Shown here: in pieces, positions 1 through 64,000 of the stretch | Numbering within the stretch: the stretch's first letter is position 1 | Layout: every line of letters starts with the position of its first letter | From: Tubulanus polymorphus | Lineage: Eukaryota; Animalia; Nemertea | NCBI RefSeq assembly: GCF_964204645.1 | Contig: NC_134030.1 | Span: 19,924,210 to 19,988,209, forward strand | Direction of reading: 5' to 3' | DNA length: 64,000 nucleotides | Translations under genes and position numbers: made by a program | Notes under the pieces: generated by a model | The model's input: the letters and a program-made list of their open reading frames with translations, nothing else | Told to the model about the DNA's origin: nothing | The model's database searches: none

Positions 1-279
1 TACCCTTGATTTCTATGCGCACGGCAAAAACTGACCACCGATTTTTATATCGCTCTCATGTCGCATTGTTGTAAATTTGAGAAATGATTTTTACATAACT
101 GAAAACTAGAGATTCACGCGGTTTGAATGTTGCTGAAGTTGTCAAAATCCATCCATGGACAGATGAAATATGATACAACACGCATCACGGATAGTTTTTA
201 AAAAATAGAAAAAAATGACCCAACAATACGGGACAAAAGTACCCTAACAAAATGGCGGCTAGCAACTGTAAAATGGTTT
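1..279. mobile_element. Right arm of a long-TIR DNA transposon (same family as 21103-22859), inserted in the 7TM exon of copy 0
   Basis: 1-279 is colinear with 22581-22859 and ends ...GCAACTGTAAAATGGTTT. It is followed by AT and the receptor sequence (intact site ccgataATtatcgtt). Confidence 0.9.
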
Positions 280-456
280 ATTATCGTTCAGTTTTGCGCT
301 GTATTGCGAGTAGAAATACCGAACCAAGTGGCGGCTTGGTTGGCGGTACTTTTCCTACCGATCAACTCGTCACTGAATCCACTTCTTTACACCATCCTCA
401 CTATTGATATTAAATCTATTCGGGCCAGAAATAAACGCGTTTTGAAAACTCGCTGA
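280..456 (+). pseudogene. GRL101-like: 3' tail (TM6 end, TM7, C-tail) of receptor copy 0, interrupted by a transposon
   Basis: Translates IIVQFCAVLRVEIPNQVAAWLAVLFLPINSSLNPLLYTILTIDIKSIRARNKRVLKTR*, matching the other copies. A TE end lies directly upstream. Confidence 0.9.
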
Positions 457-1119
457 ACCATTCGACAGTCAAACCCTGACTATGCACTCTAATCAGAATG
501 CTGCGAAATCTTTTCAGATGAAATATATTATATACATAAACAAATACGTAGCAAACGTGTGGACTCGAGAACGAACTGATACTTGCTTATACGTTCCAAT
601 AAAAAAAACTGACGACACTTCAAGATAATATCGCAAAGTAATGAAATCATCGAATGGGTTTCGAATCGTGTCCAGAAATACGACGTAGCGATAAGAATAC
701 ACGCTAGGAGAGCTGAGTAATGTCATCTAATATGAGTTGTAACACCAATTATCCTGACAGTTAATTACGTTTATTTTATATCAGGATGATTTAAAAATTA
801 TGTAAGCTGGAAATGAAAGTGCCAAATAGTGGGACATGTTCTACGTTCATCGATTTAAAACCGTATTTGAGCGCTTCAATGTTTAATCGAAGGATAAAGC
901 TTGCGTTGCTTTCGTCCATTCAAAGTCCTACGCCCGGAGGTGGGATCACTTCAAATGCGTGTCGATCCATATGGACATTATCGGCGCTGTGAAAGGTGAT
1001 CTACGTCTTTTGAATTCAGTCGTGTCCAGTATGTTCTTGCCAGTTTCTCGTTTATTAATCTTTTGCAGCCTCGGCTTTCAACACTCCCCTGACAAAGGAT
1101 AAATATCGTCTAATGACAA

Positions 1120-1445
1120 AGGATAAGTATCGTCTAATGCACTGAGTTAGGTGTACTCGGGCCCACAACGGGAACGACAATTGAATCAATCGCTCAACAC
1201 TGATCAGAATGATTACCGAGTTCCGATGCATCTTCGCCGTGTGAACAAGTCCGTCACAGTACACAGTAAACACCGCCGACACTCGGAATTTTTCCAGACC
1301 GTACGTCCACAACGATAAGTATTCCTTCAATGAGGTGAGGCAAAATATCGCAACCAGGTATTTTAGGATCGCAAATATTCTGAGCAGGTGGTACGTACAA
1401 ATTTGTAAATTCGAGAAAAAACAATTGTAAGAAATAACCGTGAAA
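1120..1445 (-). pseudogene. Probable relic of an unrelated rhodopsin-class GPCR (TM2-TM3-ICL2 fragment)
   Basis: Minus-strand peptide YCDGLVHTAKMHRNSVIILISVERLIQLSFPLWARVHLT resembles TM3/ICL2 (C...ISVERxxxxxFPLxAR). It is preceded by TM2-like YHLLRIFAILKYLVAIF and broken by stops/frameshifts. Confidence 0.5.
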
Positions 1446-1451
1446 ATTAGC

Positions 1452-1523
1452 GTTCGAACCCCTAAGCCCTCGGTTGCCTGAAGACTAGTGACCGGCGGCT
1501 TAAAACCACTCGGCCAATGCGCC
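1452..1523 (-). mobile_element. tRNA-derived SINE head (also at 36236-36307, 48907-48978, 61861-61932)
   Basis: Reverse complement has A-box TGGCCGAGTGG and B-box GGTTCGAAC, with no complete cloverleaf. Confidence 0.6.
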
Positions 1524-3330
1524 TGTTACATGAGTTCAAAGAAGGTTTGGATTGTGTATTGAGCTTGGATCAAAATTTCCACCAGTTGTGATCTAGATGC
1601 TTAGTATACGTTAGTATACTGAACGGCATGATCGATGACCAACAATATTCACCATTGAATATACAATTTACTCACCTGTTGCACTGAAGGTTTGGGTTAC
1701 TGATATTTCTGATCGATGAACCATGCTCACGAATCGGTGTGCAAATACATTTTCTAAAAGGAGTTTAATACAAATATACAGTTTGACAGGTTGTAGTGCA
1801 GTTCGGTCGTCAAAACAACTGACGAAAATTGTAATGAATACATGTAGTTAATCTATCATGTGAAACTGAATTAACTCACAAACATCAGTTTAAGTACCGT
1901 ACTGCTATTTCCAAAATTTCGATGTATTAAATTAGGCAGCCAAGAAAATTCACTCCAAATCAGTCGCTTGCCGGTTAAAACTGAATTGAAGATTGTTTGA
2001 ATGAACCGGAACCGAATTTCCCAATTATGTACTTTGAGCAAAAAACTTTTGTAAACTCGACCGCCGATCACACAACTATATCTGTACTTCGATTATCGAT
2101 TGTAAAACCAAACCCCCTGTTTCGCTCCCGGCAGGTGTGGTGGGTTTGTAAGGGACACTCAATCAAAAAATCAAACGAAATTTACCAACCAAATAAATAA
2201 CAGGGACAATCCCTATTTTAGGAAAAAAAACACAAATGAAGAAGAGCCACAATTCAAAGTATACACGATAAACTCTAACTCCGCCCCTGAATTGTGCCGC
2301 ATTCTTAGGCAGTTTTTACTCCAAGTCTTCAAATCACGAGGAATCCACGTATTACAGAGGGCCGCATTACGTCACTGCAGAAAATGCGTCTCGTGGAGAA
2401 AATGGTGGAAGGCGGGGACTTAACAAAACTGTTTAGATGATAAAAAAGATGATGTGTTTGTCTGCTATCGTGAATATGTATTGTTAAAGGTTTTGAATAC
2501 ATATGGATTTAAAAACTTCTCGCTGCATTTCCCTTTAAGAGGACACCAAGAAGAGTCAATCAATCACCAAAGCTGTGCAATTATTTGGTTTTATTTCAAT
2601 TTGTACTTGAAGAATATATAGTATCGCGCGCAATATTTTTCATTCATTCGTCGACTGTTCTGGCTCGAGAAAACGAGATATTGTCATTTCGAAAGTATAA
2701 TACGTTGGAATAGCGACTAAGGTAAGCGTAGTGATAAAATATTATAATTTAACGATAGAAAAATGATACCTTGTTCCTCAAAAGCTTAAAAGTTGACCCG
2801 GCCGGCCGCCGCCTATCTACACTATACATTATTCTAAAAAACAAACTATTATCAGCCATTCGACAACAAGATGCGGCGGCTATTGAAACGAATGGATTAC
2901 AAATTTTATTGAAATTTACAAAATAACCCGGGCGCTGCGGAGAAACAAGGTGTCATTTTTAGCCTAAAAATAATATACTCCGATTCGTACAGCAGCAATT
3001 TCAGTAACCGGAATCTAAAATATATTTTTGAAAATGCCAAAATTGCAAATATATTTTATTCAAATTCTAGGCGAAGAAAATGCTTGCTTACACAATGACT
3101 CGCATATGTGCCTTCGCTGCGATTGTGGCCAGTGCCGTGGCGTTTGGTGAGTTAAGACTGGGAAAATAATACTCAGCTTCATGAGATTTCATAAAACGAT
3201 ATAATTCAATTCGCAGCAATTATCAGTAAACATTTATTATGCGTTTATCGACGGAACGAATTGATTCGATAGATATATTTCACAAATGACACATATACAT
3301 TGTGACAAAAACCCTGTTAATTGACCTGTA

Positions 3331-3516
3331 TTTTTTTAACACCCTGGCCCGCTAAGCGCCACGCTAGAACCGGGTTCGATTTTTTTTTTCCCAATACCCA
3401 CATCAGAGAAAAACCCCCGACCAAGAAACTCTGTCGCCTCCAGGGTTTTAACCCATAAACCCTGGATGGATGAGAGCAGTGTCAGGCGGCTTATACCACT
3501 CGGCCACTGCGCCCCC
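3331..3516 (-). mobile_element. tRNA-derived SINE (~185 bp)
   Basis: Reverse complement begins GGGGGCGCAGTGGCCGAGTGGTATAAG (A-box), has a B-box-like GGTTaAAACCC (GGTTCAAACCC in other copies) and ends GGGTGTTAAAAAAA. Confidence 0.7.
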
Positions 3517-4069
3517 ATCTGTTATCCTCATCGGGATCACCATTATAGTCCTACATCTGGGGGCGGGAGTTCCATTATTTCTTCAATTTAGGTAAAAACA
3601 TCTTTCACTTCAAAATTCAATTTTTAATTTCATGTTTTTTGAAAATATAGATTGCCATCCAAACGGCTGGACGTGTGACGATAACCTTAAGTGTTGCAGC
3701 AACACCTGTAGAGCTAGTTTTTGTTCCTGATCGTTGAGGACAAAGGTTTATAACGGGATATACTCGTGGTGGTTTGGGAAATATATCCGATTATGAAACT
3801 GAACGATAGTCAGTTTTACTGACTAGGCCGTGTACAAAAAAGCTCGCACTGAATTTATATTTGTTACCGATTCTTCATATCTTGTACTAAATTTCATTCA
3901 ATAAAACTGCGAGTAAATAAATCAATTGTCGGGTTGTTGACTGTTTTTATGATTCATTCGTCAGAGTTTTCAAAGTGATCAGAAGTGCCATTCCATCGGC
4001 GGCGAAGAACATTCATCGTCAATTAAAAAAGACTACTCGTAAGCAAAAGTCAAAAAACTACCAATTCAA

Positions 4070-4658
4070 TTATTTCAGTCCCAGGGTTTAAATGTTTCAT
4101 ATGCATCCATCCATTAAGATATTTAGAGTTTTCTGTCCTAGTTCCCGATCGGCGATTTTCTTGTGACGTCACGCAACCTCGTATGAAACTGAGGAAAACA
4201 ATATAAATTCAGTTTTAATATGCTTTAAGTGAAATCAATTTTCGTAGTTCATTGATGCTTCGATTTTTTGTTTATAAAATAGTAAGTATCATCTGCAAAC
4301 ATCGTGCAATCTAAGATGTCTATAGATTATATCAGCAATAGGTGCCGAATATAAAGAGTAAATAGAACTGGCCCCGGAACTGAACCTCGGGGACTTCCAC
4401 ATCGAAAATCAGCAATATTAACTTTACCGTTTGTAACAACTTTGTGTGTACATTCCTGAAGGTGCCTAAGATTTGAAATAATTCTGTTTTGAAGCTGATT
4501 AGCGGCCATGCGTTCGAGCATCTTTGTGGCTACAGGTAAGTAAGACAATGATCTATAATTATTCAATTAATACAGATTTAGAATTTGTGGTTTTTATCAA
4601 TTGCTCAACCGAGCATGATTTTAGTTAAACAGTTCGTAGGTACAACACCGGTTTCCAA
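4070..4658 (-). mobile_element. Decayed non-LTR retrotransposon reverse transcriptase fragment (CR1/L2-like)
   Basis: Minus-strand motifs in RT order: NYRSLSYLPVATKMLER, GSPRGSVPGPVLFTLYI (cf. GVPQGSVLGPLLF), MFADDT (4288-4299) and WM...LNPGTEII. Internally deleted and frameshifted. Confidence 0.8.
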
Positions 4659-5520
4659 ATGAGCAATTTATAATTCTAGTAACGATTGGAACAGTAACAC
4701 ACTGTTTTAGAGTTGGCGCGGGCAACTAAAGCATCTCCCTTATACTTCGCAAATCCACGACCCGCATCAAAATTCCTCGGAGCACCACGGCAAAACTGAT
4801 CATTGACGCGACTAATGGTCAGTAGCGTATATTCCAAACGAGCGATGGAAATTCGCCTATTTCAAACTGGTCATTTATGTGTAAAATACAAGCACTTGAG
4901 AGACACATGGATACGCGACATGGACTTAATAGCGTAACCTGCATTTTCAAGTGTATTAATGACTTATGCGAGCTTTCAACTTAAACTTCGTGTTGGGCGG
5001 TGATTTATTGATAGGCCATCTAGAAGGCTGAGATTGAACCGCATATTTTTTTTTGAAAAAAAACTTTCTTTCAAAATCAATTCCGAAAGATCTAGCGGTT
5101 TGAAATTAAACAAATTCGTACGGATATAGTTAATGAAATTTTGAATTGATGCAAAGGTAGAAAAGTATTGAATAATGATTTCTAGGCTCATCGTGAATAT
5201 TCGACGATTCTATAACTAAAATTACGTTCGGGTTGAATGTGTTCTGATGAAATATGTAATGTCTAATGTCTAAATTCGTGTGTGAACAAATTTGAAAAAT
5301 CGAATTTGGAATTAATTGGCCTTAAGAATTTTGGTAGGCAACATGGAATCTAGAAATTATTGCTAATTGATAAACAGATCTGTAAGCTAAAAATCCAAAC
5401 ATTTCAAATCTAGAATCAGTTTTCAAACTAATTGCGGCAGTAACTAAAAAATCAACTTAAATGAAGTGACAGCGAATTCTCTAATTGGACGAACTGTAAT
5501 TTGTGCTTGGTTGTTATTCG

Positions 5521-8500
5521 ATGAAAATGGTTTCGGTTCATTTTGTCGTGTTGATGCTGTTCGGTATGGATCGACTGAGAGCGCTGTTTATAGCGTCGCT
5601 GATCGTCTGGCGAGTTAACATCGCACACGCTGATCTGTCTGACTCTGTGACGGTCAGGTCGTCTTGTAATAACACTTGGTACCCCGTCGATTCTACGTCC
5701 GGTTACATCGTTTCACCGAATTACCCGTCGTTAACGCGCGGTGTTGAATGTCGTTGGTTCGTCAACAGCTCTTTACCGGGAACTTTCATCATCAAACTAT
5801 ACTACGACATCGAGCCGTCGATATTCTGTAGTGATAACTACCTTCTCGTCGGTGAGTCCGATAACAAATTCTGCGGTGAAGGAAAACATGAAATCCGCCG
5901 TAACGATTCGATCTCGTTGATGTTTAGAAGTGACGTCGATGGTGCGCGGGGTAGTCGGGTTTATATCATATATCGTTTGGAACGGAACAATTTGAAATTA
6001 ATTCACACCTGCGAAAAATACCATTTAAAAATCAACAAATTAACAACATCGATAGGATACAAGTTTGCTATGTTTCTAAAGCGATGTAAATTGCATTTAG
6101 AATGGATCGGGATCCCGGATGGTTTTGCTATGAATTTCACGTTTTCGCAGATAAAATTCGAATTATATCCCGGCACTGATCCAGCGACAACTGTTCAAAT
6201 TCATGACGGATGGAACAGCAGTGAACTTATTGCTGTAATACCAGAACAAAGTGGGCATCCACCTTCATCCTTTTATAGTAAGACAAACAAAGCTATGATC
6301 AGTTTCCTACTTGGGCGAAACGAAATTACATCACAACTATCAGTTCAGGTGTATAGAATATCTGATTGGAACGTCTCTAATCCGTTAATTCAAATCCCTA
6401 ATAACGAGTCTGGAGTGCTCATCCCTGATGACAACAGTTTACACGTAATAACTCGATCAAAAAACTTACACTGCTGGTCTATCACAGTGCAGGTGTTACA
6501 GTACGTCGTCTTTAACTGGACCCGTGATCTCAGCACATCCGGTGACGTCATTGGTGTATATAAACTAGAAGGGTTACGCGTTGTAGGAACTGATATTTTA
6601 CTCGATTACAACTATCTGGAATCACTGAGTGTTAAATCGGACGGCTTTCTCGTCATACTGTGCGTTTTAATAAGACCAGGTGTTTTACCGTCGAATGTGA
6701 AAATTGGATTTGAAGTGAAATCTATTTCCATAAATGACGTACGAGTGGATAAACGCTTGGTGAGTATTGTGCATTTTAATTTTAAGTTTAGGATTTTATT
6801 GCGTGTGGATCTCTGTTATTAGGTTTCATGCGTTGAGTTTTTGTTAGCGTTCTGGGAATAAATTTAACGTCTTCGAAGCCAACACGAGAAGTTAGGCGCA
6901 CTTGATCTTGGAGATTCAGATACTATGACATGAGTAAAATGACTAATGGGATGAATCAGGTGTTTAATCGGGAGGTAATTTTCGACTAAAATATTTTAGT
7001 TGGAAATAACGATTTATCACCGGTGAAAGAAATTTAATTTAAGCAAATCTAAATTACGAGTTGCTGCTTCACGTGATGAAATCGACACAGATTTGAAAAT
7101 GTTGATATGTAGTTATTACTTTAAAAACAAATGCTGATTTGTTATATTTTGTAGATAGATGATAAAAGATACGGTTTGTCTGCTCAAAATCTGTTGCCAA
7201 GATACACAAACACAAGATTAACGTATCGTATAAATACATTAGAATCTAAACGGAAAGTTGATATCTATGAGAATAGATTGAGACTAACAGTTTTATCAGA
7301 GACGTGCGAGAGAGCTGGATTTTATATATATGACGGTGGTAATTTTACAGCTAGACGCTATGGTCCGTATTGTCCTGGTTATAAATACGGTCGTCACGTC
7401 GCCAGTCTGATTACATCAGGAGGACCGGTTACTGTAGTAGCATACGCTTATAACTGGGATAAAAACTTAATAGTTTATCCAGTGTCGGATCTATTTTTCG
7501 CCCCTACTGATTGTGACGGGTTTGTTCTGCAGGAAGGTGAATATCAGATCAATATGACGTCACACTGTCTCGTGATTACACCTGAAAACCGACGCCTTCC
7601 TTTAGAAAATATTTATATATTATCAGAACACGAATATCAAATTTACACTTGTTCCCGTGGTTTAAATTCGTGTCCTGTTGTTACTCTCACAACTCAATTA
7701 CTGAATAACAGTCTCTTATTGAATCATCTGATGATAAAAGGAAGTAGTTATAGGTTCTGGAGTAATTCAATGATGATTGTACTACGACGTAAATGTTTGG
7801 TGTTGATGATCTATCAAGATTCCCCGGTACTTTCTGCTAATCAATTTGCATACATCACGCCGATGCGAGAAAAATGTGGAGTCGCACAATCACCGGAATA
7901 CCCTGGATATTTTTTTCATCGCGGCAAATCTTTGTACTACTCATTTCATTACGACAAACATTTGAATTACATCAGATTCCTTTTCAAATTCATGGGGCAA
8001 GCCTCGTGCAGCCCTTCTAGTAGTAAAACTGTTCGAGATCTGTTATTACTGGTACAGACTATCTTGAAACCCGGTAATCAGGTAAACAATATGAGGCTGC
8101 GTCGGCACGAGACTAAAATATGTGAAAATAACGCAGTACCTGGACTTTTATTATACAGTCTACTCGGGTATGACCTTTACTTTGAAGCGAAAAACTATAT
8201 ACCTTTATTTCAAATTCAATACACTTTAGAACAATCGCCTTCACAAACACATCGAAATAATGACTGCGGATCAGATTTTCTAGATTCAGGTGTTTCGTGT
8301 ATCAGATACATCAAACATGAACGTCTGAATTGGGAGAACGCTGAAATTTACTGTCAACAGAAATACGGAGGACATCTTCTCAGTATCAACATTGAACAGG
8401 AAATGATTGCCGTAAAAAAACTGTTCGCTACGAAACTTCTTCAGGAGGCGTATTCACAGGCGGCGCTGATTGTGATGATTGGATTGAAATGGCAGGTAAT

Positions 8501-11500
8501 TTCAAAGTATCGTTAAGAACATGTTTACCAAAGTTCATTTAGTTTTGAACATGATTTTGAATTTGTTACGAATTCATTCATTCTCTACTAAAAGTCTAGA
8601 ATCCTTCATATAAATTGAAACAGATTTTTGTTGGTCAACGTGTAAACTGTAACATGATCTTAATTTGATAAACTCAATTCAGACGCTTGATATAAGTTAG
8701 ATATCCAAAAGCTAATCGTCATGAACACTTCTAAAACCATTTCGATCAATGAACCCTTTCACGACCTATCCGGTATGACATACCGGATACAGAAATCACG
8801 GAATAGCCCAGTCCGGATGGCATTTTCTTTCACAGCAGAGTAGATAAACTTATGGAAGTTGTCGTTTACATCTACAGCAGCATCCAGTGAAGCAAAATTA
8901 CAATGGTGATTTTTATTGTGGGTCGTTTGGGGGTCAAATTGCCAGGCCTGGACCAAGCCTGAAAGGCCCCATAAGCTCCCCTGGCGTTAGAAATTATAAA
9001 ACAATTCGCATATGAATGAATAGTCAATTAGACACGAGCTAGATATGTTCTAAATATATTTTGATGGTTTTTACGGTCATAAATAATCGGCAAGGGGGTC
9101 CTCCAGGCATGTGACCTTGACCCTAATTTTTGGGCTTTTCTGGGGTCTTTTGGACCCTTAAAACTTTTTTTTGGCCAAAACTGATCAGAATCAAAAGACT
9201 TACACTATATAGGGACATTAGGTGCATCGATTATAAACATGATATAAGCCCTATTCTGCGAATTTTGGGGTTTTGAAGGTTTTGGGAAAAATGCCCGGGC
9301 CATTAGAGAACATATAGTACGGTCGTGAAAGGTTGAAACTGAATTTATTTTGAACAGGATGATGGTTATTACACGTGGACTGATGGGAAACCATTGAGTT
9401 ACACAGAGTGGTTTAAACCTGCTGTGATAAACGAAACGATACCAGAAGTTATTCAAGGATTGATATCTCCTCTACGAAAACAACCGATAAATGACGTCAA
9501 TATGCCGTGTACGGCGATGATACTGAATAATCCACGAGGATCAGCGAACTGGGTTCGATTCCCGTGTCAAATAGAGGAGACTCGAACAACTTTCATTTGT
9601 GAAAAAGACAACGATAACTCCTCGTCGACTAAAAATCACAAATTACCTGTTGCAGAAGAAAACTATACTTATTATTCGGGGATATTGGAATCAGATAACT
9701 CCACGTGTTTTAAAGGATGGATTGGTATAGAAGGACATTGCTATCAGATACTTACAGCCTGGGATACTCACAGATTGTCAATTCGGGAAGCTGAGGAAAT
9801 GTGTCTTAAAATCGGTGGTGAAATAGGTATAGTATCCAATGATGTTATAATTCAGCATTTGATTCAAATATTTCATTATGAACATCAATACGGTGCTATA
9901 CTGGCGAAGGCTACGGATAGTGAATTTCTTGCTCTGAATCCAGTTTTGACCAGAGATGAAATAACATATAAAAAAACGGTGAAATGGTCAGTGACTGCCT
10001 TTGATAATGTCACAGATGTAGCGCATTCAGTGCTATGTTCCTATAATGTAACTGGTGAAGAGTTGACTTCTATAAAAAGGTGTAAATCGTGGCAATTTGA
10101 ATGTAACGATCAAAGATGTATCAGCGATCATCGCGTATGTGATACCAGAAACGACTGTCAACACGGTGAAGATGAACTCGATTGTTCGGATTCAATCTTG
10201 CGCAGTCAGTTCCACTGTACTGATGAAAGAATTATATCAGTTAGTAATTTGTGTGATTTTGTACGAGATTGCGCTGACGGATCAGATGAGAACTCGTGCT
10301 ATCATACTTCATGTTCCTCTGAACAGTTTAAGTGTAGCAATGGACAATGCGTGGGTAAATATAATCGATGTGATGGACTGGTTGATTGTAAAGATAAATC
10401 TGATGAGATCGGCTGCTCTTCCGATGAATGTAACGGGTTTCTGTGTGTAAATGGAGAATGTATCAGTTCTCTGTTGTATCGGGATGGTGTTGTAGATTGT
10501 GCTGGTAGCCTCGAAGAAGATGAGATTGTCGCCAACATAACAGTTACACCAAAGATTCACTGTACTACAGAGAACTACTGTACGACTAATTTCATAAACT
10601 TATGTAAGAAATCCGAGGAACAAAGATGTTCTTTCGATTCTCCTCACTGTTATTCTAGACGTCACAGATGTATTTTAGAGAGGATGCCGATTGGTTACCC
10701 GGTATGTAGAAGGCTCGAACATATACAAGGTTGTACTGATTTCAAGTGTCCAACTGGTACTGTAAAGTGTCCAGCAACTTACTGTATACCGATGGGACAG
10801 GTGTGCGATGGTCGATCCGATTGTCCTAACTCAGAAGATGAGCGAAACTGCAAGACTTTGTCATGTCCCGGCATGTTTAAGTGTGGCCAGGAAAACAGAT
10901 GCATACCTCAATCTGAAGTTTGTGATGGTGTCGTCATTTGTTTAACATACCACTGATGACGAAGCTTTCTGTGACGTCATATGTCCAAAGGAATGTAAAT
11001 GTCAAGGTCATTTGATTGATTGCGATCATGCTGATTTCGTAGAAATTACTGATCTTTTCTCGGCATCAACTCGAGTTCTGATTTTATCAAGAAACCAAGT
11101 TGTATTCAATGAGTCAACATTTTCTTCGTACCTCTATTTACATTTCCTTAATATTTCACGTAACAATTTGTCTTATATTGTTCCAAACTCGTTCTCAAAC
11201 CTGCATAATCTACATACATTAGATCTTACATATAACCGCATAATATCATTTTCTGCGAATACATTCGCCGGTTTGTATAGTTTGGAAATACTTTTGATTT
11301 TTGGAAATCCAGTGAGATATTTAGAAGAAGGCAGTTTTCAAGGTTTAAAGTCATTAAGCAATCTCGATTTTCACGGACTTTCCTTGTCGTTACTCGATGG
11401 AAATGTGTTCAGTGGTTTATCCGCTTTAGAGTCGTTAAATATCAGCGGTAACGTGATCAAACATATTTCACGAAATGCGTTCTCCGGATTAACAAAACTA

Positions 11501-12589
11501 AGAAATCTGGATCTAACCGAAAATTCTGAAGTCATCTCCGTACAAAGAAACGTTTTTGAAAGTCTTACATTATTGAGTTCTTTGGCTTCTGACGCGTACA
11601 AATTTTGTTGCATGGTTCCGAATGTTGACCGGTGTCTCCCGGAAGCCGACCAATTTTCATCTTGTTCCGACCTTATGGGTAACACTGTTCTTAGAGCAAT
11701 CATTTGGGCGATCGCTTCATTCAGCTTTTTTGCCAACATCATCGTAATTTTACTTCGCGTTCAAGCGTTACGCATTTCATCCTCTGAATCACGTTACATA
11801 TCCTCTGATATCCTAATCATTAATATTGCCACCTGCGATTTTCTCATGTCAATTTATCTTTTTCTGATCGCTGGAGCCGATTACGTCTATAAAGGTGTTT
11901 ATTTCCTCAATTCTGAAATGTGGACAGATAGTTCACTGTGTCGACTCGCTGGGATTTTAGTAACTCTTTCGTGCGAAGGGTCTTTGCTTTTTCTCCTGAT
12001 TCTAACCCGTCAAAGATACTCGAATATCGTCGATCCATTTTCTGGAAGCCCAATTATATCATCGACATATGTGTTCGGTATTTGCTGTATATGCTGGATC
12101 ATTTTGGGCAACATTTCAATGCTACCGTTGTCGTCATCTTCTTATTTCGGACATAACTTTTACGGCACAACTGGTGTTTGTTTACCAATGAATTTACTAT
12201 CCATCGATGTCCACGCCTGGCAATATTCATTCGCTATTTTTGCCGTGTTTAACTCGGTCGTACTTGCTACAATAATGATGACGTATGCACAGATGTATAG
12301 ACTCGTATCTGGAAGCAGGTCCGGCTCGGGTAGAGCAGATCCTACCGAATTGGTTCTGGCGCGTAGGAGTTTAGTGATAAATCTGTGTAATTTATTTTGC
12401 TGGTTACCGATAATTATCGTTCAGTTTTGCGCTGTATTCCGAGTAGAAATACCGAATCAAGTGGCGGCTTGGTTGGCGGTACTTTTCCTACCGATTAACT
12501 CGTCACTGAATCCACTTCTTTACACCATCCTCACTATTGATGTTAAATCTATTCGGGCCAGAAATAAACGCGTTTTGAAAACTCGCTGA
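5521..12589 (+). pseudogene. GRL101-like: Copy 1 CUB-CTL-LDLa-LRR-7TM receptor; +1 frameshift before the LRRs (truncated ectodomain or pseudogene)
   Basis: Exons 5521-6759, 7155-8495, 9358-12589 (GTGAGT/TTTTGTAG, GTAATT/AACAG, all phase 0). Exon 3 is 3232 nt versus 3231 in intact copies. Frameshift at ~10936-10945, stop at 10954-10956. Confidence 0.88.
8754..9333. mobile_element. piggyBac-like non-autonomous element (580 bp) in intron 2 of copy 1
   Basis: TIRs CCCTTTCACGACC / GGTCGTGAAAGGT. 4-bp duplication TGAA at 8750-8753 and 9334-9337. The empty site caaTGAAactg is present in other copies. Confidence 0.8.
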
Positions 12590-14158
12590 ACCATTCGACA
12601 GTCAAACCCTGACTATGCACTCAAATCAGAATGCTGCGAAATCTTTTCAGATGAAATATATTATATACATAAACAAATACGTAGCAAACGTGTGGACTCG
12701 AGAACGAACTGATACTTGCTTATACGTTCCAATAAAAAAAAAACTGACGACACTTCAAGATAATATCGCAAAGTAATGAAATCATCGAATGGGTTTCGAA
12801 TCGTGTCCAGAAATACGACGTAGCGATAAGAATACACGCTAGGAGAGCTGAGTAATGTCATCTAATATGAGTTGTAACACCGATTATCCTGACAGTTAAT
12901 TACGCTTATTTTATATCAGGATGATTTGAAAATTATGTAAGCTGGAAATAAAAGTGCCAAATAGTGGTACATGTTCTACGTTCATGATCATTTAAACAGT
13001 TTCGAGGATTTCTTAGGAATTCTTTTTTGTGACTTTCAAATTTAGGCGGGGGTCGGGGGGGGGGGGCGTTGGGGGTTCCTCTAAATCTGCCCCTGAAATG
13101 TGCCGCATTCTTAGGCAGTTTTTACTCCAAGTCTTCAAATCAGGAGGAATGCATGTATCACAGAGGGCTGCATTACGTCACTGCAGAAAATGCGTCTCGT
13201 GGAGAGAATGGTGGAAGGCGGGGACTTCACAAAACTGTTTAGATGATATATAAGATGACGCGTTTTTCTGCTTTCGTGAATATGTATTGTTAAAGGTTTT
13301 GAATACATATGGATTTAAAAACTTCTCGCTGCATTTCCCTTTAAGAGGACACCAAGAAGAGTCAATCAATCACCAAAGCTGTGCAATTATTTGGTTTTAT
13401 TTCAATTTGTATTTGAAGAATATATAGTATCGCGCGCAATATTTTTCATTCATTCGTCGACTGTTCTGGCTCGAGAAAACGAGATATTGTCATTTCGAAA
13501 GTATAATACGTTGGAATAGCGACTAAGGTAAGCGTAGTGATAAAATATTCTAATTTAACGATAAAAAATGATACCTTGTTTCTTAAAAGCTTAAAAGTTG
13601 ACCCGGCCGACCGCCGCCTATCTACCCTATACATTATTCTAAAAAAGAAACTATTATCAGCCAATCGACGACAAGACGCGGCGGCTATTGAAACGAATGG
13701 ATTACAAATTTAATTGAAATTTACAAAATAATCCGGGCGCTGCGGAGAAACAAGGTGTCATTTTTAGCCTAAAAATAATATACCCCGATACGTACAGCAA
13801 CAATTTCAGTAACCGGAATCTAAAATAAATTTCTGAAAATGCCAAATTGCAAATATATTTTATTCAAATTCTAGGCGAAGAAAATGCTTGCTTACACAAT
13901 GACTCGCATATGTGCTTTTGCTGCGATTGTGGCCAGTGCCGTGGCGTTTGGTGAGTTAAGACTGGGAAAATAATACTCAGCTTCATAGGATTTCATAAAT
14001 GATATAATTCAATTCGCAGCAATTATCAGTAAACATTTAGTATGCGTTTATCGACGGAACGAATTGATTTGACAGATATATTTCACAAAATAACACATAT
14101 ACATTATGACAAAAACCCTGTTAATTGACGTGCAACATATTGTTATTATACACATGGA

Positions 14159-14345
14159 TTTTTTTAACACCCTGGCCCGCTAAGCGCCACGCTAGAAGCG
14201 GGTTCGATGTTTCTTTTTCCCAATACCCACATCAGAGAAGAACCTCCGACCAAGAAACTCTGCCGCCTCCAGGGTTTGAACCCATGAACCCTGGATTGAT
14301 GAGAGCAGTGTCAGGCGGCTTATACCAATCGGCCACTGCGCCTCT
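14159..14345 (-). mobile_element. tRNA-derived SINE copy
   Basis: Paralog of 3331-3516. Confidence 0.65.
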
Positions 14346-14896
14346 CATCTGTTATCCTCATCGGGATCATCATTATAGTCCTACATCTGGGGCGGGAGTT
14401 CCATTATTTCTTCAATTTAGGTAAAAACGTCTTTCACTTCAAAATTCAATTTTTAATTTCATGCTTTTCGAAAATATAGATTGCCATCCAAACGGCAGGA
14501 CGTGTGACGATGACCTTAAGTGTTGCAACAACACCTGTAGAGCTAGTTTTTGTTTCTGATCGTTGAGTACAAAGGTTTATAACGGGATATACTCGTAATG
14601 GTTTGGGAAATATATCCGATTATGAAACTGAACGACAGTCAGTTTTACTGACTAGGCCGTGTACAAAAAAGCTCGCACTGAATTTATATTTGTTACCGAT
14701 TCTTCATATCTTGTACTAAATTTGATTCAATAAAACTGCGAGTAAATAAATCAATTGTCGGGTTGTTGACTGTTTATGATTCATCGGTCAGAGTTTTCAA
14801 AAGTGATCAGAAGTGCCATTCCATCGGCGGTGAAGAACATTCATCGTCAATTAAAAAAGACTACTCGTAAGCAAAAGTCCAAAATCTCCCTAATCA

Positions 14897-15489
14897 ATTA
14901 TTTCAGTCCCAGGGTTTAAATGTTTCATATGCATCCATCCATTAAGATATTTAGAGTTTTCTGTCCTAGTTCCCGATCGGCGATTTTCCTGTGACTTCAC
15001 GCAACCACGTATGAAACTGGGGAAAACAATACAAATACAGTTTGAATATGCTTTAAATGAAATCCATTTTCGTAGTTCATTGATGCTTCGATTTTTTGTT
15101 TATGAAATAGTAAGTATCATCTGCAAACATCGTGCAATCTAAGATGTCTATAGATTATATCAGCAATAGGTGCCGAATATAAAGAGTAAATAAAACTGGC
15201 CCCAGAACTGAACCTTGGGGACTTCCACATCGAAAATCAGCAATATTACTAATTTTACCGTTTGTAACAACTTTGTGTGTACATTCCTGAAGGTGCCTAA
15301 GATTTTAAATAATTATGTTTTGAAGCTGATTAGCGGCCATACGGTCGAGCATCTTTGTGGCTACAGGTAAGTAAGACAATGATCTATAATTATTCAATTA
15401 GTATAGATTTAAAAGTTGTGGTTTTAATCAATTGCTCAACCGAGCATGATTTTGATTAAACAGTTCGTAGGTACAACACCGGTTTCCAA
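14897..15489 (-). mobile_element. LINE RT relic copy
   Basis: Paralog of 4070-4658. Confidence 0.7.
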
Positions 15490-16343
15490 AGTGCAATTTA
15501 TAATTCTAGTAACGATTGGAACAGTAACACACTGTTTTAGAATTGGCGCGGGCAACTAAAGCATCTCCCTTATACTTCGCAAATCCACGACCCGCATCAA
15601 AATTGCTCGGAGCACCACGGCAAAACTGATCATTAACGCTACTAATGGTCAGTTGCGTATGTTCCAAACGAGCGATATGGAAATTCACCTATTTCAAACT
15701 GGTCATTTATGTGTAAAATACAAGCACTTGTGAGACTCACGGATACGCGACATGGACTTAATAGCGTAACCTGCATTTTCAAGTGTATTAATAGCTTATG
15801 CGAGCTTTCAACTTAAACTTCGTGTTGGGCGGTGATTTATTGATAGGCCGTCTAGAAGACTGAGAACCGCATATTTTTTTTTAAACTTTTTTTCAAAATC
15901 AATTCCGCAAGATCTAGCGGTTTGAAATCAAATCAATTCGTACGGATATAGTTAATGAAATTTTGGTCATCTTGAATTGATGCAAAGATAGAAAAGCATT
16001 GAATGATGATTTTGAGGCTCATCGTGAATATTCGACGATTCTATAACTAAAATCCGTTCGGGTTGAATGTTGTCTGATGAAATGTCTAATGTCTAAATTC
16101 GTGTGTGAACAAATTGGAAAAATCAAAATTGAAATTAATTGACCTTAAAAATTTTGGTGAGATACATGGAATCTAGAAATTATTGCTAATTGGAAAACAG
16201 ATCTGTAAGCAAAAAATCCAAACATTTCAAATCTAAAATCGGTTTTCAAACTAATTGCGGCAGTAACCAAAAAATCTACTTAAAAGAAATCACAGCGAAT
16301 TCTCTGATTGGACGAACTGTAATCTGTGCTCGGTTGTTATTCG

Positions 16344-19300
16344 ATGAAAATGGTTTCGGTTCATTTTGTCGTGTTGATGCTGTTCGGTATGGATCGACTG
16401 AGAGCGCTGTTTATAGCGTCGCTGATCGTCTGGCGAGTTAACATCGCACACGCTGATCTGTCTGACTCTGTGACGGTTTGTTCGTCTTGTAACAACACTT
16501 GGTACCCCGTCGATTCTACGTCCGGTTACATTGTTTCACCGAATTACCCGTCGTTAACGCGCGGTGTTGAATGTCGTTGGTTCGTCAACAGCTCTTTACC
16601 GGGAACTTTCAATATCAAACTATACTACGACATCGAGCCGTCGATATTCTGTAGTGATAACTACCTTCTCGTCGGTGAGTCCGATAACAGATTCTGCGGT
16701 GAAGGAAAATACGAAATCCACTGTAACGATTCGATCTCATTGCTGTTTAGAAGTAACGTCGATGGTTCGCGGGGTAGTCGGGTTTATATCACATATCGTT
16801 TAGAACGGAACAATTTGAAATTAATTCACACCTGCGCAAAATACGGTTTAAAAATCAACAAATTACCAACATCGATAGGATACAAGTTTGCTTTGTTGGT
16901 ATGGCAATGTAAATTGTATTTAGAATGGATCGGGATCCCGGATGGGTTTGCTATGAATTTCACGTTTTCGCTGATAAAATTCCAATTATTTCCCGGCACC
17001 GATCCAGCGACAACTGTTCAAATTCATGACGGATGGAACAGCAGTGAACTTATTGCTGTAATACCAGAACAAACCGGACATCCACCTTCATCATTCTATA
17101 CTAAAACTAACAAAGCTATGATCAGTTTGCTACTTGGGCGAAACGTATTTACATCACAATTATCAGTTCAAGTGTATAGAATATCAGATTGGAACGTCTC
17201 TAATCCGTTAATCCAAATCTCTAATAACGAGTCTGGAGTGCTCATTCCTGGTGACAACAGTTTACACGTAATAACTCGATCAAAACACTTACACTGCTGG
17301 TCTATCACAGTGCAGGTGTTACAGTACGTCGTCTTCAACTGGACACGTGATCTCAGCACATCCGGTGACGTCATTGGTGTATATAAACTAGAAGGGTTAC
17401 GCGTTGTAGAAACCGATATTTTACTCGGTTACAACTACCTGGAATCACTGAGTGTTAAATCTTACGGCTTTCTCGTCATACTGTGCGATTTAATAAGACC
17501 AGGTGTTTTACAGTCGAATGTGAAAATTGAATTTGAATTGAAATCTATTTCCATAAAAGACGCACGAGTGGATAAACACTTGGTGAGTATTGTGTGTTTT
17601 GATTTTAAGTTTAGGATTTTACCATGTGTGGATCTCTATTACAAGGATTCATGCGTAGGGTTTTCCCGTTGTGTTCCGAAAATAAATTGAACGTCTTCGA
17701 AGAAGTTACGTGCACTTTTTCTTGGAGATCCAGATACTATAACTGCATGTGTAAGCGATTATTGGGATAATTTAAAAGAAATTTCATTTTAGCAAATCTT
17801 AAAACACGAATTGCTGCACCTAACAGAATCATTAACGGACATAGATTTGAATATGTTGTTATGTCATTAATACTTAAAAAAAAATTGCTGATTTCTTATA
17901 TTTTGTAGATATCTGGCTACAGTTACAAATTACTTCCTCGATTTCTGTTCCCGACGACAAAGAAGACACCATTTTCGTATCGCATAAATACATTAGAATC
18001 TAAACGGAAAGTTGATATCTATGAGTATAGATTTAAACTAACAGTTTTATCAGAGACCTGCGAGAGAGCTGGATTTTATATATATGATGGTGGTAATTTT
18101 ACAGCTAGACGCTATGGTCCGTATTGTCCTGGTCTTTGGTACGGTCGTAACGTCGTCAGTCTGATTACATCAGGAGGACCGGTTACTGTAGTAGCATACG
18201 CTTATAATGATGTACCTAAATCTGGGTATCTCAGATTCGCCCCTACTGATTGTGACGGTTATGTTCTGCAGGAAGGAGAAAATCAGATCAATACGACGTC
18301 ACACTGCCTCACGATTACACCTGAAAACCGGCGCCTTCCTTTAGAAAATATTTATATAATATCAGAACACGAATATCAAATTTACACATGTTTCCGTGGT
18401 TTAAATTCGTGTCCTGATGTTACTTTTACAACAACTCAATTACTGAATAACAGTCTCTTATTGAATCATCTGATGATAAAAGGAAGTAGTTATTGGTTCT
18501 GGAGGAGTTCCCTGATGATTGTACTACGACGTAAATGTTTGGTGTTGATGATCTATCAAGATTCCCCGGTACTCACTTCTGATAGTTTTGCATACATCCC
18601 GCCGATGCGAGAAAAATGTGGAGTCGCACAATCACCGAACTATTCTGGGTATGTTTCACAGCGCAGTAAATCAAGTTTGTACTACTCATTTCATTACGAC
18701 AAACATTTGAATTATTACATCAGATTCCTTTTCAAATTTATGGGACACGCCTCGTGCAGCCCTTCTAGTAGTAATGCCGTTCGAGATCAATTATTACTGG
18801 CACAGATTATTTCGAAACCTGGTAATCATGAAACCGGCTTTAGACAGCGTCGCCACGAGAATAAAATATGTGAAAATAACGCTGTACCTGGACTTGTATT
18901 ATACAGTCTACTCGGGTATGACGTTTACTTTGAAGCGAAAAACCATATCCCAATATTCAAAATTCAATACACTTTAGAACAATCGCCTTCACAAACACAT
19001 CTGAATAATGACTGCGGATTAGATTTTCTAGATTCAGGTGTTTCGTGTATCAGATACATCAAACATGAACGTCTGAATCGGGAGAACGCTGAAATTTACT
19101 GTCAACAGAAATACGGAGGACATCTTCTCAGTATCAACTCTGAACAGGAAATGATTGCTGTAAAAAAACTGTTCGCTACGAAACTTCTGCAGGAGGCGTA
19201 TTCACAAGCGGCGCTGATTGTGATGATTGGATTGAAATGGCAGGTAATTTCAAATTATCGTTATGAACATGTTTACCAACATTCATTTAGTTTTGAACAT

Positions 19301-22300
19301 GATTTTGAATTTGTTACGAATTCATTCATTCTCTACTAAAAGTTTAGAATCTTTCATATTAATTGAAACAGATTTCTATTAGTCAACGTGTAAAATATAA
19401 CATAATCTTAATTTGATAAACTCAATTCGGACGCTTGATATAAGTTAGATATCCAAAAGCTAATCGTCATGAACACTTCTAAAACCATTTCGATCAATGA
19501 AACTGAATTTATTTTGAATAGGGTGATGGTTATTACACGTGAACTGATGGAAAACCATTGAGCTACACAGAGTGGTTTAAACCTACTATAATAAACGAAA
19601 CGATACCAGAAGTTATTCAAGGATTGATATCTCCTCTACGAAAACAACCGATAAATGACGTCAATATGCCGTGTACGGCGATGATTCTGAATAATCCACG
19701 AGGATCAGCGAACTGGGTTCGATTCCCGTGTCAAATAGAGGAGACTCGAACAACTTTCATTTGTGAGAAAGAAAAAGATAACTCTTCATCGACTGAAAAT
19801 CACAAATTACCTGTTGCAGAAGAAAACTATACTTATTATTCGGGGATATTGGAATCAGATAACTCCACGTGTTTTAAGGGATGGATTCGTATAGAAGGAC
19901 ATTGCTATCAGATACTTACAGCTTGGGATACTCACAGATTGTCGATTCCGGAAGCTGAGGAAATGTGTCTTAAAATCGGTGGTGAATTAGGTATAGTATC
20001 CATTGATGTTATAATTCAGCATTTGATTCAAATATTTCATTATGCACATCAATATGGTGCTATACTAGCAAAGGCTACGGATAGTGAATTTCTTGCTCTG
20101 AATCCAGTTCTGACAAGAGATGAAATAACATATATAAAAACGGTGAAATGGTCAGTGACTGCCTTTGATAATGTCACAGATGTCGCGCATTCAGTGCTAT
20201 GTTCCTACAATGTAACTGGTGAAGAGTTGGCTTCTATAAGTAGTTGTCAATCGTGGCAATTTGAATGTAACGATCAAAGATGTATCAGCGATCATCGCGT
20301 ATGTGATACCAGAAACGACTGTCAACACGGTGAAGATGAACTCGATTGTTCAGATTCAAACTGGCGCAGTCAGTTCCACTGTACTGATGGAAGAGTTATA
20401 TCAGTGAGTAATTTGTGTGATTTTGTACGCGATTGCGCTGACGGATCAGATGAGAACTCGTGCTATCATACTTCATGTTCCTCTGAACAGTTTAAGTGTA
20501 GCAATGGACAATGTGTGGGTAAATATAAACGATGTGATGGACTGGTTGATTGTAAAGATAAATCTGATGAGATCGGCTGCTCTTTAGATGAATGTAACGG
20601 GTTTTTGTGTGTAAATGGTGAATGTATCAGTTCTCTGTTGTATCGGGATGGTGTTGTTGATTGTGCTGGTAGCCTTGAAGAAGATGAGATTGTCACCAAC
20701 ATGACAGTTACACCAAAGATTCACTGTACTACAGAGAACTACTGTACGACTAATTTCACAAACCTATGTAAGAAATCCGATGAACAAAGATGTTCTTTCG
20801 ATTCTCCTCATTGTTATTCTAGACGTCACAGGTGTATTTTAGAAAGGATGCCGATTGGTTACCCGGTATGTAGAAGGCTCGAACATATACAAGGTTGTAC
20901 TGATTTCAAATGTCCAGCTGGTGCTGCAAAATGTCCAGCATCTTACTGTATACCGATGGGACAGGTGTGCGATGGTCGATCCGATTGTCCTAACTCAGAA
21001 GATGAGCGAAACTGCAAGACTTTGTCATGTCCTGGCATGTTAAAGTGTGGCCAGGAAAACCGATGCATACCTCAATCTGAAGTTTGTGATGGTGTCGTCA
21101 ATAAACCATTTTACAGTTGCTAGCCGCCATTTTGTTAGGGTACTTTTGTCCTGTATTGTTGGGTCATTAGTTTCTCCTTTTTAAAAACTATTTGTGATGC
21201 GTGTTTTATCATATCTCATCTGTCCCTCGATAGATTTTGACAGTTTTTGCAACATTCAAACCGTGTGAATCTCTAGTTTTCAGTTATGCAAAGATCATTT
21301 TTCAAATTTGCAACAATGCGACATGAGAGCGATATAGAAATCGGTGGTCGGTTTTTGCTGCACGCATAAAAATCCAGGGTACTGAAATTTGAAGTTCATT
21401 ATTTTCAGAAATTATTTTCTAAAAAATCCAAACATTTCGAGAACTGTGCGCATAAACGCCCCCTTTCAAGTGAACTTTAAAATCTTAAGATATCTTGCCT
21501 AGTTTTTATCCTATGGCTCTTTAACTACAGCGCGTGTATTGTCATTCCGGGTTTCGGCGCTGTTTTCTATGCGTGTATTTCAGTATATCGGTGTTATTTT
21601 TTTCATTTTTACTACACTTGTCTCCACGGAAAATGGTTTTAATTGTTGGTACGAGTATCAGCTTTAAATATTACGTCATTTATGCAATATTCAGAGACAT
21701 GAGAGATTTTTGGGTTTTAAAGATTTTTCTCACGATTCAGCAGCAGAGACTGAGCGGCATTTTGATCACGCGCCCATTCGAAGTTACACGCGGGAAGAGA
21801 ATATATAGGCCTATATTGAGATGGAAGAAGAAAACAAATATAACACTCAAAATCGAGTATGATGACCATTTAATTCAGTAGTCCATTAATCAATGTACAC
21901 TATCCACTGAAATTAGATGGATGGAGAAGTGGTCAAAAAGCTGGACATATGGGGGGATATTCAGCTACTTTCTATGAATACTTTCTATAAAGTACACACA
22001 AGATTGATTAGATCGGGGAAAAAAATATAAGAAAGCGTTTTCTTGTTTTGGTGGTGAAATATCAAGTATCAAGTCTGAATGGCAGACACAGGTGATTAAA
22101 AGTAAAAAGTGACATCTACCATCACCAAAAACGCAAGAAGTGTGTGGATTGCATTTACAACAAAATAGTGATATTTGGGGTTTTCTTGGGTGCATGTACG
22201 TAAGCCTCGGCCTGCAGTAAAAGCGGCTACCATTACAGGCATTACGAACTAGCGCCGTTAAAAGAGAACGGAATGGAGTATTAATGACGTAATATTTAAA

Positions 22301-24497
22301 CCTGATACTCGTACCAACAATTAAAACCATTTTCCGTGGAAACAAGTGAAGTAAGAATGAAAAAATAACACCCATATACTGAAATACACGCATAGAAAAC
22401 AGCGCCGAAACCCGGAATGACAATACACGCGCTGCAGTTAAAGAGCCATAGAATAAAAACTAGGCAAGATTTCTTAAAATTTTAAAGTTCACTTGAAAGG
22501 GGGCGTGTATGCGCACAGTTCTTGAAATGTTTGGATTTTTTAGAATGTTATTTCTGGAAATAATGAACTTCAAAGTTCAGTACCCAGGATTTTTATGCGC
22601 GCGGCAAAAACTGACCACCGATTTTTATATCGCTCTCATGTCGCATTGTTGCAAATTTGAAAAATGATCATTGCATAACTGAAAACTAGAGATTCACACG
22701 GTTTAAATGTTGCTAAAACTGTCAAAATCTATCCGGGGACAGATGAGATATGATAAAACACGCATCACAAATAGTTTCTAAAAAGTAGAAAATAATGACC
22801 CAACAATACAGGACAAAAGTACCCTAACAAAATGGCGGCTAGCAACTGTAAAATGGTTTATTGTAACCATACCACTGATGACGAAGCGTTCTGTGACGTC
22901 ATATGTCCAAAGGACTGTAAATGTCAAGGTCATTTGATAGATTGCGATCATGCTGGTTTCGTAGAAATTACTGATCTTTTCTCGGCATCAACTCGAGTTC
23001 TGATTTTATCAAGAAACCAAGTTGTATTCAATGAGTCAACATTTTCTTCGTACCTCTATTTACATTTCCTTAATATTTCACGTAACAATTTGTCTTATAT
23101 TGTTCCAAACGCGTTGTCAAACCTGCATAATCTACATACATTAGATCTTACCTATAACCGCATAATATCACTTTCCGAGAATACATTCGCCGGTTTGTAT
23201 AGTTTGAAAATGCTTTTGATTTTTGGAAATCCAGTGAGATATTTAGAAGAAGCCAGTTTTCAAGGTTTAAAGTCATTAAGCGATCTCGATCTTCACGGAC
23301 TTTCCTTGTCGTTACTCGGTGGAAATGTGTTCAGTGGTTTATCAGCTTTAGAGTCGTTAAATGTCAGCAGTAACGTGATCAGTTATATTTCACCAAATGC
23401 GTTCTCCGGATTAACAAAACTAAGAAATCTGGATCTAACCAAAAATTCTGAAGTCATATCCGTACAAAGAAACGTTTTTGACAGTCTTACATTATTGAGT
23501 TCTTTGGCTTCTGACGCGTACAAATTTTGTTGCATGGTTCCGAATGTTGACCAGTGTCTCCCGGAAGCCGACCAATTTTCATCTTGTTCCGACCTGATGG
23601 GTAACACTGTTCTTAGAGCAATCATTTGGGCGATCGCTTCATTCAGCTTTTTTGCCAACATCATCGTAATTTTACTTCGCGTTCAAGCTTTACGCATTTC
23701 ATCCTCTGAATCACGTAACATATCCTCCGATATCCTAATCATTAATATTGCCACCTGCGATTTTCTCATGTCAATTTATCTGTTTCTGATCGCTGGAGCC
23801 GATTACGTCTATAAAGATGTTTATTTCCTCAATTATGAAATGTGGACAGATAGTTCACTGTGTCGACTCGCTGGGATTTTAGTAACTCTTTCGTGCGAAG
23901 GGTCTTTGCTTTTTCTCCTGATTCTAACCCGTCAAAGATACTCGAATATCGTCGATCCATTTTCTGGAAGCCCAATTATATCATCGACATATGTGTCCGG
24001 TATTTGCTGTATATGCTGGATCATTTTGGGCAACATTTCAATGCTACCGTTGTCGTCATCTTCTTATTTCGGACATAACTTTTACGGCACAACCTATGAA
24101 TTTACTATCCATCGATGTCCACGCCTGGCAATATTCATTCGCTATTTTTGCCGTGTTTAACTCGGTCGTACTTGCTACAATAATGATGACGTATGCACAG
24201 ATGTATAGACTCGTATCTGGAAGCAGGTCCGGCTCGGGTAGAGCTGATCCTACCGAATTGGTTCTGGCGCGTAGGAGTTTAGTGATAAATATGTGTAATT
24301 TATTTTGCTGGTTACCGATGATTATCGTTCAGTTTTGCGCTGTATTGCGAGTAGAAATACCGAACCAAGTGGCGGCTTGGTTGGCGGTACTTTTCCTACC
24401 GATCAACTCGTCACTGAATCCACTTCTTTACACCATCCTCACTATTGATGTTAAATCTATTCGAGCCAGAAATAAACGCGTTTTGAAAACTCGCTGA
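16344..24497 (+). pseudogene. GRL101-like: Copy 2 receptor; exons 1-2 open, exon 3 disrupted three times
   Basis: Exons 16344-17582, 17909-19243 (open when read by hand), 19522-24497. TGG>TGA at 19540-19542, TE at 21103-22859, and a 14-bp deletion (TGGTGTTTGTTTAC) at 24093/24094. Confidence 0.92.
21103..22859. mobile_element. Non-autonomous DNA transposon, 1757 bp, ~580-bp TIRs, AT target duplication (ISL2EU/PIF-Harbinger-group-like, tentative)
   Basis: Starts AAACCATTTTACAGTTGCTAGCCGCCATTTTG and ends with its reverse complement. Arms are ~21103-21680 and ~22283-22859. AT at 21101-21102 and 22860-22861; the empty site gtcgtcaATtgt is in copies 3-5. No transposase ORF seen. Confidence 0.92.
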
Positions 24498-26061
24498 ACC
24501 ATTCGACAGTCAAACCCTGACTATGCACTCTAATCAGAATGCTGCGAAATCTTTTCAGATGAAATATATTATATACATAAACAAATACGTAGCAAACGTG
24601 TGGACTCGAGAACGAACTGATACTTGCTTATACGTTCCAATAAAAAAAAAAATGACGACACTTCAAGATAATATCGCAAAGTAATGAAATCATCGAATGG
24701 GTTTCGAATCGTGTCCAGAAATACGACGTAGCGATAAGAATACACGCTAGGAGAGCTGCGTAATGTCATCTAATATGAGTTGTAACACCGATTATCCTGA
24801 CAGTTAATTACGCTTATTTTATATCAGGATGATTTGAAAATTATGTAAGCTGGAAATAAAAGTGCCAAATAGTGGTACATGTTCTACGTTCATGATCATT
24901 TAAACAGTTTCGAGGATTTCTTAGGAATTCTTTTTTGTGACTTTCAAATTTAGGCGGGGGTCGGGGGGGGTTGGGGGTTCCTCTAAATCTGCCCCTGAAA
25001 TGTGCCGCATTCTTAGGCAGTTTTTACTCCAAGTCTTCAAATCAGGAGGAATGCATGTATCACAGAGGGCTGCATTACGTCACTGCAGAAAATGCGTCTC
25101 GTGGAGAGAATGGTGGAAGGCGGGGACTTAACAAAACTGTTTAGATGATATATAAGATGACGCGTTTTTCTGCTTTCGTGAATATGTATTGTTAAAGGTT
25201 TTGAATACATATGGATTTAAAAACTTCTCGCTGCATTTCCCTTTAAGAGGACACCAAGAAGAGTCAATCAATCACCAAAGCTGTGCAATTATTTGGTTTT
25301 ATTTCAATTTGTATTTGAAGAATATATAGTATCGCGCGCAATATTTTTCATTCATTCGTCGACTGTTCTGGCTCGAGAAAACGAGATATTGTCATTTCGA
25401 AAGTATAATACGTTGGAATAGCGACTAAGGTAAGCGTAGTGATAAAATATTCTAATTTAACGATAAAAAATGATACCTTGTTTCTTAAAAGCTTAAAAGT
25501 TGACCCGGCCGACCGCCGCCTATCTACCCTATACATTATTCTAAAAAAGAAACTATTATCAGCCAATCGACGACAAGACGCGGCGGCTATTGAAACGAAT
25601 GGATTACAAATTTAATTGAAATTTACAAAATAATCCGGGCGCTGCGGAGAAACAAGGTGTCATTTTTAGCCTAAAAATAATATACCCCGATACGTACAGC
25701 AACAATTTCAGTAACCGGAATCTAAAATATATTTTTGAAAATGCCAAATTGCAAATATATTTTATTCAAATTCTAGGCGAAGAAAATGCTTGCTTACACA
25801 ATGACTCGCATATGTGCTTTTGCTGCGATTGTGGCCAGTGCCGTGGCGTTTGGTGAGTTAAGACTGGGTAATTTAATACTCAGCTTCATAGGATTTCATA
25901 AATGATATAATTCAATTCGCAGCAATTATCAGTAAACATTTAGTATGCGTTTATCGACGGAACGAATTGATTTGACAGATATATTTCACAAAATAACACA
26001 TATACATTATGACAAAAACCCTGTTAATTGACGTGCAACATATTGTTATTATACACATGGA

Positions 26062-26248
26062 TTTTTTTAACACCCTGGCCCGCTAAGCGCCACGCTAGAA
26101 GCGGGTTCGATGTTTCTTTTTCCCAATACCCACATCAGAGAAGAACCTCCGACCAAGAAACTCTGCCGCCTCCAGGGTTTGAACCCATGAACCCTGGATT
26201 GATGAGAGCAGTGTCAGGCGGCTTATACCAATCGGCCACTGCGCCTCT
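26062..26248 (-). mobile_element. tRNA-derived SINE copy
   Basis: Paralog of 3331-3516. Confidence 0.65.
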
Positions 26249-26800
26249 CATCTGTTATCCTCATCGGGATCATCATTATAGTCCTACATCTGGGGCGGGA
26301 GTTCCATTATTTCTTCAATTTAGGTAAAAACGTCTTTCACTTCAAAATTCAATTTTTAATTTAATGCTTTTCGAAAATATAGATTGCCATCCAAACGGCA
26401 GGACGTGTGACGATGACCTTAAGTGTTGCAACAACACCTGTAGAGCTAGTTTTTGTTCCTGATCGTTGAGTACAAAGGTTTATAACGGGATATACTCGTA
26501 ATGGTTTGGGAAATATATCCGATTATGAAACTGAACGACAGTCAGTTTTACTGACTAGGCCGTGTACAAAAAAGCTCGCACTGAATTTATATTTGTTACC
26601 GATTCTTCATATCTTGTACTAAATTTGATTCAATAAAACTGCGAGTAAATAAATCAATTGTCGGGTTGTTGACTGTTTATGATTCATCGGTCAGAGTTTT
26701 CAAAAGTGATCAGAAGTGCCATTCCATCGGCGGTGAAGAACATTCATCGTCAATTAAAAAAGACTACTCGTAAGCAAAAGTCCAAAATCTCCCTAATCAA

Positions 26801-27371
26801 TTATTTCAGTCCCAGGGTTTAAATGTTTCATATGCATCCATCCATTAAGATATTTAGAGTTTTCTGTCCTAGTTCCCGATCGGCGATTTTCTTGTGACGT
26901 CACGCAACCTCGTATGAAACTGAGGAAAACAATATAAATTCAGTTTTAATATGCTTTAAGTGAAATCAATTTTCGTAATTCATTGATGCTTCGATTTTTT
27001 GTTTATAAAATAGTAAGTATCATCTGCAAACATCGTGCAATCTAAGATGTCTATAGATTATATCAGCAATAGGTGCCGAATATAAAGAGTAAATAAAACT
27101 GGCCCCGGAACAGAACCTCGGGGACTTCCACATCGAAAATCAGCAATATTAACTTTGTGTGTACATTCCTGAAGGTGCCTAAGATTTGAAATAATTCTGT
27201 TTTGAAGCTGATTAGCGGCCATGCGTTCGAGCATCTTTGTGGCTACAGGTAAGTAAGACAATGATCTATAATTATTCAATTAATACAGATTTAGAATTTG
27301 TGGTTTTTATCAATTGCTCAACCGAGCATGATTTTAGTTAAACAGTTCGTAGGTACAACACCGGTTTCCAA
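26801..27371 (-). mobile_element. LINE RT relic copy
   Basis: Paralog of 4070-4658; includes ORF 27058-27279. Confidence 0.7.
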
Positions 27372-28233
27372 ATGAGCAATTTATAATTCTAGTAACGATT
27401 GGAACAGTAACACACTGTTTTAGAGTTGGCGCGGGCAACTAAAGCATCTCCCTTATACTTCGCAAATCCACGACCCGCATCAAAATTCCTCGGAGCACCA
27501 CGGCAAAACTGATCATTAACGCGACTAATGGTCAGTAGCGTATGTTCCAAACGAGCGATGGAAATTCGCCTATTTCAAACTGGTCATTTATGTGTAAAAT
27601 ACAAGCACTTGAGAGACACACGGATACGCGACATGGACTTAATAGCGTAACCTGCATTTTCAAGTGTATTAATGACTTATGCGAGCTTTCAACTTAAACT
27701 TCGTGTTGGGCGGTGATTTATTGATAGGCCATCTAGAAGGCTGAGATTGAACCGCATATTTTTTTTTGAAAAAAAACTTTCTTTCAAAATCAATTCCGAA
27801 AGATCTAGCGGTTTGAAATTAAACAAATTCGTACGGATATAGTTAATGAAATTTTGAATTGATGCAAAGGTAGAAAAGTATTGAATAATGATTTCTAGGC
27901 TCATCGTGAATATTCGACGATTCTATAACTAAAATTACGTTCGGGTTGAATGTGTTCTGATGAAATATGTAATGTCTAATGTCTAAATTCGTGTGTGAAC
28001 AAATTTGAAAAATCGAATTTGGAATTAATTGGCCTTAAGAATTTTGGTAGGCAACATGGAATCTAGAAATTATTGCTAATTGATAAACAGATCTGTAAGC
28101 TAAAAATCCAAACATTTCAAATCTAGAATCAGTTTTCAAACTAATTGCGGCAGTAACTAAAAAATCAACTTAAATGAAGTGACAGCGAATTCTCTAATTG
28201 GACGAACTGTAATTTGTGCTTGGTTGTTATTCG

Positions 28234-29472
28234 ATGAAAATGGTTTCGGTTCATTTTGTCGTGTTGATGCTGTTCGGTATGGATCGACTGAGAGCGCTGT
28301 TTATAGCGTCGCTGATCGTCTGGCGAGTTAACATCGCACACGCTGATCTGTCTGACTCTGTGACGGTCAGGTCGTCTTGTAATAACACTTGGTACCCCGT
28401 CGATTCTACGTCCGGTTACATCGTTTCACCGAATTACCCGTCGTTAACGCGCGGTGTTGAATGTCGTTGGTTCGTCAACAGCTCTTTACCGGGAACTTTC
28501 ATCATCAAACTATACTACGACATCGAGCCGTCGATATTCTGTAGTGATAACTACCTTCTCGTCGGTGAGTCCGATAACAAATTCTGCGGTGAAGGAAAAC
28601 ATGAAATCCGCCGTAACGATTCGATCTCGTTGATGTTTAGAAGTAACGTCGATAGTGCGCGGGGTAGTCGGGTTTATATCATATATCGTTTGGAACGGAA
28701 CAATTTGAAATTAATTCACACCTGCGCAAAATACCATTTAAAAATCAACAAATTAACAACATCGATAGGATACAAGTTTGCTATGTTTCTAAAGCGATGT
28801 AAATTGCATTTAGAATGGATCGGGATCCCGGATGGTTTTGCTATGAATTTCACGTTTTCGCAGATAAAATTCGAATTATATCCCGGCACTGATCCAGCGA
28901 CAACTGTTCAAATTCATGACGGATGGAACAGCAGTGAACTTATTGCTGTAATACCAGAACAAAGTGGGCATCCACCTTCATCCTTTTATAGTAAGACAAA
29001 CAAAGCTATGATCAGTTTCCTACTTGGGCGAAACGAACTTACATCACAACTATCAGTTCAGGTGTATAGAATATCTGATTGGAACGTCTCTAATCCGTTA
29101 ATTCAAATCCCTAATAACGAGTCTGGAGTGCTCATCCCTGATGACAACAGTTTACACGTAATAACTCGATCAAAAAACTTACACTGCTGGTCTATCACAG
29201 TGCAGGTGTTACAGTACGTCGTCTTTAACTGGACCCGTGATCTCAGCACATCCGGTGACGTCATTGGTGTATATAAACTAGAAGGGTTACGCGTTGTAGG
29301 AACTGATATTTTACTCGGTTACAACCACCTGGAATCACTGAGTGTTAAATCTGAAGGCTTTCTCGTCATACTGTGCGTTTTAATAGAACCAGGTGTTTTA
29401 CAATCAAATGTGAATATTGAATTTGAAGTGAAATCTATTTCCATAAAAGACGCACGAGTGGATAAACCCTGG
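28234..29472 (+). CDS. Copy 3 exon 1: signal peptide + CUB/CUB-like domains
   Basis: ORF 28216-29574; donor GTGAGT at 29473. Confidence 0.85.
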
Positions 29473-32400
29473 GTGAGTATTGTGCGTTTTAATTTTAAGT
29501 TTAGGATTTTATTATGTGTGAATTTCTATTATAAGGTTTCATGCGTAGAGTTTTTGTTTTTGTTTTTGTTCTGAGAATAAAATGAAAGTCTTCGAAGCCA
29601 ACACGAGAAGTTACGTGCACTTTTTCATGGAGATCCAGATACTATAACTGTATGTGTAAACGATTATTGGGATGATTTAGGGTGGGTTTGTTTCAACTAA
29701 AATATTTTAGTGGGAAATTTGGATTTTCCACCTGAAGAAGAAATTTCATTTTAGCAAATCTTAAAACACGAATTGCTGCACGTGACAAAATCATTAATCG
29801 GAATAGATTTGAAAATGTTGCTATGTTATTAATACTTAAAAAACTAATGCTGATTTGTTATATTTTGTAGATATATGGTAACAGATACAGTTGGCCTGCT
29901 CGAAGTCTGTTCCCGATGACAAAGAAGACAACATTATCGTATCGCATAAATACATTTGAATATAAACGGAAAGTTGATATCTATGAGTATAGATTCAAAC
30001 TGACAGTTTTATCAGAGACGTGCGAGAGAGCTGGATTTTATATATATGATGGTGGTAATTTTACAGCTAGACGCTATGGTCCGTATTGTCCTGGTTTACA
30101 CTACAGTCGTAACGTCGTCAGTCTGATTACATCAGGAGGACCGGTTACTGTAGTAGCATACGCTTATAACTGGCATAAAAACTTAATTGTTAATGGGGCG
30201 TCATATCTATTTTTCGCCCCTACTGATTGTGACGGGTATGTTCTGCAGGAAGGAGAAAATCAGATCAATATGACGTCACACTGCCTCACGATTACACCTG
30301 AAAACCGGCGCCTTCCTTTAGAAAATATTTATATATTATCAGAATACGAATATCAAATTTACACATGTGTCCGTAGTTCAAATTATTCGTGTCCTCATGT
30401 TACTCTTACAACTCAATTACTGAATAACAGTCTCTTATTGAATCATCTGATGATAAAAGGAAGTAGTTATAGGTTCTGGAGTAATTCACTGATGATAGTA
30501 CTACGACGTAAATGTTTGGTGTTGATGATCTATCAAGATTCCCCGGTACTTTCCTCTAATCAAATTGCATACATCCCGCCGAAGCGAGAAAAATGTGGAG
30601 TCGCACAATCACCGAACTATCCTGGATATGATCAACAACGCCGTAAATCAAGTTTGTACTACTCATTTCATTACGACAAACATTTGAATTATTACATTAG
30701 ATTCCTTTTCAAATTTATGGGACACGCCTCGTGCAGCCCTTCTAGTAGTTATACTGTTCGAGATCCGTTATTACTGGTACAGACTATTTTGAAACCCGGT
30801 AGTGACATCATCCTTATTTGGGGGCTGCGTCGCCACGAGACTAAAATATGTGAAAATAACGCTGTACCTGGACTTGTATTGTACAGTCTACTCGGGTTTG
30901 ACCTTTACTTTGAAGCGAAAAACTATATCCCTTTATTTCGAATTCAATACACTTTAGAACAATCGCCTTCACAAACACATCGAAATAATGACTGCGGATC
31001 AGATTTTCTAGATTCAGGTGTTTCGTGTATCAGATACATCAAACATGAACGTCTGAATTGGGAGAAGGCTGAAATTTACTGTCAACAGAAATACGGTGGA
31101 CATCTTCTCAGTATCAACTCTGAACAGGAAATGATTGCTGTAAAAAAACTGTTCGCTACGAAACTTCTGCAGGAGGCGTATTCACAGGCGGCGCTGATTG
31201 TGATGATTGGATTGAAATGGCAGGTAATTTCAAAGTATCGTTATAAACATGTTTACCAACATTCATTTAGTTTCGAACATGATTTTGAATTTGTTACGAA
31301 TTCATTCATTCTCTACTAAAAGCCTAGAATATTTCATATTGATTGAAACAGATTTCTATTAGTCAACGTGTAAAATGTAAAATGATCTTAATTTGATAAA
31401 CTCAATTCAGTCGCTTGATATAAGTTAGATATCCTAAAGCTAATCGTCATGAACACTTCTAAAACCATTGCGATGAATGAAACTGAATTTATTTTGAACA
31501 GAATGATGGTTATTACACGTGGACTGATGGGAAACCATTGAGCTACACAGAGTGGTTTAAACCTGCTATGATAAACGAAACTATACCAGAAGTTATTCAA
31601 GGATTGATATCTCCTCTACGAAAACAACCGATAAATGACGTCAATATGCCGTGTACGGCGATGATACTGAATAATCCACGAGGTTCAGCGAACTGGGTTC
31701 GATTCCCGTGTCAAATCGAGGAGACTCGAACAACTTTCATTTGTGAAAAAGACAACGATAACTCCTCATCGACTAAAAATCACAAATTACCTGTTGCAGA
31801 AGAAAACTATACTTATTATTCGGGGATATTGGAATCAGATAACTCCACGTGTTTTAAGGGATGGATTGGTATAGAAGGATATTGCTATCAGATACTTACA
31901 GCCTGGGATACTCACAGATTGTCGATTCCGGAAGCTGAGGAAATGTGTCAAACAATTGGTGGTGAAATAGGTATAGTATCCAATGATGTTATAATTCAGC
32001 ATTTGATTCAAATATTTCATTATGAACATCAATATGGTGCTGTACTAGCAAAGGCTACGGAAAGTGAATTTCTTGCTCTGGATCCAGTTTTGACCAGAGA
32101 TGAAATAACATATAAAAAAACGGTGAAATGGTCAGTGACTGTCTTTGATAATGTCACAGATGTAGCGCATTCAGTGCTATGTTCCTACAATGCAACTGGT
32201 GAAGAGTTGGCTTCTATAAGTGGTTGTAAATCGTGGCAATTTGAATGTAACGATCACAGATGTATCAGCGATCATCGTGTATGTGATACCAGAAACGACT
32301 GTCAACACGGTGATGATGAACTCGATTGTTCGAAATCAATCTTACAGAGTCAGTTACACTGTACCGATGGAGAAGTTATATCTGTTAGTAATTTGTGCGA

Positions 32401-34732
32401 TTTTGTACGAGATTGCGCTGACGGATCAGATGAGAACTCGTGCTATCATACTTCATGTTCCTCTGAACAGTTTAAGTGTAGCAATGGACAATGCGTGGGT
32501 AAATATAATCAATGTGATGGACTGGTTGATTGTAAAGATAAATCTGATGAGATCGGCTGCTCTTCGGATGAATGTAACGGGTTTCTGTGTGTAAATGGTG
32601 AATGTATCAGTTCTCTGTTGTATCGGGATGGTGTTGTAGATTGTGCTGGTAGCCTCGAAGAAGATGAGATTGTCGTCAACATAACAGTTACACCAAAGAT
32701 TAACTGTACTACAGAGAACTACTGTACGACTAATTTCACAAACTTATGTAAGAAATCCGATGAACAAAGATGTTCTTTCGATTCTCCTCACTGTTATTCT
32801 AGACGTCACAGATGTATTTTAGAAAGGATGCCGATTGGTTACCCGGTATGTAGAAGGCTCGAACATATACAAAGTTGTACTGATTTCAAATGTCCAGCTG
32901 GTGCTGCAAAATGTCCAGCATCTTACTGTATACCGATGGGACAGGTGTGCGATGGTCGATCCGATTGTCCTAACTCAGAAGATGAGCGAAACTGCAGGAC
33001 TTTGTCATGTCCTGGCATGTTTAAGTGTGGCCAAGAAAACCGATGCATACCTCAATCTGAAGTTTGTGATGGTGTCGTCAATTGTAAACATACCACTGAT
33101 GACGAAGCTTTCTGTGACGTCATATGTCCAAAGGAATGTAAATGTCAAGGTCATTTGATTGATTGCGATCATGCTGATTTCGAAGAAATTACTGATCTTT
33201 TCTCGGCATCAACTCGAGTTCTGATTTTGTCAAGAAACCAGGTTGTATTCAATGAGTCAACATTTTCTTCGTACCTCTATTTACATTTCCTTGATATTTC
33301 ACGTAACAATTTGTCTTATATTGTTCCAAACGCGTTCTCAAACCTGCATAATCTACATACATTAGATCTTACCTATAACCGCATAATATCATTTTCTGAG
33401 AATACATTCGCCGGTTTGTATAGTTTGAAAAAACTTTTGTTTTTTGGAAATCCAGTGAGATATTTAGAAGAAGGCAGTTTTCATGGTTTAAAGTCATTGA
33501 GCGATCTCGATCTTCACGGACTTTCCTTGTCGTTACTCGGTGGAAATGTGTTCAGTGGTTTATCCGCTTTAGAGTCGTTAAATATCAGCAGTAACGTGAT
33601 CAAATATATTTCACCAAATGCGTTCGCCGGATTAACAAAACTAAGAAATCTGGATCTAACCAAAAATTCTGAAGTCATATCCGTACAAAGAAACGTTTTT
33701 GACAGTCTTACATTATTGAGTTCTTTGGCTTCTGACGCGTACAAATTTTGTTGCATGGTTCCGAATGTTGACCAGTGTCTCCCGGAAGCCGACCAATTTT
33801 CATCTTGTTCCGACCTGATGGGTAACACTGTTCTTAGAGCAATCATTTGGGCGATCGCTTCATTCAGCTTTTTTGCCAACATCATCGTAATTTCACTTCG
33901 CGTTCAAGCGTTACGCATTTCATCCTCTGAATCACGTAACACATCCTCTGATATCCTAATCATTAATATTGCCACCTGCGATTTTCTCATGTCAATTTAT
34001 CTTTTTCTGATCGCTGGAGCCGATTACGTCTATAAAAGTGTTTATTTCCTCAATTCTGAAAGGTGGACAGATAGTTCACTGTGTCGACTCGCTGGGATTT
34101 TAGTAACTCTTTCGTGCGAAGGGTCTTTGCTTTTTCTCCTGATTCTAACCCGTCAAAGATACTCGAATATCGTCGATCCATTTTCTGGAAGCCCAATTAT
34201 ATCATCGACATATGTGTCCGGTATTTGCTGTATATGCTGGATCATTTTGGGCAACATTTCAATGCTACCGCTGTCGTCATCTTCTTATTTCGGACATAAC
34301 TTTTACGGCACAACTGGTGTTTGTTTACCTATGAATTTACTATCCATCGATGTCCACGCCTGGCAATATTCATTCGCTATATTTGCCGTGTTTAACTCGG
34401 TCGTACTTGCTACAATAATGATGACGTATGCACAGATGTATAGACTCGTATCTGGAAGCAGGTCCGGCTCGGGTAGAGCTGATCCTACCGAATTGGTTCT
34501 GGCACGTAGGAGTTTAGTGATAAATCTGTGTAATTTATTTTGCTGGTTACCGATAATTATCGTTCAGTTTTGCGCTGTATTGCGAGTAGAAATACCGAAC
34601 CAAGTGGCGGCTTGGTTGGCGGTACTTTTCCTACCGATTAACTCGTCACTGAATCCACTTCTTTACACCATCCTCACTATTGATGTTAAATCTATTTGGG
34701 CCAGAAATAAACGCGTTTTGAAAACTCGCTGA
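28234..34732 (+). CDS. GRL101-like: Copy 3, intact GRL101-like LGR (signal peptide-CUB-CTL-LDLa-LRR-7TM), ~1940 aa
   Basis: Exons 28234-29472, 29871-31223, 31502-34732 total 5823 nt and are open. CUB SGYIVSPNYP...CRW; CTL IGLKWQ|NDGYYTWTDG across intron 2; LDLa CDxxxDCxDxSDE; LRRs; hinge KFCC...FSSCSDLM; TM6 CWLP; TM7 NPLLY. The start may instead be a downstream ATG (MDRLRALFIASLIVWRVNIAHA). Confidence 0.9.
29871..31223 (+). CDS. Copy 3 exon 2: variable CUB-like region + first half of C-type lectin-like domain
   Basis: Acceptor TATTTTGTAG ends at 29870, in frame with ORF 29916; donor GTAATT at 31224. Confidence 0.88.
31502..34732 (+). CDS. Copy 3 exon 3: CTL end, second CTL-like domain, LDLa x~7, LRRs, 7TM
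   Basis: Acceptor AACAG ends at 31501, in frame with the 1064-aa ORF. Confidence 0.92.
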   Translation, partial: NDGYYTWTDGKPLSYTEWFKPAMINETIPEVIQGLISPLRKQPINDVNMPCTAMILNNPRGSANWVRFPCQIEETRTTFICEKDNDNSSSTKNHKLPVAEENYTYYSGILESDNSTCFKGWIGIEGYCYQILTAWDTHRLSIPEAEEMCQTIGGEIGIVSNDVIIQHLIQIFHYEHQYGAVLAKATESEFLALDPVLTRDEITYKKTVKWSVTVFDNVTDVAHSVLCSYNATGEELASISGCKSWQFECNDHRCISDHRVCDTRNDCQHGDDELDCSKSILQSQLHCTDGEVISVSNLCDFVRDCADGSDENSCYHTSCSSEQFKCSNGQCVGKYNQCDGLVDCKDKSDEIGCSSDECNGFLCVNGECISSLLYRDGVVDCAGSLEEDEIVVNITVTPKINCTTENYCTTNFTNLCKKSDEQRCSFDSPHCYSRRHRCILERMPIGYPVCRRLEHIQSCTDFKCPAGAAKCPASYCIPMGQVCDGRSDCPNSEDERNCRTLSCPGMFKCGQENRCIPQSEVCDGVVNCKHTTDDEAFCDVICPKECKCQGHLIDCDHADFEEITDLFSASTRVLILSRNQVVFNESTFSSYLYLHFLDISRNNLSYIVPNAFSNLHNLHTLDLTYNRIISFSENTFAGLYSLKKLLFFGNPVRYLEEGSFHGLKSLSDLDLHGLSLSLLGGNVFSGLSALESLNISSNVIKYISPNAFAGLTKLRNLDLTKNSEVISVQRNVFDSLTLLSSLASDAYKFCCMVPNVDQCLPEADQFSSCSDLMGNTVLRAIIWAIASFSFFANIIVISLRVQALRISSSESRNTSSDILIINIATCDFLMSIYLFLIAGADYVYKSVYFLNSERWTDSSLCRLAGILVTLSCEGSLLFLLILTRQRYSNIVDPFSGSPIISSTYVSGICCICWIILGNISMLPLSSSSYFGHNFYGTTGVCLPMNLLSIDVHAWQYSFAIFAVFNSVVLATIMMTYAQMYRLVSGSRSGSGRADPTELVLARRSLVINLCNLFCWLPIIIVQFCAVLRVEIPNQVAAWLAVLFLPINSSLNPLLYTILTIDVKSIWARNKRVLKTR

Positions 34733-34856
34733 ACCATTCGACAGTCAAACCCTGACTATGCACTCTAATCAGAATGCAGCGAAATCTTTTCAGATGAAAT
34801 ATATTATATACATAAACAAATACGTAGCAAACGTGTGGACTCGAGAACGAACTGAT

Positions 34857-35363
34857 TGTCACCCTGATATAATTTGCATATTTCATAATCATATAAATCT
34901 ACAATGTCATATCGAACAGTTCATAATATTTCATAGCTCTACTACATATTAATGATAATGATAATAATAATAATAATAATATAATATAACTTATGACTAT
35001 AGTGTCAATATGTGCTTTAAGGTCGTAATCAACATGTGACATTACTCAACATGTTTTCACGATAATTAGCTATAGCCAGTGCTCATCGATAATTAATCAA
35101 TGTCTCTCAAACATGTCACTAGGTGTTTGTTTGTGAGTCCTGATGTCTACAACTTGTCTGACACCTAGTTCTCACATTATACTCATGATTCTGTATATAA
35201 AGACTATGTAAAGCTATGATAATGATTCTCATTCCGGGATGCAATAAAGATTGTACATATAAGGTTTAACTGCCTTGTTGTTCCTGATGGATGGAATCCT
35301 GTACCGCTGGTGTAAATGCTAGTTCCCCAGCCAGCCTGCCGATACAACAACCAGCCGGTTACA
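34857..35363 (+). mobile_element. Solo LTR (507 bp) just downstream of the copy 3 stop
   Basis: TGTCAC...GTTACA termini, 4-bp TSD TGAT (34853-34856, 35364-35367), TATATAA at 35194, AATAAA at 35243. Absent from the other five spacers. Confidence 0.85.
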
Positions 35364-35894
35364 TGATACTTGCTTATACGTTCCAATAAAAAAAATGACG
35401 ACACTTCAAGATAATATCGCAAAGTAATGAAATCATCGAATGGGTTTCGAATCGTGTCCAGAAATACGACGTAGCGATAAGAATACACGCTAGGAGAGCT
35501 GAGTAATGTCATCTAATATGAGTTGTAACACCGATTATCCTGACAGTTAATTACGCTTATTTTATATCAGGATGATTTAATAAATTATGTAAGCTGGAAA
35601 TAAAAGTGCCAAATAGTGGTACATGTTCTACGTTCATCGACAAAACCGTATCTGAGCGCTTCAATGTTTAATCGAAGGATAAAGCTTGCGTTGCTTTCGT
35701 CCATTCAAAGTCCTACGCCCGGAGGAGGTGGGATCACTTCAAATGCGTGTCGATCCATATGGACATTATCGACGCTGTTAAAGGTGATCTACGTCTTTTG
35801 AATTCAGTCGTGTTCAGTATGTTCTTGCCAGTTTCTCGTTTATTAATCTTTTATAGCCTCGGCCTTCAACACTCCCCTGACAAAGAATATAAGT

Positions 35895-36225
35895 ATCGTC
35901 TAATGCACTGAGTTAGGTGTACTCGGGCCCACAACGGGAACGACAATTGAATCAATCGCTCAACACTGATCAGAATGATTACCGAGTTCCGATGCATCTT
36001 CGCCGTGTGCCGAAGACCGTCACAGTACACAGTAAACACCACCGACACTCCGAAAAAAATAATTCAAATATCGGAATTTTTCCAAGCCGTACGTCCACAA
36101 CGATACGTATTCCTTCAATGAGGTGAAGCAAAATATCGCAACCAGGTATTTTAGGATCGCAAATATTCTGAGCAGGTGGTACGTACAAATTTGTAAATTC
36201 GAGAACAATTGTAAGAAATAACCGT
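35895..36225 (-). pseudogene. Second-GPCR relic copy (also ~48575-48900 and ~61530-61855)
   Basis: ORFs 36020-36208 (TYHLLRIFAILKYLVAIF...FFRSVGGVYC) and 35866-36048 (ISVERLIQLSFPLWAR). Confidence 0.5.
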
Positions 36226-37367
36226 GAAAATTAGCGTTCGAACCCCTAAGCCCTCGGTTGCCTGAAGACTAGTGACCGGCGGCTTAAAACCACTCGGTCA
36301 ATGCGCCTGTTACATGAGTTCAAAGAAGATTTGGATTGTGTATTGAGCTTGGATCAAAATTTCCACCAGTTGTGATCTAGATGCTTAGTATACGTTAGTA
36401 TACTGAACGGCATCATCGATGACCAACAATATTCACCATTGAATATACGATTTACTCACCTGTTGCACTGAAGGTTCTGGTTACTGATATTTCTGATCGA
36501 TAAACCATGCTCACGAATCGGTGTGCAAATACATTTTCTAAAAGGAGTTTAATACAAATATACAGTTTGACAGGTTGTAGTGCAGTTCGGTCGTCAAAAC
36601 AACTGACGAAAATTGTAATGAATACTTAACCTATCGTGTGAAACTGAATTAACTCACAAACATCAGTTTAAGTACCGTACTGCTATTTCCAAAATTTCGA
36701 TGTATTAAATAAGGCAGCCAAGAAAATTCACCTCCAATCAGTCGCTTGCCGGTTGAGACTGAATGGAAGATTGTTTGAATGAACCGGAACCGAATTTCCC
36801 AATTATGTACTTTGAGCATAAAACTTTTGTAAACTCGACCGCCGATCACACAACTATATCCGTACTTCCGATTTCCGATTTCAAAACGAAACCCCCTGTT
36901 TCGCTCCTGGCAGGTGTGGTGGGTTTGTAAGGGACACTCAATCAAAAAATCAAACGAAACTTACCAACCAAATAAATAACAGGGACAATCCCTATTTTAG
37001 GAAAAAAAACAAATGAAGAAGAGCCACAATTCGAAGTACACACGATAAAATCTGTCAAATTGAACCCACTGCGTTCACTAACAGCCACTGTCACGTGGAA
37101 AGCGGCAAAATTTCGGCAATACGGGGGGGGGGGGGGTTGCTCTAAATCCGCCCCTGATTTGTGCTGCATTCTTAGGCAGTTTTTACTCCAAGTCTTCAAA
37201 TCACGAGGAATACACGTATCACAGAGGGTCGCATTACGTCACTGCAGAGAATGCGTCTCTTGGAGAAGATGGTGGAAGGCTGGGACTTAACAAAACTGTT
37301 TAGATGATATATAAGTTGTGTTTTTCTGCTTTCGTGATGGATTTAAAAACTTCTCGGTCATATCGGT

Positions 37368-37875
37368 TTTTATTAGGGTTTTCTGACTTTCGTCGAAAAC
37401 CCTCTTGAAATTCTGTTGATTATTATTATTATTTATTTTCCGCCGATTTCGTCAAATAAAATTCATCTTCATTCAGATTCGGCAACTGACAGCTTCGAAA
37501 CGAAATGTATAAATTGATACTGTAATAACGGTCTCTCTGAACCAACAGATTTTCTGAATGTACTTTCCATCCTATTTGAAACTTAAAATTACTTATTAGG
37601 TTACTGTAAATAAAGAATTGAATTGAATTGTTAGACAACAAGCACCGGCGAAATAACAGTTTGTGACGTCATTTAGTAAGTAAATAAAGGAGGGCTCCGA
37701 GAATTTCCAAATCACGGGAACTATACTGGGGTTAGACCATTCAACCAAAAAGTGGATTGCTCCGATAATATCCAAATCATCTCATTTTATTTTTCCCATC
37801 GAATACCCGGTAATTAATTTTTCCTTTCGATCGCATGCATCCAGAAAACCCGTTATCGCTGCTTTACAGCTATAT
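37368..37875 (+). mobile_element. Helentron-associated / DINE-1-like non-autonomous element
   Basis: 5' subTIR GGGTTTTCTG with nearby inverted AAAACCCT, (TTA)n microsatellite, 3' subTIR CAGAAAACCC and 3' hairpin GCTGCTTTACAGC. T-rich insertion site without TSD; unique to this spacer. Confidence 0.65.
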
Positions 37876-38473
37876 TTTCAATTTGTATTTGAAAAATATA
37901 TAATATCGCACGCAGTATTTTTCATTCATTCGTCGACTGTTCTGGCTCGAGAAAACGAGATATTGTCATTTCGAAAGTATAATACGTTGGAAGAGCGACT
38001 AAGGTAAGCGTAGTGATAAAATATTCTAATTTAACGATAAAAGTGATACCTTGTTTCTTAAAAGCTTAAAAGTTGAACCGGCCGGCCGCCGCCTATCTAC
38101 CCTATACATTATTCTAAAAAAGAAACTATTATCAGCCATTCGACAACAAGACGCGGCGGCTATTGAAACGAATGGGTTACACATTTTATTGAAATTTACA
38201 AAAAAAAACTCGGGCGCTGCGGAGAAACAAGGTGTCATTTTTAGCCTAAAATAATATACTCCGATAAGTACCGCAGCAATTTCAGTAGCCGGAATCTAAA
38301 ATACGACACATGACTAAATATTTTTTTTCTGCTGAAAATCATGCATCGATTAATTGATCAATGACGTGTCACTGATCATACCGTTTAGCATAGTAGTATA
38401 TTCTACGGTTATATGTAGATTTTCACCGATGGAGATCTCAATATAAATTACATAAAATTCATAACCAAATTCA

Positions 38474-38519
38474 TTATTCCTGAAGATGACTATTAGGATA
38501 TAGTCGAAACGTTGAATAA
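38474..38519 (+). ncRNA. Minimal type I hammerhead ribozyme motif (Penelope-like element type)
   Basis: Stem I TTATTC/GAATAA, core CTGAAGA, stem II GACTAT/ATAGTC, GAAA, palindromic AACGTT in place of stem III. Confidence 0.7.
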
Positions 38520-39418
38520 ACTACTAAGCTCAAAGTAACATTTTCGGACTTTTTCTTATCATTGTGGGATTCTCTCTACATCGCGTCAACACGGATATAG
38601 TGTTCTATCAATCGTGTTCATAACCAAATTATTCTATAATAAATGATTTTCTATAATTGAGGTTAGGAACTAATTTCAAACGAATATCTTTTGACTAGAT
38701 CATTTGGGCTGAGGAACCAAACTTGGAAGCGACTCTGAAGACAAAAAATGAATTATCGATGATTATCTATATTAGATATTTAAAGCTTATCACTCACGGA
38801 AAGAAACGACAGAGACTTGTTCCTGCGATGCCCAAACACTAGCAATGCGGCCGCCCTGCAATCACTTCATAGCACGGCATTCAAACCAGCGATTCAAACC
38901 CGTTACACTGCTCTGCACTAAATCAAAAATACATCAAGTATTCTTTATGAATTTTTGACTATATCTATTATCAGTTCCTTTTTTTCTGTGTAGCTGCGTT
39001 ATTTCAAACCTGGCTCATTCTCTGACGAAAAGGTTCGCTCATTGAGAGCCTATTTGAAAACTGTCGCAATATCAATTTTCTTTTCGAATTTTTGAAAATG
39101 CCAAATTGCAAATATATTTTATTCAAATTCTAGGCGAAGAAAATGCTTGCTTACACAATGACTCGCATATGTGCTTTTGCTGCGATTGTGGCCAGTGCCG
39201 CGGCCTTCAGTGGTGAGTTAAGACTGGGAAAATAATACTCAGCTTCATGAGATTTCATAAAATGATATAATTCAATTCACAATTATCATTAAACATTTAG
39301 TATCCGTTTATCGACGGAACGAATTGATTCGATAGATATATTTCACAAAATGACACATATACATTATGACAAAAACCCTTTTAATTGACGTGCAACATAT
39401 TGTTATTATACACATGTA

Positions 39419-39605
39419 TTTTTTAACACCCTGGCCCGCTAAGCGCCACGCTAGAAGCGGGTTCGATGTTTCTTTTTCCCAATACCCACATCAGAGAAGA
39501 ACCTCCGACCAAGAAACTCTGCCGCCTCCAGGGTTTGAACCCATAAACCCTGGATTGATGAGAGCAGTGTCAGGCGGCTTATACCACTCGGCCACTGCGC
39601 CTCTC
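39419..39605 (-). mobile_element. tRNA-derived SINE copy
   Basis: Paralog of 3331-3516. Confidence 0.65.
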
Positions 39606-40157
39606 ATCTGTTATCCTCATCGGGATCATCATTATAGTCCTACATCTGGGGCGGGAGTTCCATTATTTCTTCAATTTAGGTAAAAACGTCTTTCACTTCA
39701 AAATTCAATTTTTAATTTCATGCTTTTTGAAAATATAGATTGCCATCCAAAGGACTGGACGTGTGACGATAGCCTTAAGTGTTGCAGCAACACCTGTAGA
39801 GCTAGTATTTGTTCCTGATCGTTGAGGACAAAGGTTTATAACGGGATATACTCGTGGTGGTTTGGGAAATGTATCCGATTATGAAACTGAACCACAGTCG
39901 GTTTTACTGACTAGGCCGTGTACTAAAAAGCTCGCACTGAATTTATATTTGTTACCGATTCTTCATATCTTGTACTAAATTTCATTCAATAAAACTGCGA
40001 GTAAATAAATCAATTGTCGGGTTGTTGACTGTTTATGATTCATCGGTCAGAGTTTTCAGAAGTTATCAGAAGTGCCATTCGATCGGCGGTGAAGAACATT
40101 CATCGTCAATTAAAAAGGACTACTCGTTAGCAAAAGTCCAAAAACTCCCTAATTCAA

Positions 40158-40713
40158 TTATTTCAGTCCCAGGGTTTAAATGTTTCATATGCATCCATCC
40201 ATATTAAGATATGTCGGCGATTTTCTTGTGACGTCACGCAACCTCGTATGAAACTGAGGAAAATAATATGAATTCAGTTTTAAGATGCTTTAAATGAAAT
40301 CCATTTTCGTAGTTCATTGATGCTTCGAATTTTTTTTATTAACGTATGCAAACATCGTGCAATCTTAGATGTCTATAGATTATATCAGCAATAGGTGCCG
40401 AATATAAAGAGTAAATAAACTGGCCCCGGAACTGAACCTCGGGGACTTCCACATCGAAAATCAGCAATATTACTAATTTTACCGTTTGTAGCAACTTTGT
40501 GTGTACATTCCTGAAGGTGCCTAAGATTTGAAATAATTCTGTTTTGAAGCTGATTAGCGGCCATACGTTCGAGCATCTTTGTGGCTACAGGTTAATAAGA
40601 TAATGATCTATAATTATTCAATTAACATAGATTTAGAAGTTGTGGTTTTTATCAATTGCTAAACCGAGCATGATTTTAATTAAACAGTTCGTAGGTACAA
40701 CACCGGTTTCCAA
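40158..40713 (-). mobile_element. LINE RT relic copy
   Basis: Paralog of 4070-4658. Confidence 0.65.
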
Positions 40714-41460
40714 AGTGCAATTTATAATTCTATTAACGATTGGAACAGTAACACACTGTTTTAGAATTGGCGCGGGCAACTAAAGCATCGCCCTTATACT
40801 TCGCAAATCCACGACCCGCATCAAAATTGCTCGGAGCACCACGGCAAAACCGATCATTAACGCAACTAATGGTCAGTAGCGTATGTTCCAAACGAGCGAT
40901 GGAAATTCGCCTATTTCAAACTGGTCATTTATGCGTTAAATACAAGCACTTGAGAGACACACGGATACGCGACATCGACTTAATAGCGTAACCTGCATTT
41001 TCAAGTGTAATCAAAATCAATTTCGAAAGATTTTGCGGTTTGAAATTAAACAAATTCGTACGGATATAGTTAATGAAATTTTGAATTGATGCAAAGGTAG
41101 AAAAGTATTGAATAATGATTTTTAGGCTCATCGTGAATATTCGACGATTCTATAACTAAAATTACGTTCGGGTTGAATGTTGTCTGATAAAATATGTAAT
41201 GTCTAATGTCTAAATTCGTGTGTGAACAAATTGGAAAAATCGAAATTGGAATTAATTGGCCTTAAGAATTTTGGTAGGCAACATGGAATCTAGAAATTAT
41301 TGCTAATTGATAAACAGATCTGTAAGCAAAAAATCCAAACATTTCAAATCTAGAATCAGTTTTCAAACTAATTGCGGCAGTAACTAAAAAATCAACTTAA
41401 ATGAAGTCACAGCGAATTCTCTAATTGGACGAACTGTAATTTGTGCTCGGTTGTTGTTCG

Positions 41461-42687
41461 ATGAAAATGGTTTCGGTTCATTTTGTTGTGTTGATGCAGT
41501 TCGGTATGGATCGACTGAGAGCGCTGTTTATAGCGTCGCTGATCGTCTGGCGAGTTAACATCGCACACGCTGATCTGTCTGACTCTGTGACGGTCAGTTC
41601 GTCTTGTAACAACACTTGGTACCCCGTCGATTCTACGTCCGGTTACATCGTTTCACCGAATTACCCGTCGTTAACGCGCGGTGTTGAATGTCGTTGGTTC
41701 GCCAACAGCTCTTTACCGGGGACTTTCAACATCAAACTATACTACGACATCGAGCCGTCGATATTCTGTAATGATAACTACCTTCTCGTCGGTGAGTCCG
41801 ATAACAGATTCTGCGGTGAAGGAAAACATGAGATCCGCCGTAACGATTCGATCTCGTTGATGTTTAGAAGTAACGTCGATGGTGCGTGGGGTAGTCGGGT
41901 TTATATCACATATCGTTTAGAACGGAACAATTTGAAATTAATTCACACCTGCGCAAAATACAACGAATTACCAACATCGATAGGATACAAGTTTGCTATG
42001 TTGGTAAAGCAATGTAAATTGTATTTGGAATGGATCGGGATCCCGGATGGCTTTGCTATGAATTTCACGTTTTCGGATATAAAATTCGAATTACACCCCG
42101 GCACTGATCCAGAGAAAACTGTTCAAATTCATGACGGATGGAACAGCAGTGAACTTATTGCTGTAATACCTGAACAAAGCGGGCATCCACCTTCATCCTT
42201 TTATACTAAGACAAACAAAGCTATGATCAGTTTCCTACGTGTGCGAAACGTACTTACATCACAACTATCAGTTCAGATCTATAGAATCTCTGAATGGAAC
42301 GTCTCTAATCCGTTAATTCAAATCTCTAATAACGAGTCTGGGGTGCTCATTCCTGATGACAACAGTTTACACGTAATAACTCGATCAAAACACTTACACT
42401 GCTGGTCTATCACAGTGCAGGTGTTACAGTACGTCGTCTTCAACTGGGCACGTGATCTCAGCACATCCGGCGACGTCATTGGTGTATATAAACTAGAAGG
42501 GTTACGCGTTGTAGGAACTGATATTTTACTCGGTTACAACTACCTGGAATCACTGAGTGTTAAATCTGACGGCTTTCTCGTCATACTGTGCGTTTTAATA
42601 AGACAAGGTGTTTTACCGTCGAATGTGAAAATTGAATTTGAAGTGAAATCTATTTCCATAAAAGACGTACGAGTGGATAAACCCTTG
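41461..42687 (+). CDS. Copy 4 exon 1 (12-bp in-frame deletion versus other copies)
   Basis: ORF 41443-42750; donor GTGAGT at 42688. Confidence 0.85.
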
Positions 42688-45600
42688 GTGAGTATTGTGC
42701 GTTTTAATTTTAAGTTTATGATTTTATTGTGTGTGGATCTCTGTTATTAGGTTTCATCCGTAGAGTTTATGTTTGTGTTCTGAGAATAAAGTGAAAGTCT
42801 TCGAAGCCAACACGAGAAGTTACGCGCACTTTTTCTTGGAGATCCAGATACTATAACTGCATGTTTAAACGATTATTGGGATGATTTAGGGTGGTTTTTT
42901 TCAACGAAAATACTTTATTGGGAAATTTGGATTTTTCCACCTGAAGAAGATATTTCATTTTAGCAAATCTTAAAACGTGGCAAAATCATAACTCGAGATA
43001 GATTTGAAAATGCTTTTATGTTATTAATACTTAATAAAACGAATGCTGATTTGTTATATTTTGTAGATATCTGGTAACAGAAACAGCTACCGCTTGCCTG
43101 CTCAAAGATTGTTCCCGACGACAAAGAAGACAACATTATCGTATCGCATAAATACATTAGAATTTAAACAGAAAGTTGATATCTATGATGATGGATTGAG
43201 ATTAGCAGTTTTATCAGAGACGTGCGAGAGAGCTGGATTTTATATATATGATGGTGGTAATTTTACAGCTAGACGCTATGGTCCGTATTGTCCTGGTTAT
43301 GAATACAGTCGTAACGTCGTCAGTCTGATTACATCAGGAGGACAGGTTACTGTAGTAGGATACGCTTATAATGAACCTAAATCTGGGTCTCTCGGATTCA
43401 ATCCTACTGACTGTGACGGGTATGTTTTACAGGAAGGTGAAAATCAGATCAATATGACGTCACACTGCCTCACGATTACACCTGAAAACCGGCGCCTTCA
43501 TTTAGAAAATATTTATATATTATCAGAACACGAATATCAAATTTACACTTGTTCCCGTGGTTCAAATTCGTGTCCTGATGTTACTTTTACAACTCAATTA
43601 CTGAATAACAGTCTCTTATTGAATCATCTGATGATAAAAGGAAATAGTTATAGGTTCTGGAGAAGTTCAATGATGATTGTACTACGACGTAAATGTTTGG
43701 TGTTGATGATCTATCAAGATTCCCCGGTAGTTACTGCTAGTAGTTTTGCATACGTCCCGCCGATGCGAGAAAAATGTGGAGTCGCACAATCACCGAACTA
43801 TCCTCGATATTTTACACAACGCGGCAAATCTTTGTACTACTCATTTCATTACGACAAACATTTGAATTATTACATCAGATTCCTTTTCAAATTTATGGGA
43901 CACGCCTCGTGCAGCCCTTCTAGTAGTAATGCTGTTCGAGACCTGTTATTACTGGTACAGAGTATTTTTAAACCCGGTAGTGTTTTACTCCTTGTGGGGC
44001 TGCGTCGCCACGAGACTAAAATATGTGAAAATAACGCAGTACCGGGACTTGTATTGTACAGTCTACTCGGGTATGACGTTTACTTTGAAGCGAATAACTA
44101 TATCCCTTTATTTCAAATTCAATACACTTTACAACAATCGCCTTCACAAACACATCGAAATAATGACTGCGGATCAGATTTTCTAGATTCAGGTGTTTCG
44201 TGTATAAGATACATCAAACATGAACGTCTGAATTGGGAGAACGCTGAAATTTACTGTCAACAGAAATACGGTGGACATCTTCTCAGTATCAACTCTGAAC
44301 AGGAAATGATTGCTGGAAAAAAACTGTTCGCTACGAAACTTCTGCAGGAGGCGTATTCACAAGCGGCGCTGATTGTGATGATTGGATTGAAATGGCAGGT
44401 AATTTCAAATTATCGTTATGAACATGTTTACCAACATTCATTTAGTTTTGAACATGATTTTGAATTTGTTACGAATTCATTCATTCTCTACTAAAAGTTT
44501 AGAATCTTTCATATTAATTGAAACAGATTTCTATTAGTCAACGTGTAGAATATAACATAATCTTAATTTGATAAACTCAATTCAGACGCTTGATATAAGT
44601 TAGATATCCTAAAGCTAATCGCCATGAACACTTCTAAAACCATTTCGATCAATGAAACTGAATTTATTTTGAACAGGATGATGGTTATTACACGTGGACT
44701 GATGGAAAACCATTGAGCTACACAGAGTGGTTTAAACCTACTATAATAAACGAAACGATACCAGAAATTATTCAAGGATTGATATCTCCTCTACGAAAAC
44801 AACCGATAAATGACGTCAATATGCCGTGTACGGCGATGATACTGAATAATCCACGAGGATCAGCGAACTGGGTTCGATTCCCGTGTCAAATCGAGGAAAC
44901 TCGAACAACTTTCATTTGTGAGAAAGACAAAGATAACTCCTTATCTACTAACAATCACAAATTACCTGTTGTAGAAGAAAACTCTACTTATTATTCGGGG
45001 ATATTGAAATCAGTTAACTCCACGTGTTTAAAGGGATGGATTGGTATAGGAGGACATTGCTATCAGATACTTACAGCCTGGGATTCTCACAGATTGTCAA
45101 TTCGGGAAGCTGAGAAAATGTGTCTTAAAATCGGTGGTGAAATAGGTATAGTATCAAATGATGTTATAATTCAGCATTTGATTCAAATATTTCATTATGA
45201 ACATCAATATGGTGCTATACTGGCGAAGGCTACGGATAGTGAATTTCTTGCTCTGAATCCAGTTTTGACCAGAGATGAAATAACATATAAAAAAACGGTG
45301 AAATGGTCAGTGACTGCCTTTGATAATGTCACAGATGTAGCGCATTCAGTGCTATGTTCCTACAATGTAACTGGTGAAGAGTTGACTTCTATAAAAAGGT
45401 GTAAATCGTGGCAATTTGAATGTAACGATCAAAGATGTATCAGCGATCATCGCGTATGTGATACCAGAAACGACTGTCAACACGGTGAAGATGAACTCGA
45501 TTGTTCGGATTCAATCTTGCGCAGTCAGTTCCACTGTACTGATGAAAGAATTATATCAGTTAGTAATTTGTGTGATTTTGTACGAGATTGCGCAGACGGA

Positions 45601-47907
45601 TCAGATGAGAACTCGTGCTATCATACTTCATGTTCCTCTGAACAGTTTAAGTGTAGCAATGAACAATGTGTGGGTAAATATAATCGATGTGATGGACTGG
45701 TTGATTGTAAAGATAAATCTGATGAGATCGGCTGCTCTTCAGATGAATGTAACGGGTTTCTGTGTGTAAATGGTGAATGTATCAGTTCTCTGTTGTATCG
45801 GGATGGCGTTGTAGATTGTGCTGGTAGCCTCGAAGAAGATGAGATTGTCACCAACATAACAGTTACACCAAAGATTCACTGTACTACAGAGAACTACTGT
45901 ACGACTAGTTTCACAAACTTATGTAAGAAATCCGATGAACAAAGATGTTCTTTCGATTCTCCTCATTGTTATTCTAGACGTCACAGGTGCATTTTAGAAA
46001 GGATGTCGATTGGTTACCCGGTATGTAGAAGGCTCGAACATATACAAGGTTGTACTGATTTCAAATGTCCAGCTGGTGCTGCAAAATGTCCAGCATCTTA
46101 CTGTATACCGATGGGACAGGTGTGCGATGGTCGATCCGATTGTCCTAACTCAGAAGATGAGCGAAACTGCAAGACTTTGTCATGTCCTGGCATGTTTAAG
46201 TGTGGCCAAGAAAACCGATGCATACCTCAATCTGATATTTGTGATGGTGTCGTCAATTGTAAACATACCACCGATGACGAAGCGTTCTGTGACGTCATAT
46301 GTCCAAAGGACTGTAAATGTCAAGGTCATTTGATAGATTGCGATCATGCTGGTTTCGTAGAAATTACTGATCTTTTCTCGGCATCAACTCGAGTTCTGAT
46401 TTTGTCAAGAAACCAAGTTGTATTCAATGAGTCAACATTTTCTTCGTACCTCTATTTACATTTCCTTAATATTTCACGTAACAATTTGTCTTATATTGTT
46501 CCAAACGCGTTCTCAAACCTGCATAATCTACATACATTAGATCTTACCTATAACCACATAATATCATTTACCGAGAATACATTCGCCGGTTTGTATAGTT
46601 TGAAAAAACTTTTGTTTTTTGGAAATCCAGTGAGATATTTAAAAGAAGGCAGTTTTCATGGTTTAAAGTCATTGAGCGATCTCGATCTTCACGGACTTTC
46701 CTTGTCGTTACTCGGTGGAAATGTGTTCAGTGGTTTATCCGCTTTAGAGTCGTTAAATGTCAGCAGTAACGTGATCAAATATATTTCACCAAATGCGTTC
46801 GCCGGATTAACAAAACTAAGAAATCTGGATCTAACCAAAAATTCTGAAGTCATATCCGTACAAAGAAACGTTTTTGACAGTCTTACATTATTGAGTTCTT
46901 TGGCTTCTGACGCGTACAAATTTTGTTGCATGGTTCCGAATGTTGACCAGTGTCTCCCGGAAGCCGACCAATTTTCATCTTGTTCCGACCTGATGGGTAA
47001 CACTGTTCTTAGAGCAATCATTTGGGCGATCGCTTCATTCAGCTTTTTTGCCAACATAATCGTAATTTCACTCCGCGTTCAAGCGTTACGCATTTCATCC
47101 TCTGAATCACGTAACATATCCTCTGATATCCTAATCATTAATATTGCCACCTGCGATTTTCTCATGTCAATTTATCTTTTTCTGATCGCTGGAGCCGATT
47201 ACGTCTATAAAGGTGTTTATTTCCTCAATTCCGAAATGTGGACAGATAGTTCACTGTGTCGACTCGCTGGGATTTTAGTAACTCTTTCGTGCGAAGGGTC
47301 TTTGCTTTTTCTCCTGATTCTAACCCGTCAAAGATACTCGAATATCGTCGATCCATTTTCTGGAAGCCCAATTATATCATCGACATATGTGTTCGGTATT
47401 TGCTGTATATGCTGGATCATTTTGGGCAACATTTCAATGCTACCGTTGTCGTCATCTTCTTATTTCGGACATAACTTTTACGGCACAACTGGTGTTTGTT
47501 TACCAATGAATTTACTATCCATCGATGTCCACGCCTGGCAATATTCATTCGCTATTTTTGCCGTGTTTAACTCGGTCGTACTTGCTACAATAATGATGAC
47601 GTATGCACAGATGTATAGACTCGTATCTGGAAGCAGGTCCGGCTCGGGTAGAGCAGATCCTACCGAATTGGTTCTGGCGCGTAGGAGTTTAGTGATAAAT
47701 CTGTGTAATTTATTTTGCTGGTTACCGATAATTATCGTTCAGTTTTGCGCTGTATTCCGAGTAGAAATACCGAATCAAGTGGCGGCTTGGTTGGCGGTAC
47801 TTTTCCTACCGATCAACTCGTCACTGAATCCACTTCTTTACACCATCCTCACTATTGATATTAAATCTATTCGGGCCAGAAATAAACGCGTTTTGAAAAC
47901 TCGCTGA
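41461..47907 (+). CDS. GRL101-like: Copy 4, intact GRL101-like LGR, ~1929 aa
   Basis: Exons 41461-42687, 43067-44398, 44677-47907 total 5790 nt, all phase 0 and open, with the same domain order as copy 3. Confidence 0.9.
43067..44398 (+). CDS. Copy 4 exon 2
   Basis: Acceptor TTTTGTAG ends at 43066; donor GTAATT at 44399. Confidence 0.88.
44677..47907 (+). CDS. Copy 4 exon 3
   Basis: Acceptor AACAG ends at 44676, in frame with the 1064-aa ORF. Confidence 0.92.
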   Translation, partial: DDGYYTWTDGKPLSYTEWFKPTIINETIPEIIQGLISPLRKQPINDVNMPCTAMILNNPRGSANWVRFPCQIEETRTTFICEKDKDNSLSTNNHKLPVVEENSTYYSGILKSVNSTCLKGWIGIGGHCYQILTAWDSHRLSIREAEKMCLKIGGEIGIVSNDVIIQHLIQIFHYEHQYGAILAKATDSEFLALNPVLTRDEITYKKTVKWSVTAFDNVTDVAHSVLCSYNVTGEELTSIKRCKSWQFECNDQRCISDHRVCDTRNDCQHGEDELDCSDSILRSQFHCTDERIISVSNLCDFVRDCADGSDENSCYHTSCSSEQFKCSNEQCVGKYNRCDGLVDCKDKSDEIGCSSDECNGFLCVNGECISSLLYRDGVVDCAGSLEEDEIVTNITVTPKIHCTTENYCTTSFTNLCKKSDEQRCSFDSPHCYSRRHRCILERMSIGYPVCRRLEHIQGCTDFKCPAGAAKCPASYCIPMGQVCDGRSDCPNSEDERNCKTLSCPGMFKCGQENRCIPQSDICDGVVNCKHTTDDEAFCDVICPKDCKCQGHLIDCDHAGFVEITDLFSASTRVLILSRNQVVFNESTFSSYLYLHFLNISRNNLSYIVPNAFSNLHNLHTLDLTYNHIISFTENTFAGLYSLKKLLFFGNPVRYLKEGSFHGLKSLSDLDLHGLSLSLLGGNVFSGLSALESLNVSSNVIKYISPNAFAGLTKLRNLDLTKNSEVISVQRNVFDSLTLLSSLASDAYKFCCMVPNVDQCLPEADQFSSCSDLMGNTVLRAIIWAIASFSFFANIIVISLRVQALRISSSESRNISSDILIINIATCDFLMSIYLFLIAGADYVYKGVYFLNSEMWTDSSLCRLAGILVTLSCEGSLLFLLILTRQRYSNIVDPFSGSPIISSTYVFGICCICWIILGNISMLPLSSSSYFGHNFYGTTGVCLPMNLLSIDVHAWQYSFAIFAVFNSVVLATIMMTYAQMYRLVSGSRSGSGRADPTELVLARRSLVINLCNLFCWLPIIIVQFCAVFRVEIPNQVAAWLAVLFLPINSSLNPLLYTILTIDIKSIRARNKRVLKTR

Positions 47908-49980
47908 ACCATTCGACAGTCAAACCCTGACTATGCACTCTAATCAGAATGCTGCGAAATCTTTTCAGATGAAATATATTATATACATAAACAAATACGT
48001 AGCAAACGTGTGGACTCGAGAACGAACTGATACTTGCTTATACGTTCCGATAAAAAAAAAACTGACGACACTTCAAGATAATATCGCAAAATAATGAAAT
48101 CATCGAATGGGTTTCGAATCGTGTCCAGAAATACGACGTAGCGATAAGAATACACGCTAGGAGAGCTGTATAATGTCATCTAATATGAGTTGTAACACCG
48201 ATTATCCTGACAGTTAATTACGTTTATTTATATCAGGATGATTTAAAAATTATGTAAGCTGGAAATAAAGGTGTCAAATAGTGGTACATGTTCTACGTTC
48301 ATCGATTTTAAACCGTATTTGAGCGCTTCAATGTTTATTCGAAGGATAAAGCTTGCGTTGCTTTCGTCCATTCAAAGTCCTAAGTCCGGAGTAGGTGGGA
48401 TCACTTCAAATGCGTGTCGATCCATATGGACATTATCGGCGCTGTTAAAGGTGATCTACGTCTTTTGAATTCAGTCGTGTCCAGTATGTTCTTGCCAGTT
48501 TCTCGTTTATTAATCTTTTGCAGCCTCGGCTTTCAACACTCCCCTGACAAAGGATAAATATCGTATAATGACAAAGGATAAGTATCGTCTAATGCACTGA
48601 GTTAGGTGTACTCGGGCCCACAACGGGAACGACAATTGAATCAATCGCTCAACACTGATCAGAATGATTACCGAGTTCCGATGCATCTTCGCCGTGTGAA
48701 CAAGTCCGTCACAGTACACAGTAAACACCGCCGACACTCGGAATTTTTCCAGACCGTACGTCCACAACGATAAGTATTCCTTCAATGAGGTGAGGCAAAA
48801 TATCGCAACCAGGTATTTTAGGATCGCAAATATTCTGAGCAGGTGGTACGTACAAATTTGTAAATTCGAGAAAAAAAAATTGTAAGAAATAACCGTGAAA
48901 ATTAGCGTTCGAACCCCTAAGCCCTCGGTTGCCTGGAGACTAGTGACCGGCGGCTTAAAACCACTCGGCCAGTGCGCCTCTTACATGAGTTCATAGAAGA
49001 TTTGGCTAGTGTATTGAGCTTGGATCAAAATTTCCACCAGTTGTGATCTAGATGCTTAGTATACGTTAGTATACTGAACGGCATGATCGATGACCAACAA
49101 TATTCACCATTGAATATACGATTTACTCACCTGTTGCACTGGAGGTTTGGGTTACTGATATTTCTGATCGATGAACCATGCTCACGAATCGGTGTGCAAA
49201 TACATTTTCTAAAAGGAGTTTTATACAAATATACAGTTTGACAGGTTGTAGTGCAGTTCGGTCGTCAAAACAACTGACGAAAATTCTAATGAATAGTTAA
49301 TTCATCATATGAAACTGAATTAACTCACAAACATCAACACCGTACTGCTAACAAAGCTATTTCCAAAAATTTCGATGTATTAGATTAGGCAACCAAGAAA
49401 ATCCATCCCCAATCAGTCGCTTGCCGGTTAAGACTGAATGGAAGATTGTTTGAATGAACCGGAACCGAATTTCCCAAATATGTAGTTCGATTTGAGCAAA
49501 AAACTTTTGTTAACTCGACCGTCGATCACACAACTATATCTGTACTTCGATTTCAAAACGAAACCCCCTGTTTCGCTCCCGGCAGGTGTCGTGGGTCTGT
49601 AAGGGACACTCAATCAAAAAATCAAACGAAATTTACCAACCAAATAAACAACAGGTACAATCCCTGTTTTAGAAAAAAAACACAAATGAAGAAGAGCCAC
49701 AATTCGAAGTATACACGATAAAATCTATCAAATTGATTCCACCACGTTCGCTAACAGCCACTATCACGTGGGAATCGGCAAAATTACGGCAATATTTAAA
49801 CTTCAAACCGGGGCGTTGATGACGTACGTAGTCCCGGCCCATTACATACATGAGCGACTTCTAGACGAATAATAAATTTATCGAAAATCCCGATTAGAAT
49901 ATTCCTGCTGTGCGGCCAGTTTGTTCTCTACTTATCATCAAACTGTGTTAAACATATCCTCAATTGACGGTGCAGAATTT

Positions 49981-50379
49981 CAGGGGCGAATCTCGGGTAT
50001 TTGGGTCCAGGGAAGTAAAAGGGACCATATGGAGCGTTTCTGTAATGACGATGCAAGACGCATAACGGCATACCCCTATGGCCAGGACAATAGAAATGTT
50101 TTTAAATTTCAAGAAGAATTTGGTCAGATTTTCCACGAAGTTGAATATTGACATCCATGATCATAAAATACACAATACCACGACCACAATCACAATACCA
50201 TTGTATATTCATCATTTTGTATGAGAAAATACCACTTCTGTTTTTTTTATACTCACCTTAATTGAAATAATGTCACTTTTAAACAGTTTCGAGGATTTCT
50301 TAGGAATTCTTTTTTGTGACTTTCAAATTAAGGCGGGGTCGGGGGGAGGGGGTTGGGGGTTCCTCTAAATCCGCCCCTG
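49981..50379. mobile_element. Old MITE-like element with CAGGGGCG termini and an internal G-run cluster
   Basis: Left CAGGGGCGAATCT, right AAATCCGCCCCTG. No clear TSD; only the right end survives in other spacers. Confidence 0.45.
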
Positions 50380-51281
50380 AAATGTGCCGCATTCTTAGGC
50401 AGTTTTTACTCCAAGTCTTCAAATCACGAGGAATACACGTATCACAGAGGGCCGCATTACGTCACTGCAGAAAATGCGTCTCGTGGAGAAAATGGTGGAA
50501 GGCGGGGACTTAACAAAACTGTTTAGATGATATGAAAGACGATGTGTTTTTCTGCTATCGTGAATATGTATTGTTAAAGGTTTTGAATACATATGGATTT
50601 AAAAACTTCTCGCTGCATTTCCCTGTTAGAGGACACCATGAAGAGTCAATCAATCACCAAAGCTGTGCAATTATTTGGTTTCATTTCAATTTGTATTTGA
50701 AGAATATATAGTATCGCGCGCAGTATTTTTCATCCATTCGTCGACTGTTCTGGCTCGAGAAAACGAGATATTGTCATTTCGAAAGTATAATACGTTGGAA
50801 GAGCGACTAAGGTAAGCGTAGTGATAAAATATTCTAATTTAACGATAAAAAATGATACCTTGTTTCTTAAAAGCTTAAAAGTTGACCCGGCCGGCCGCCG
50901 CCTATCTACACTATACATTATTCTAAAAATGAAACTATTATCAGCCATTCGACAACAAGACGCGGCGGCTATTGAAACGAACGGATTACAAATTTTATTG
51001 AAATTTACAAAATAACCCGGGCTCTGCGGAGAAACAAGGTGTCATTTTTAGCCTAAAAATAATATACTCCGATAAGTACAGCAGCAATTTCAGTAGCTGG
51101 AATCTAAAATACGACACACGACTAAACACTATTTTTCTGCTGAAAATCATGCATCGATTAATTGATCAATGACGTGTCACTGATCATACCGTTTAGCATA
51201 GTAGTATATTCTACGGTTATATGTAGATTTTCACCGATGGAGATCTCAATATAAATTACATAAAATTCATAACCAAATTCA

Positions 51282-51327
51282 TTATTCCTGAAGATGACTA
51301 TTAGGATATAGTCGAAACGTTGAATAA
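51282..51327 (+). ncRNA. Minimal hammerhead ribozyme motif, copy 2
   Basis: Same sequence as 38474-38519. Confidence 0.7.
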
Positions 51328-52228
51328 ACTACTAAGAGCTCAAAGTAACATTTTCGGACTTTTTTCTTATCATTGTGGGATTCTCTCTACATCGCGTCAA
51401 CACGGATATAGTGTTCTATCAATCGTGTTCATAACCAAATTATTCTATAATAAATGATTTTCTATAATTGAGGTTAGGAACTAATTTCAAACGAATATCT
51501 TTTGACTAGATCATTTGGGCTGAGGAACCAAACTTGGAAGCGACTCTGAAGACAAAAAATGAATTATCGATGATTATCTATATTAGATATTTAAAGCTTA
51601 TCACTCACGGAAAGAAACGACAGAGACTTGTTCCTGCGATACCCAAACACTAGCAATGCGGCCGCCCTGCACTCACTTCATAGCACGGCATTCAAACCAG
51701 CGATTCAAACCCGTTACACTGCTCTGCACTAAATCAAAAATACATCAAGTATTCTTTATGAATTTTTGACTATATCTATTATCAGTTCCTTTTTTTCTGT
51801 GTAGCTGCGTTATTTCAAACCTGGCTCATTCTCTGACGAAAAGGTTTGCTCATTGAGAGCCTATTTGAAAACTGTTGCAATATCAATTTTCTTTTTGAAA
51901 TTTTGAAAACGCTAATTTGCAAATATATTTTATTCAAATTCTAGGCAAAGAAAATGCTTGCTTACACAATGACTCGCATATGTGCTTTTGCTGCGATTGT
52001 GGCCAGTGCCGCGGCCTTCAGTGGTGAGTTAAGACTGGGAAAATGATACTCAGCTTCATAGGATTTCATAAATGATATAATTCAATTCGCAATTATCAGT
52101 AAACATTTAGTATGCGTTTATCGACGGAACGAATTGATTCGATAGATATATTTCACAATATGACACATATACATTATGACAAAAACCCTGTTAATTGACG
52201 TGCAACATATTGTTATTATACACATGCA

Positions 52229-52415
52229 TTTTTTTAACGACCTGGCCGGTAAGCCCCACGCTAGAAGCGGGTTCGATGTTTCTTTTTCCAAGTACCCACA
52301 TCAGAGAAGAACCTCCGACCAAGAAACTCTGCCGCCTCCAGGGTTTGAACCCATAAACCCTGGATTGATGAGAGCAGTGTCAGGCGGCTTATACCACTCG
52401 GCCACTGCGCCTCTC
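52229..52415 (-). mobile_element. tRNA-derived SINE copy
   Basis: Paralog of 3331-3516. Confidence 0.65.
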
Positions 52416-52965
52416 ATCTGTTATCCTCATCGGGATCATCATTGTAGTCCTACATCTGGGGCGGGAGTTCCATTATTTCTTCAATTTAGGTAAAAACGTC
52501 TTTCACTTCAAAATTCAATTTTTAATTTCATGCTTTTCGAAAATATAGATTGCCATCCAAACGGCTGGACGTGTGACGATAGCCTTAAGTGTTGCAGCAA
52601 CACCTGTAGAGCTAGTATTTGTTCCTGATCGTTGAGGACAAAGGTTTATAACGGGATATACTCGTGGTGGTTTGGGAAATATATCCGATTATGAAACTGA
52701 ACGATTGTCAGTTTTACTGACTCGGCCGTGTACTAAAAAGCTCGCACTGAATTTATAATTGTTACCGATTCTTCATATCATGTAGTAAATTAGATTCAAT
52801 AAAACTGCGAGTAAATAAATCAATTGTCGGGTTGTTGACTGTTTATGATTCATCGGTCAGAGTTTTCAAAGTGATCAGAAGTGCCATTCCATCGGCAGTG
52901 AAGAACATTCATCGTCAATTAAAAAAGACTACTCGTAAGCAAAAGTCCAAAATCTCTCTAATCAA

Positions 52966-53479
52966 TTATTTCAGTCCCAGGGTTTAAATCTTTCATATGC
53001 ATCCATCCATTAAGATATTTAGAGTTTTCTGTCCTGTTGCCCGGTCGGTGATTTTCTTGTGACGTCACTCAACCTCGTATGAAACTGTGGAAAACAATAT
53101 AAATACAGTTTTAAGATGCTTTAAATGAAATCCATTTTCGTAGTTCATTGATGCTTCGATTTTTTTTATTCTCTAAATTTAAGATTTCTATAGATTAGAA
53201 CTGAACCTCGGGGACTTCCACATCGAAAATCAGCAATATCAACTTTACCGTTTGTAACAACTTTGTGTGTAAATTCCTGAAGGTGCGTAAGATTTGAAAT
53301 AATTCTGTTTTGAAGCTGATTAGCGGCCATGCGTTCAAGCATCTTTGTGGCTACAGGTTAGTAAGACAATGATCTATAATTATTCAATTAGTATAGATTT
53401 AAAAGTTGTGTTTTTATCAATTGCTCAACCGAGCATGATTTTAGTTAAACAGTTCGTAGGTACAACACCGGTTTCCAAA
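52966..53479 (-). mobile_element. LINE RT relic copy (more deleted)
   Basis: Paralog of 4070-4658. Confidence 0.6.
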
Positions 53480-54340
53480 GAGAGCAATTTATAATTCTAG
53501 TAACGATTGGAACAGTAACACACTGTTTTAGAATTGGCGCGGGCAACTAAAGCATCCCCTTTATACTTCACAAATCCTGCATCAAAATTGCTCGGAGCAC
53601 CACGGAAAAACTGATCATTAACGCGACTAATGGTCAGTAGCGTATGTTCCAAACGAGCGATGGAAATTCACCTATTTCAAACTGGTCATTTATGTGTAAA
53701 ATACAAGCACTTGAGAGACCGGCGGATATGCGACATGGACATAATAGCGTAACCTGCATTTTCAAGTGTATTAATGGCTTATGCGAGCTTTCAACTTAAA
53801 CTTCGTGTTGGGCGGTGATTTATTGATAGGCCGTCTAGAAGACTGAGAACCGCGTAATTTTTTTTTGAAAAAAACTTTCTTTCAAAATTAATTCTGCAAG
53901 ATCTAGCGGTTTGAAATCAAATAATTTCGTTACGTTGACATTTTCGTCATCTTGAATTGATGCTAATGTAGAAAAGCATTGAATAATGATTTTGAGGCTC
54001 ATCGTTAATATTCAATGATTCTATAACTAAAATTACGTTCGGGTTGAATGTGTTCTGATGAAATACGTAATGTCTAATGACGAAATTCGTGTGTGAACAA
54101 ATTGGAAAAAAAAAACAAAATTGGAATTAATTGGCGCCTTAGGAATTTTGGTAAGCAACGTGGAATCTAGAAATTATTGCTAATTGGAAAACAGATCTTT
54201 ATGCAAAAAATCCAAACATATCAAATCTAGAATCGGTTTAGAACTAATTGCGGCAGTAACCAAAAATCCACCTAAAAGAAGTCACAGCGAATTCTCTGAT
54301 TGGACGAACTGCAATTTGTGTTCGTTATTATTCGACGAAA

Positions 54341-57300
54341 ATGGTTTCGGTTCATTCTGTCGTGTTGATGCTGTTCGGTATGGATCGACTGAGAGCGCTG
54401 TTTATAGCGTCGCTGATCGTCTGGCGAGTTAATATCGCACACGCTGATCTGTCTGACTCTGTGACGGTTTGTTCGTCTTGTAACAACACTTGGTACCCCG
54501 TCGATTCTACGTCCGGTTACATCGTTTCACCGAATTACCCGTCGTTTACGCGAGGTGTTGAATGTCGTTGGTTCGTCAACAGCTCTTTACCGGGAACTTT
54601 CAACATCAAACTATACTACGACATCGAGCCGTCGATATTCTGTAGTGATAACTATCTTCTCGTCGGTGAGTCCGATAACAAATTCTGCGGTGAAGGAAAA
54701 CATGAAATCCGCCGTAACGATTCGATGTCGTTGATGTTTAGAAGTAACGTCGATGGTGCGCGGGGTAGTCGGGTTTATATCATATATCGTTTAGAACGGA
54801 ACAATTTGAAATTAATTCAAACCTGCGCAAGATACGGTTTAAAAATCAACAAATTACCAACATCGATAGGATATAAGTTTGCTTTGTTGGTATGGCAATG
54901 TAAATTGTATTTAGAATGGATCGGGATCCCGAGTGGGTTTGCTATGAATTTCACGTTTTCGCAGATAGAATTCCAATTATATCCCGGCACTGATCCAGCG
55001 ACAACTGTTCAAATTCATGACGGATGGAACAGCAGTGAACTTCTTGCTGTAATACCAGAACAAACCGGACATCCACCGTCATCATTCTATACTAAAACTA
55101 ACAAAGCTATGATCAGTTTGCCACGTGGGCGAAACGTACTTACATCACAATTATCAGTTCAAGTGTATAGAATATCAGATTGGAACGTCTCTAATCCGTT
55201 AATCCAAATCTCTAATAACGAGTCTGGAGTGCTCATTCCTGATGACAACAGTTTACACGTAATAATTCGATCAAAACACTTACACTGCTGGTCTATCACA
55301 GTGCAGGTGTTACAGTACGTCGTCTTCAACTGGACACGTGATCTCAGCACATCCGGTGACGTCATTGGTGTATATAAACTAGAAGGGTTACGCGTTGTAG
55401 GAACTGATATTTTACTCGGTTACAACTACCTGGAATCACTGAGTGTTAAATCTGACGGCTTTCTCGTCATACTGTGCGTTTTAATAAGACCAGGTGTTTT
55501 ACAATCGAATGTGAAAATTGAATTTGAAGTGAAATATATTTCCATAAAAGACGTACGAGTGGATAAACACAGGGTGAGCATTGTGCGTTTTAATTTAAAG
55601 TTTATGATTTTATTGTGTGTGGATCTCTGTTATTAGGTTTCATGCGTAGAGTTTATGTTTGTGTTCTGAGAATAAAGTGAAAGTCTTCGAAGCCGACACG
55701 AGAAGTTACGCGCACTTTTTCTTGGAGATCCAGATACTATAACTGCATGTTTAAACGATTATTGGGATGATTTAGGGTGGGTTTTTTTTCAACTAAAATA
55801 CTTTATTGCGAAATTTTGATTTTCCACCTGAAGAAGAAATTTCATTTTAGCAAATCTTAAAACACGAATTGCTGCACGTGACAAAATCATTAATCGCAAA
55901 GATTTGGAAATGTTGTTATGTTATTAATACATAAAAAAGAAATGCTAATTTGTTATATTTTGTAGATATCTGGTAACAGATACAGATACGGTTTGTTTGT
56001 TCAAAATCTGTTCCCGACGACGAAGAAGACAACATTATCGTATCGCATAAATACATTAGAATTTAAACGGAAAGTTGATATCTATGAGGATGGATTAAAA
56101 CTAACAGTATTATCAGAGACGTGCGAGAGAGCTGGATTTTATATATATGATGGTGGTAATTTTACAGCTAGACGCTATGGTCCGTATTGTCCTGGTTATA
56201 AATATGGTCGTAACGTCGTCAGTCTGATTACATCAGGAGAACCGGTTACTGTAGTAGCATACGCTTATAACTGGGATAGAAAGTTAATAGTTAATCCGGT
56301 GTCATATCTAACATTCGCCCCTACTGATTGTGACGGGTATGTTCTGCAGGAAGGAGAAAATCAGATCAATATGACGTCACACTGCCTCACGATTACACCT
56401 GAAAACCGGCGCCTTCCTTTAAAAAATATTTATATAATATCAGAACACGAATATCAAATTTACACATGTTTCCGTGGTTTAAATTCGTGTCCTGATGTTA
56501 CTTTTACAACTCAATTACTGAATAACAGTCTCTTATTGAATCATCTGATGATAAAAGGAAGTAGTTATAGGTTCTGGAGTAGTTCACTGATGATTGTACT
56601 ACGACGTAAATGTTTGGTGTTGATGATCTATCAAGATTCCCCGGTACTTTCCTCTAATCAAATTGCATACATCCCGCCGAAGCGAGAAAAATGTGGAGTC
56701 GCACAATCACCGGAATACCCTGGATATTTTCCTCAACGCGGCAAATCTTTGTATTACTCATTTCATGACGACAAACATTTGAATTATTACATCAGATTCC
56801 TTTTCAAATTTATGGGGCAAGCCTCGTGCAGCCCTTCTAGTAGTTATACTATTCGAGATCTGTTATTACTGGTACAGACTATTTTGAAACCCGGTAGTTG
56901 GGGAATCCATATGCGTCGTCACGAGACTAAAATATGTGAAAATAACGCTGTACCTGGACTTGTATTGTACAGTCTACTCGGGTATGACCTTTACTTTGAA
57001 GCGAAAAACTATATCCCTTTATTTCGAATTCAATACAATTTAGAACAATCGCCTTCACAAACACATCGAAATAATGACTGCGGATTAGATTTTCTAGATT
57101 CAGGTGTTTCGTGTATCAGATACATCAAACATGAACGTCTGAATTGGGAGAACGCTGAAATGTACTGTCAACAGAAATACGGAGGACATCTTCTCAGTAT
57201 CAACTCTGAACAGGAAATGATTGCTGTAAAAAAACTGTTCGCTACGAATCTTCTTCAGGAGGCGTATTCACAGGCGGCGCTGATTGTGATGATTGGATTG

Positions 57301-60300
57301 AAATTGCAGGTAAAATTGCATTGCTGAATTGCATTGATTGATTGGAGGTAATTTCAAAGTATCGTTATGAACATGTTTACCAACATTCATTTAGTATTGA
57401 ACATGATTTTGAATTTGTTACCAATTCATTCATTCTCTACTAAAAGTCTAGAATCTTTCATATTAATTGAAACAGATTTCTATAAATCAACGTGTAAAAT
57501 GTAACATGATCTTAATTTGATAAACTCAATTCAGACGCTTGATATAAGTTAGATATCCAAAAGCTAATCGTCATGAATCGTCATGAACACGTCTAAAACC
57601 ATTTCGATCAATGAAACTGAATTTATTTTGAACAGGATGATGGATATTACACGTGGACTGATGGGAAACCATTGAGCTACACAGAGTGGTTTTAACCTGC
57701 TGTGATAAACGAAACGATACCAGAAGTTATTCAAGGATTGATATCTCCTCTAAGAAAACAACCGATAAATGACGTCAATATGCCGTGTACGGCGATGATT
57801 CTGAATAATCCACGAGGATCAGCGAACTGGGTTCGATTCCCGTGTCAAATCGAGGAGACTCGAACAACTTTCATTTGTGAAAAAGACAAAGATAACTCCT
57901 CATCGACTAAAAATCACAAATTACCTGTTGCAGAAGAAAACTCTACTTATTATTCGGGGATATTGGAATCAGATAACTCCACCTGTTTTAAAGGATGGAT
58001 TGGTTTAAAAGGACATTGCTATCAGATACTTACAGCCTGGGATACTCACAGATTGTCAATTCGGGAAGCTGAGGAAATGTGTTTTAAAATCGGTGGTGAA
58101 TTAGGTATAGTATCCAGTGATATTATATTCAGCATTTGATTCAAATATTTCATTATGAACATCAATATGGTACTATACTGGCGAGGACTACGGATAGTGA
58201 ATTTCTTGCTCTGAATCCAGTTTTGACCAGAGATGAAATAACATATAAAAAAAACGGTGAAATGGTCAGTGACTGCCTTTGATAATATCACAGATGTAGC
58301 GCATTCAGTGTTATGTTCCTACAATGTAAGTGGTGAAGAGTTGGCTTCTATGAGTGGTTGTAAATCGTGGCAATTTGAATGTAACGATCAAAGATGTATC
58401 AGCGATCATCGCGTATGTGATACCAGAAACGACTGTCAACACGGTGAAGATGAACTCGATTGTTCAGATTCAAACTGGTGCAGTCAGTTCCACTGTACTG
58501 ATGGAAGAGTTATATCAGTGAGTAATTTGTGTGATTTTGTACGAGATTGCGCTGACGGATCAGATGAGAACTCGTGCTATCATACTTTATGTTCCTCTGA
58601 ACAGTTTAAGTGTAGCAATGGACAATGTGTGGGTTTATATAATCGATGTGATGGACTGGTTGATTGTAAAGATAAATCTGATGAGATCGGCTGCTCTTCC
58701 GATGAATGTAACGGGTTTCTGTGTGTAAATGGTGAATGTATCAGTTCTCTGTTGTATCGGGATGGTGTTGTAGATTGTGCTGGTAGCCTCGAAGAAGATG
58801 AGATTGTCACCAACGTAACAGTTACACCAAAGATTCACTGTACTACAGAGAACTACTGTACGACTAATTTCACAAACTTATGTAAGGAATCCGATGAACA
58901 AAGATGTTCTTTCGATTCTCCTCACTGTTATTCTAGACGTCACAGGTGTATTTTAGAAAGGAGGCCGATTGGTTACCCGGTATGTAGAAGGCTCGAACAT
59001 ATACAAGGTTGTACTGATTTCAAATGTCCAGCTGGTGCTGCAAAATGTCCAGCATCTTACTGTATACCGATGGGACAGGTGTGCGATGGTCGATCCGATT
59101 GTCCTAACTCAGAAGATGAGCGAAACTGCAAGACTTTGTCGTGTCCCGGCATGTTTAAATGTGGCCATGAAAACCGATGCATACCTCAATCTGAAGTTTG
59201 TGATGGTGTCGTCAATTGTATACATACCACTGATGACGAAGCTTTCTGTGACGTCATATGTCCAAAGGAATGTAAATGTCAAGGTCATTTGATTGATTGC
59301 GATCATGCTGATTTCGAAGAAATTACTGATCTTTTCTCGGCATCAACTCGAGTTCTGATTTTATCAAGAAACCGAGTTGTATTCAATGAGTCCACATTTT
59401 CTTCGTACCTCTATCTACATTTCCTTAATATTTCACGTAACAATTTGTCTTATATTGTTCCAAACTCGTTCTCAAACCTGCATAATCTACATACATTAGA
59501 TCTAGCTTATAACCGCATAATATCATTTTCCGCGAATACATTCGCCGGTTTGTATAGTTTGAAAATGCTTTTGATTTTTGGAAATTCAGTGAGATATTTA
59601 GAAGAAGGCAGTTTTCATGGTTTAAAGTCATTAAGCGATCTCGATCTTCACGGACTTTCCTTGTCGTTACTCGGTGGAAATGTGTTCCGTGGTTTATCAG
59701 CTTTAGAGTCGTTAAATATCAGCAGTAACGTGATCAAATATATTTCACCAAATGCGTTCGCCGGATTAACAAAACTAAGAAATCTGGATCTAACCAAAAA
59801 TTCTGAAGTCATATCCGTACAAAGAAACGTTTTTGACAGTCTTATATTATTGAGTTCTTTGGCTTCTGACGCGTACAAATTTTGTTGCATGGTTCCGAAT
59901 GTTGATCAGTGTCTCCCGGAAGCCGACCAATTTTCATCTTGTTCCGACCTGATGGGTAACACTGTTCTTAGAGCAATCATTTGGGCGATCGCTTCATTCA
60001 GCTTTTTTGCCAACATCATCGTAATTTTACTTCGCGTTCAAGCGTTACGCATTTCATCCTCTGAATCACGTAACATATCCTCTGATATCCTAATCATTAA
60101 TATTGCCACCTGCGATTTTCTCATGTCAATTTATCTTTTTCTGATCGCTGGAGCCGATTACGTCTATAAAGGTGTTTATTTCCTCAATTCTGAAAGGTGG
60201 ACAGATAGTTCACTGTGTCGACTCGCTGGGATTTTAGTAACTCTTTCGTGCGAGGGGTCTTTGCTTTTTCTCCTTATTCTAACCCGTCAAAGATACTCGA

Positions 60301-60866
60301 ATATCGTCGATCCATTTTCTGGAAGCCCAATTATATCATCGACATATGTGTCCGGTATTTGCTGTATATGCTGGATCATTTTGGGCAACATTTCAATGCT
60401 ACCGCTGTCGTCATCTTCTTATTTCGGACATAACTTTTACGGCACAACTGGTGTTTGTCTACCAATGAATTTACTATCCATCAATGTCCACGCCTGGCAA
60501 TATTCATTCGCTATATTTACCGTGTTTAACTCGGTCGTACTTGCTACAATAATGATGACGTATGCACAGATGTATAAACTCGTATCTGGAAGCAGGTCCG
60601 GCTCGGGTAGAGCTGATCCTACCGAATTGATTCTGGCACGTAGGAGTTTAGTGATAAATCTGTGTAATTTATTTTGCTGGTTACCGATAATTATCGTTCA
60701 GTTTTGCGCTGTATTCCGAGTCGAAATACCGAACCAAGTGGCGGCTTGGTTGGCGGTACTTTTCCTACCGATCAACTCGTCACTAAATCCACTTCTTTAC
60801 ACCATCCTCACTATTGATATTAAATCTATTCGGGCCAGAAATAAACGCGTTTTGAAAACTCGCTGA
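54341..60866 (+). pseudogene. GRL101-like: Copy 5 receptor; exons 1-2 open, early stop and compensating frameshifts in exon 3
   Basis: Exons 54341-55573, 55966-57309, 57636-60866. AAA>TAA at 57693-57695, -1 at ~58126, +1 in the A-run at ~58250. The first ATG is changed to ACG (54335). Confidence 0.82.
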
Positions 60867-63601
60867 ACCATTCGACAGTCAAACCCTGACTATGCACTCT
60901 AATCAGAATGCTGCGAAATCTTTTCAGATGAAATATATTATATACATAAACAAATACGTAGCAAACGTGTGGACTCGAGAACGAACTGATACTTGCTTAT
61001 ACGTTCCAATAAAAAAAATGACGACACTTCAAGATAATATCGCAAAGTAATGAAAACTTCGAATGGGTTTCGAATCGTGTCCAGAAATACGACGTAGCGA
61101 TAAGAATACACGCTAGGAGAGCTGAGTAATGTTATTTAATATGAGTTGTAACACCGATTATCCTGACAGTTAATTACGCTTATTTTATATCAGGATGATT
61201 TAAAAATTATGTAAGCTGGAAATAAAAGTGTCAAATAGTGGTACATGTTCTACGTTCATCGATTTAAAACCGTATTTGAGCGCTTCAATGTTTATTCGAA
61301 GGATAAAGCTTGCGTTGCTTTCGTCCATTCAAAGTCCTACGCCCGGAGGTGGGATCACTTCAAATGCGTGTCGATCCATATGGACATTATCGGCGCTGTT
61401 AAAGGTGATCTACGTCTTTTGAATTCAGTCGTGTCCAGTATGTTCTTGCCAGTTTCTCGTTTATTAATCTTTTGCAGCCTCGGCTTTCAACACTCCCCTG
61501 ACAAAGGATAAATATCGTATAATGACAAAGGATAAGTATCGTCTAATGCACTGAGTTAGGTGTACTCGGGCCCACAACGGGAACGACAATTGAATCAATC
61601 GCTCAACACTGATCAGAATGATTACCGAGTTCCGATGCATCTTCGCCGTGTGAACAAGTCCGTCACAGTACACAGTAAACACCGCCGACACTCGGAATTT
61701 TTCCAGACCGTACGTCCACAACGATAAGTATTCCTTCAATGAGGTGAGGCAAAATATCGCAACCAGGTATTTTAGGATGGCAAATATTCTGAGCAGGTGG
61801 TACGTACAAATTTGTAAATTCGAGAAAAAACAATTGTAAGAAATAACCGTGAAAATTAGCGTTCGAACCCCTAAGCCCTCGGTTGCCAGGAGACTAGTGA
61901 CCGGCGGCTTAAAACCACTCGGCCAGTGAGCCTGTTACATGAGTTCGTAGAAGATTTGGATTGTGTATTGAGCTTGGATCAAAATTTCCACCAGTTGTGA
62001 TCTAGATGCTTAGTATACGTTAGTATACTGAACGGCATGATCGATGACCAACAATATTCACCATTGAATATACGATTTACTCACCTGTTGCACTGAAGGT
62101 TTGGGTTACTGATATTTCTGATCGATGAACCATGCTCACGAATCGGTGTGCAAATACATTTTCTAAAAGGAGTTTAATACAAATATACAGTTTGACAGGT
62201 TGTAGTGCAGTTCGGTTGTCAAAACAACTGACGAAAATTGTAATGAATACATGTAGTTAATCTAGCATGTGAAACTGAATTAACTCACAAACATCAGTTT
62301 AAGTACCGTACTGCTATTTCCAAAATTTCGATGTATTAAATTAGGCAGCCAAGAAAATTCACCCCCAATCAGTCGCTTGCCGGTTAAGACTGAATGGAAG
62401 ATTGTTTGAATGAACCGGAACCGAATTTCCCAATTATGTACTTTGAGCAAAAAACTTTTGTAAACTCGACCGCCGATCACACAACTATATCTGTACTTCG
62501 ATTATCGATTGTAAAACCAAACCCCCTGTTTCGCTCCCGGCAGGTGTGGTGGGTTTGTAAGGGACACTCAATCAAAAAATCAAACGAAATTTACCAACCA
62601 AATAAATAACAGGGACAATCCCTATTTTAGGAAAAAAACACAAATGAAGAAGAGCCACAATTCAAAGTATACACGATAAACTCTAACTCCGCCCCTGAAT
62701 TGTGCCGCATTCTTAGGCAGTTTTTACTCCAAGTCTTCAAATCACGAGGAATGCACGTATCACAGAGGGCCGCATTACGTCACTGCAGAAAATGCGTCTC
62801 GTGGAGAAAATGGTGGAAGGCGGGGATTTAACAAAACTGTTTAGATGATATAAAAGATGATGTGTTTGTCTGCTATCGTGAATATGTGTTGTTAAAGGTT
62901 TTGAATACATATGGATTTAAAAACTTCTCGCTGCATTTCCCTGTAAGAGGACACCATGAAGAGTCAATCAATCACCAAAGCTGTGCAATTATTTGGTTTT
63001 ATTTCAATTTGTATTTGAAGAATATATAGTATCGCGCGCAATATTTTTCATTCATTCGTCGACTGTTCTGGCTCGAGAAAACGAGATATTGTCATTTCGA
63101 AAGTATAATACGTTGGAAGAGCGACTAAGGTAAGCGTAGTGATAAAATATTCAAATTTAACGATAGAAAAATGATACCTTGTTTCTTAAAAGCTTAAAAG
63201 TTGAACCGCCCGGCCGCCGCCTATCTACCCTATACATTATTCTAAAAAAAGAAACTATTATCAGCCATTCGACAACAAGACGCGGCGGCTATTGAAACGA
63301 ACGGATTACAAATTCTATTGAAATTTACAAAATAACCCGGGCTCTGCGGAGAAACAAGGTGTCATTTTTAGCCTAAAAATAATATACTCCGATACGTACA
63401 GCAGCAATTTCAGTAGCTGGAATCTAAAATACGACACACGACTAAACACTATTTTTCTGCTGAAAATCATGCATCGATTAATCGATCAATGACGTGTCAC
63501 TGATCACACCGTTTAGCATAGTAGCATATTCTACGGTTATATGTAGATTTTCACCGATGGAGATCTCATTATAAATTACATAAAATTCATAACCAAATTC
63601 A

Positions 63602-63647
63602 TTATTCCTGAAGATGACTATTAGGATATAGTCGAAACGTTGAATAA
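63602..63647 (+). ncRNA. Minimal hammerhead ribozyme motif, copy 3
   Basis: Same sequence as 38474-38519. Confidence 0.7.
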
Positions 63648-64000
63648 ACTACTAAGAGCTCAAAGTAACATTTTCGGACTTTTTTCTTATCATTGTGGGA
63701 TTCTCTCTACATCGCGTCAACACGGATATAGTGTTCTATCAATCGTGTTCATAACCAAATTATTAATAAATGATTTTCTATAATTGAGGTTAGGAACTAA
63801 TTTCAAACGAATATCTTTTGACTAGATCATTTGGGCTGAGGAACCAAACTTGGAAGCGACTCTGAAGACAATAAATGAATTATCGATGATTATCTATATT
63901 AGATATTTAAAGCTTATCACTCACGGAAAGAAACGACAAAGACTTGTTCCTGCGATGCCCAAACACTAGCAATGCGGCCGCCCTGCACTCACTTCATAGT

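What the first reader, a model, noticed from the sequence alone, without database searches (positions are those of the whole stretch)
5521..60866. Tandem cluster of giant CUB-lectin-LDLa-LRR GPCRs built as variable sensor + constant signalling module
Seen: at least six head-to-tail copies of a three-exon ~1935-aa receptor that adds CUB-like and C-type-lectin-like domains in front of an LDLa-LRR-7TM core. The 7TM differs by only a handful of residues between copies, while the N-terminal exons differ much more. Known: LDLa-repeat + LRR + 7TM defines the orphan GRL101/type C2 LGRs, and CUB, CTL and LRR domains are common in innate recognition. Inference: a diversifying immune, symbiont-recognition or chemosensory receptor family feeding one invariant G-protein output. 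I cannot tell whether this architecture or expansion is already described in this taxon.
Basis: partly seen in the sequence, partly recalled or inferred. Interest (0 to 1): 0.85.

Follow-up and report, generated by a model that had tools for sequence, protein, structure and literature searches.

The report
Ribbon-worm giant receptor gene array
A ribbon worm carries about 300-370 copies of a gene for a giant cell-surface receptor, in which a few outer loops vary while the part that signals into the cell is kept nearly identical, a larger version of receptor expansions already published in snails.

Summary
Real, but over-counted and over-simplified. The interval holds five three-exon genes (a sixth is only a 3' tail at 280-456). 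Two are intact (1,925 and 1,914 aa); three are broken in exon 3. They belong to a 21-copy tandem array (17 open) and a family of roughly 300-370 genes in the genome of Tubulanus polymorphus (99% match to its RefSeq protein). Architecture: signal peptide, CUB1 (Pfam), up to five more CUB-like modules (weaker support), two lectin-like folds, about seven LDLa, LRR and a type C LGR 7TM. RXFP1 is the closest solved structure; its hinge and ECL2 activation motifs are kept. 'Variable sensor, constant signaller' holds only partly. Variable patches alternate with outer modules that are near-identical across chromosomes. Family-wide the 7TM drifts to about 81%, while ICL3-TM6 stays near-invariant. Synonymous diversity follows the same pattern and segment genealogies are uncorrelated, which points to gene conversion. 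Positive selection is suggestive only. No RNA was available; splicing and function are untested. CTL-LDLa-LRR GRL101 clusters (Biomphalaria) and 29-132-gene expansions (apple snails) are published. The scan found this family before on other DNA of this genome.

The parts
280..456 (+). 3' end (TM6-TM7, stop) of the preceding array copy, cut off from the rest of its gene by a transposon that ends at window 279
5566..12589 (+). Copy A: exons 5566-6759, 7155-8495, 9358-12589; +1 frameshift at ~10941 (end of LDLa), ORF ends at 1,377 aa
16389..24497 (+). Copy B: exons 16389-17582, 17909-19243, 19522-24497; TGA at 19540, transposon 21103-22859, 14-nt deletion ~24094
21103..22859 (.). 1,757-bp non-autonomous DNA transposon with ~580-bp terminal inverted repeats, inserted at AA|TT; about 38 near-full-length copies among the 40 scored in the genome
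28279..34732 (+). Copy C, intact, 1,925 aa: exons 28279-29472, 29871-31223, 31502-34732
28279..28344 (+). Copy C signal-peptide-like N-terminus (22 aa; by inspection, no predictor run), ATG conserved in 21/21 copies
28345..28698 (+). CUB domain 1 (Pfam CUB; PDB match MASP-3/C1s CUB); conserved module
28699..29103 (+). Exon 1 middle module, CUB-like by language-model features; most variable part of exon 1
29104..29472 (+). Exon 1 third module, CUB-like; a 161-nt part is 96-98% identical in DNA in paralogs on C6 and C12
29871..30980 (+). Exon 2 modules (two with CUB-type motifs plus one between them); hypervariable, indel-rich patches in an invariant frame
30981..31771 (+). C-type-lectin-like domain 1, split by intron 2; no canonical EPN/QPD/WND sugar motif seen
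31772..32221 (+). Second, degenerate lectin-like domain (Pfam UL45 CTL-like, E 0.002)
32222..33121 (+). LDLa repeats (5-6 Pfam matches plus degenerate repeats, about 7)
33122..33781 (+). LRRNT, about 7 LRRs and a short type C hinge
33782..34732 (+). Hinge end, rhodopsin-type 7TM and short C-tail; RXFP1-like ECL2; ICL3-TM6 (34424-34584) homogenised across the family
41506..47907 (+). Copy D, intact, 1,914 aa: exons 41506-42687, 43067-44398, 44677-47907
54380..60866 (+). Copy E: exons 54380-55573, 55966-57309, 57636-60866; TAA at 57693, -1 at ~58126, +1 at ~58247

Best explanation
A lineage-specific, tandemly amplified family (~300-370 genes) of type C LGRs with a GRL101-like core and an added CUB/lectin-like stalk, used as a germline-encoded set of sensors for extracellular macromolecules. 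Shown: architecture, copy number, mosaic history, conserved activation motifs. Inferred, signalling: as in RXFP1, the LRR and hinge hold the receptor off and ECL2 acts as a built-in agonist; a ligand bound at the variable outer loops relieves this, and the copies couple through a near-identical ICL3-TM6 face to one G-protein pathway. Inferred, evolution: unequal crossing-over multiplies and shuffles copies and gene conversion homogenises most of the gene, while the specificity loops resist conversion and form divergence peaks; some copies die. Role (not shown): sensing of external chemical or protein cues about 40%, immune or parasite recognition about 30%, other self/non-self or gamete recognition about 15%, no recognition role about 15%.
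For: Best PDB match RXFP1, E 2e-78, with the hinge serine and leucine, the ECL2 motif before and after the disulfide cysteine, D2.50, W6.48 and NPxxY aligned; these residues drive RXFP1 activation (bioRxiv 10.1101/2022.01.22.477343), and hinge, ECL2 and NPxxY show no amino-acid variation among the 13 array copies profiled. 17/21 copies keep a ~5.8-kb open frame; dN/dS 0.3 in 7TM and LDLa. Exon-2 indels all keep frame. Hot 7-codon windows pN/pS 1.24 against 0.62 elsewhere; M1a-M2a strongest in exon 2. Segment distance matrices barely correlate; identical tracts of 0.4-1.6 kb link changing partners; 7TM and 3' flank (1.5-1.8%) are less diverged than introns (5-10%). Divergence peaks under conversion are a published sign of selection (PMC3924837). 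Precedents for both roles: PMC6573481, PMC12297450.
Against: No expression or splice evidence. No module has whole-domain dN/dS clearly above 1; the tree-free test is not significant (p = 0.08) and the site test is also positive in 7TM and LDLa, where recombination can fake it. Four of 21 copies are broken. Folds of five modules are not proven (AlphaFold pLDDT 28-32). Some outer modules are more constant than the 7TM, which a pure variable-sensor model does not predict. No ligand is known for any GRL101-type receptor (PMC11863921 calls GRL101 orphan).
Confidence: 0.6

Rival explanations
1. Largely neutral expansion: a conversion-prone tandem repeat amplified by drift or dosage; the variable patches are surface loops under relaxed constraint, and all copies do the same job (for example binding one insulin-like peptide or secreted protein).
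For: dN/dS near 1 rather than above 1 in exon-2 modules (0.85-0.95; pN/pS 0.75-1.02); synonymous diversity rises with nonsynonymous diversity; transposons and Polinton-like elements sit in the array; GRL101 has been proposed as an IGF receptor (PMC8286064).
Against: The same narrow patches carry 4-7 residues and frame-keeping indels between invariant stretches; hundreds of ~6-kb frames are kept on several chromosomes; canonical GRL101 is single-copy in ambulacrarians, and other LGRs closer to an outside multi-LDLa LGR exist apart from this family.
Confidence: 0.2
2. Arms-race immune receptor family that recognises parasites or microbes through the lectin-like and CUB domains, like the Biomphalaria SudRes2 cluster.
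For: CTL, CUB and LRR content; birth-and-death with mosaic copies; site-model signal in exon 2 and the second lectin-like domain; a 12-gene CTL-LDL-LRR GRL101 cluster lies in a schistosome-resistance locus (PMC12297450).
Against: The first lectin-like domain is among the least variable parts and lacks canonical sugar motifs; the selection signal is weak; in Biomphalaria the top variants lie in a neighbouring non-GRL101 gene; apple-snail and Charonia GRL101s are tentacle-expressed; Srw-type chemoreceptor-like genes sit inside this array.
Confidence: 0.25
3. Assembly artefact: the copies are stacked haplotypes of a few genes.
For: Four consecutive genes at C6 19.81-19.86 Mb are 99.9-100% identical to four at 20.05-20.09 Mb.
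Against: The other 17 copies differ by 1-6% in the closest pairs over the gene and 5-10% on average in introns, with different insertions; a diploid gives two haplotypes, not 17; three DNA runs hold many distinct variants; the family spans at least six large contigs.
Confidence: 0.03

Closest known systems
Biomphalaria sudanica SudRes2 GRL101-like cluster (PMC12297450)
   Same: Dense tandem cluster (12 genes in under 0.5 Mb) of CTL + LDLa + LRR + 7TM receptors, with copy gain, loss and truncation between haplotypes.
   Different: No CUB modules reported; 12 genes against 21 locally and ~300-370 genome-wide here; orthology not shown (the molluscan CTL-type receptors form their own clade).
Ampullariid GRL101 expansion (PMC6573481)
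   Same: Lineage-specific tandem expansion of GRL101-type GPCRs (29-132 genes per genome), many expressed in tentacles and palps.
   Different: Two to three times fewer genes; no CUB/CTL stalk or block-wise conversion mentioned in the passage read; expression is known there and not here.
Lymnaea GRL101 / type C2 LGRs (PMC8286064, PMC11863921, PMC4079206)
   Same: Multiple LDLa + LRR + short hinge + 7TM; orphan.
   Different: Canonical GRL101 has 12 LDLa and 6 LRR and is single-copy in ambulacrarians; here about 7 LDLa and 7 LRR, about 1,050 extra N-terminal residues, a long 7TM branch and hundreds of copies.
RXFP1 (PDB 7TMW; bioRxiv 10.1101/2022.01.22.477343)
   Same: Closest solved structure; hinge, ECL2, D2.50, W6.48 and NPxxY aligned.
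   Different: One N-terminal LDLa, relaxin ligand; 33% 7TM identity to a mammalian RXFP1; ECL2 Phe is Leu here and the TM3 triplet reads QRY.
Database proteins from echinoderms and molluscs (Diadema P0021, Asterias P0036, Haliotis P0004, Aplysia P0024)
   Same: CUB + LDLa + LRR + 7TM (Diadema, also with a lectin-like stretch; Asterias) or CTL + LDLa + LRR + 7TM (Haliotis, Aplysia) in single annotated proteins.
   Different: 1,100-1,400 aa, 28-36% 7TM identity; exons 1-2 here have no detectable sequence homologs beyond CUB1 and the lectin start.

Membership tests
LGR (leucine-rich-repeat rhodopsin GPCR) | LRR ectodomain, hinge and rhodopsin 7TM in one polypeptide | tested here: met
   All lie in the single 1,081-codon open frame of exon 3; top PDB hits RXFP1, LGR4, FSHR.
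Type C LGR | LDLa module(s) N-terminal to the LRRs; short hinge; 7TM groups with type C | tested here: met
   LDLa x5-6; hinge aligns to RXFP1 almost without gaps; falls in the 29-row clade with RXFP1 and GRL101-like rows (100/99) away from two outgroup LGRs.
Type C2 / GRL101-like (architecture) | Multiple LDLa repeats | tested here: met
   About 7 repeats in exon 3; region matches LDLa arrays of GRL101-like database proteins.
GRL101 orthology group | 7TM forms a clade with Lymnaea GRL101 and orthologs, apart from type C1 | tested here: inconclusive
   Long branch, unresolved inside type C; a clade with four molluscan GRL101-like proteins is neither found nor rejected (p-AU 0.11); the best tree joins RXFP1 with support 38/83, a long-branch join; Lymnaea GRL101 was not in the set.
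Signalling-competent class A GPCR | Seven TM helices, D2.50, TM3-ECL2 disulfide, R3.50, CWxP, NPxxY | tested here: met
   Motifs aligned to RXFP1; TM3 triplet is QRY; six helices pass the hydropathy cut-off used, TM7 is placed by homology. Coupling not assayed.
CUB domain | Sequence or fold match | tested here: inconclusive
   Met for CUB1 (Pfam E 9e-6; MASP-3 E 1e-5). For the other five modules only language-model features (0.92-0.95 to CUB clusters) and motif inspection; AlphaFold failed and hhalign gave nothing.
C-type lectin (sugar-binding) | CTLD fold plus Ca2+/sugar motifs EPN or QPD and WND | tested here: not met
   Fold signature present but no EPN, QPD or WND in either domain of copy C: lectin-like fold, sugar binding not supported.
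Diversifying recognition receptor family | Positive selection concentrated at ligand-facing sites | tested here: inconclusive
   M1a-M2a significant in exon-2 modules (p 1e-6 to 1e-14) but also in 7TM and LDLa; tree-free pN/pS 1.24, p = 0.08.
Diversifying recognition receptor family | Expression in sensory or immune cells; ligand discrimination | not testable with these tools
   No RNA run holds the locus.

The most novel reading that the evidence does not exclude
A germline repertoire of 300+ GPCRs in which CDR-like loops on CUB modules are reshuffled by gene conversion against a fixed frame and a fixed G-protein face, expressed one or a few per cell, so that cell identity rather than receptor output encodes what was sensed (as for odorant receptors or protocadherins, but for macromolecules); exon-3-broken copies could supply secreted forms.
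Probability: 0.15. Interest if true: 0.8.

Novelty: new variant of a known kind. Interest (0 to 1): 0.45.

Why it matters
GRL101-type receptors are orphans that have expanded repeatedly in invertebrates and are linked to chemosensation in apple snails and starfish and to a schistosome-resistance locus in Biomphalaria. This nemertean family is larger than any I found published (about 300-370 against up to 132), has only three exons, and shows sharply bounded variable patches on a near-constant signalling face. That makes it a good system to map where these receptors bind ligand and to test whether the expansions are sensory or immune. It is not a new class of receptor, and the scan has already recorded it in other windows of this genome.

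Tried and rejected
RNA support: one run search and one laying of 5,901 letters (27900-33800). X1-X3 cover the introns and show no join at either intron, so they behave as DNA; X4 (possibly RNA, 2015) laid nothing, which proves nothing. AlphaFold on exon 1 and exon 2 gave pLDDT 32 and 28, so no fold search was run. hhalign against a starfish CUB region and between exons found nothing. Homolog searches with exon 1 and with exon 2 residues 1-370 were blank (length window 0.55-1.75x, so no proof of novelty); the 1.84-billion-protein search with exon 2 hit only its lectin start. Rejected: 'six copies in the interval'; the first ATG as start (lost in most copies); mis-stacked haplotypes for the window; an invariant 7TM across the family (81-84% for C9 and C12 genes); sugar-binding lectins.
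Full report
Observation. The window is a tandem repeat of a 10-13 kb unit. Each unit holds three long open frames on the + strand. Mapping copy C's exons shows five copies (A-E) inside 5521-60866 and a 177-nt 3' tail of a sixth at 280-456. The C-type-lectin-like domain begins in exon 2 and continues in exon 3, which supports intron 2 independently. Intron 1 rests on conserved splice sites and frame only. The ATG at 28234 is ACG or lost in most copies, whereas the ATG 45 nt later (28279) is present in 21 of 21 and opens a 22-residue signal-peptide-like stretch (by inspection). From it C is 1,925 aa and D 1,914 aa. A, B and E are broken in exon 3; single-base indels could be consensus errors, but B's transposon and the nonsense codons are less likely to be.

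Organism and family size. The best database hit of the LRR-7TM part is a Tubulanus polymorphus RefSeq protein, and it matches this genome at 99%, so the source is that nemertean or a very close relative (267.8 Mb, 77 contigs). The window lies in an array of exactly 21 copies with at least 97% identity in TM2-TM3, after which identity drops to 91%. I fetched the other 16: 17 of 21 have open frames of 1,914-1,925 aa. Own-genome searches give 373 candidates for exon 1, 367 for exon 2, 507 for the 7TM (which includes other LGRs), and 308 and 327 for two conserved DNA blocks, in clusters on C6, C9, C12, C8, C10, C11 and C4. These are candidate counts, not gene counts; about 300-370 is my estimate. 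Four genes at 19.81-19.86 Mb are 99.9-100% identical to four at 20.05-20.09 Mb, a very recent duplication or an assembly artefact; the remaining 17 are clearly distinct.

Anatomy. Pfam gives CUB in exon 1, the start of Lectin_C in exon 2, and LDLa, LRR and 7tm_1 in exon 3, with a second degenerate lectin-like stretch. The remaining ~600 residues of exons 1-2 have no sequence homolog but resemble CUB clusters by language-model features (0.92-0.95) and show CUB-type motifs, so up to six CUB-like modules are likely but only the first is shown. AlphaFold failed on the shallow alignments. Neither lectin-like domain has EPN, QPD or WND. The LRR-7TM part is closest to RXFP1 among solved structures (E 2e-78): the short hinge, the ECL2 segment around the disulfide cysteine, D2.50, W6.48 and NPxxY align. 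In RXFP1 these hinge and ECL2 residues are needed for activation, ECL2 fills the orthosteric pocket, and the LRRs inhibit (bioRxiv 10.1101/2022.01.22.477343). Trees place the family among type C LGRs on a long branch and cannot separate C1 from C2.

Variable and constant parts. Across 17 non-redundant copies dN is 0.010 in the 7TM and 0.074 in exon 2, but dS follows (0.033 against 0.10, and 0.245 in the middle of exon 1). The 7TM (1.5%) and the 120 nt after the stop (1.8%) are less diverged than the introns (4.9% and 9.8%), distance matrices of different segments barely correlate, and identical tracts of 0.4-1.6 kb link changing pairs. Copy C is nearest to A in exon 1, to its upstream neighbour in exon 2 and most of exon 3, and to yet another copy in the 7TM. 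This is a mosaic made by unequal exchange and conversion. Family-wide the pattern is blocks, not halves. A piece of exon 1's third module is 96-98% identical in DNA in genes on C12 and distant C6 whose exon 1 is about 71% identical in protein, while the neighbouring module falls to 77% within 40 hits. ICL3-TM6 is at least 98% identical in DNA in genes whose 7TM is 83% identical and identical in protein in a C9 paralog, whereas TM2-TM3 falls to 85%. Summed contig depth in three DNA runs shows the same alternation, high over CUB1, the third module, the first lectin-like domain and the first LDLa repeats (a rough indicator only).

Selection. In exon 2 and mid exon 1 variation sits in short patches with 4-7 alternative residues and frame-keeping indels. 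My M1a-M2a test is strongly positive there (omega2 about 3-7, 5-17% of sites) but also positive in LDLa and 7TM, and recombination inflates it. A tree-free count of distinct variants gives pN/pS 1.24 in the most variable fifth of windows (p = 0.08 against 1) and 0.62 in the rest. So the patches are at least unconstrained and probably favoured; divergence peaks that include synonymous sites amid conversion are a published signature of selection keeping paralogs different (PMC3924837). A rapid arms race is not shown.

How it most likely works. Shown: receptor architecture, conserved activation motifs, mass duplication, block-wise homogenisation. Inferred: each receptor binds an extracellular macromolecule through the variable patches; binding releases LRR-hinge inhibition so that ECL2 activates the 7TM; copies share one G-protein pathway. 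The constant outer modules may be a structural frame or bind a shared partner. I put external chemical or protein sensing at about 40%, immunity 30%, other recognition 15% and no recognition role 15%. Srw-type chemoreceptor-like genes inside the array are a weak hint for the first.

Comparison with what is known. Multi-LDLa LGRs are type C2/GRL101, orphan (PMC11863921, PMC4079206). A 12-gene CTL-LDL-LRR cluster lies in a schistosome-resistance region of Biomphalaria sudanica (PMC12297450); apple snails have 29-132 GRL101 genes, many tandem and tentacle-expressed (PMC6573481); Ciona has its own LDLa-GPCR expansion (PMC2396169). CUB- or CTL-bearing LDLa-LRR GPCRs are annotated in Diadema, Asterias, Haliotis and Aplysia. 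I found no paper on this family in nemerteans, within a library that lacks most subscription journals. What differs here is the size of the family, the long CUB-like stalk, the three-exon design and the block-wise conversion. The scan has reported the same family from several other windows of this genome; those notes are not independent evidence.

Limits. No RNA evidence either way. Distant paralogs could not be fetched. Polinton-like stretches in the array were only observed.

Verdict. Real; a new, larger variant of a known kind of invertebrate receptor expansion; function untested. Interest 0.45.

Noticed in passing
window 21103-22859; also L008:8531 to window 279: 1,757-bp non-autonomous DNA transposon with ~580-bp terminal inverted repeats; both array insertions are at AA|TT (a 2-bp AT duplication, or none). 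About 38 near-full-length copies among the 40 scored, four at ~100% identity, so recently active; no transposase ORF found.
   Followed up: partly
window 1142-1459, 35908-36190, 48597-48914, 61551-61868 (- strand); L020:1822-2808, 4942-5934, 6830-7780: Fragments of Srw-type chemoreceptor-like GPCR genes ride in several spacers (66-92% identical to two intact single-frame Srw-like genes inside the array at C6 20.03 Mb); a third, distant 7tm_1 gene lies beside them.
   Followed up: partly
L017-L019 (C6 19.87-19.89 and 19.99-20.00 Mb): Two ~29-kb gaps in the array hold AT-rich (24-32% GC), ORF-dense DNA; L018 has a weak major-capsid match and an rve integrase, consistent with the Polintons noted by other readers. 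Observed only.
   Followed up: partly
L001-L004 against L011-L014: A four-gene block of about 45 kb recurs 232 kb downstream at 99.9-100% identity: very recent duplication or assembly artefact.
   Followed up: partly
window copies A, B, E and L008: All four broken copies have their first lesion in the last exon, so truncated secreted forms could escape decay; exon 3 is 56% of the frame, so four of four has p about 0.1.
   Followed up: partly
window 8752-9335: About 580-bp insertion in intron 2 of copy A, with short inverted ends; splice acceptor kept.
   Followed up: no
G000 C9:2.85-2.93 Mb, C6:21.00 and 21.32 Mb: Some paralogs have 7TM-containing open frames of 1,460-1,610 codons; in one (C9:2.852 Mb) exon 2 lies in the same frame, so intron 2 reads through without a stop or is absent.
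   Followed up: no
G000 C1:8.14 Mb, C4:0.85 Mb, C1:28.25 Mb, C5:7.76 Mb, C7:17.89 and 2.30 Mb, C10:2.03 Mb: Further LGR 7TMs in frames of 1,030-1,140 codons that score higher than this family against an outside multi-LDLa LGR; candidates for less derived relatives.
   Followed up: no

Follow-up and report, generated by a model that had tools for sequence, protein, structure and literature searches.

A tandem array of predicted GRL101-type receptor genes in the nemertean Tubulanus polymorphus carries, in one of its exons, five short hypervariable loops whose variants predate the array, are common to distant paralogs and have been reshuffled by recombination. The window, i.e. the whole stretch of 64,000 nucleotides to which the nucleotide positions below refer, covers part of this array. 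The interpretation that we favour, with a probability of roughly 0.55, is that the CUB surface loops of a GRL101-type receptor have been multiplied into a germline sensor repertoire of hundreds of genes.

Results

The repeat unit and the receptor gene

The window contains a 10-13 kb unit repeated head-to-tail in five full copies and one partial copy. Each unit includes a receptor gene of three exons, on the + strand and with phase 0 joins, and the joined exons of copy 3 would encode about 1,938 amino acids. The searches were run exon by exon and the splice model is a predicted one; a full-length Macrostomum protein whose domains come in the same order speaks for it, as do three ENA loci in which a phase-0 intron occupies the same position of the lectin domain. 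In copy 3, exon 1 (28234..29472, + strand, ATG at 28234 or 28240) encodes a hydrophobic leader, a CUB domain and further CUB-like modules. Exon 2 (29871..31223, + strand, 451 amino acids) encodes two domains termed CUB-A and CUB-C, separated by a domain B, and the first half of a C-type lectin domain. Exon 3 (31502..34732, + strand, 1,076 amino acids, intact) provides the rest of this lectin, a second lectin-like domain and LDLa repeats, followed downstream by LRRs, an LGR hinge and a rhodopsin-class 7TM domain.

Copy 4 (41467..47907, + strand, exon 2 at 43067-44398) is intact like copy 3, and exon 3 is broken in the three remaining copies of the window, which are also on the + strand. Copy 1 (5527..12589, exon 2 at 7155-8495) has a frameshift near 10940; copy 2 (16350..24497, exon 2 at 17909-19243) combines a stop at 19540 with a 1,759-nt insertion and the loss of 14 nt near 24092; in copy 5 (54341..60866, exon 2 at 55966-57309), the stop is at 57693 and is followed by a -1/+1 pair of frameshifts near 58127 and 58250. 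All the lesions in the window fall in exon 3, exons 1 and 2 being open throughout, and the broken copies cluster in the window, most of the other array copies being intact. Such copies might serve as donors of loops or yield secreted forms, keeping in mind that exon 3 represents 55% of the coding length and that the numbers are small. The insertion in exon 3 of copy 2 (21102-22860) terminates on both sides in inverted repeats of 582 nt (95%), with what looks like a 2-nt duplication of AT, and a related element has its end at 1-282, within the 7TM end of the copy that comes before. Another insertion, of 580 nt with short inverted ends (8754-9333), is present only in intron 2 of copy 1.

Receptor class and size of the family

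The Pfam searches identified a CUB domain in exon 1 (E 7e-6) and, in exon 3, 7tm_1 (E 5e-22), LRR_8 (E 3e-25) and Ldl_recept_a (E 3e-33, 6 stretches). The start of a Lectin_C domain at the end of exon 2 scored under the cut-off (E 0.002) because the domain is split by the intron, and the second lectin-like stretch gave a weak UL45 match, homologs of like layout passing the lectin cut-off. The combination by which GRL101-like receptors are recognized, namely a rhodopsin-class 7TM domain with LRRs and LDLa repeats and a C-type lectin before the LDLa (PMC12297450), is thus present. In a 7TM tree (IQ-TREE), the genes fall within the type C LGR clade (16 rows, 100/100), that is the RXFP/GRL101 branch and not the glycoprotein-hormone or LGR4-6 receptors, and they group at 90/97 with multi-CUB receptors of Macrostomum and of ENA contigs; the GRL101-like rows of this tree, from crustaceans and sea urchins, are not in a supported clade with the array genes. 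As judged from its sequence, the gene is a GRL101-type (type C2 LGR) receptor with CUB-type modules, two lectin modules, LDLa, LRR and 7TM.

The closest named protein is from Tubulanus polymorphus itself (68% identity), and other genes of the genome match this same protein at 92-96%. A homolog search with exon 2 alone gave no match at E<=0.001, the query being length-limited, so that this result is no evidence of absence. The ENA entries ERZ25072999 and ERZ25069853 comprise unannotated, animal-like contigs with a two-exon CUB-lectin-LDLa-LRR-7TM gene and the same intron in the lectin domain.

The receptor family amounts to hundreds of genes in the genome. Exon 2 had 94 scored matches among 367 candidates, spread over seven contigs or more, and of 505 candidates for the 7TM at least 128 were scored as matches, none of them under 80% identity; exon 2 identity across the family drops to 56-64%, against at least 80% for the 7TM. 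In the local tandem array, exon 2 occurs 21 times within 0.3 Mb, and for 17 of the 19 7TM matches of the array the reading frame is open over its full length. Part of the array recurs near-identically 232 kb away, and these duplicates were removed from the set. The block concerned, of several genes, is found at 19.81-19.87 Mb and at 20.05-20.11 Mb, and reflects either a segmental duplication of very recent date or a duplication made by the assembly.

Hypervariable patches in exon 2

The initial annotation, made on the window alone, described five hypervariable patches in exon 2 (HV1 to HV5), and all the 25 peptide variants that it quoted are present in the sequence. The lengths of exon 2 are multiples of 3, as it stated (1341, 1335, 1353, 1332 and 1344 nucleotides in copies 1-5, bounded by AG..GT, in phase 0 and without stops), and exon 2 is likewise open and a multiple of 3 in length in 30/30 fetched paralogs. 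The length variation preserves the frame, since, over 15 array copies, each of the 14 indel events of exon 2 adds or removes a multiple of 3 nucleotides, versus 7 of 33 in intron 1, which shows only that the genes stay functional. Among the five copies, the mean pairwise DNA difference is 0.29 for HV1, 0.23 for HV2, 0.44 for HV3, 0.27 for HV4 and 0.54 for HV5. The claim that the patches are more divergent than much of the spacer holds, these 23-54% comparing with a spacer mean of 0.041 and exceeding 99.5% of the alignable windows. The spacer set consists of 1,277 BLAST-alignable 30-nt windows, which are biased towards similarity, and 0.9% of them reach a difference of 0.2.

Other parts of this description had to be toned down. 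The framework, presented as near-identical, has about 94-95% DNA identity and is not near-invariant; the richness in Y, W and R corresponds to a true but modest enrichment (21.5% of loop versus 13.5% of framework residues). The five patches are all real but have company: exon 2 contains smaller variable spots at 29982-30002, 30471-30491 and 30549-30587, and exon 1 a sizeable variable patch at about 28720-28810 (residues ~162-190). In exon 1, other variable patches are seen at residues 208-215 and 260-270. The divergence of intron 1 is also raised (0.09-0.12). A 20-30% divergent patch upstream of exon 1 was discarded as an alignment artefact. Assembly noise was likewise rejected as a source of the patches, in view of the frame-keeping indels, the recurrence of the variants in distant clusters and the DNA contigs of three runs that cover the stretch.

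Position of the patches on CUB domains

The patches are split over two domains, HV1 to HV3 on CUB-A and HV4 and HV5 on CUB-C. CUB-A corresponds to residues 1-118 of exon 2 (hhalign 85.7%, neuropilin CUB at E 1e-5, Atlas 0.94). CUB-C corresponds to residues 239-364; its AlphaFold model has a pLDDT of 81 and a VIA search gave Z 9.6 with an rmsd of 2.2-2.4 Å over 97-98 residues, the top 37 rows being all CUB-containing, and this support is partly dependent on the generic CUBs that the alignment used for the model contained. A PDB sequence search with CUB-C was empty and Foldseek returned no match at E<=0.001. Both domains are assigned to the CUB fold, a beta-sandwich defined by its L5-L7 disulfide and strand pattern. 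The AlphaFold model of the whole exon 2 has a pLDDT of 29. Domain B (30228..30590, + strand) matched no Pfam or CUB profile, and its four Cys positions are kept in flatworm and other homologs.

All five patches are on the + strand. In an alignment with generic CUB domains, HV1 (29871..29921) opens CUB-A and includes the loop aligned to the SPxYP (L3) motif. HV2 (30093..30113) is assigned to loop L7 of CUB-A, right behind a conserved GPYC, and HV3 (30171..30218), which follows strand 9, to loop L9 and the last strand; HV3 occurs in long and short variants, both of which are present in paralogs outside the array. On CUB-C, HV4 (30615..30644) is placed on loop L3, immediately behind SP(N/E)YP, and HV5 (30801..30827) on loop L6, between the strands at model residues 62-69 and 81-88. 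The idea that the patches are disordered linkers was rejected, as they are loops between predicted strands of folded CUB domains.

Solved structures of tandem CUB domains have their odd-numbered loops in a radial position, on the ligand-binding side, and these loops are the more divergent ones (PMC8051872). The proposal that the patches are ligand-facing loops would agree with the predicted location of HV1-HV4 on odd-numbered loops, but not with that of HV5, since L6 is at the opposite end. By topology, HV1-3 gather at one end of CUB-A, and HV4 (L3) and HV5 (L6) occupy opposite ends of CUB-C. In the alignments, neither domain has the Ca2+-binding CUB ligand site: CUB-A is devoid of the strand-6 and L9 aspartates and CUB-C of the L5 glutamate and the L9 aspartate, so that neither conserves the acidic residues of the Ca2+ site (on L5, strand 6 and L9) through which classic CUB domains bind their ligands. 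The term "CDR-like" employed for the patches is acceptable as an analogy, but the fold is CUB and not Ig, and the variation is seen between genes that are each complete in the germline.

Recombination and age of the loop variants

A PHI-type test detects recombination within the array (P=0.0005), with a minimum of 46 events. The nearest paralog switches from segment to segment, and one HV5 variant occurs with three HV3 variants. For the framework, the difference is 5.4% within the array and 14-25% from the outside paralogs; for HV3, it is 40% inside the array, yet some HV3 variants are just 12-15% away from those of genes located at 0.2-1.1 Mb. HV5 and HV2 show the same age trend. Among the non-array paralogs, HV1, HV3, HV4 and HV5 rank in the 87-96th percentile of variability.

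Tests for positive selection

The selection tests were performed on 15 array and 8 outside sequences, with our own implementations, and the site models on the 15. With transition weighting, pS in the loops is 0.21-0.27 and pN 0.29-0.37, giving a pooled ratio of 1.3-1.45, with a bootstrap interval of 1.06-1.99. The framework (pS 0.065, pN 0.05) has a ratio of 0.72-0.79 and is weakly constrained; pN/pS of the 7TM is 0.33. The synonymous divergence of the loops is up 3-4 fold over that of the framework. The pooled ratio above 1 is expected, even without selection, of patches chosen for their amino-acid variability: when the five most variable windows are picked in a matched null, the mean ratio is 1.23-1.30, and the observed value of 1.48 has a P of 0.13-0.23. 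The codon models gave per-loop omegas of 1.2, 3.3, 1.3, 0.9 and 4.7 for HV1-HV5, with a weak excess for HV2 (uncorrected P 0.06) and HV5 (uncorrected P 0.03).

In the site models, M2a versus M1a on 14 segments with local trees yields an LR of 39.7 (range 40-42 for the M2a-type comparisons). The M2a-type LR is higher than in any of 44 null simulations in which the rates varied by block (maximum 27), but values of this size are usual in null simulations whose rates vary from site to site (median 48). When rate and omega were given classes of their own in a grid model, the LR came to 0.9-2.0; in 25 reference simulations with 16% of the sites at omega 3, the minimum LR was 1.4 and the median 12, and we read the observed grid LR as lying below those of all 25. 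The data thus argue against a sizeable omega-3 class, and a few selected sites are compatible with them. The site models do not sustain the claim of positive selection (dN/dS>1 in the patches) made in the initial annotation: the LR falls from 40-42 to 1-2 once the site rates vary, and the pooled ratio (1.3-1.5) is within its matched null. This result calls for caution, as a standard site model declares a strong positive selection (P about 1e-9) that is gone with site-rate variation.

These tests bear on an explanation in which the loops would form an antibody-like single binding face engaged in an ongoing arms race, with a dN/dS well above 1. The omegas of HV2 and HV5 on their own trees, the bootstrap interval, the LR that beats the block-rate null and the location of the top sites, mostly in loops, speak in its favour. 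We nevertheless judge it improbable, because the signal vanishes with site-level rate variation, the ascertainment-matched null yields the same pooled ratio, and HV5 and HV4 point to different ends.

The same data make a serious rival, although in our opinion a less likely one, of a neutral origin: loops that tolerate change and indels would become islands of divergence where the indel mismatch stops the conversion tracts and old differences last with no selection for diversity, in a family growing by birth and death. Such islands would account for a pS raised alongside pN with a ratio near 1, and the data are fitted by a null that has varying site rates but no positively selected class. Intron 1 is raised too, several copies are pseudogenes, and the odd-numbered CUB loops are generally more divergent (PMC8051872). 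Against this explanation, the spacer has more indels and yet almost no such islands (the 0.9% of windows mentioned above, subject to their alignment bias), the array copies of HV2 and HV4 are hypervariable although no indel falls inside them, the same loops vary deeper in the family, and every examined exon 2 is open.

A knottin-like peptide gene in each unit

Each unit also contains one intact two-exon gene for a knottin-like peptide, on the + strand (3080-3730, 13884-14559, 25786-26462, 39143-39818 and 51954-52628), some 1.8 kb before the start of the receptor gene. Its product consists of a 22-residue signal peptide and a 26-residue six-Cys peptide (C-x6-C-x5-CC-x3-C-x4-C), with weak Pfam matches to spider and cone-snail toxin families. 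There are 20 such genes in the array, and dispersed homologs elsewhere in the genome.

One could imagine that the peptide is the ligand of the receptor of its own unit, the pair forming a cassette for self or kin recognition (cf. plant S-loci) or for the sensing of the animal's own peptide. The alternation of the genes on the same strand and the five distinct mature peptides in five copies, with 8/8 changes non-synonymous, would suit such a pairing. It appears to us very improbable, as does its corollary that the loops track the peptide variants. The peptides differ by only 1-6 residues and the loop variants are far older; no such alternation with peptide genes is seen in the other receptor clusters, and the peptide homologs are scattered; the 8/8 count is not significant (P about 0.1). 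A co-duplicated neighbour of the receptor explains the pattern, and this is probably what the peptide gene is.

Discussion

The model we favour, a germline sensor repertoire built on CUB surface loops, combines the recombination of the array with the persistence of ancient loop variants. Recombination and gene conversion, as observed in the array, would homogenise the framework, the spacers and the signalling half of the receptor, while the discrete old variants of the loops would persist and enter new combinations, as is also observed. The loops would set the specificity for external macromolecular ligands, which may be microbial or come from parasites, prey or conspecifics. Selection would favour many different variants and not a fast point substitution; that it retains the variants is suggested by the rarity of such islands in the spacer and by the loop position of the patches. 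The binding would then be relayed via the shared LDLa-LRR-7TM module to a common G-protein output. The role of the repertoire could be either immune or chemosensory. In favour of the model we also count the 7TM pN/pS of 0.33 and the ties of snail GRL101 clusters to schistosome resistance (PMC12297450) and to tentacle expression (PMC6573481). We count against the model the absence of a dN/dS excess after the controls, the weakly constrained framework, the location of HV5 at the other end of its domain, the poorly kept Ca2+ site of both CUB domains and the broken copies.

Short variable patches on a conserved framework and old variants that are recombined also characterize the CDRs of immunoglobulins and T-cell receptors, MHC molecules, plant NLRs and the Sp185/333 family of sea urchins. 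The array differs by its CUB fold instead of Ig, by complete germline genes that give no sign of somatic rearrangement, and by the lack of a robust dN/dS>1, unlike MHC grooves and NLR LRRs. Tentatively, and with much less confidence than in the repertoire as such, one may go further and see in the array a GPCR-based germline-combinatorial repertoire, in which conversion-reshuffled CUB-loop variants are displayed on a fixed signalling module and serve the recognition of pathogens, of parasites or of self and nonself.

Several GRL101-type receptors described so far are related to this array. In Biomphalaria sudanica, SudRes2 is a 12-gene GRL101-like cluster located in a schistosome-resistance region (PMC12297450). 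It resembles the array by its tandem CTL-LDLa-LRR-7TM receptors, their copy-number and length variation and the recognition role proposed for them; the array has 21 genes instead of 12, with hundreds in the genome, and neither CUB modules nor a loop-level analysis are described for SudRes2 (PMC12297450). Moreover, SudRes2 has a genetic association with parasite resistance. The apple snails (ampullariids) possess 29-132 GRL101 genes, which result, as in the nemertean, from a lineage-specific tandem expansion (PMC6573481); their expression in tentacles and palps points to chemosensation. GRL101-like receptors are also expressed in sensory organs of a starfish and a triton (PMC6267866, PMC13403566), and nemerteans have large repertoires of class A GPCRs (PMC11886862).

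The GRL101 of Lymnaea, a type C2 LGR and a relative of the relaxin receptors, shares with the array genes the multiple LDLa repeats, the LRRs and the rhodopsin-class 7TM; it differs from them in being usually a single gene, for which the binding of an insulin-like peptide is proposed, and in having no CUB and lectin extension of ~1,100 amino acids (10.1101/2021.04.15.440029). The domain order of the array genes is found in Macrostomum lignano PAA57333.1 (2,163 amino acids), in the ENA genes and in Lytechinus XP_041486068.1, but their CUB region is just 17-25% identical to that of the array genes.

In conclusion, expansions of GRL101 have already been published in snails; our literature search found no paper on multi-CUB LGRs or their loop-level variation. 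GRL101-type receptors are orphans, and in the papers found no surface responsible for their specificity has been located. The array offers short, swappable candidate loops on receptors that are otherwise 95% identical, so that specificity would be directly testable by loop swaps.
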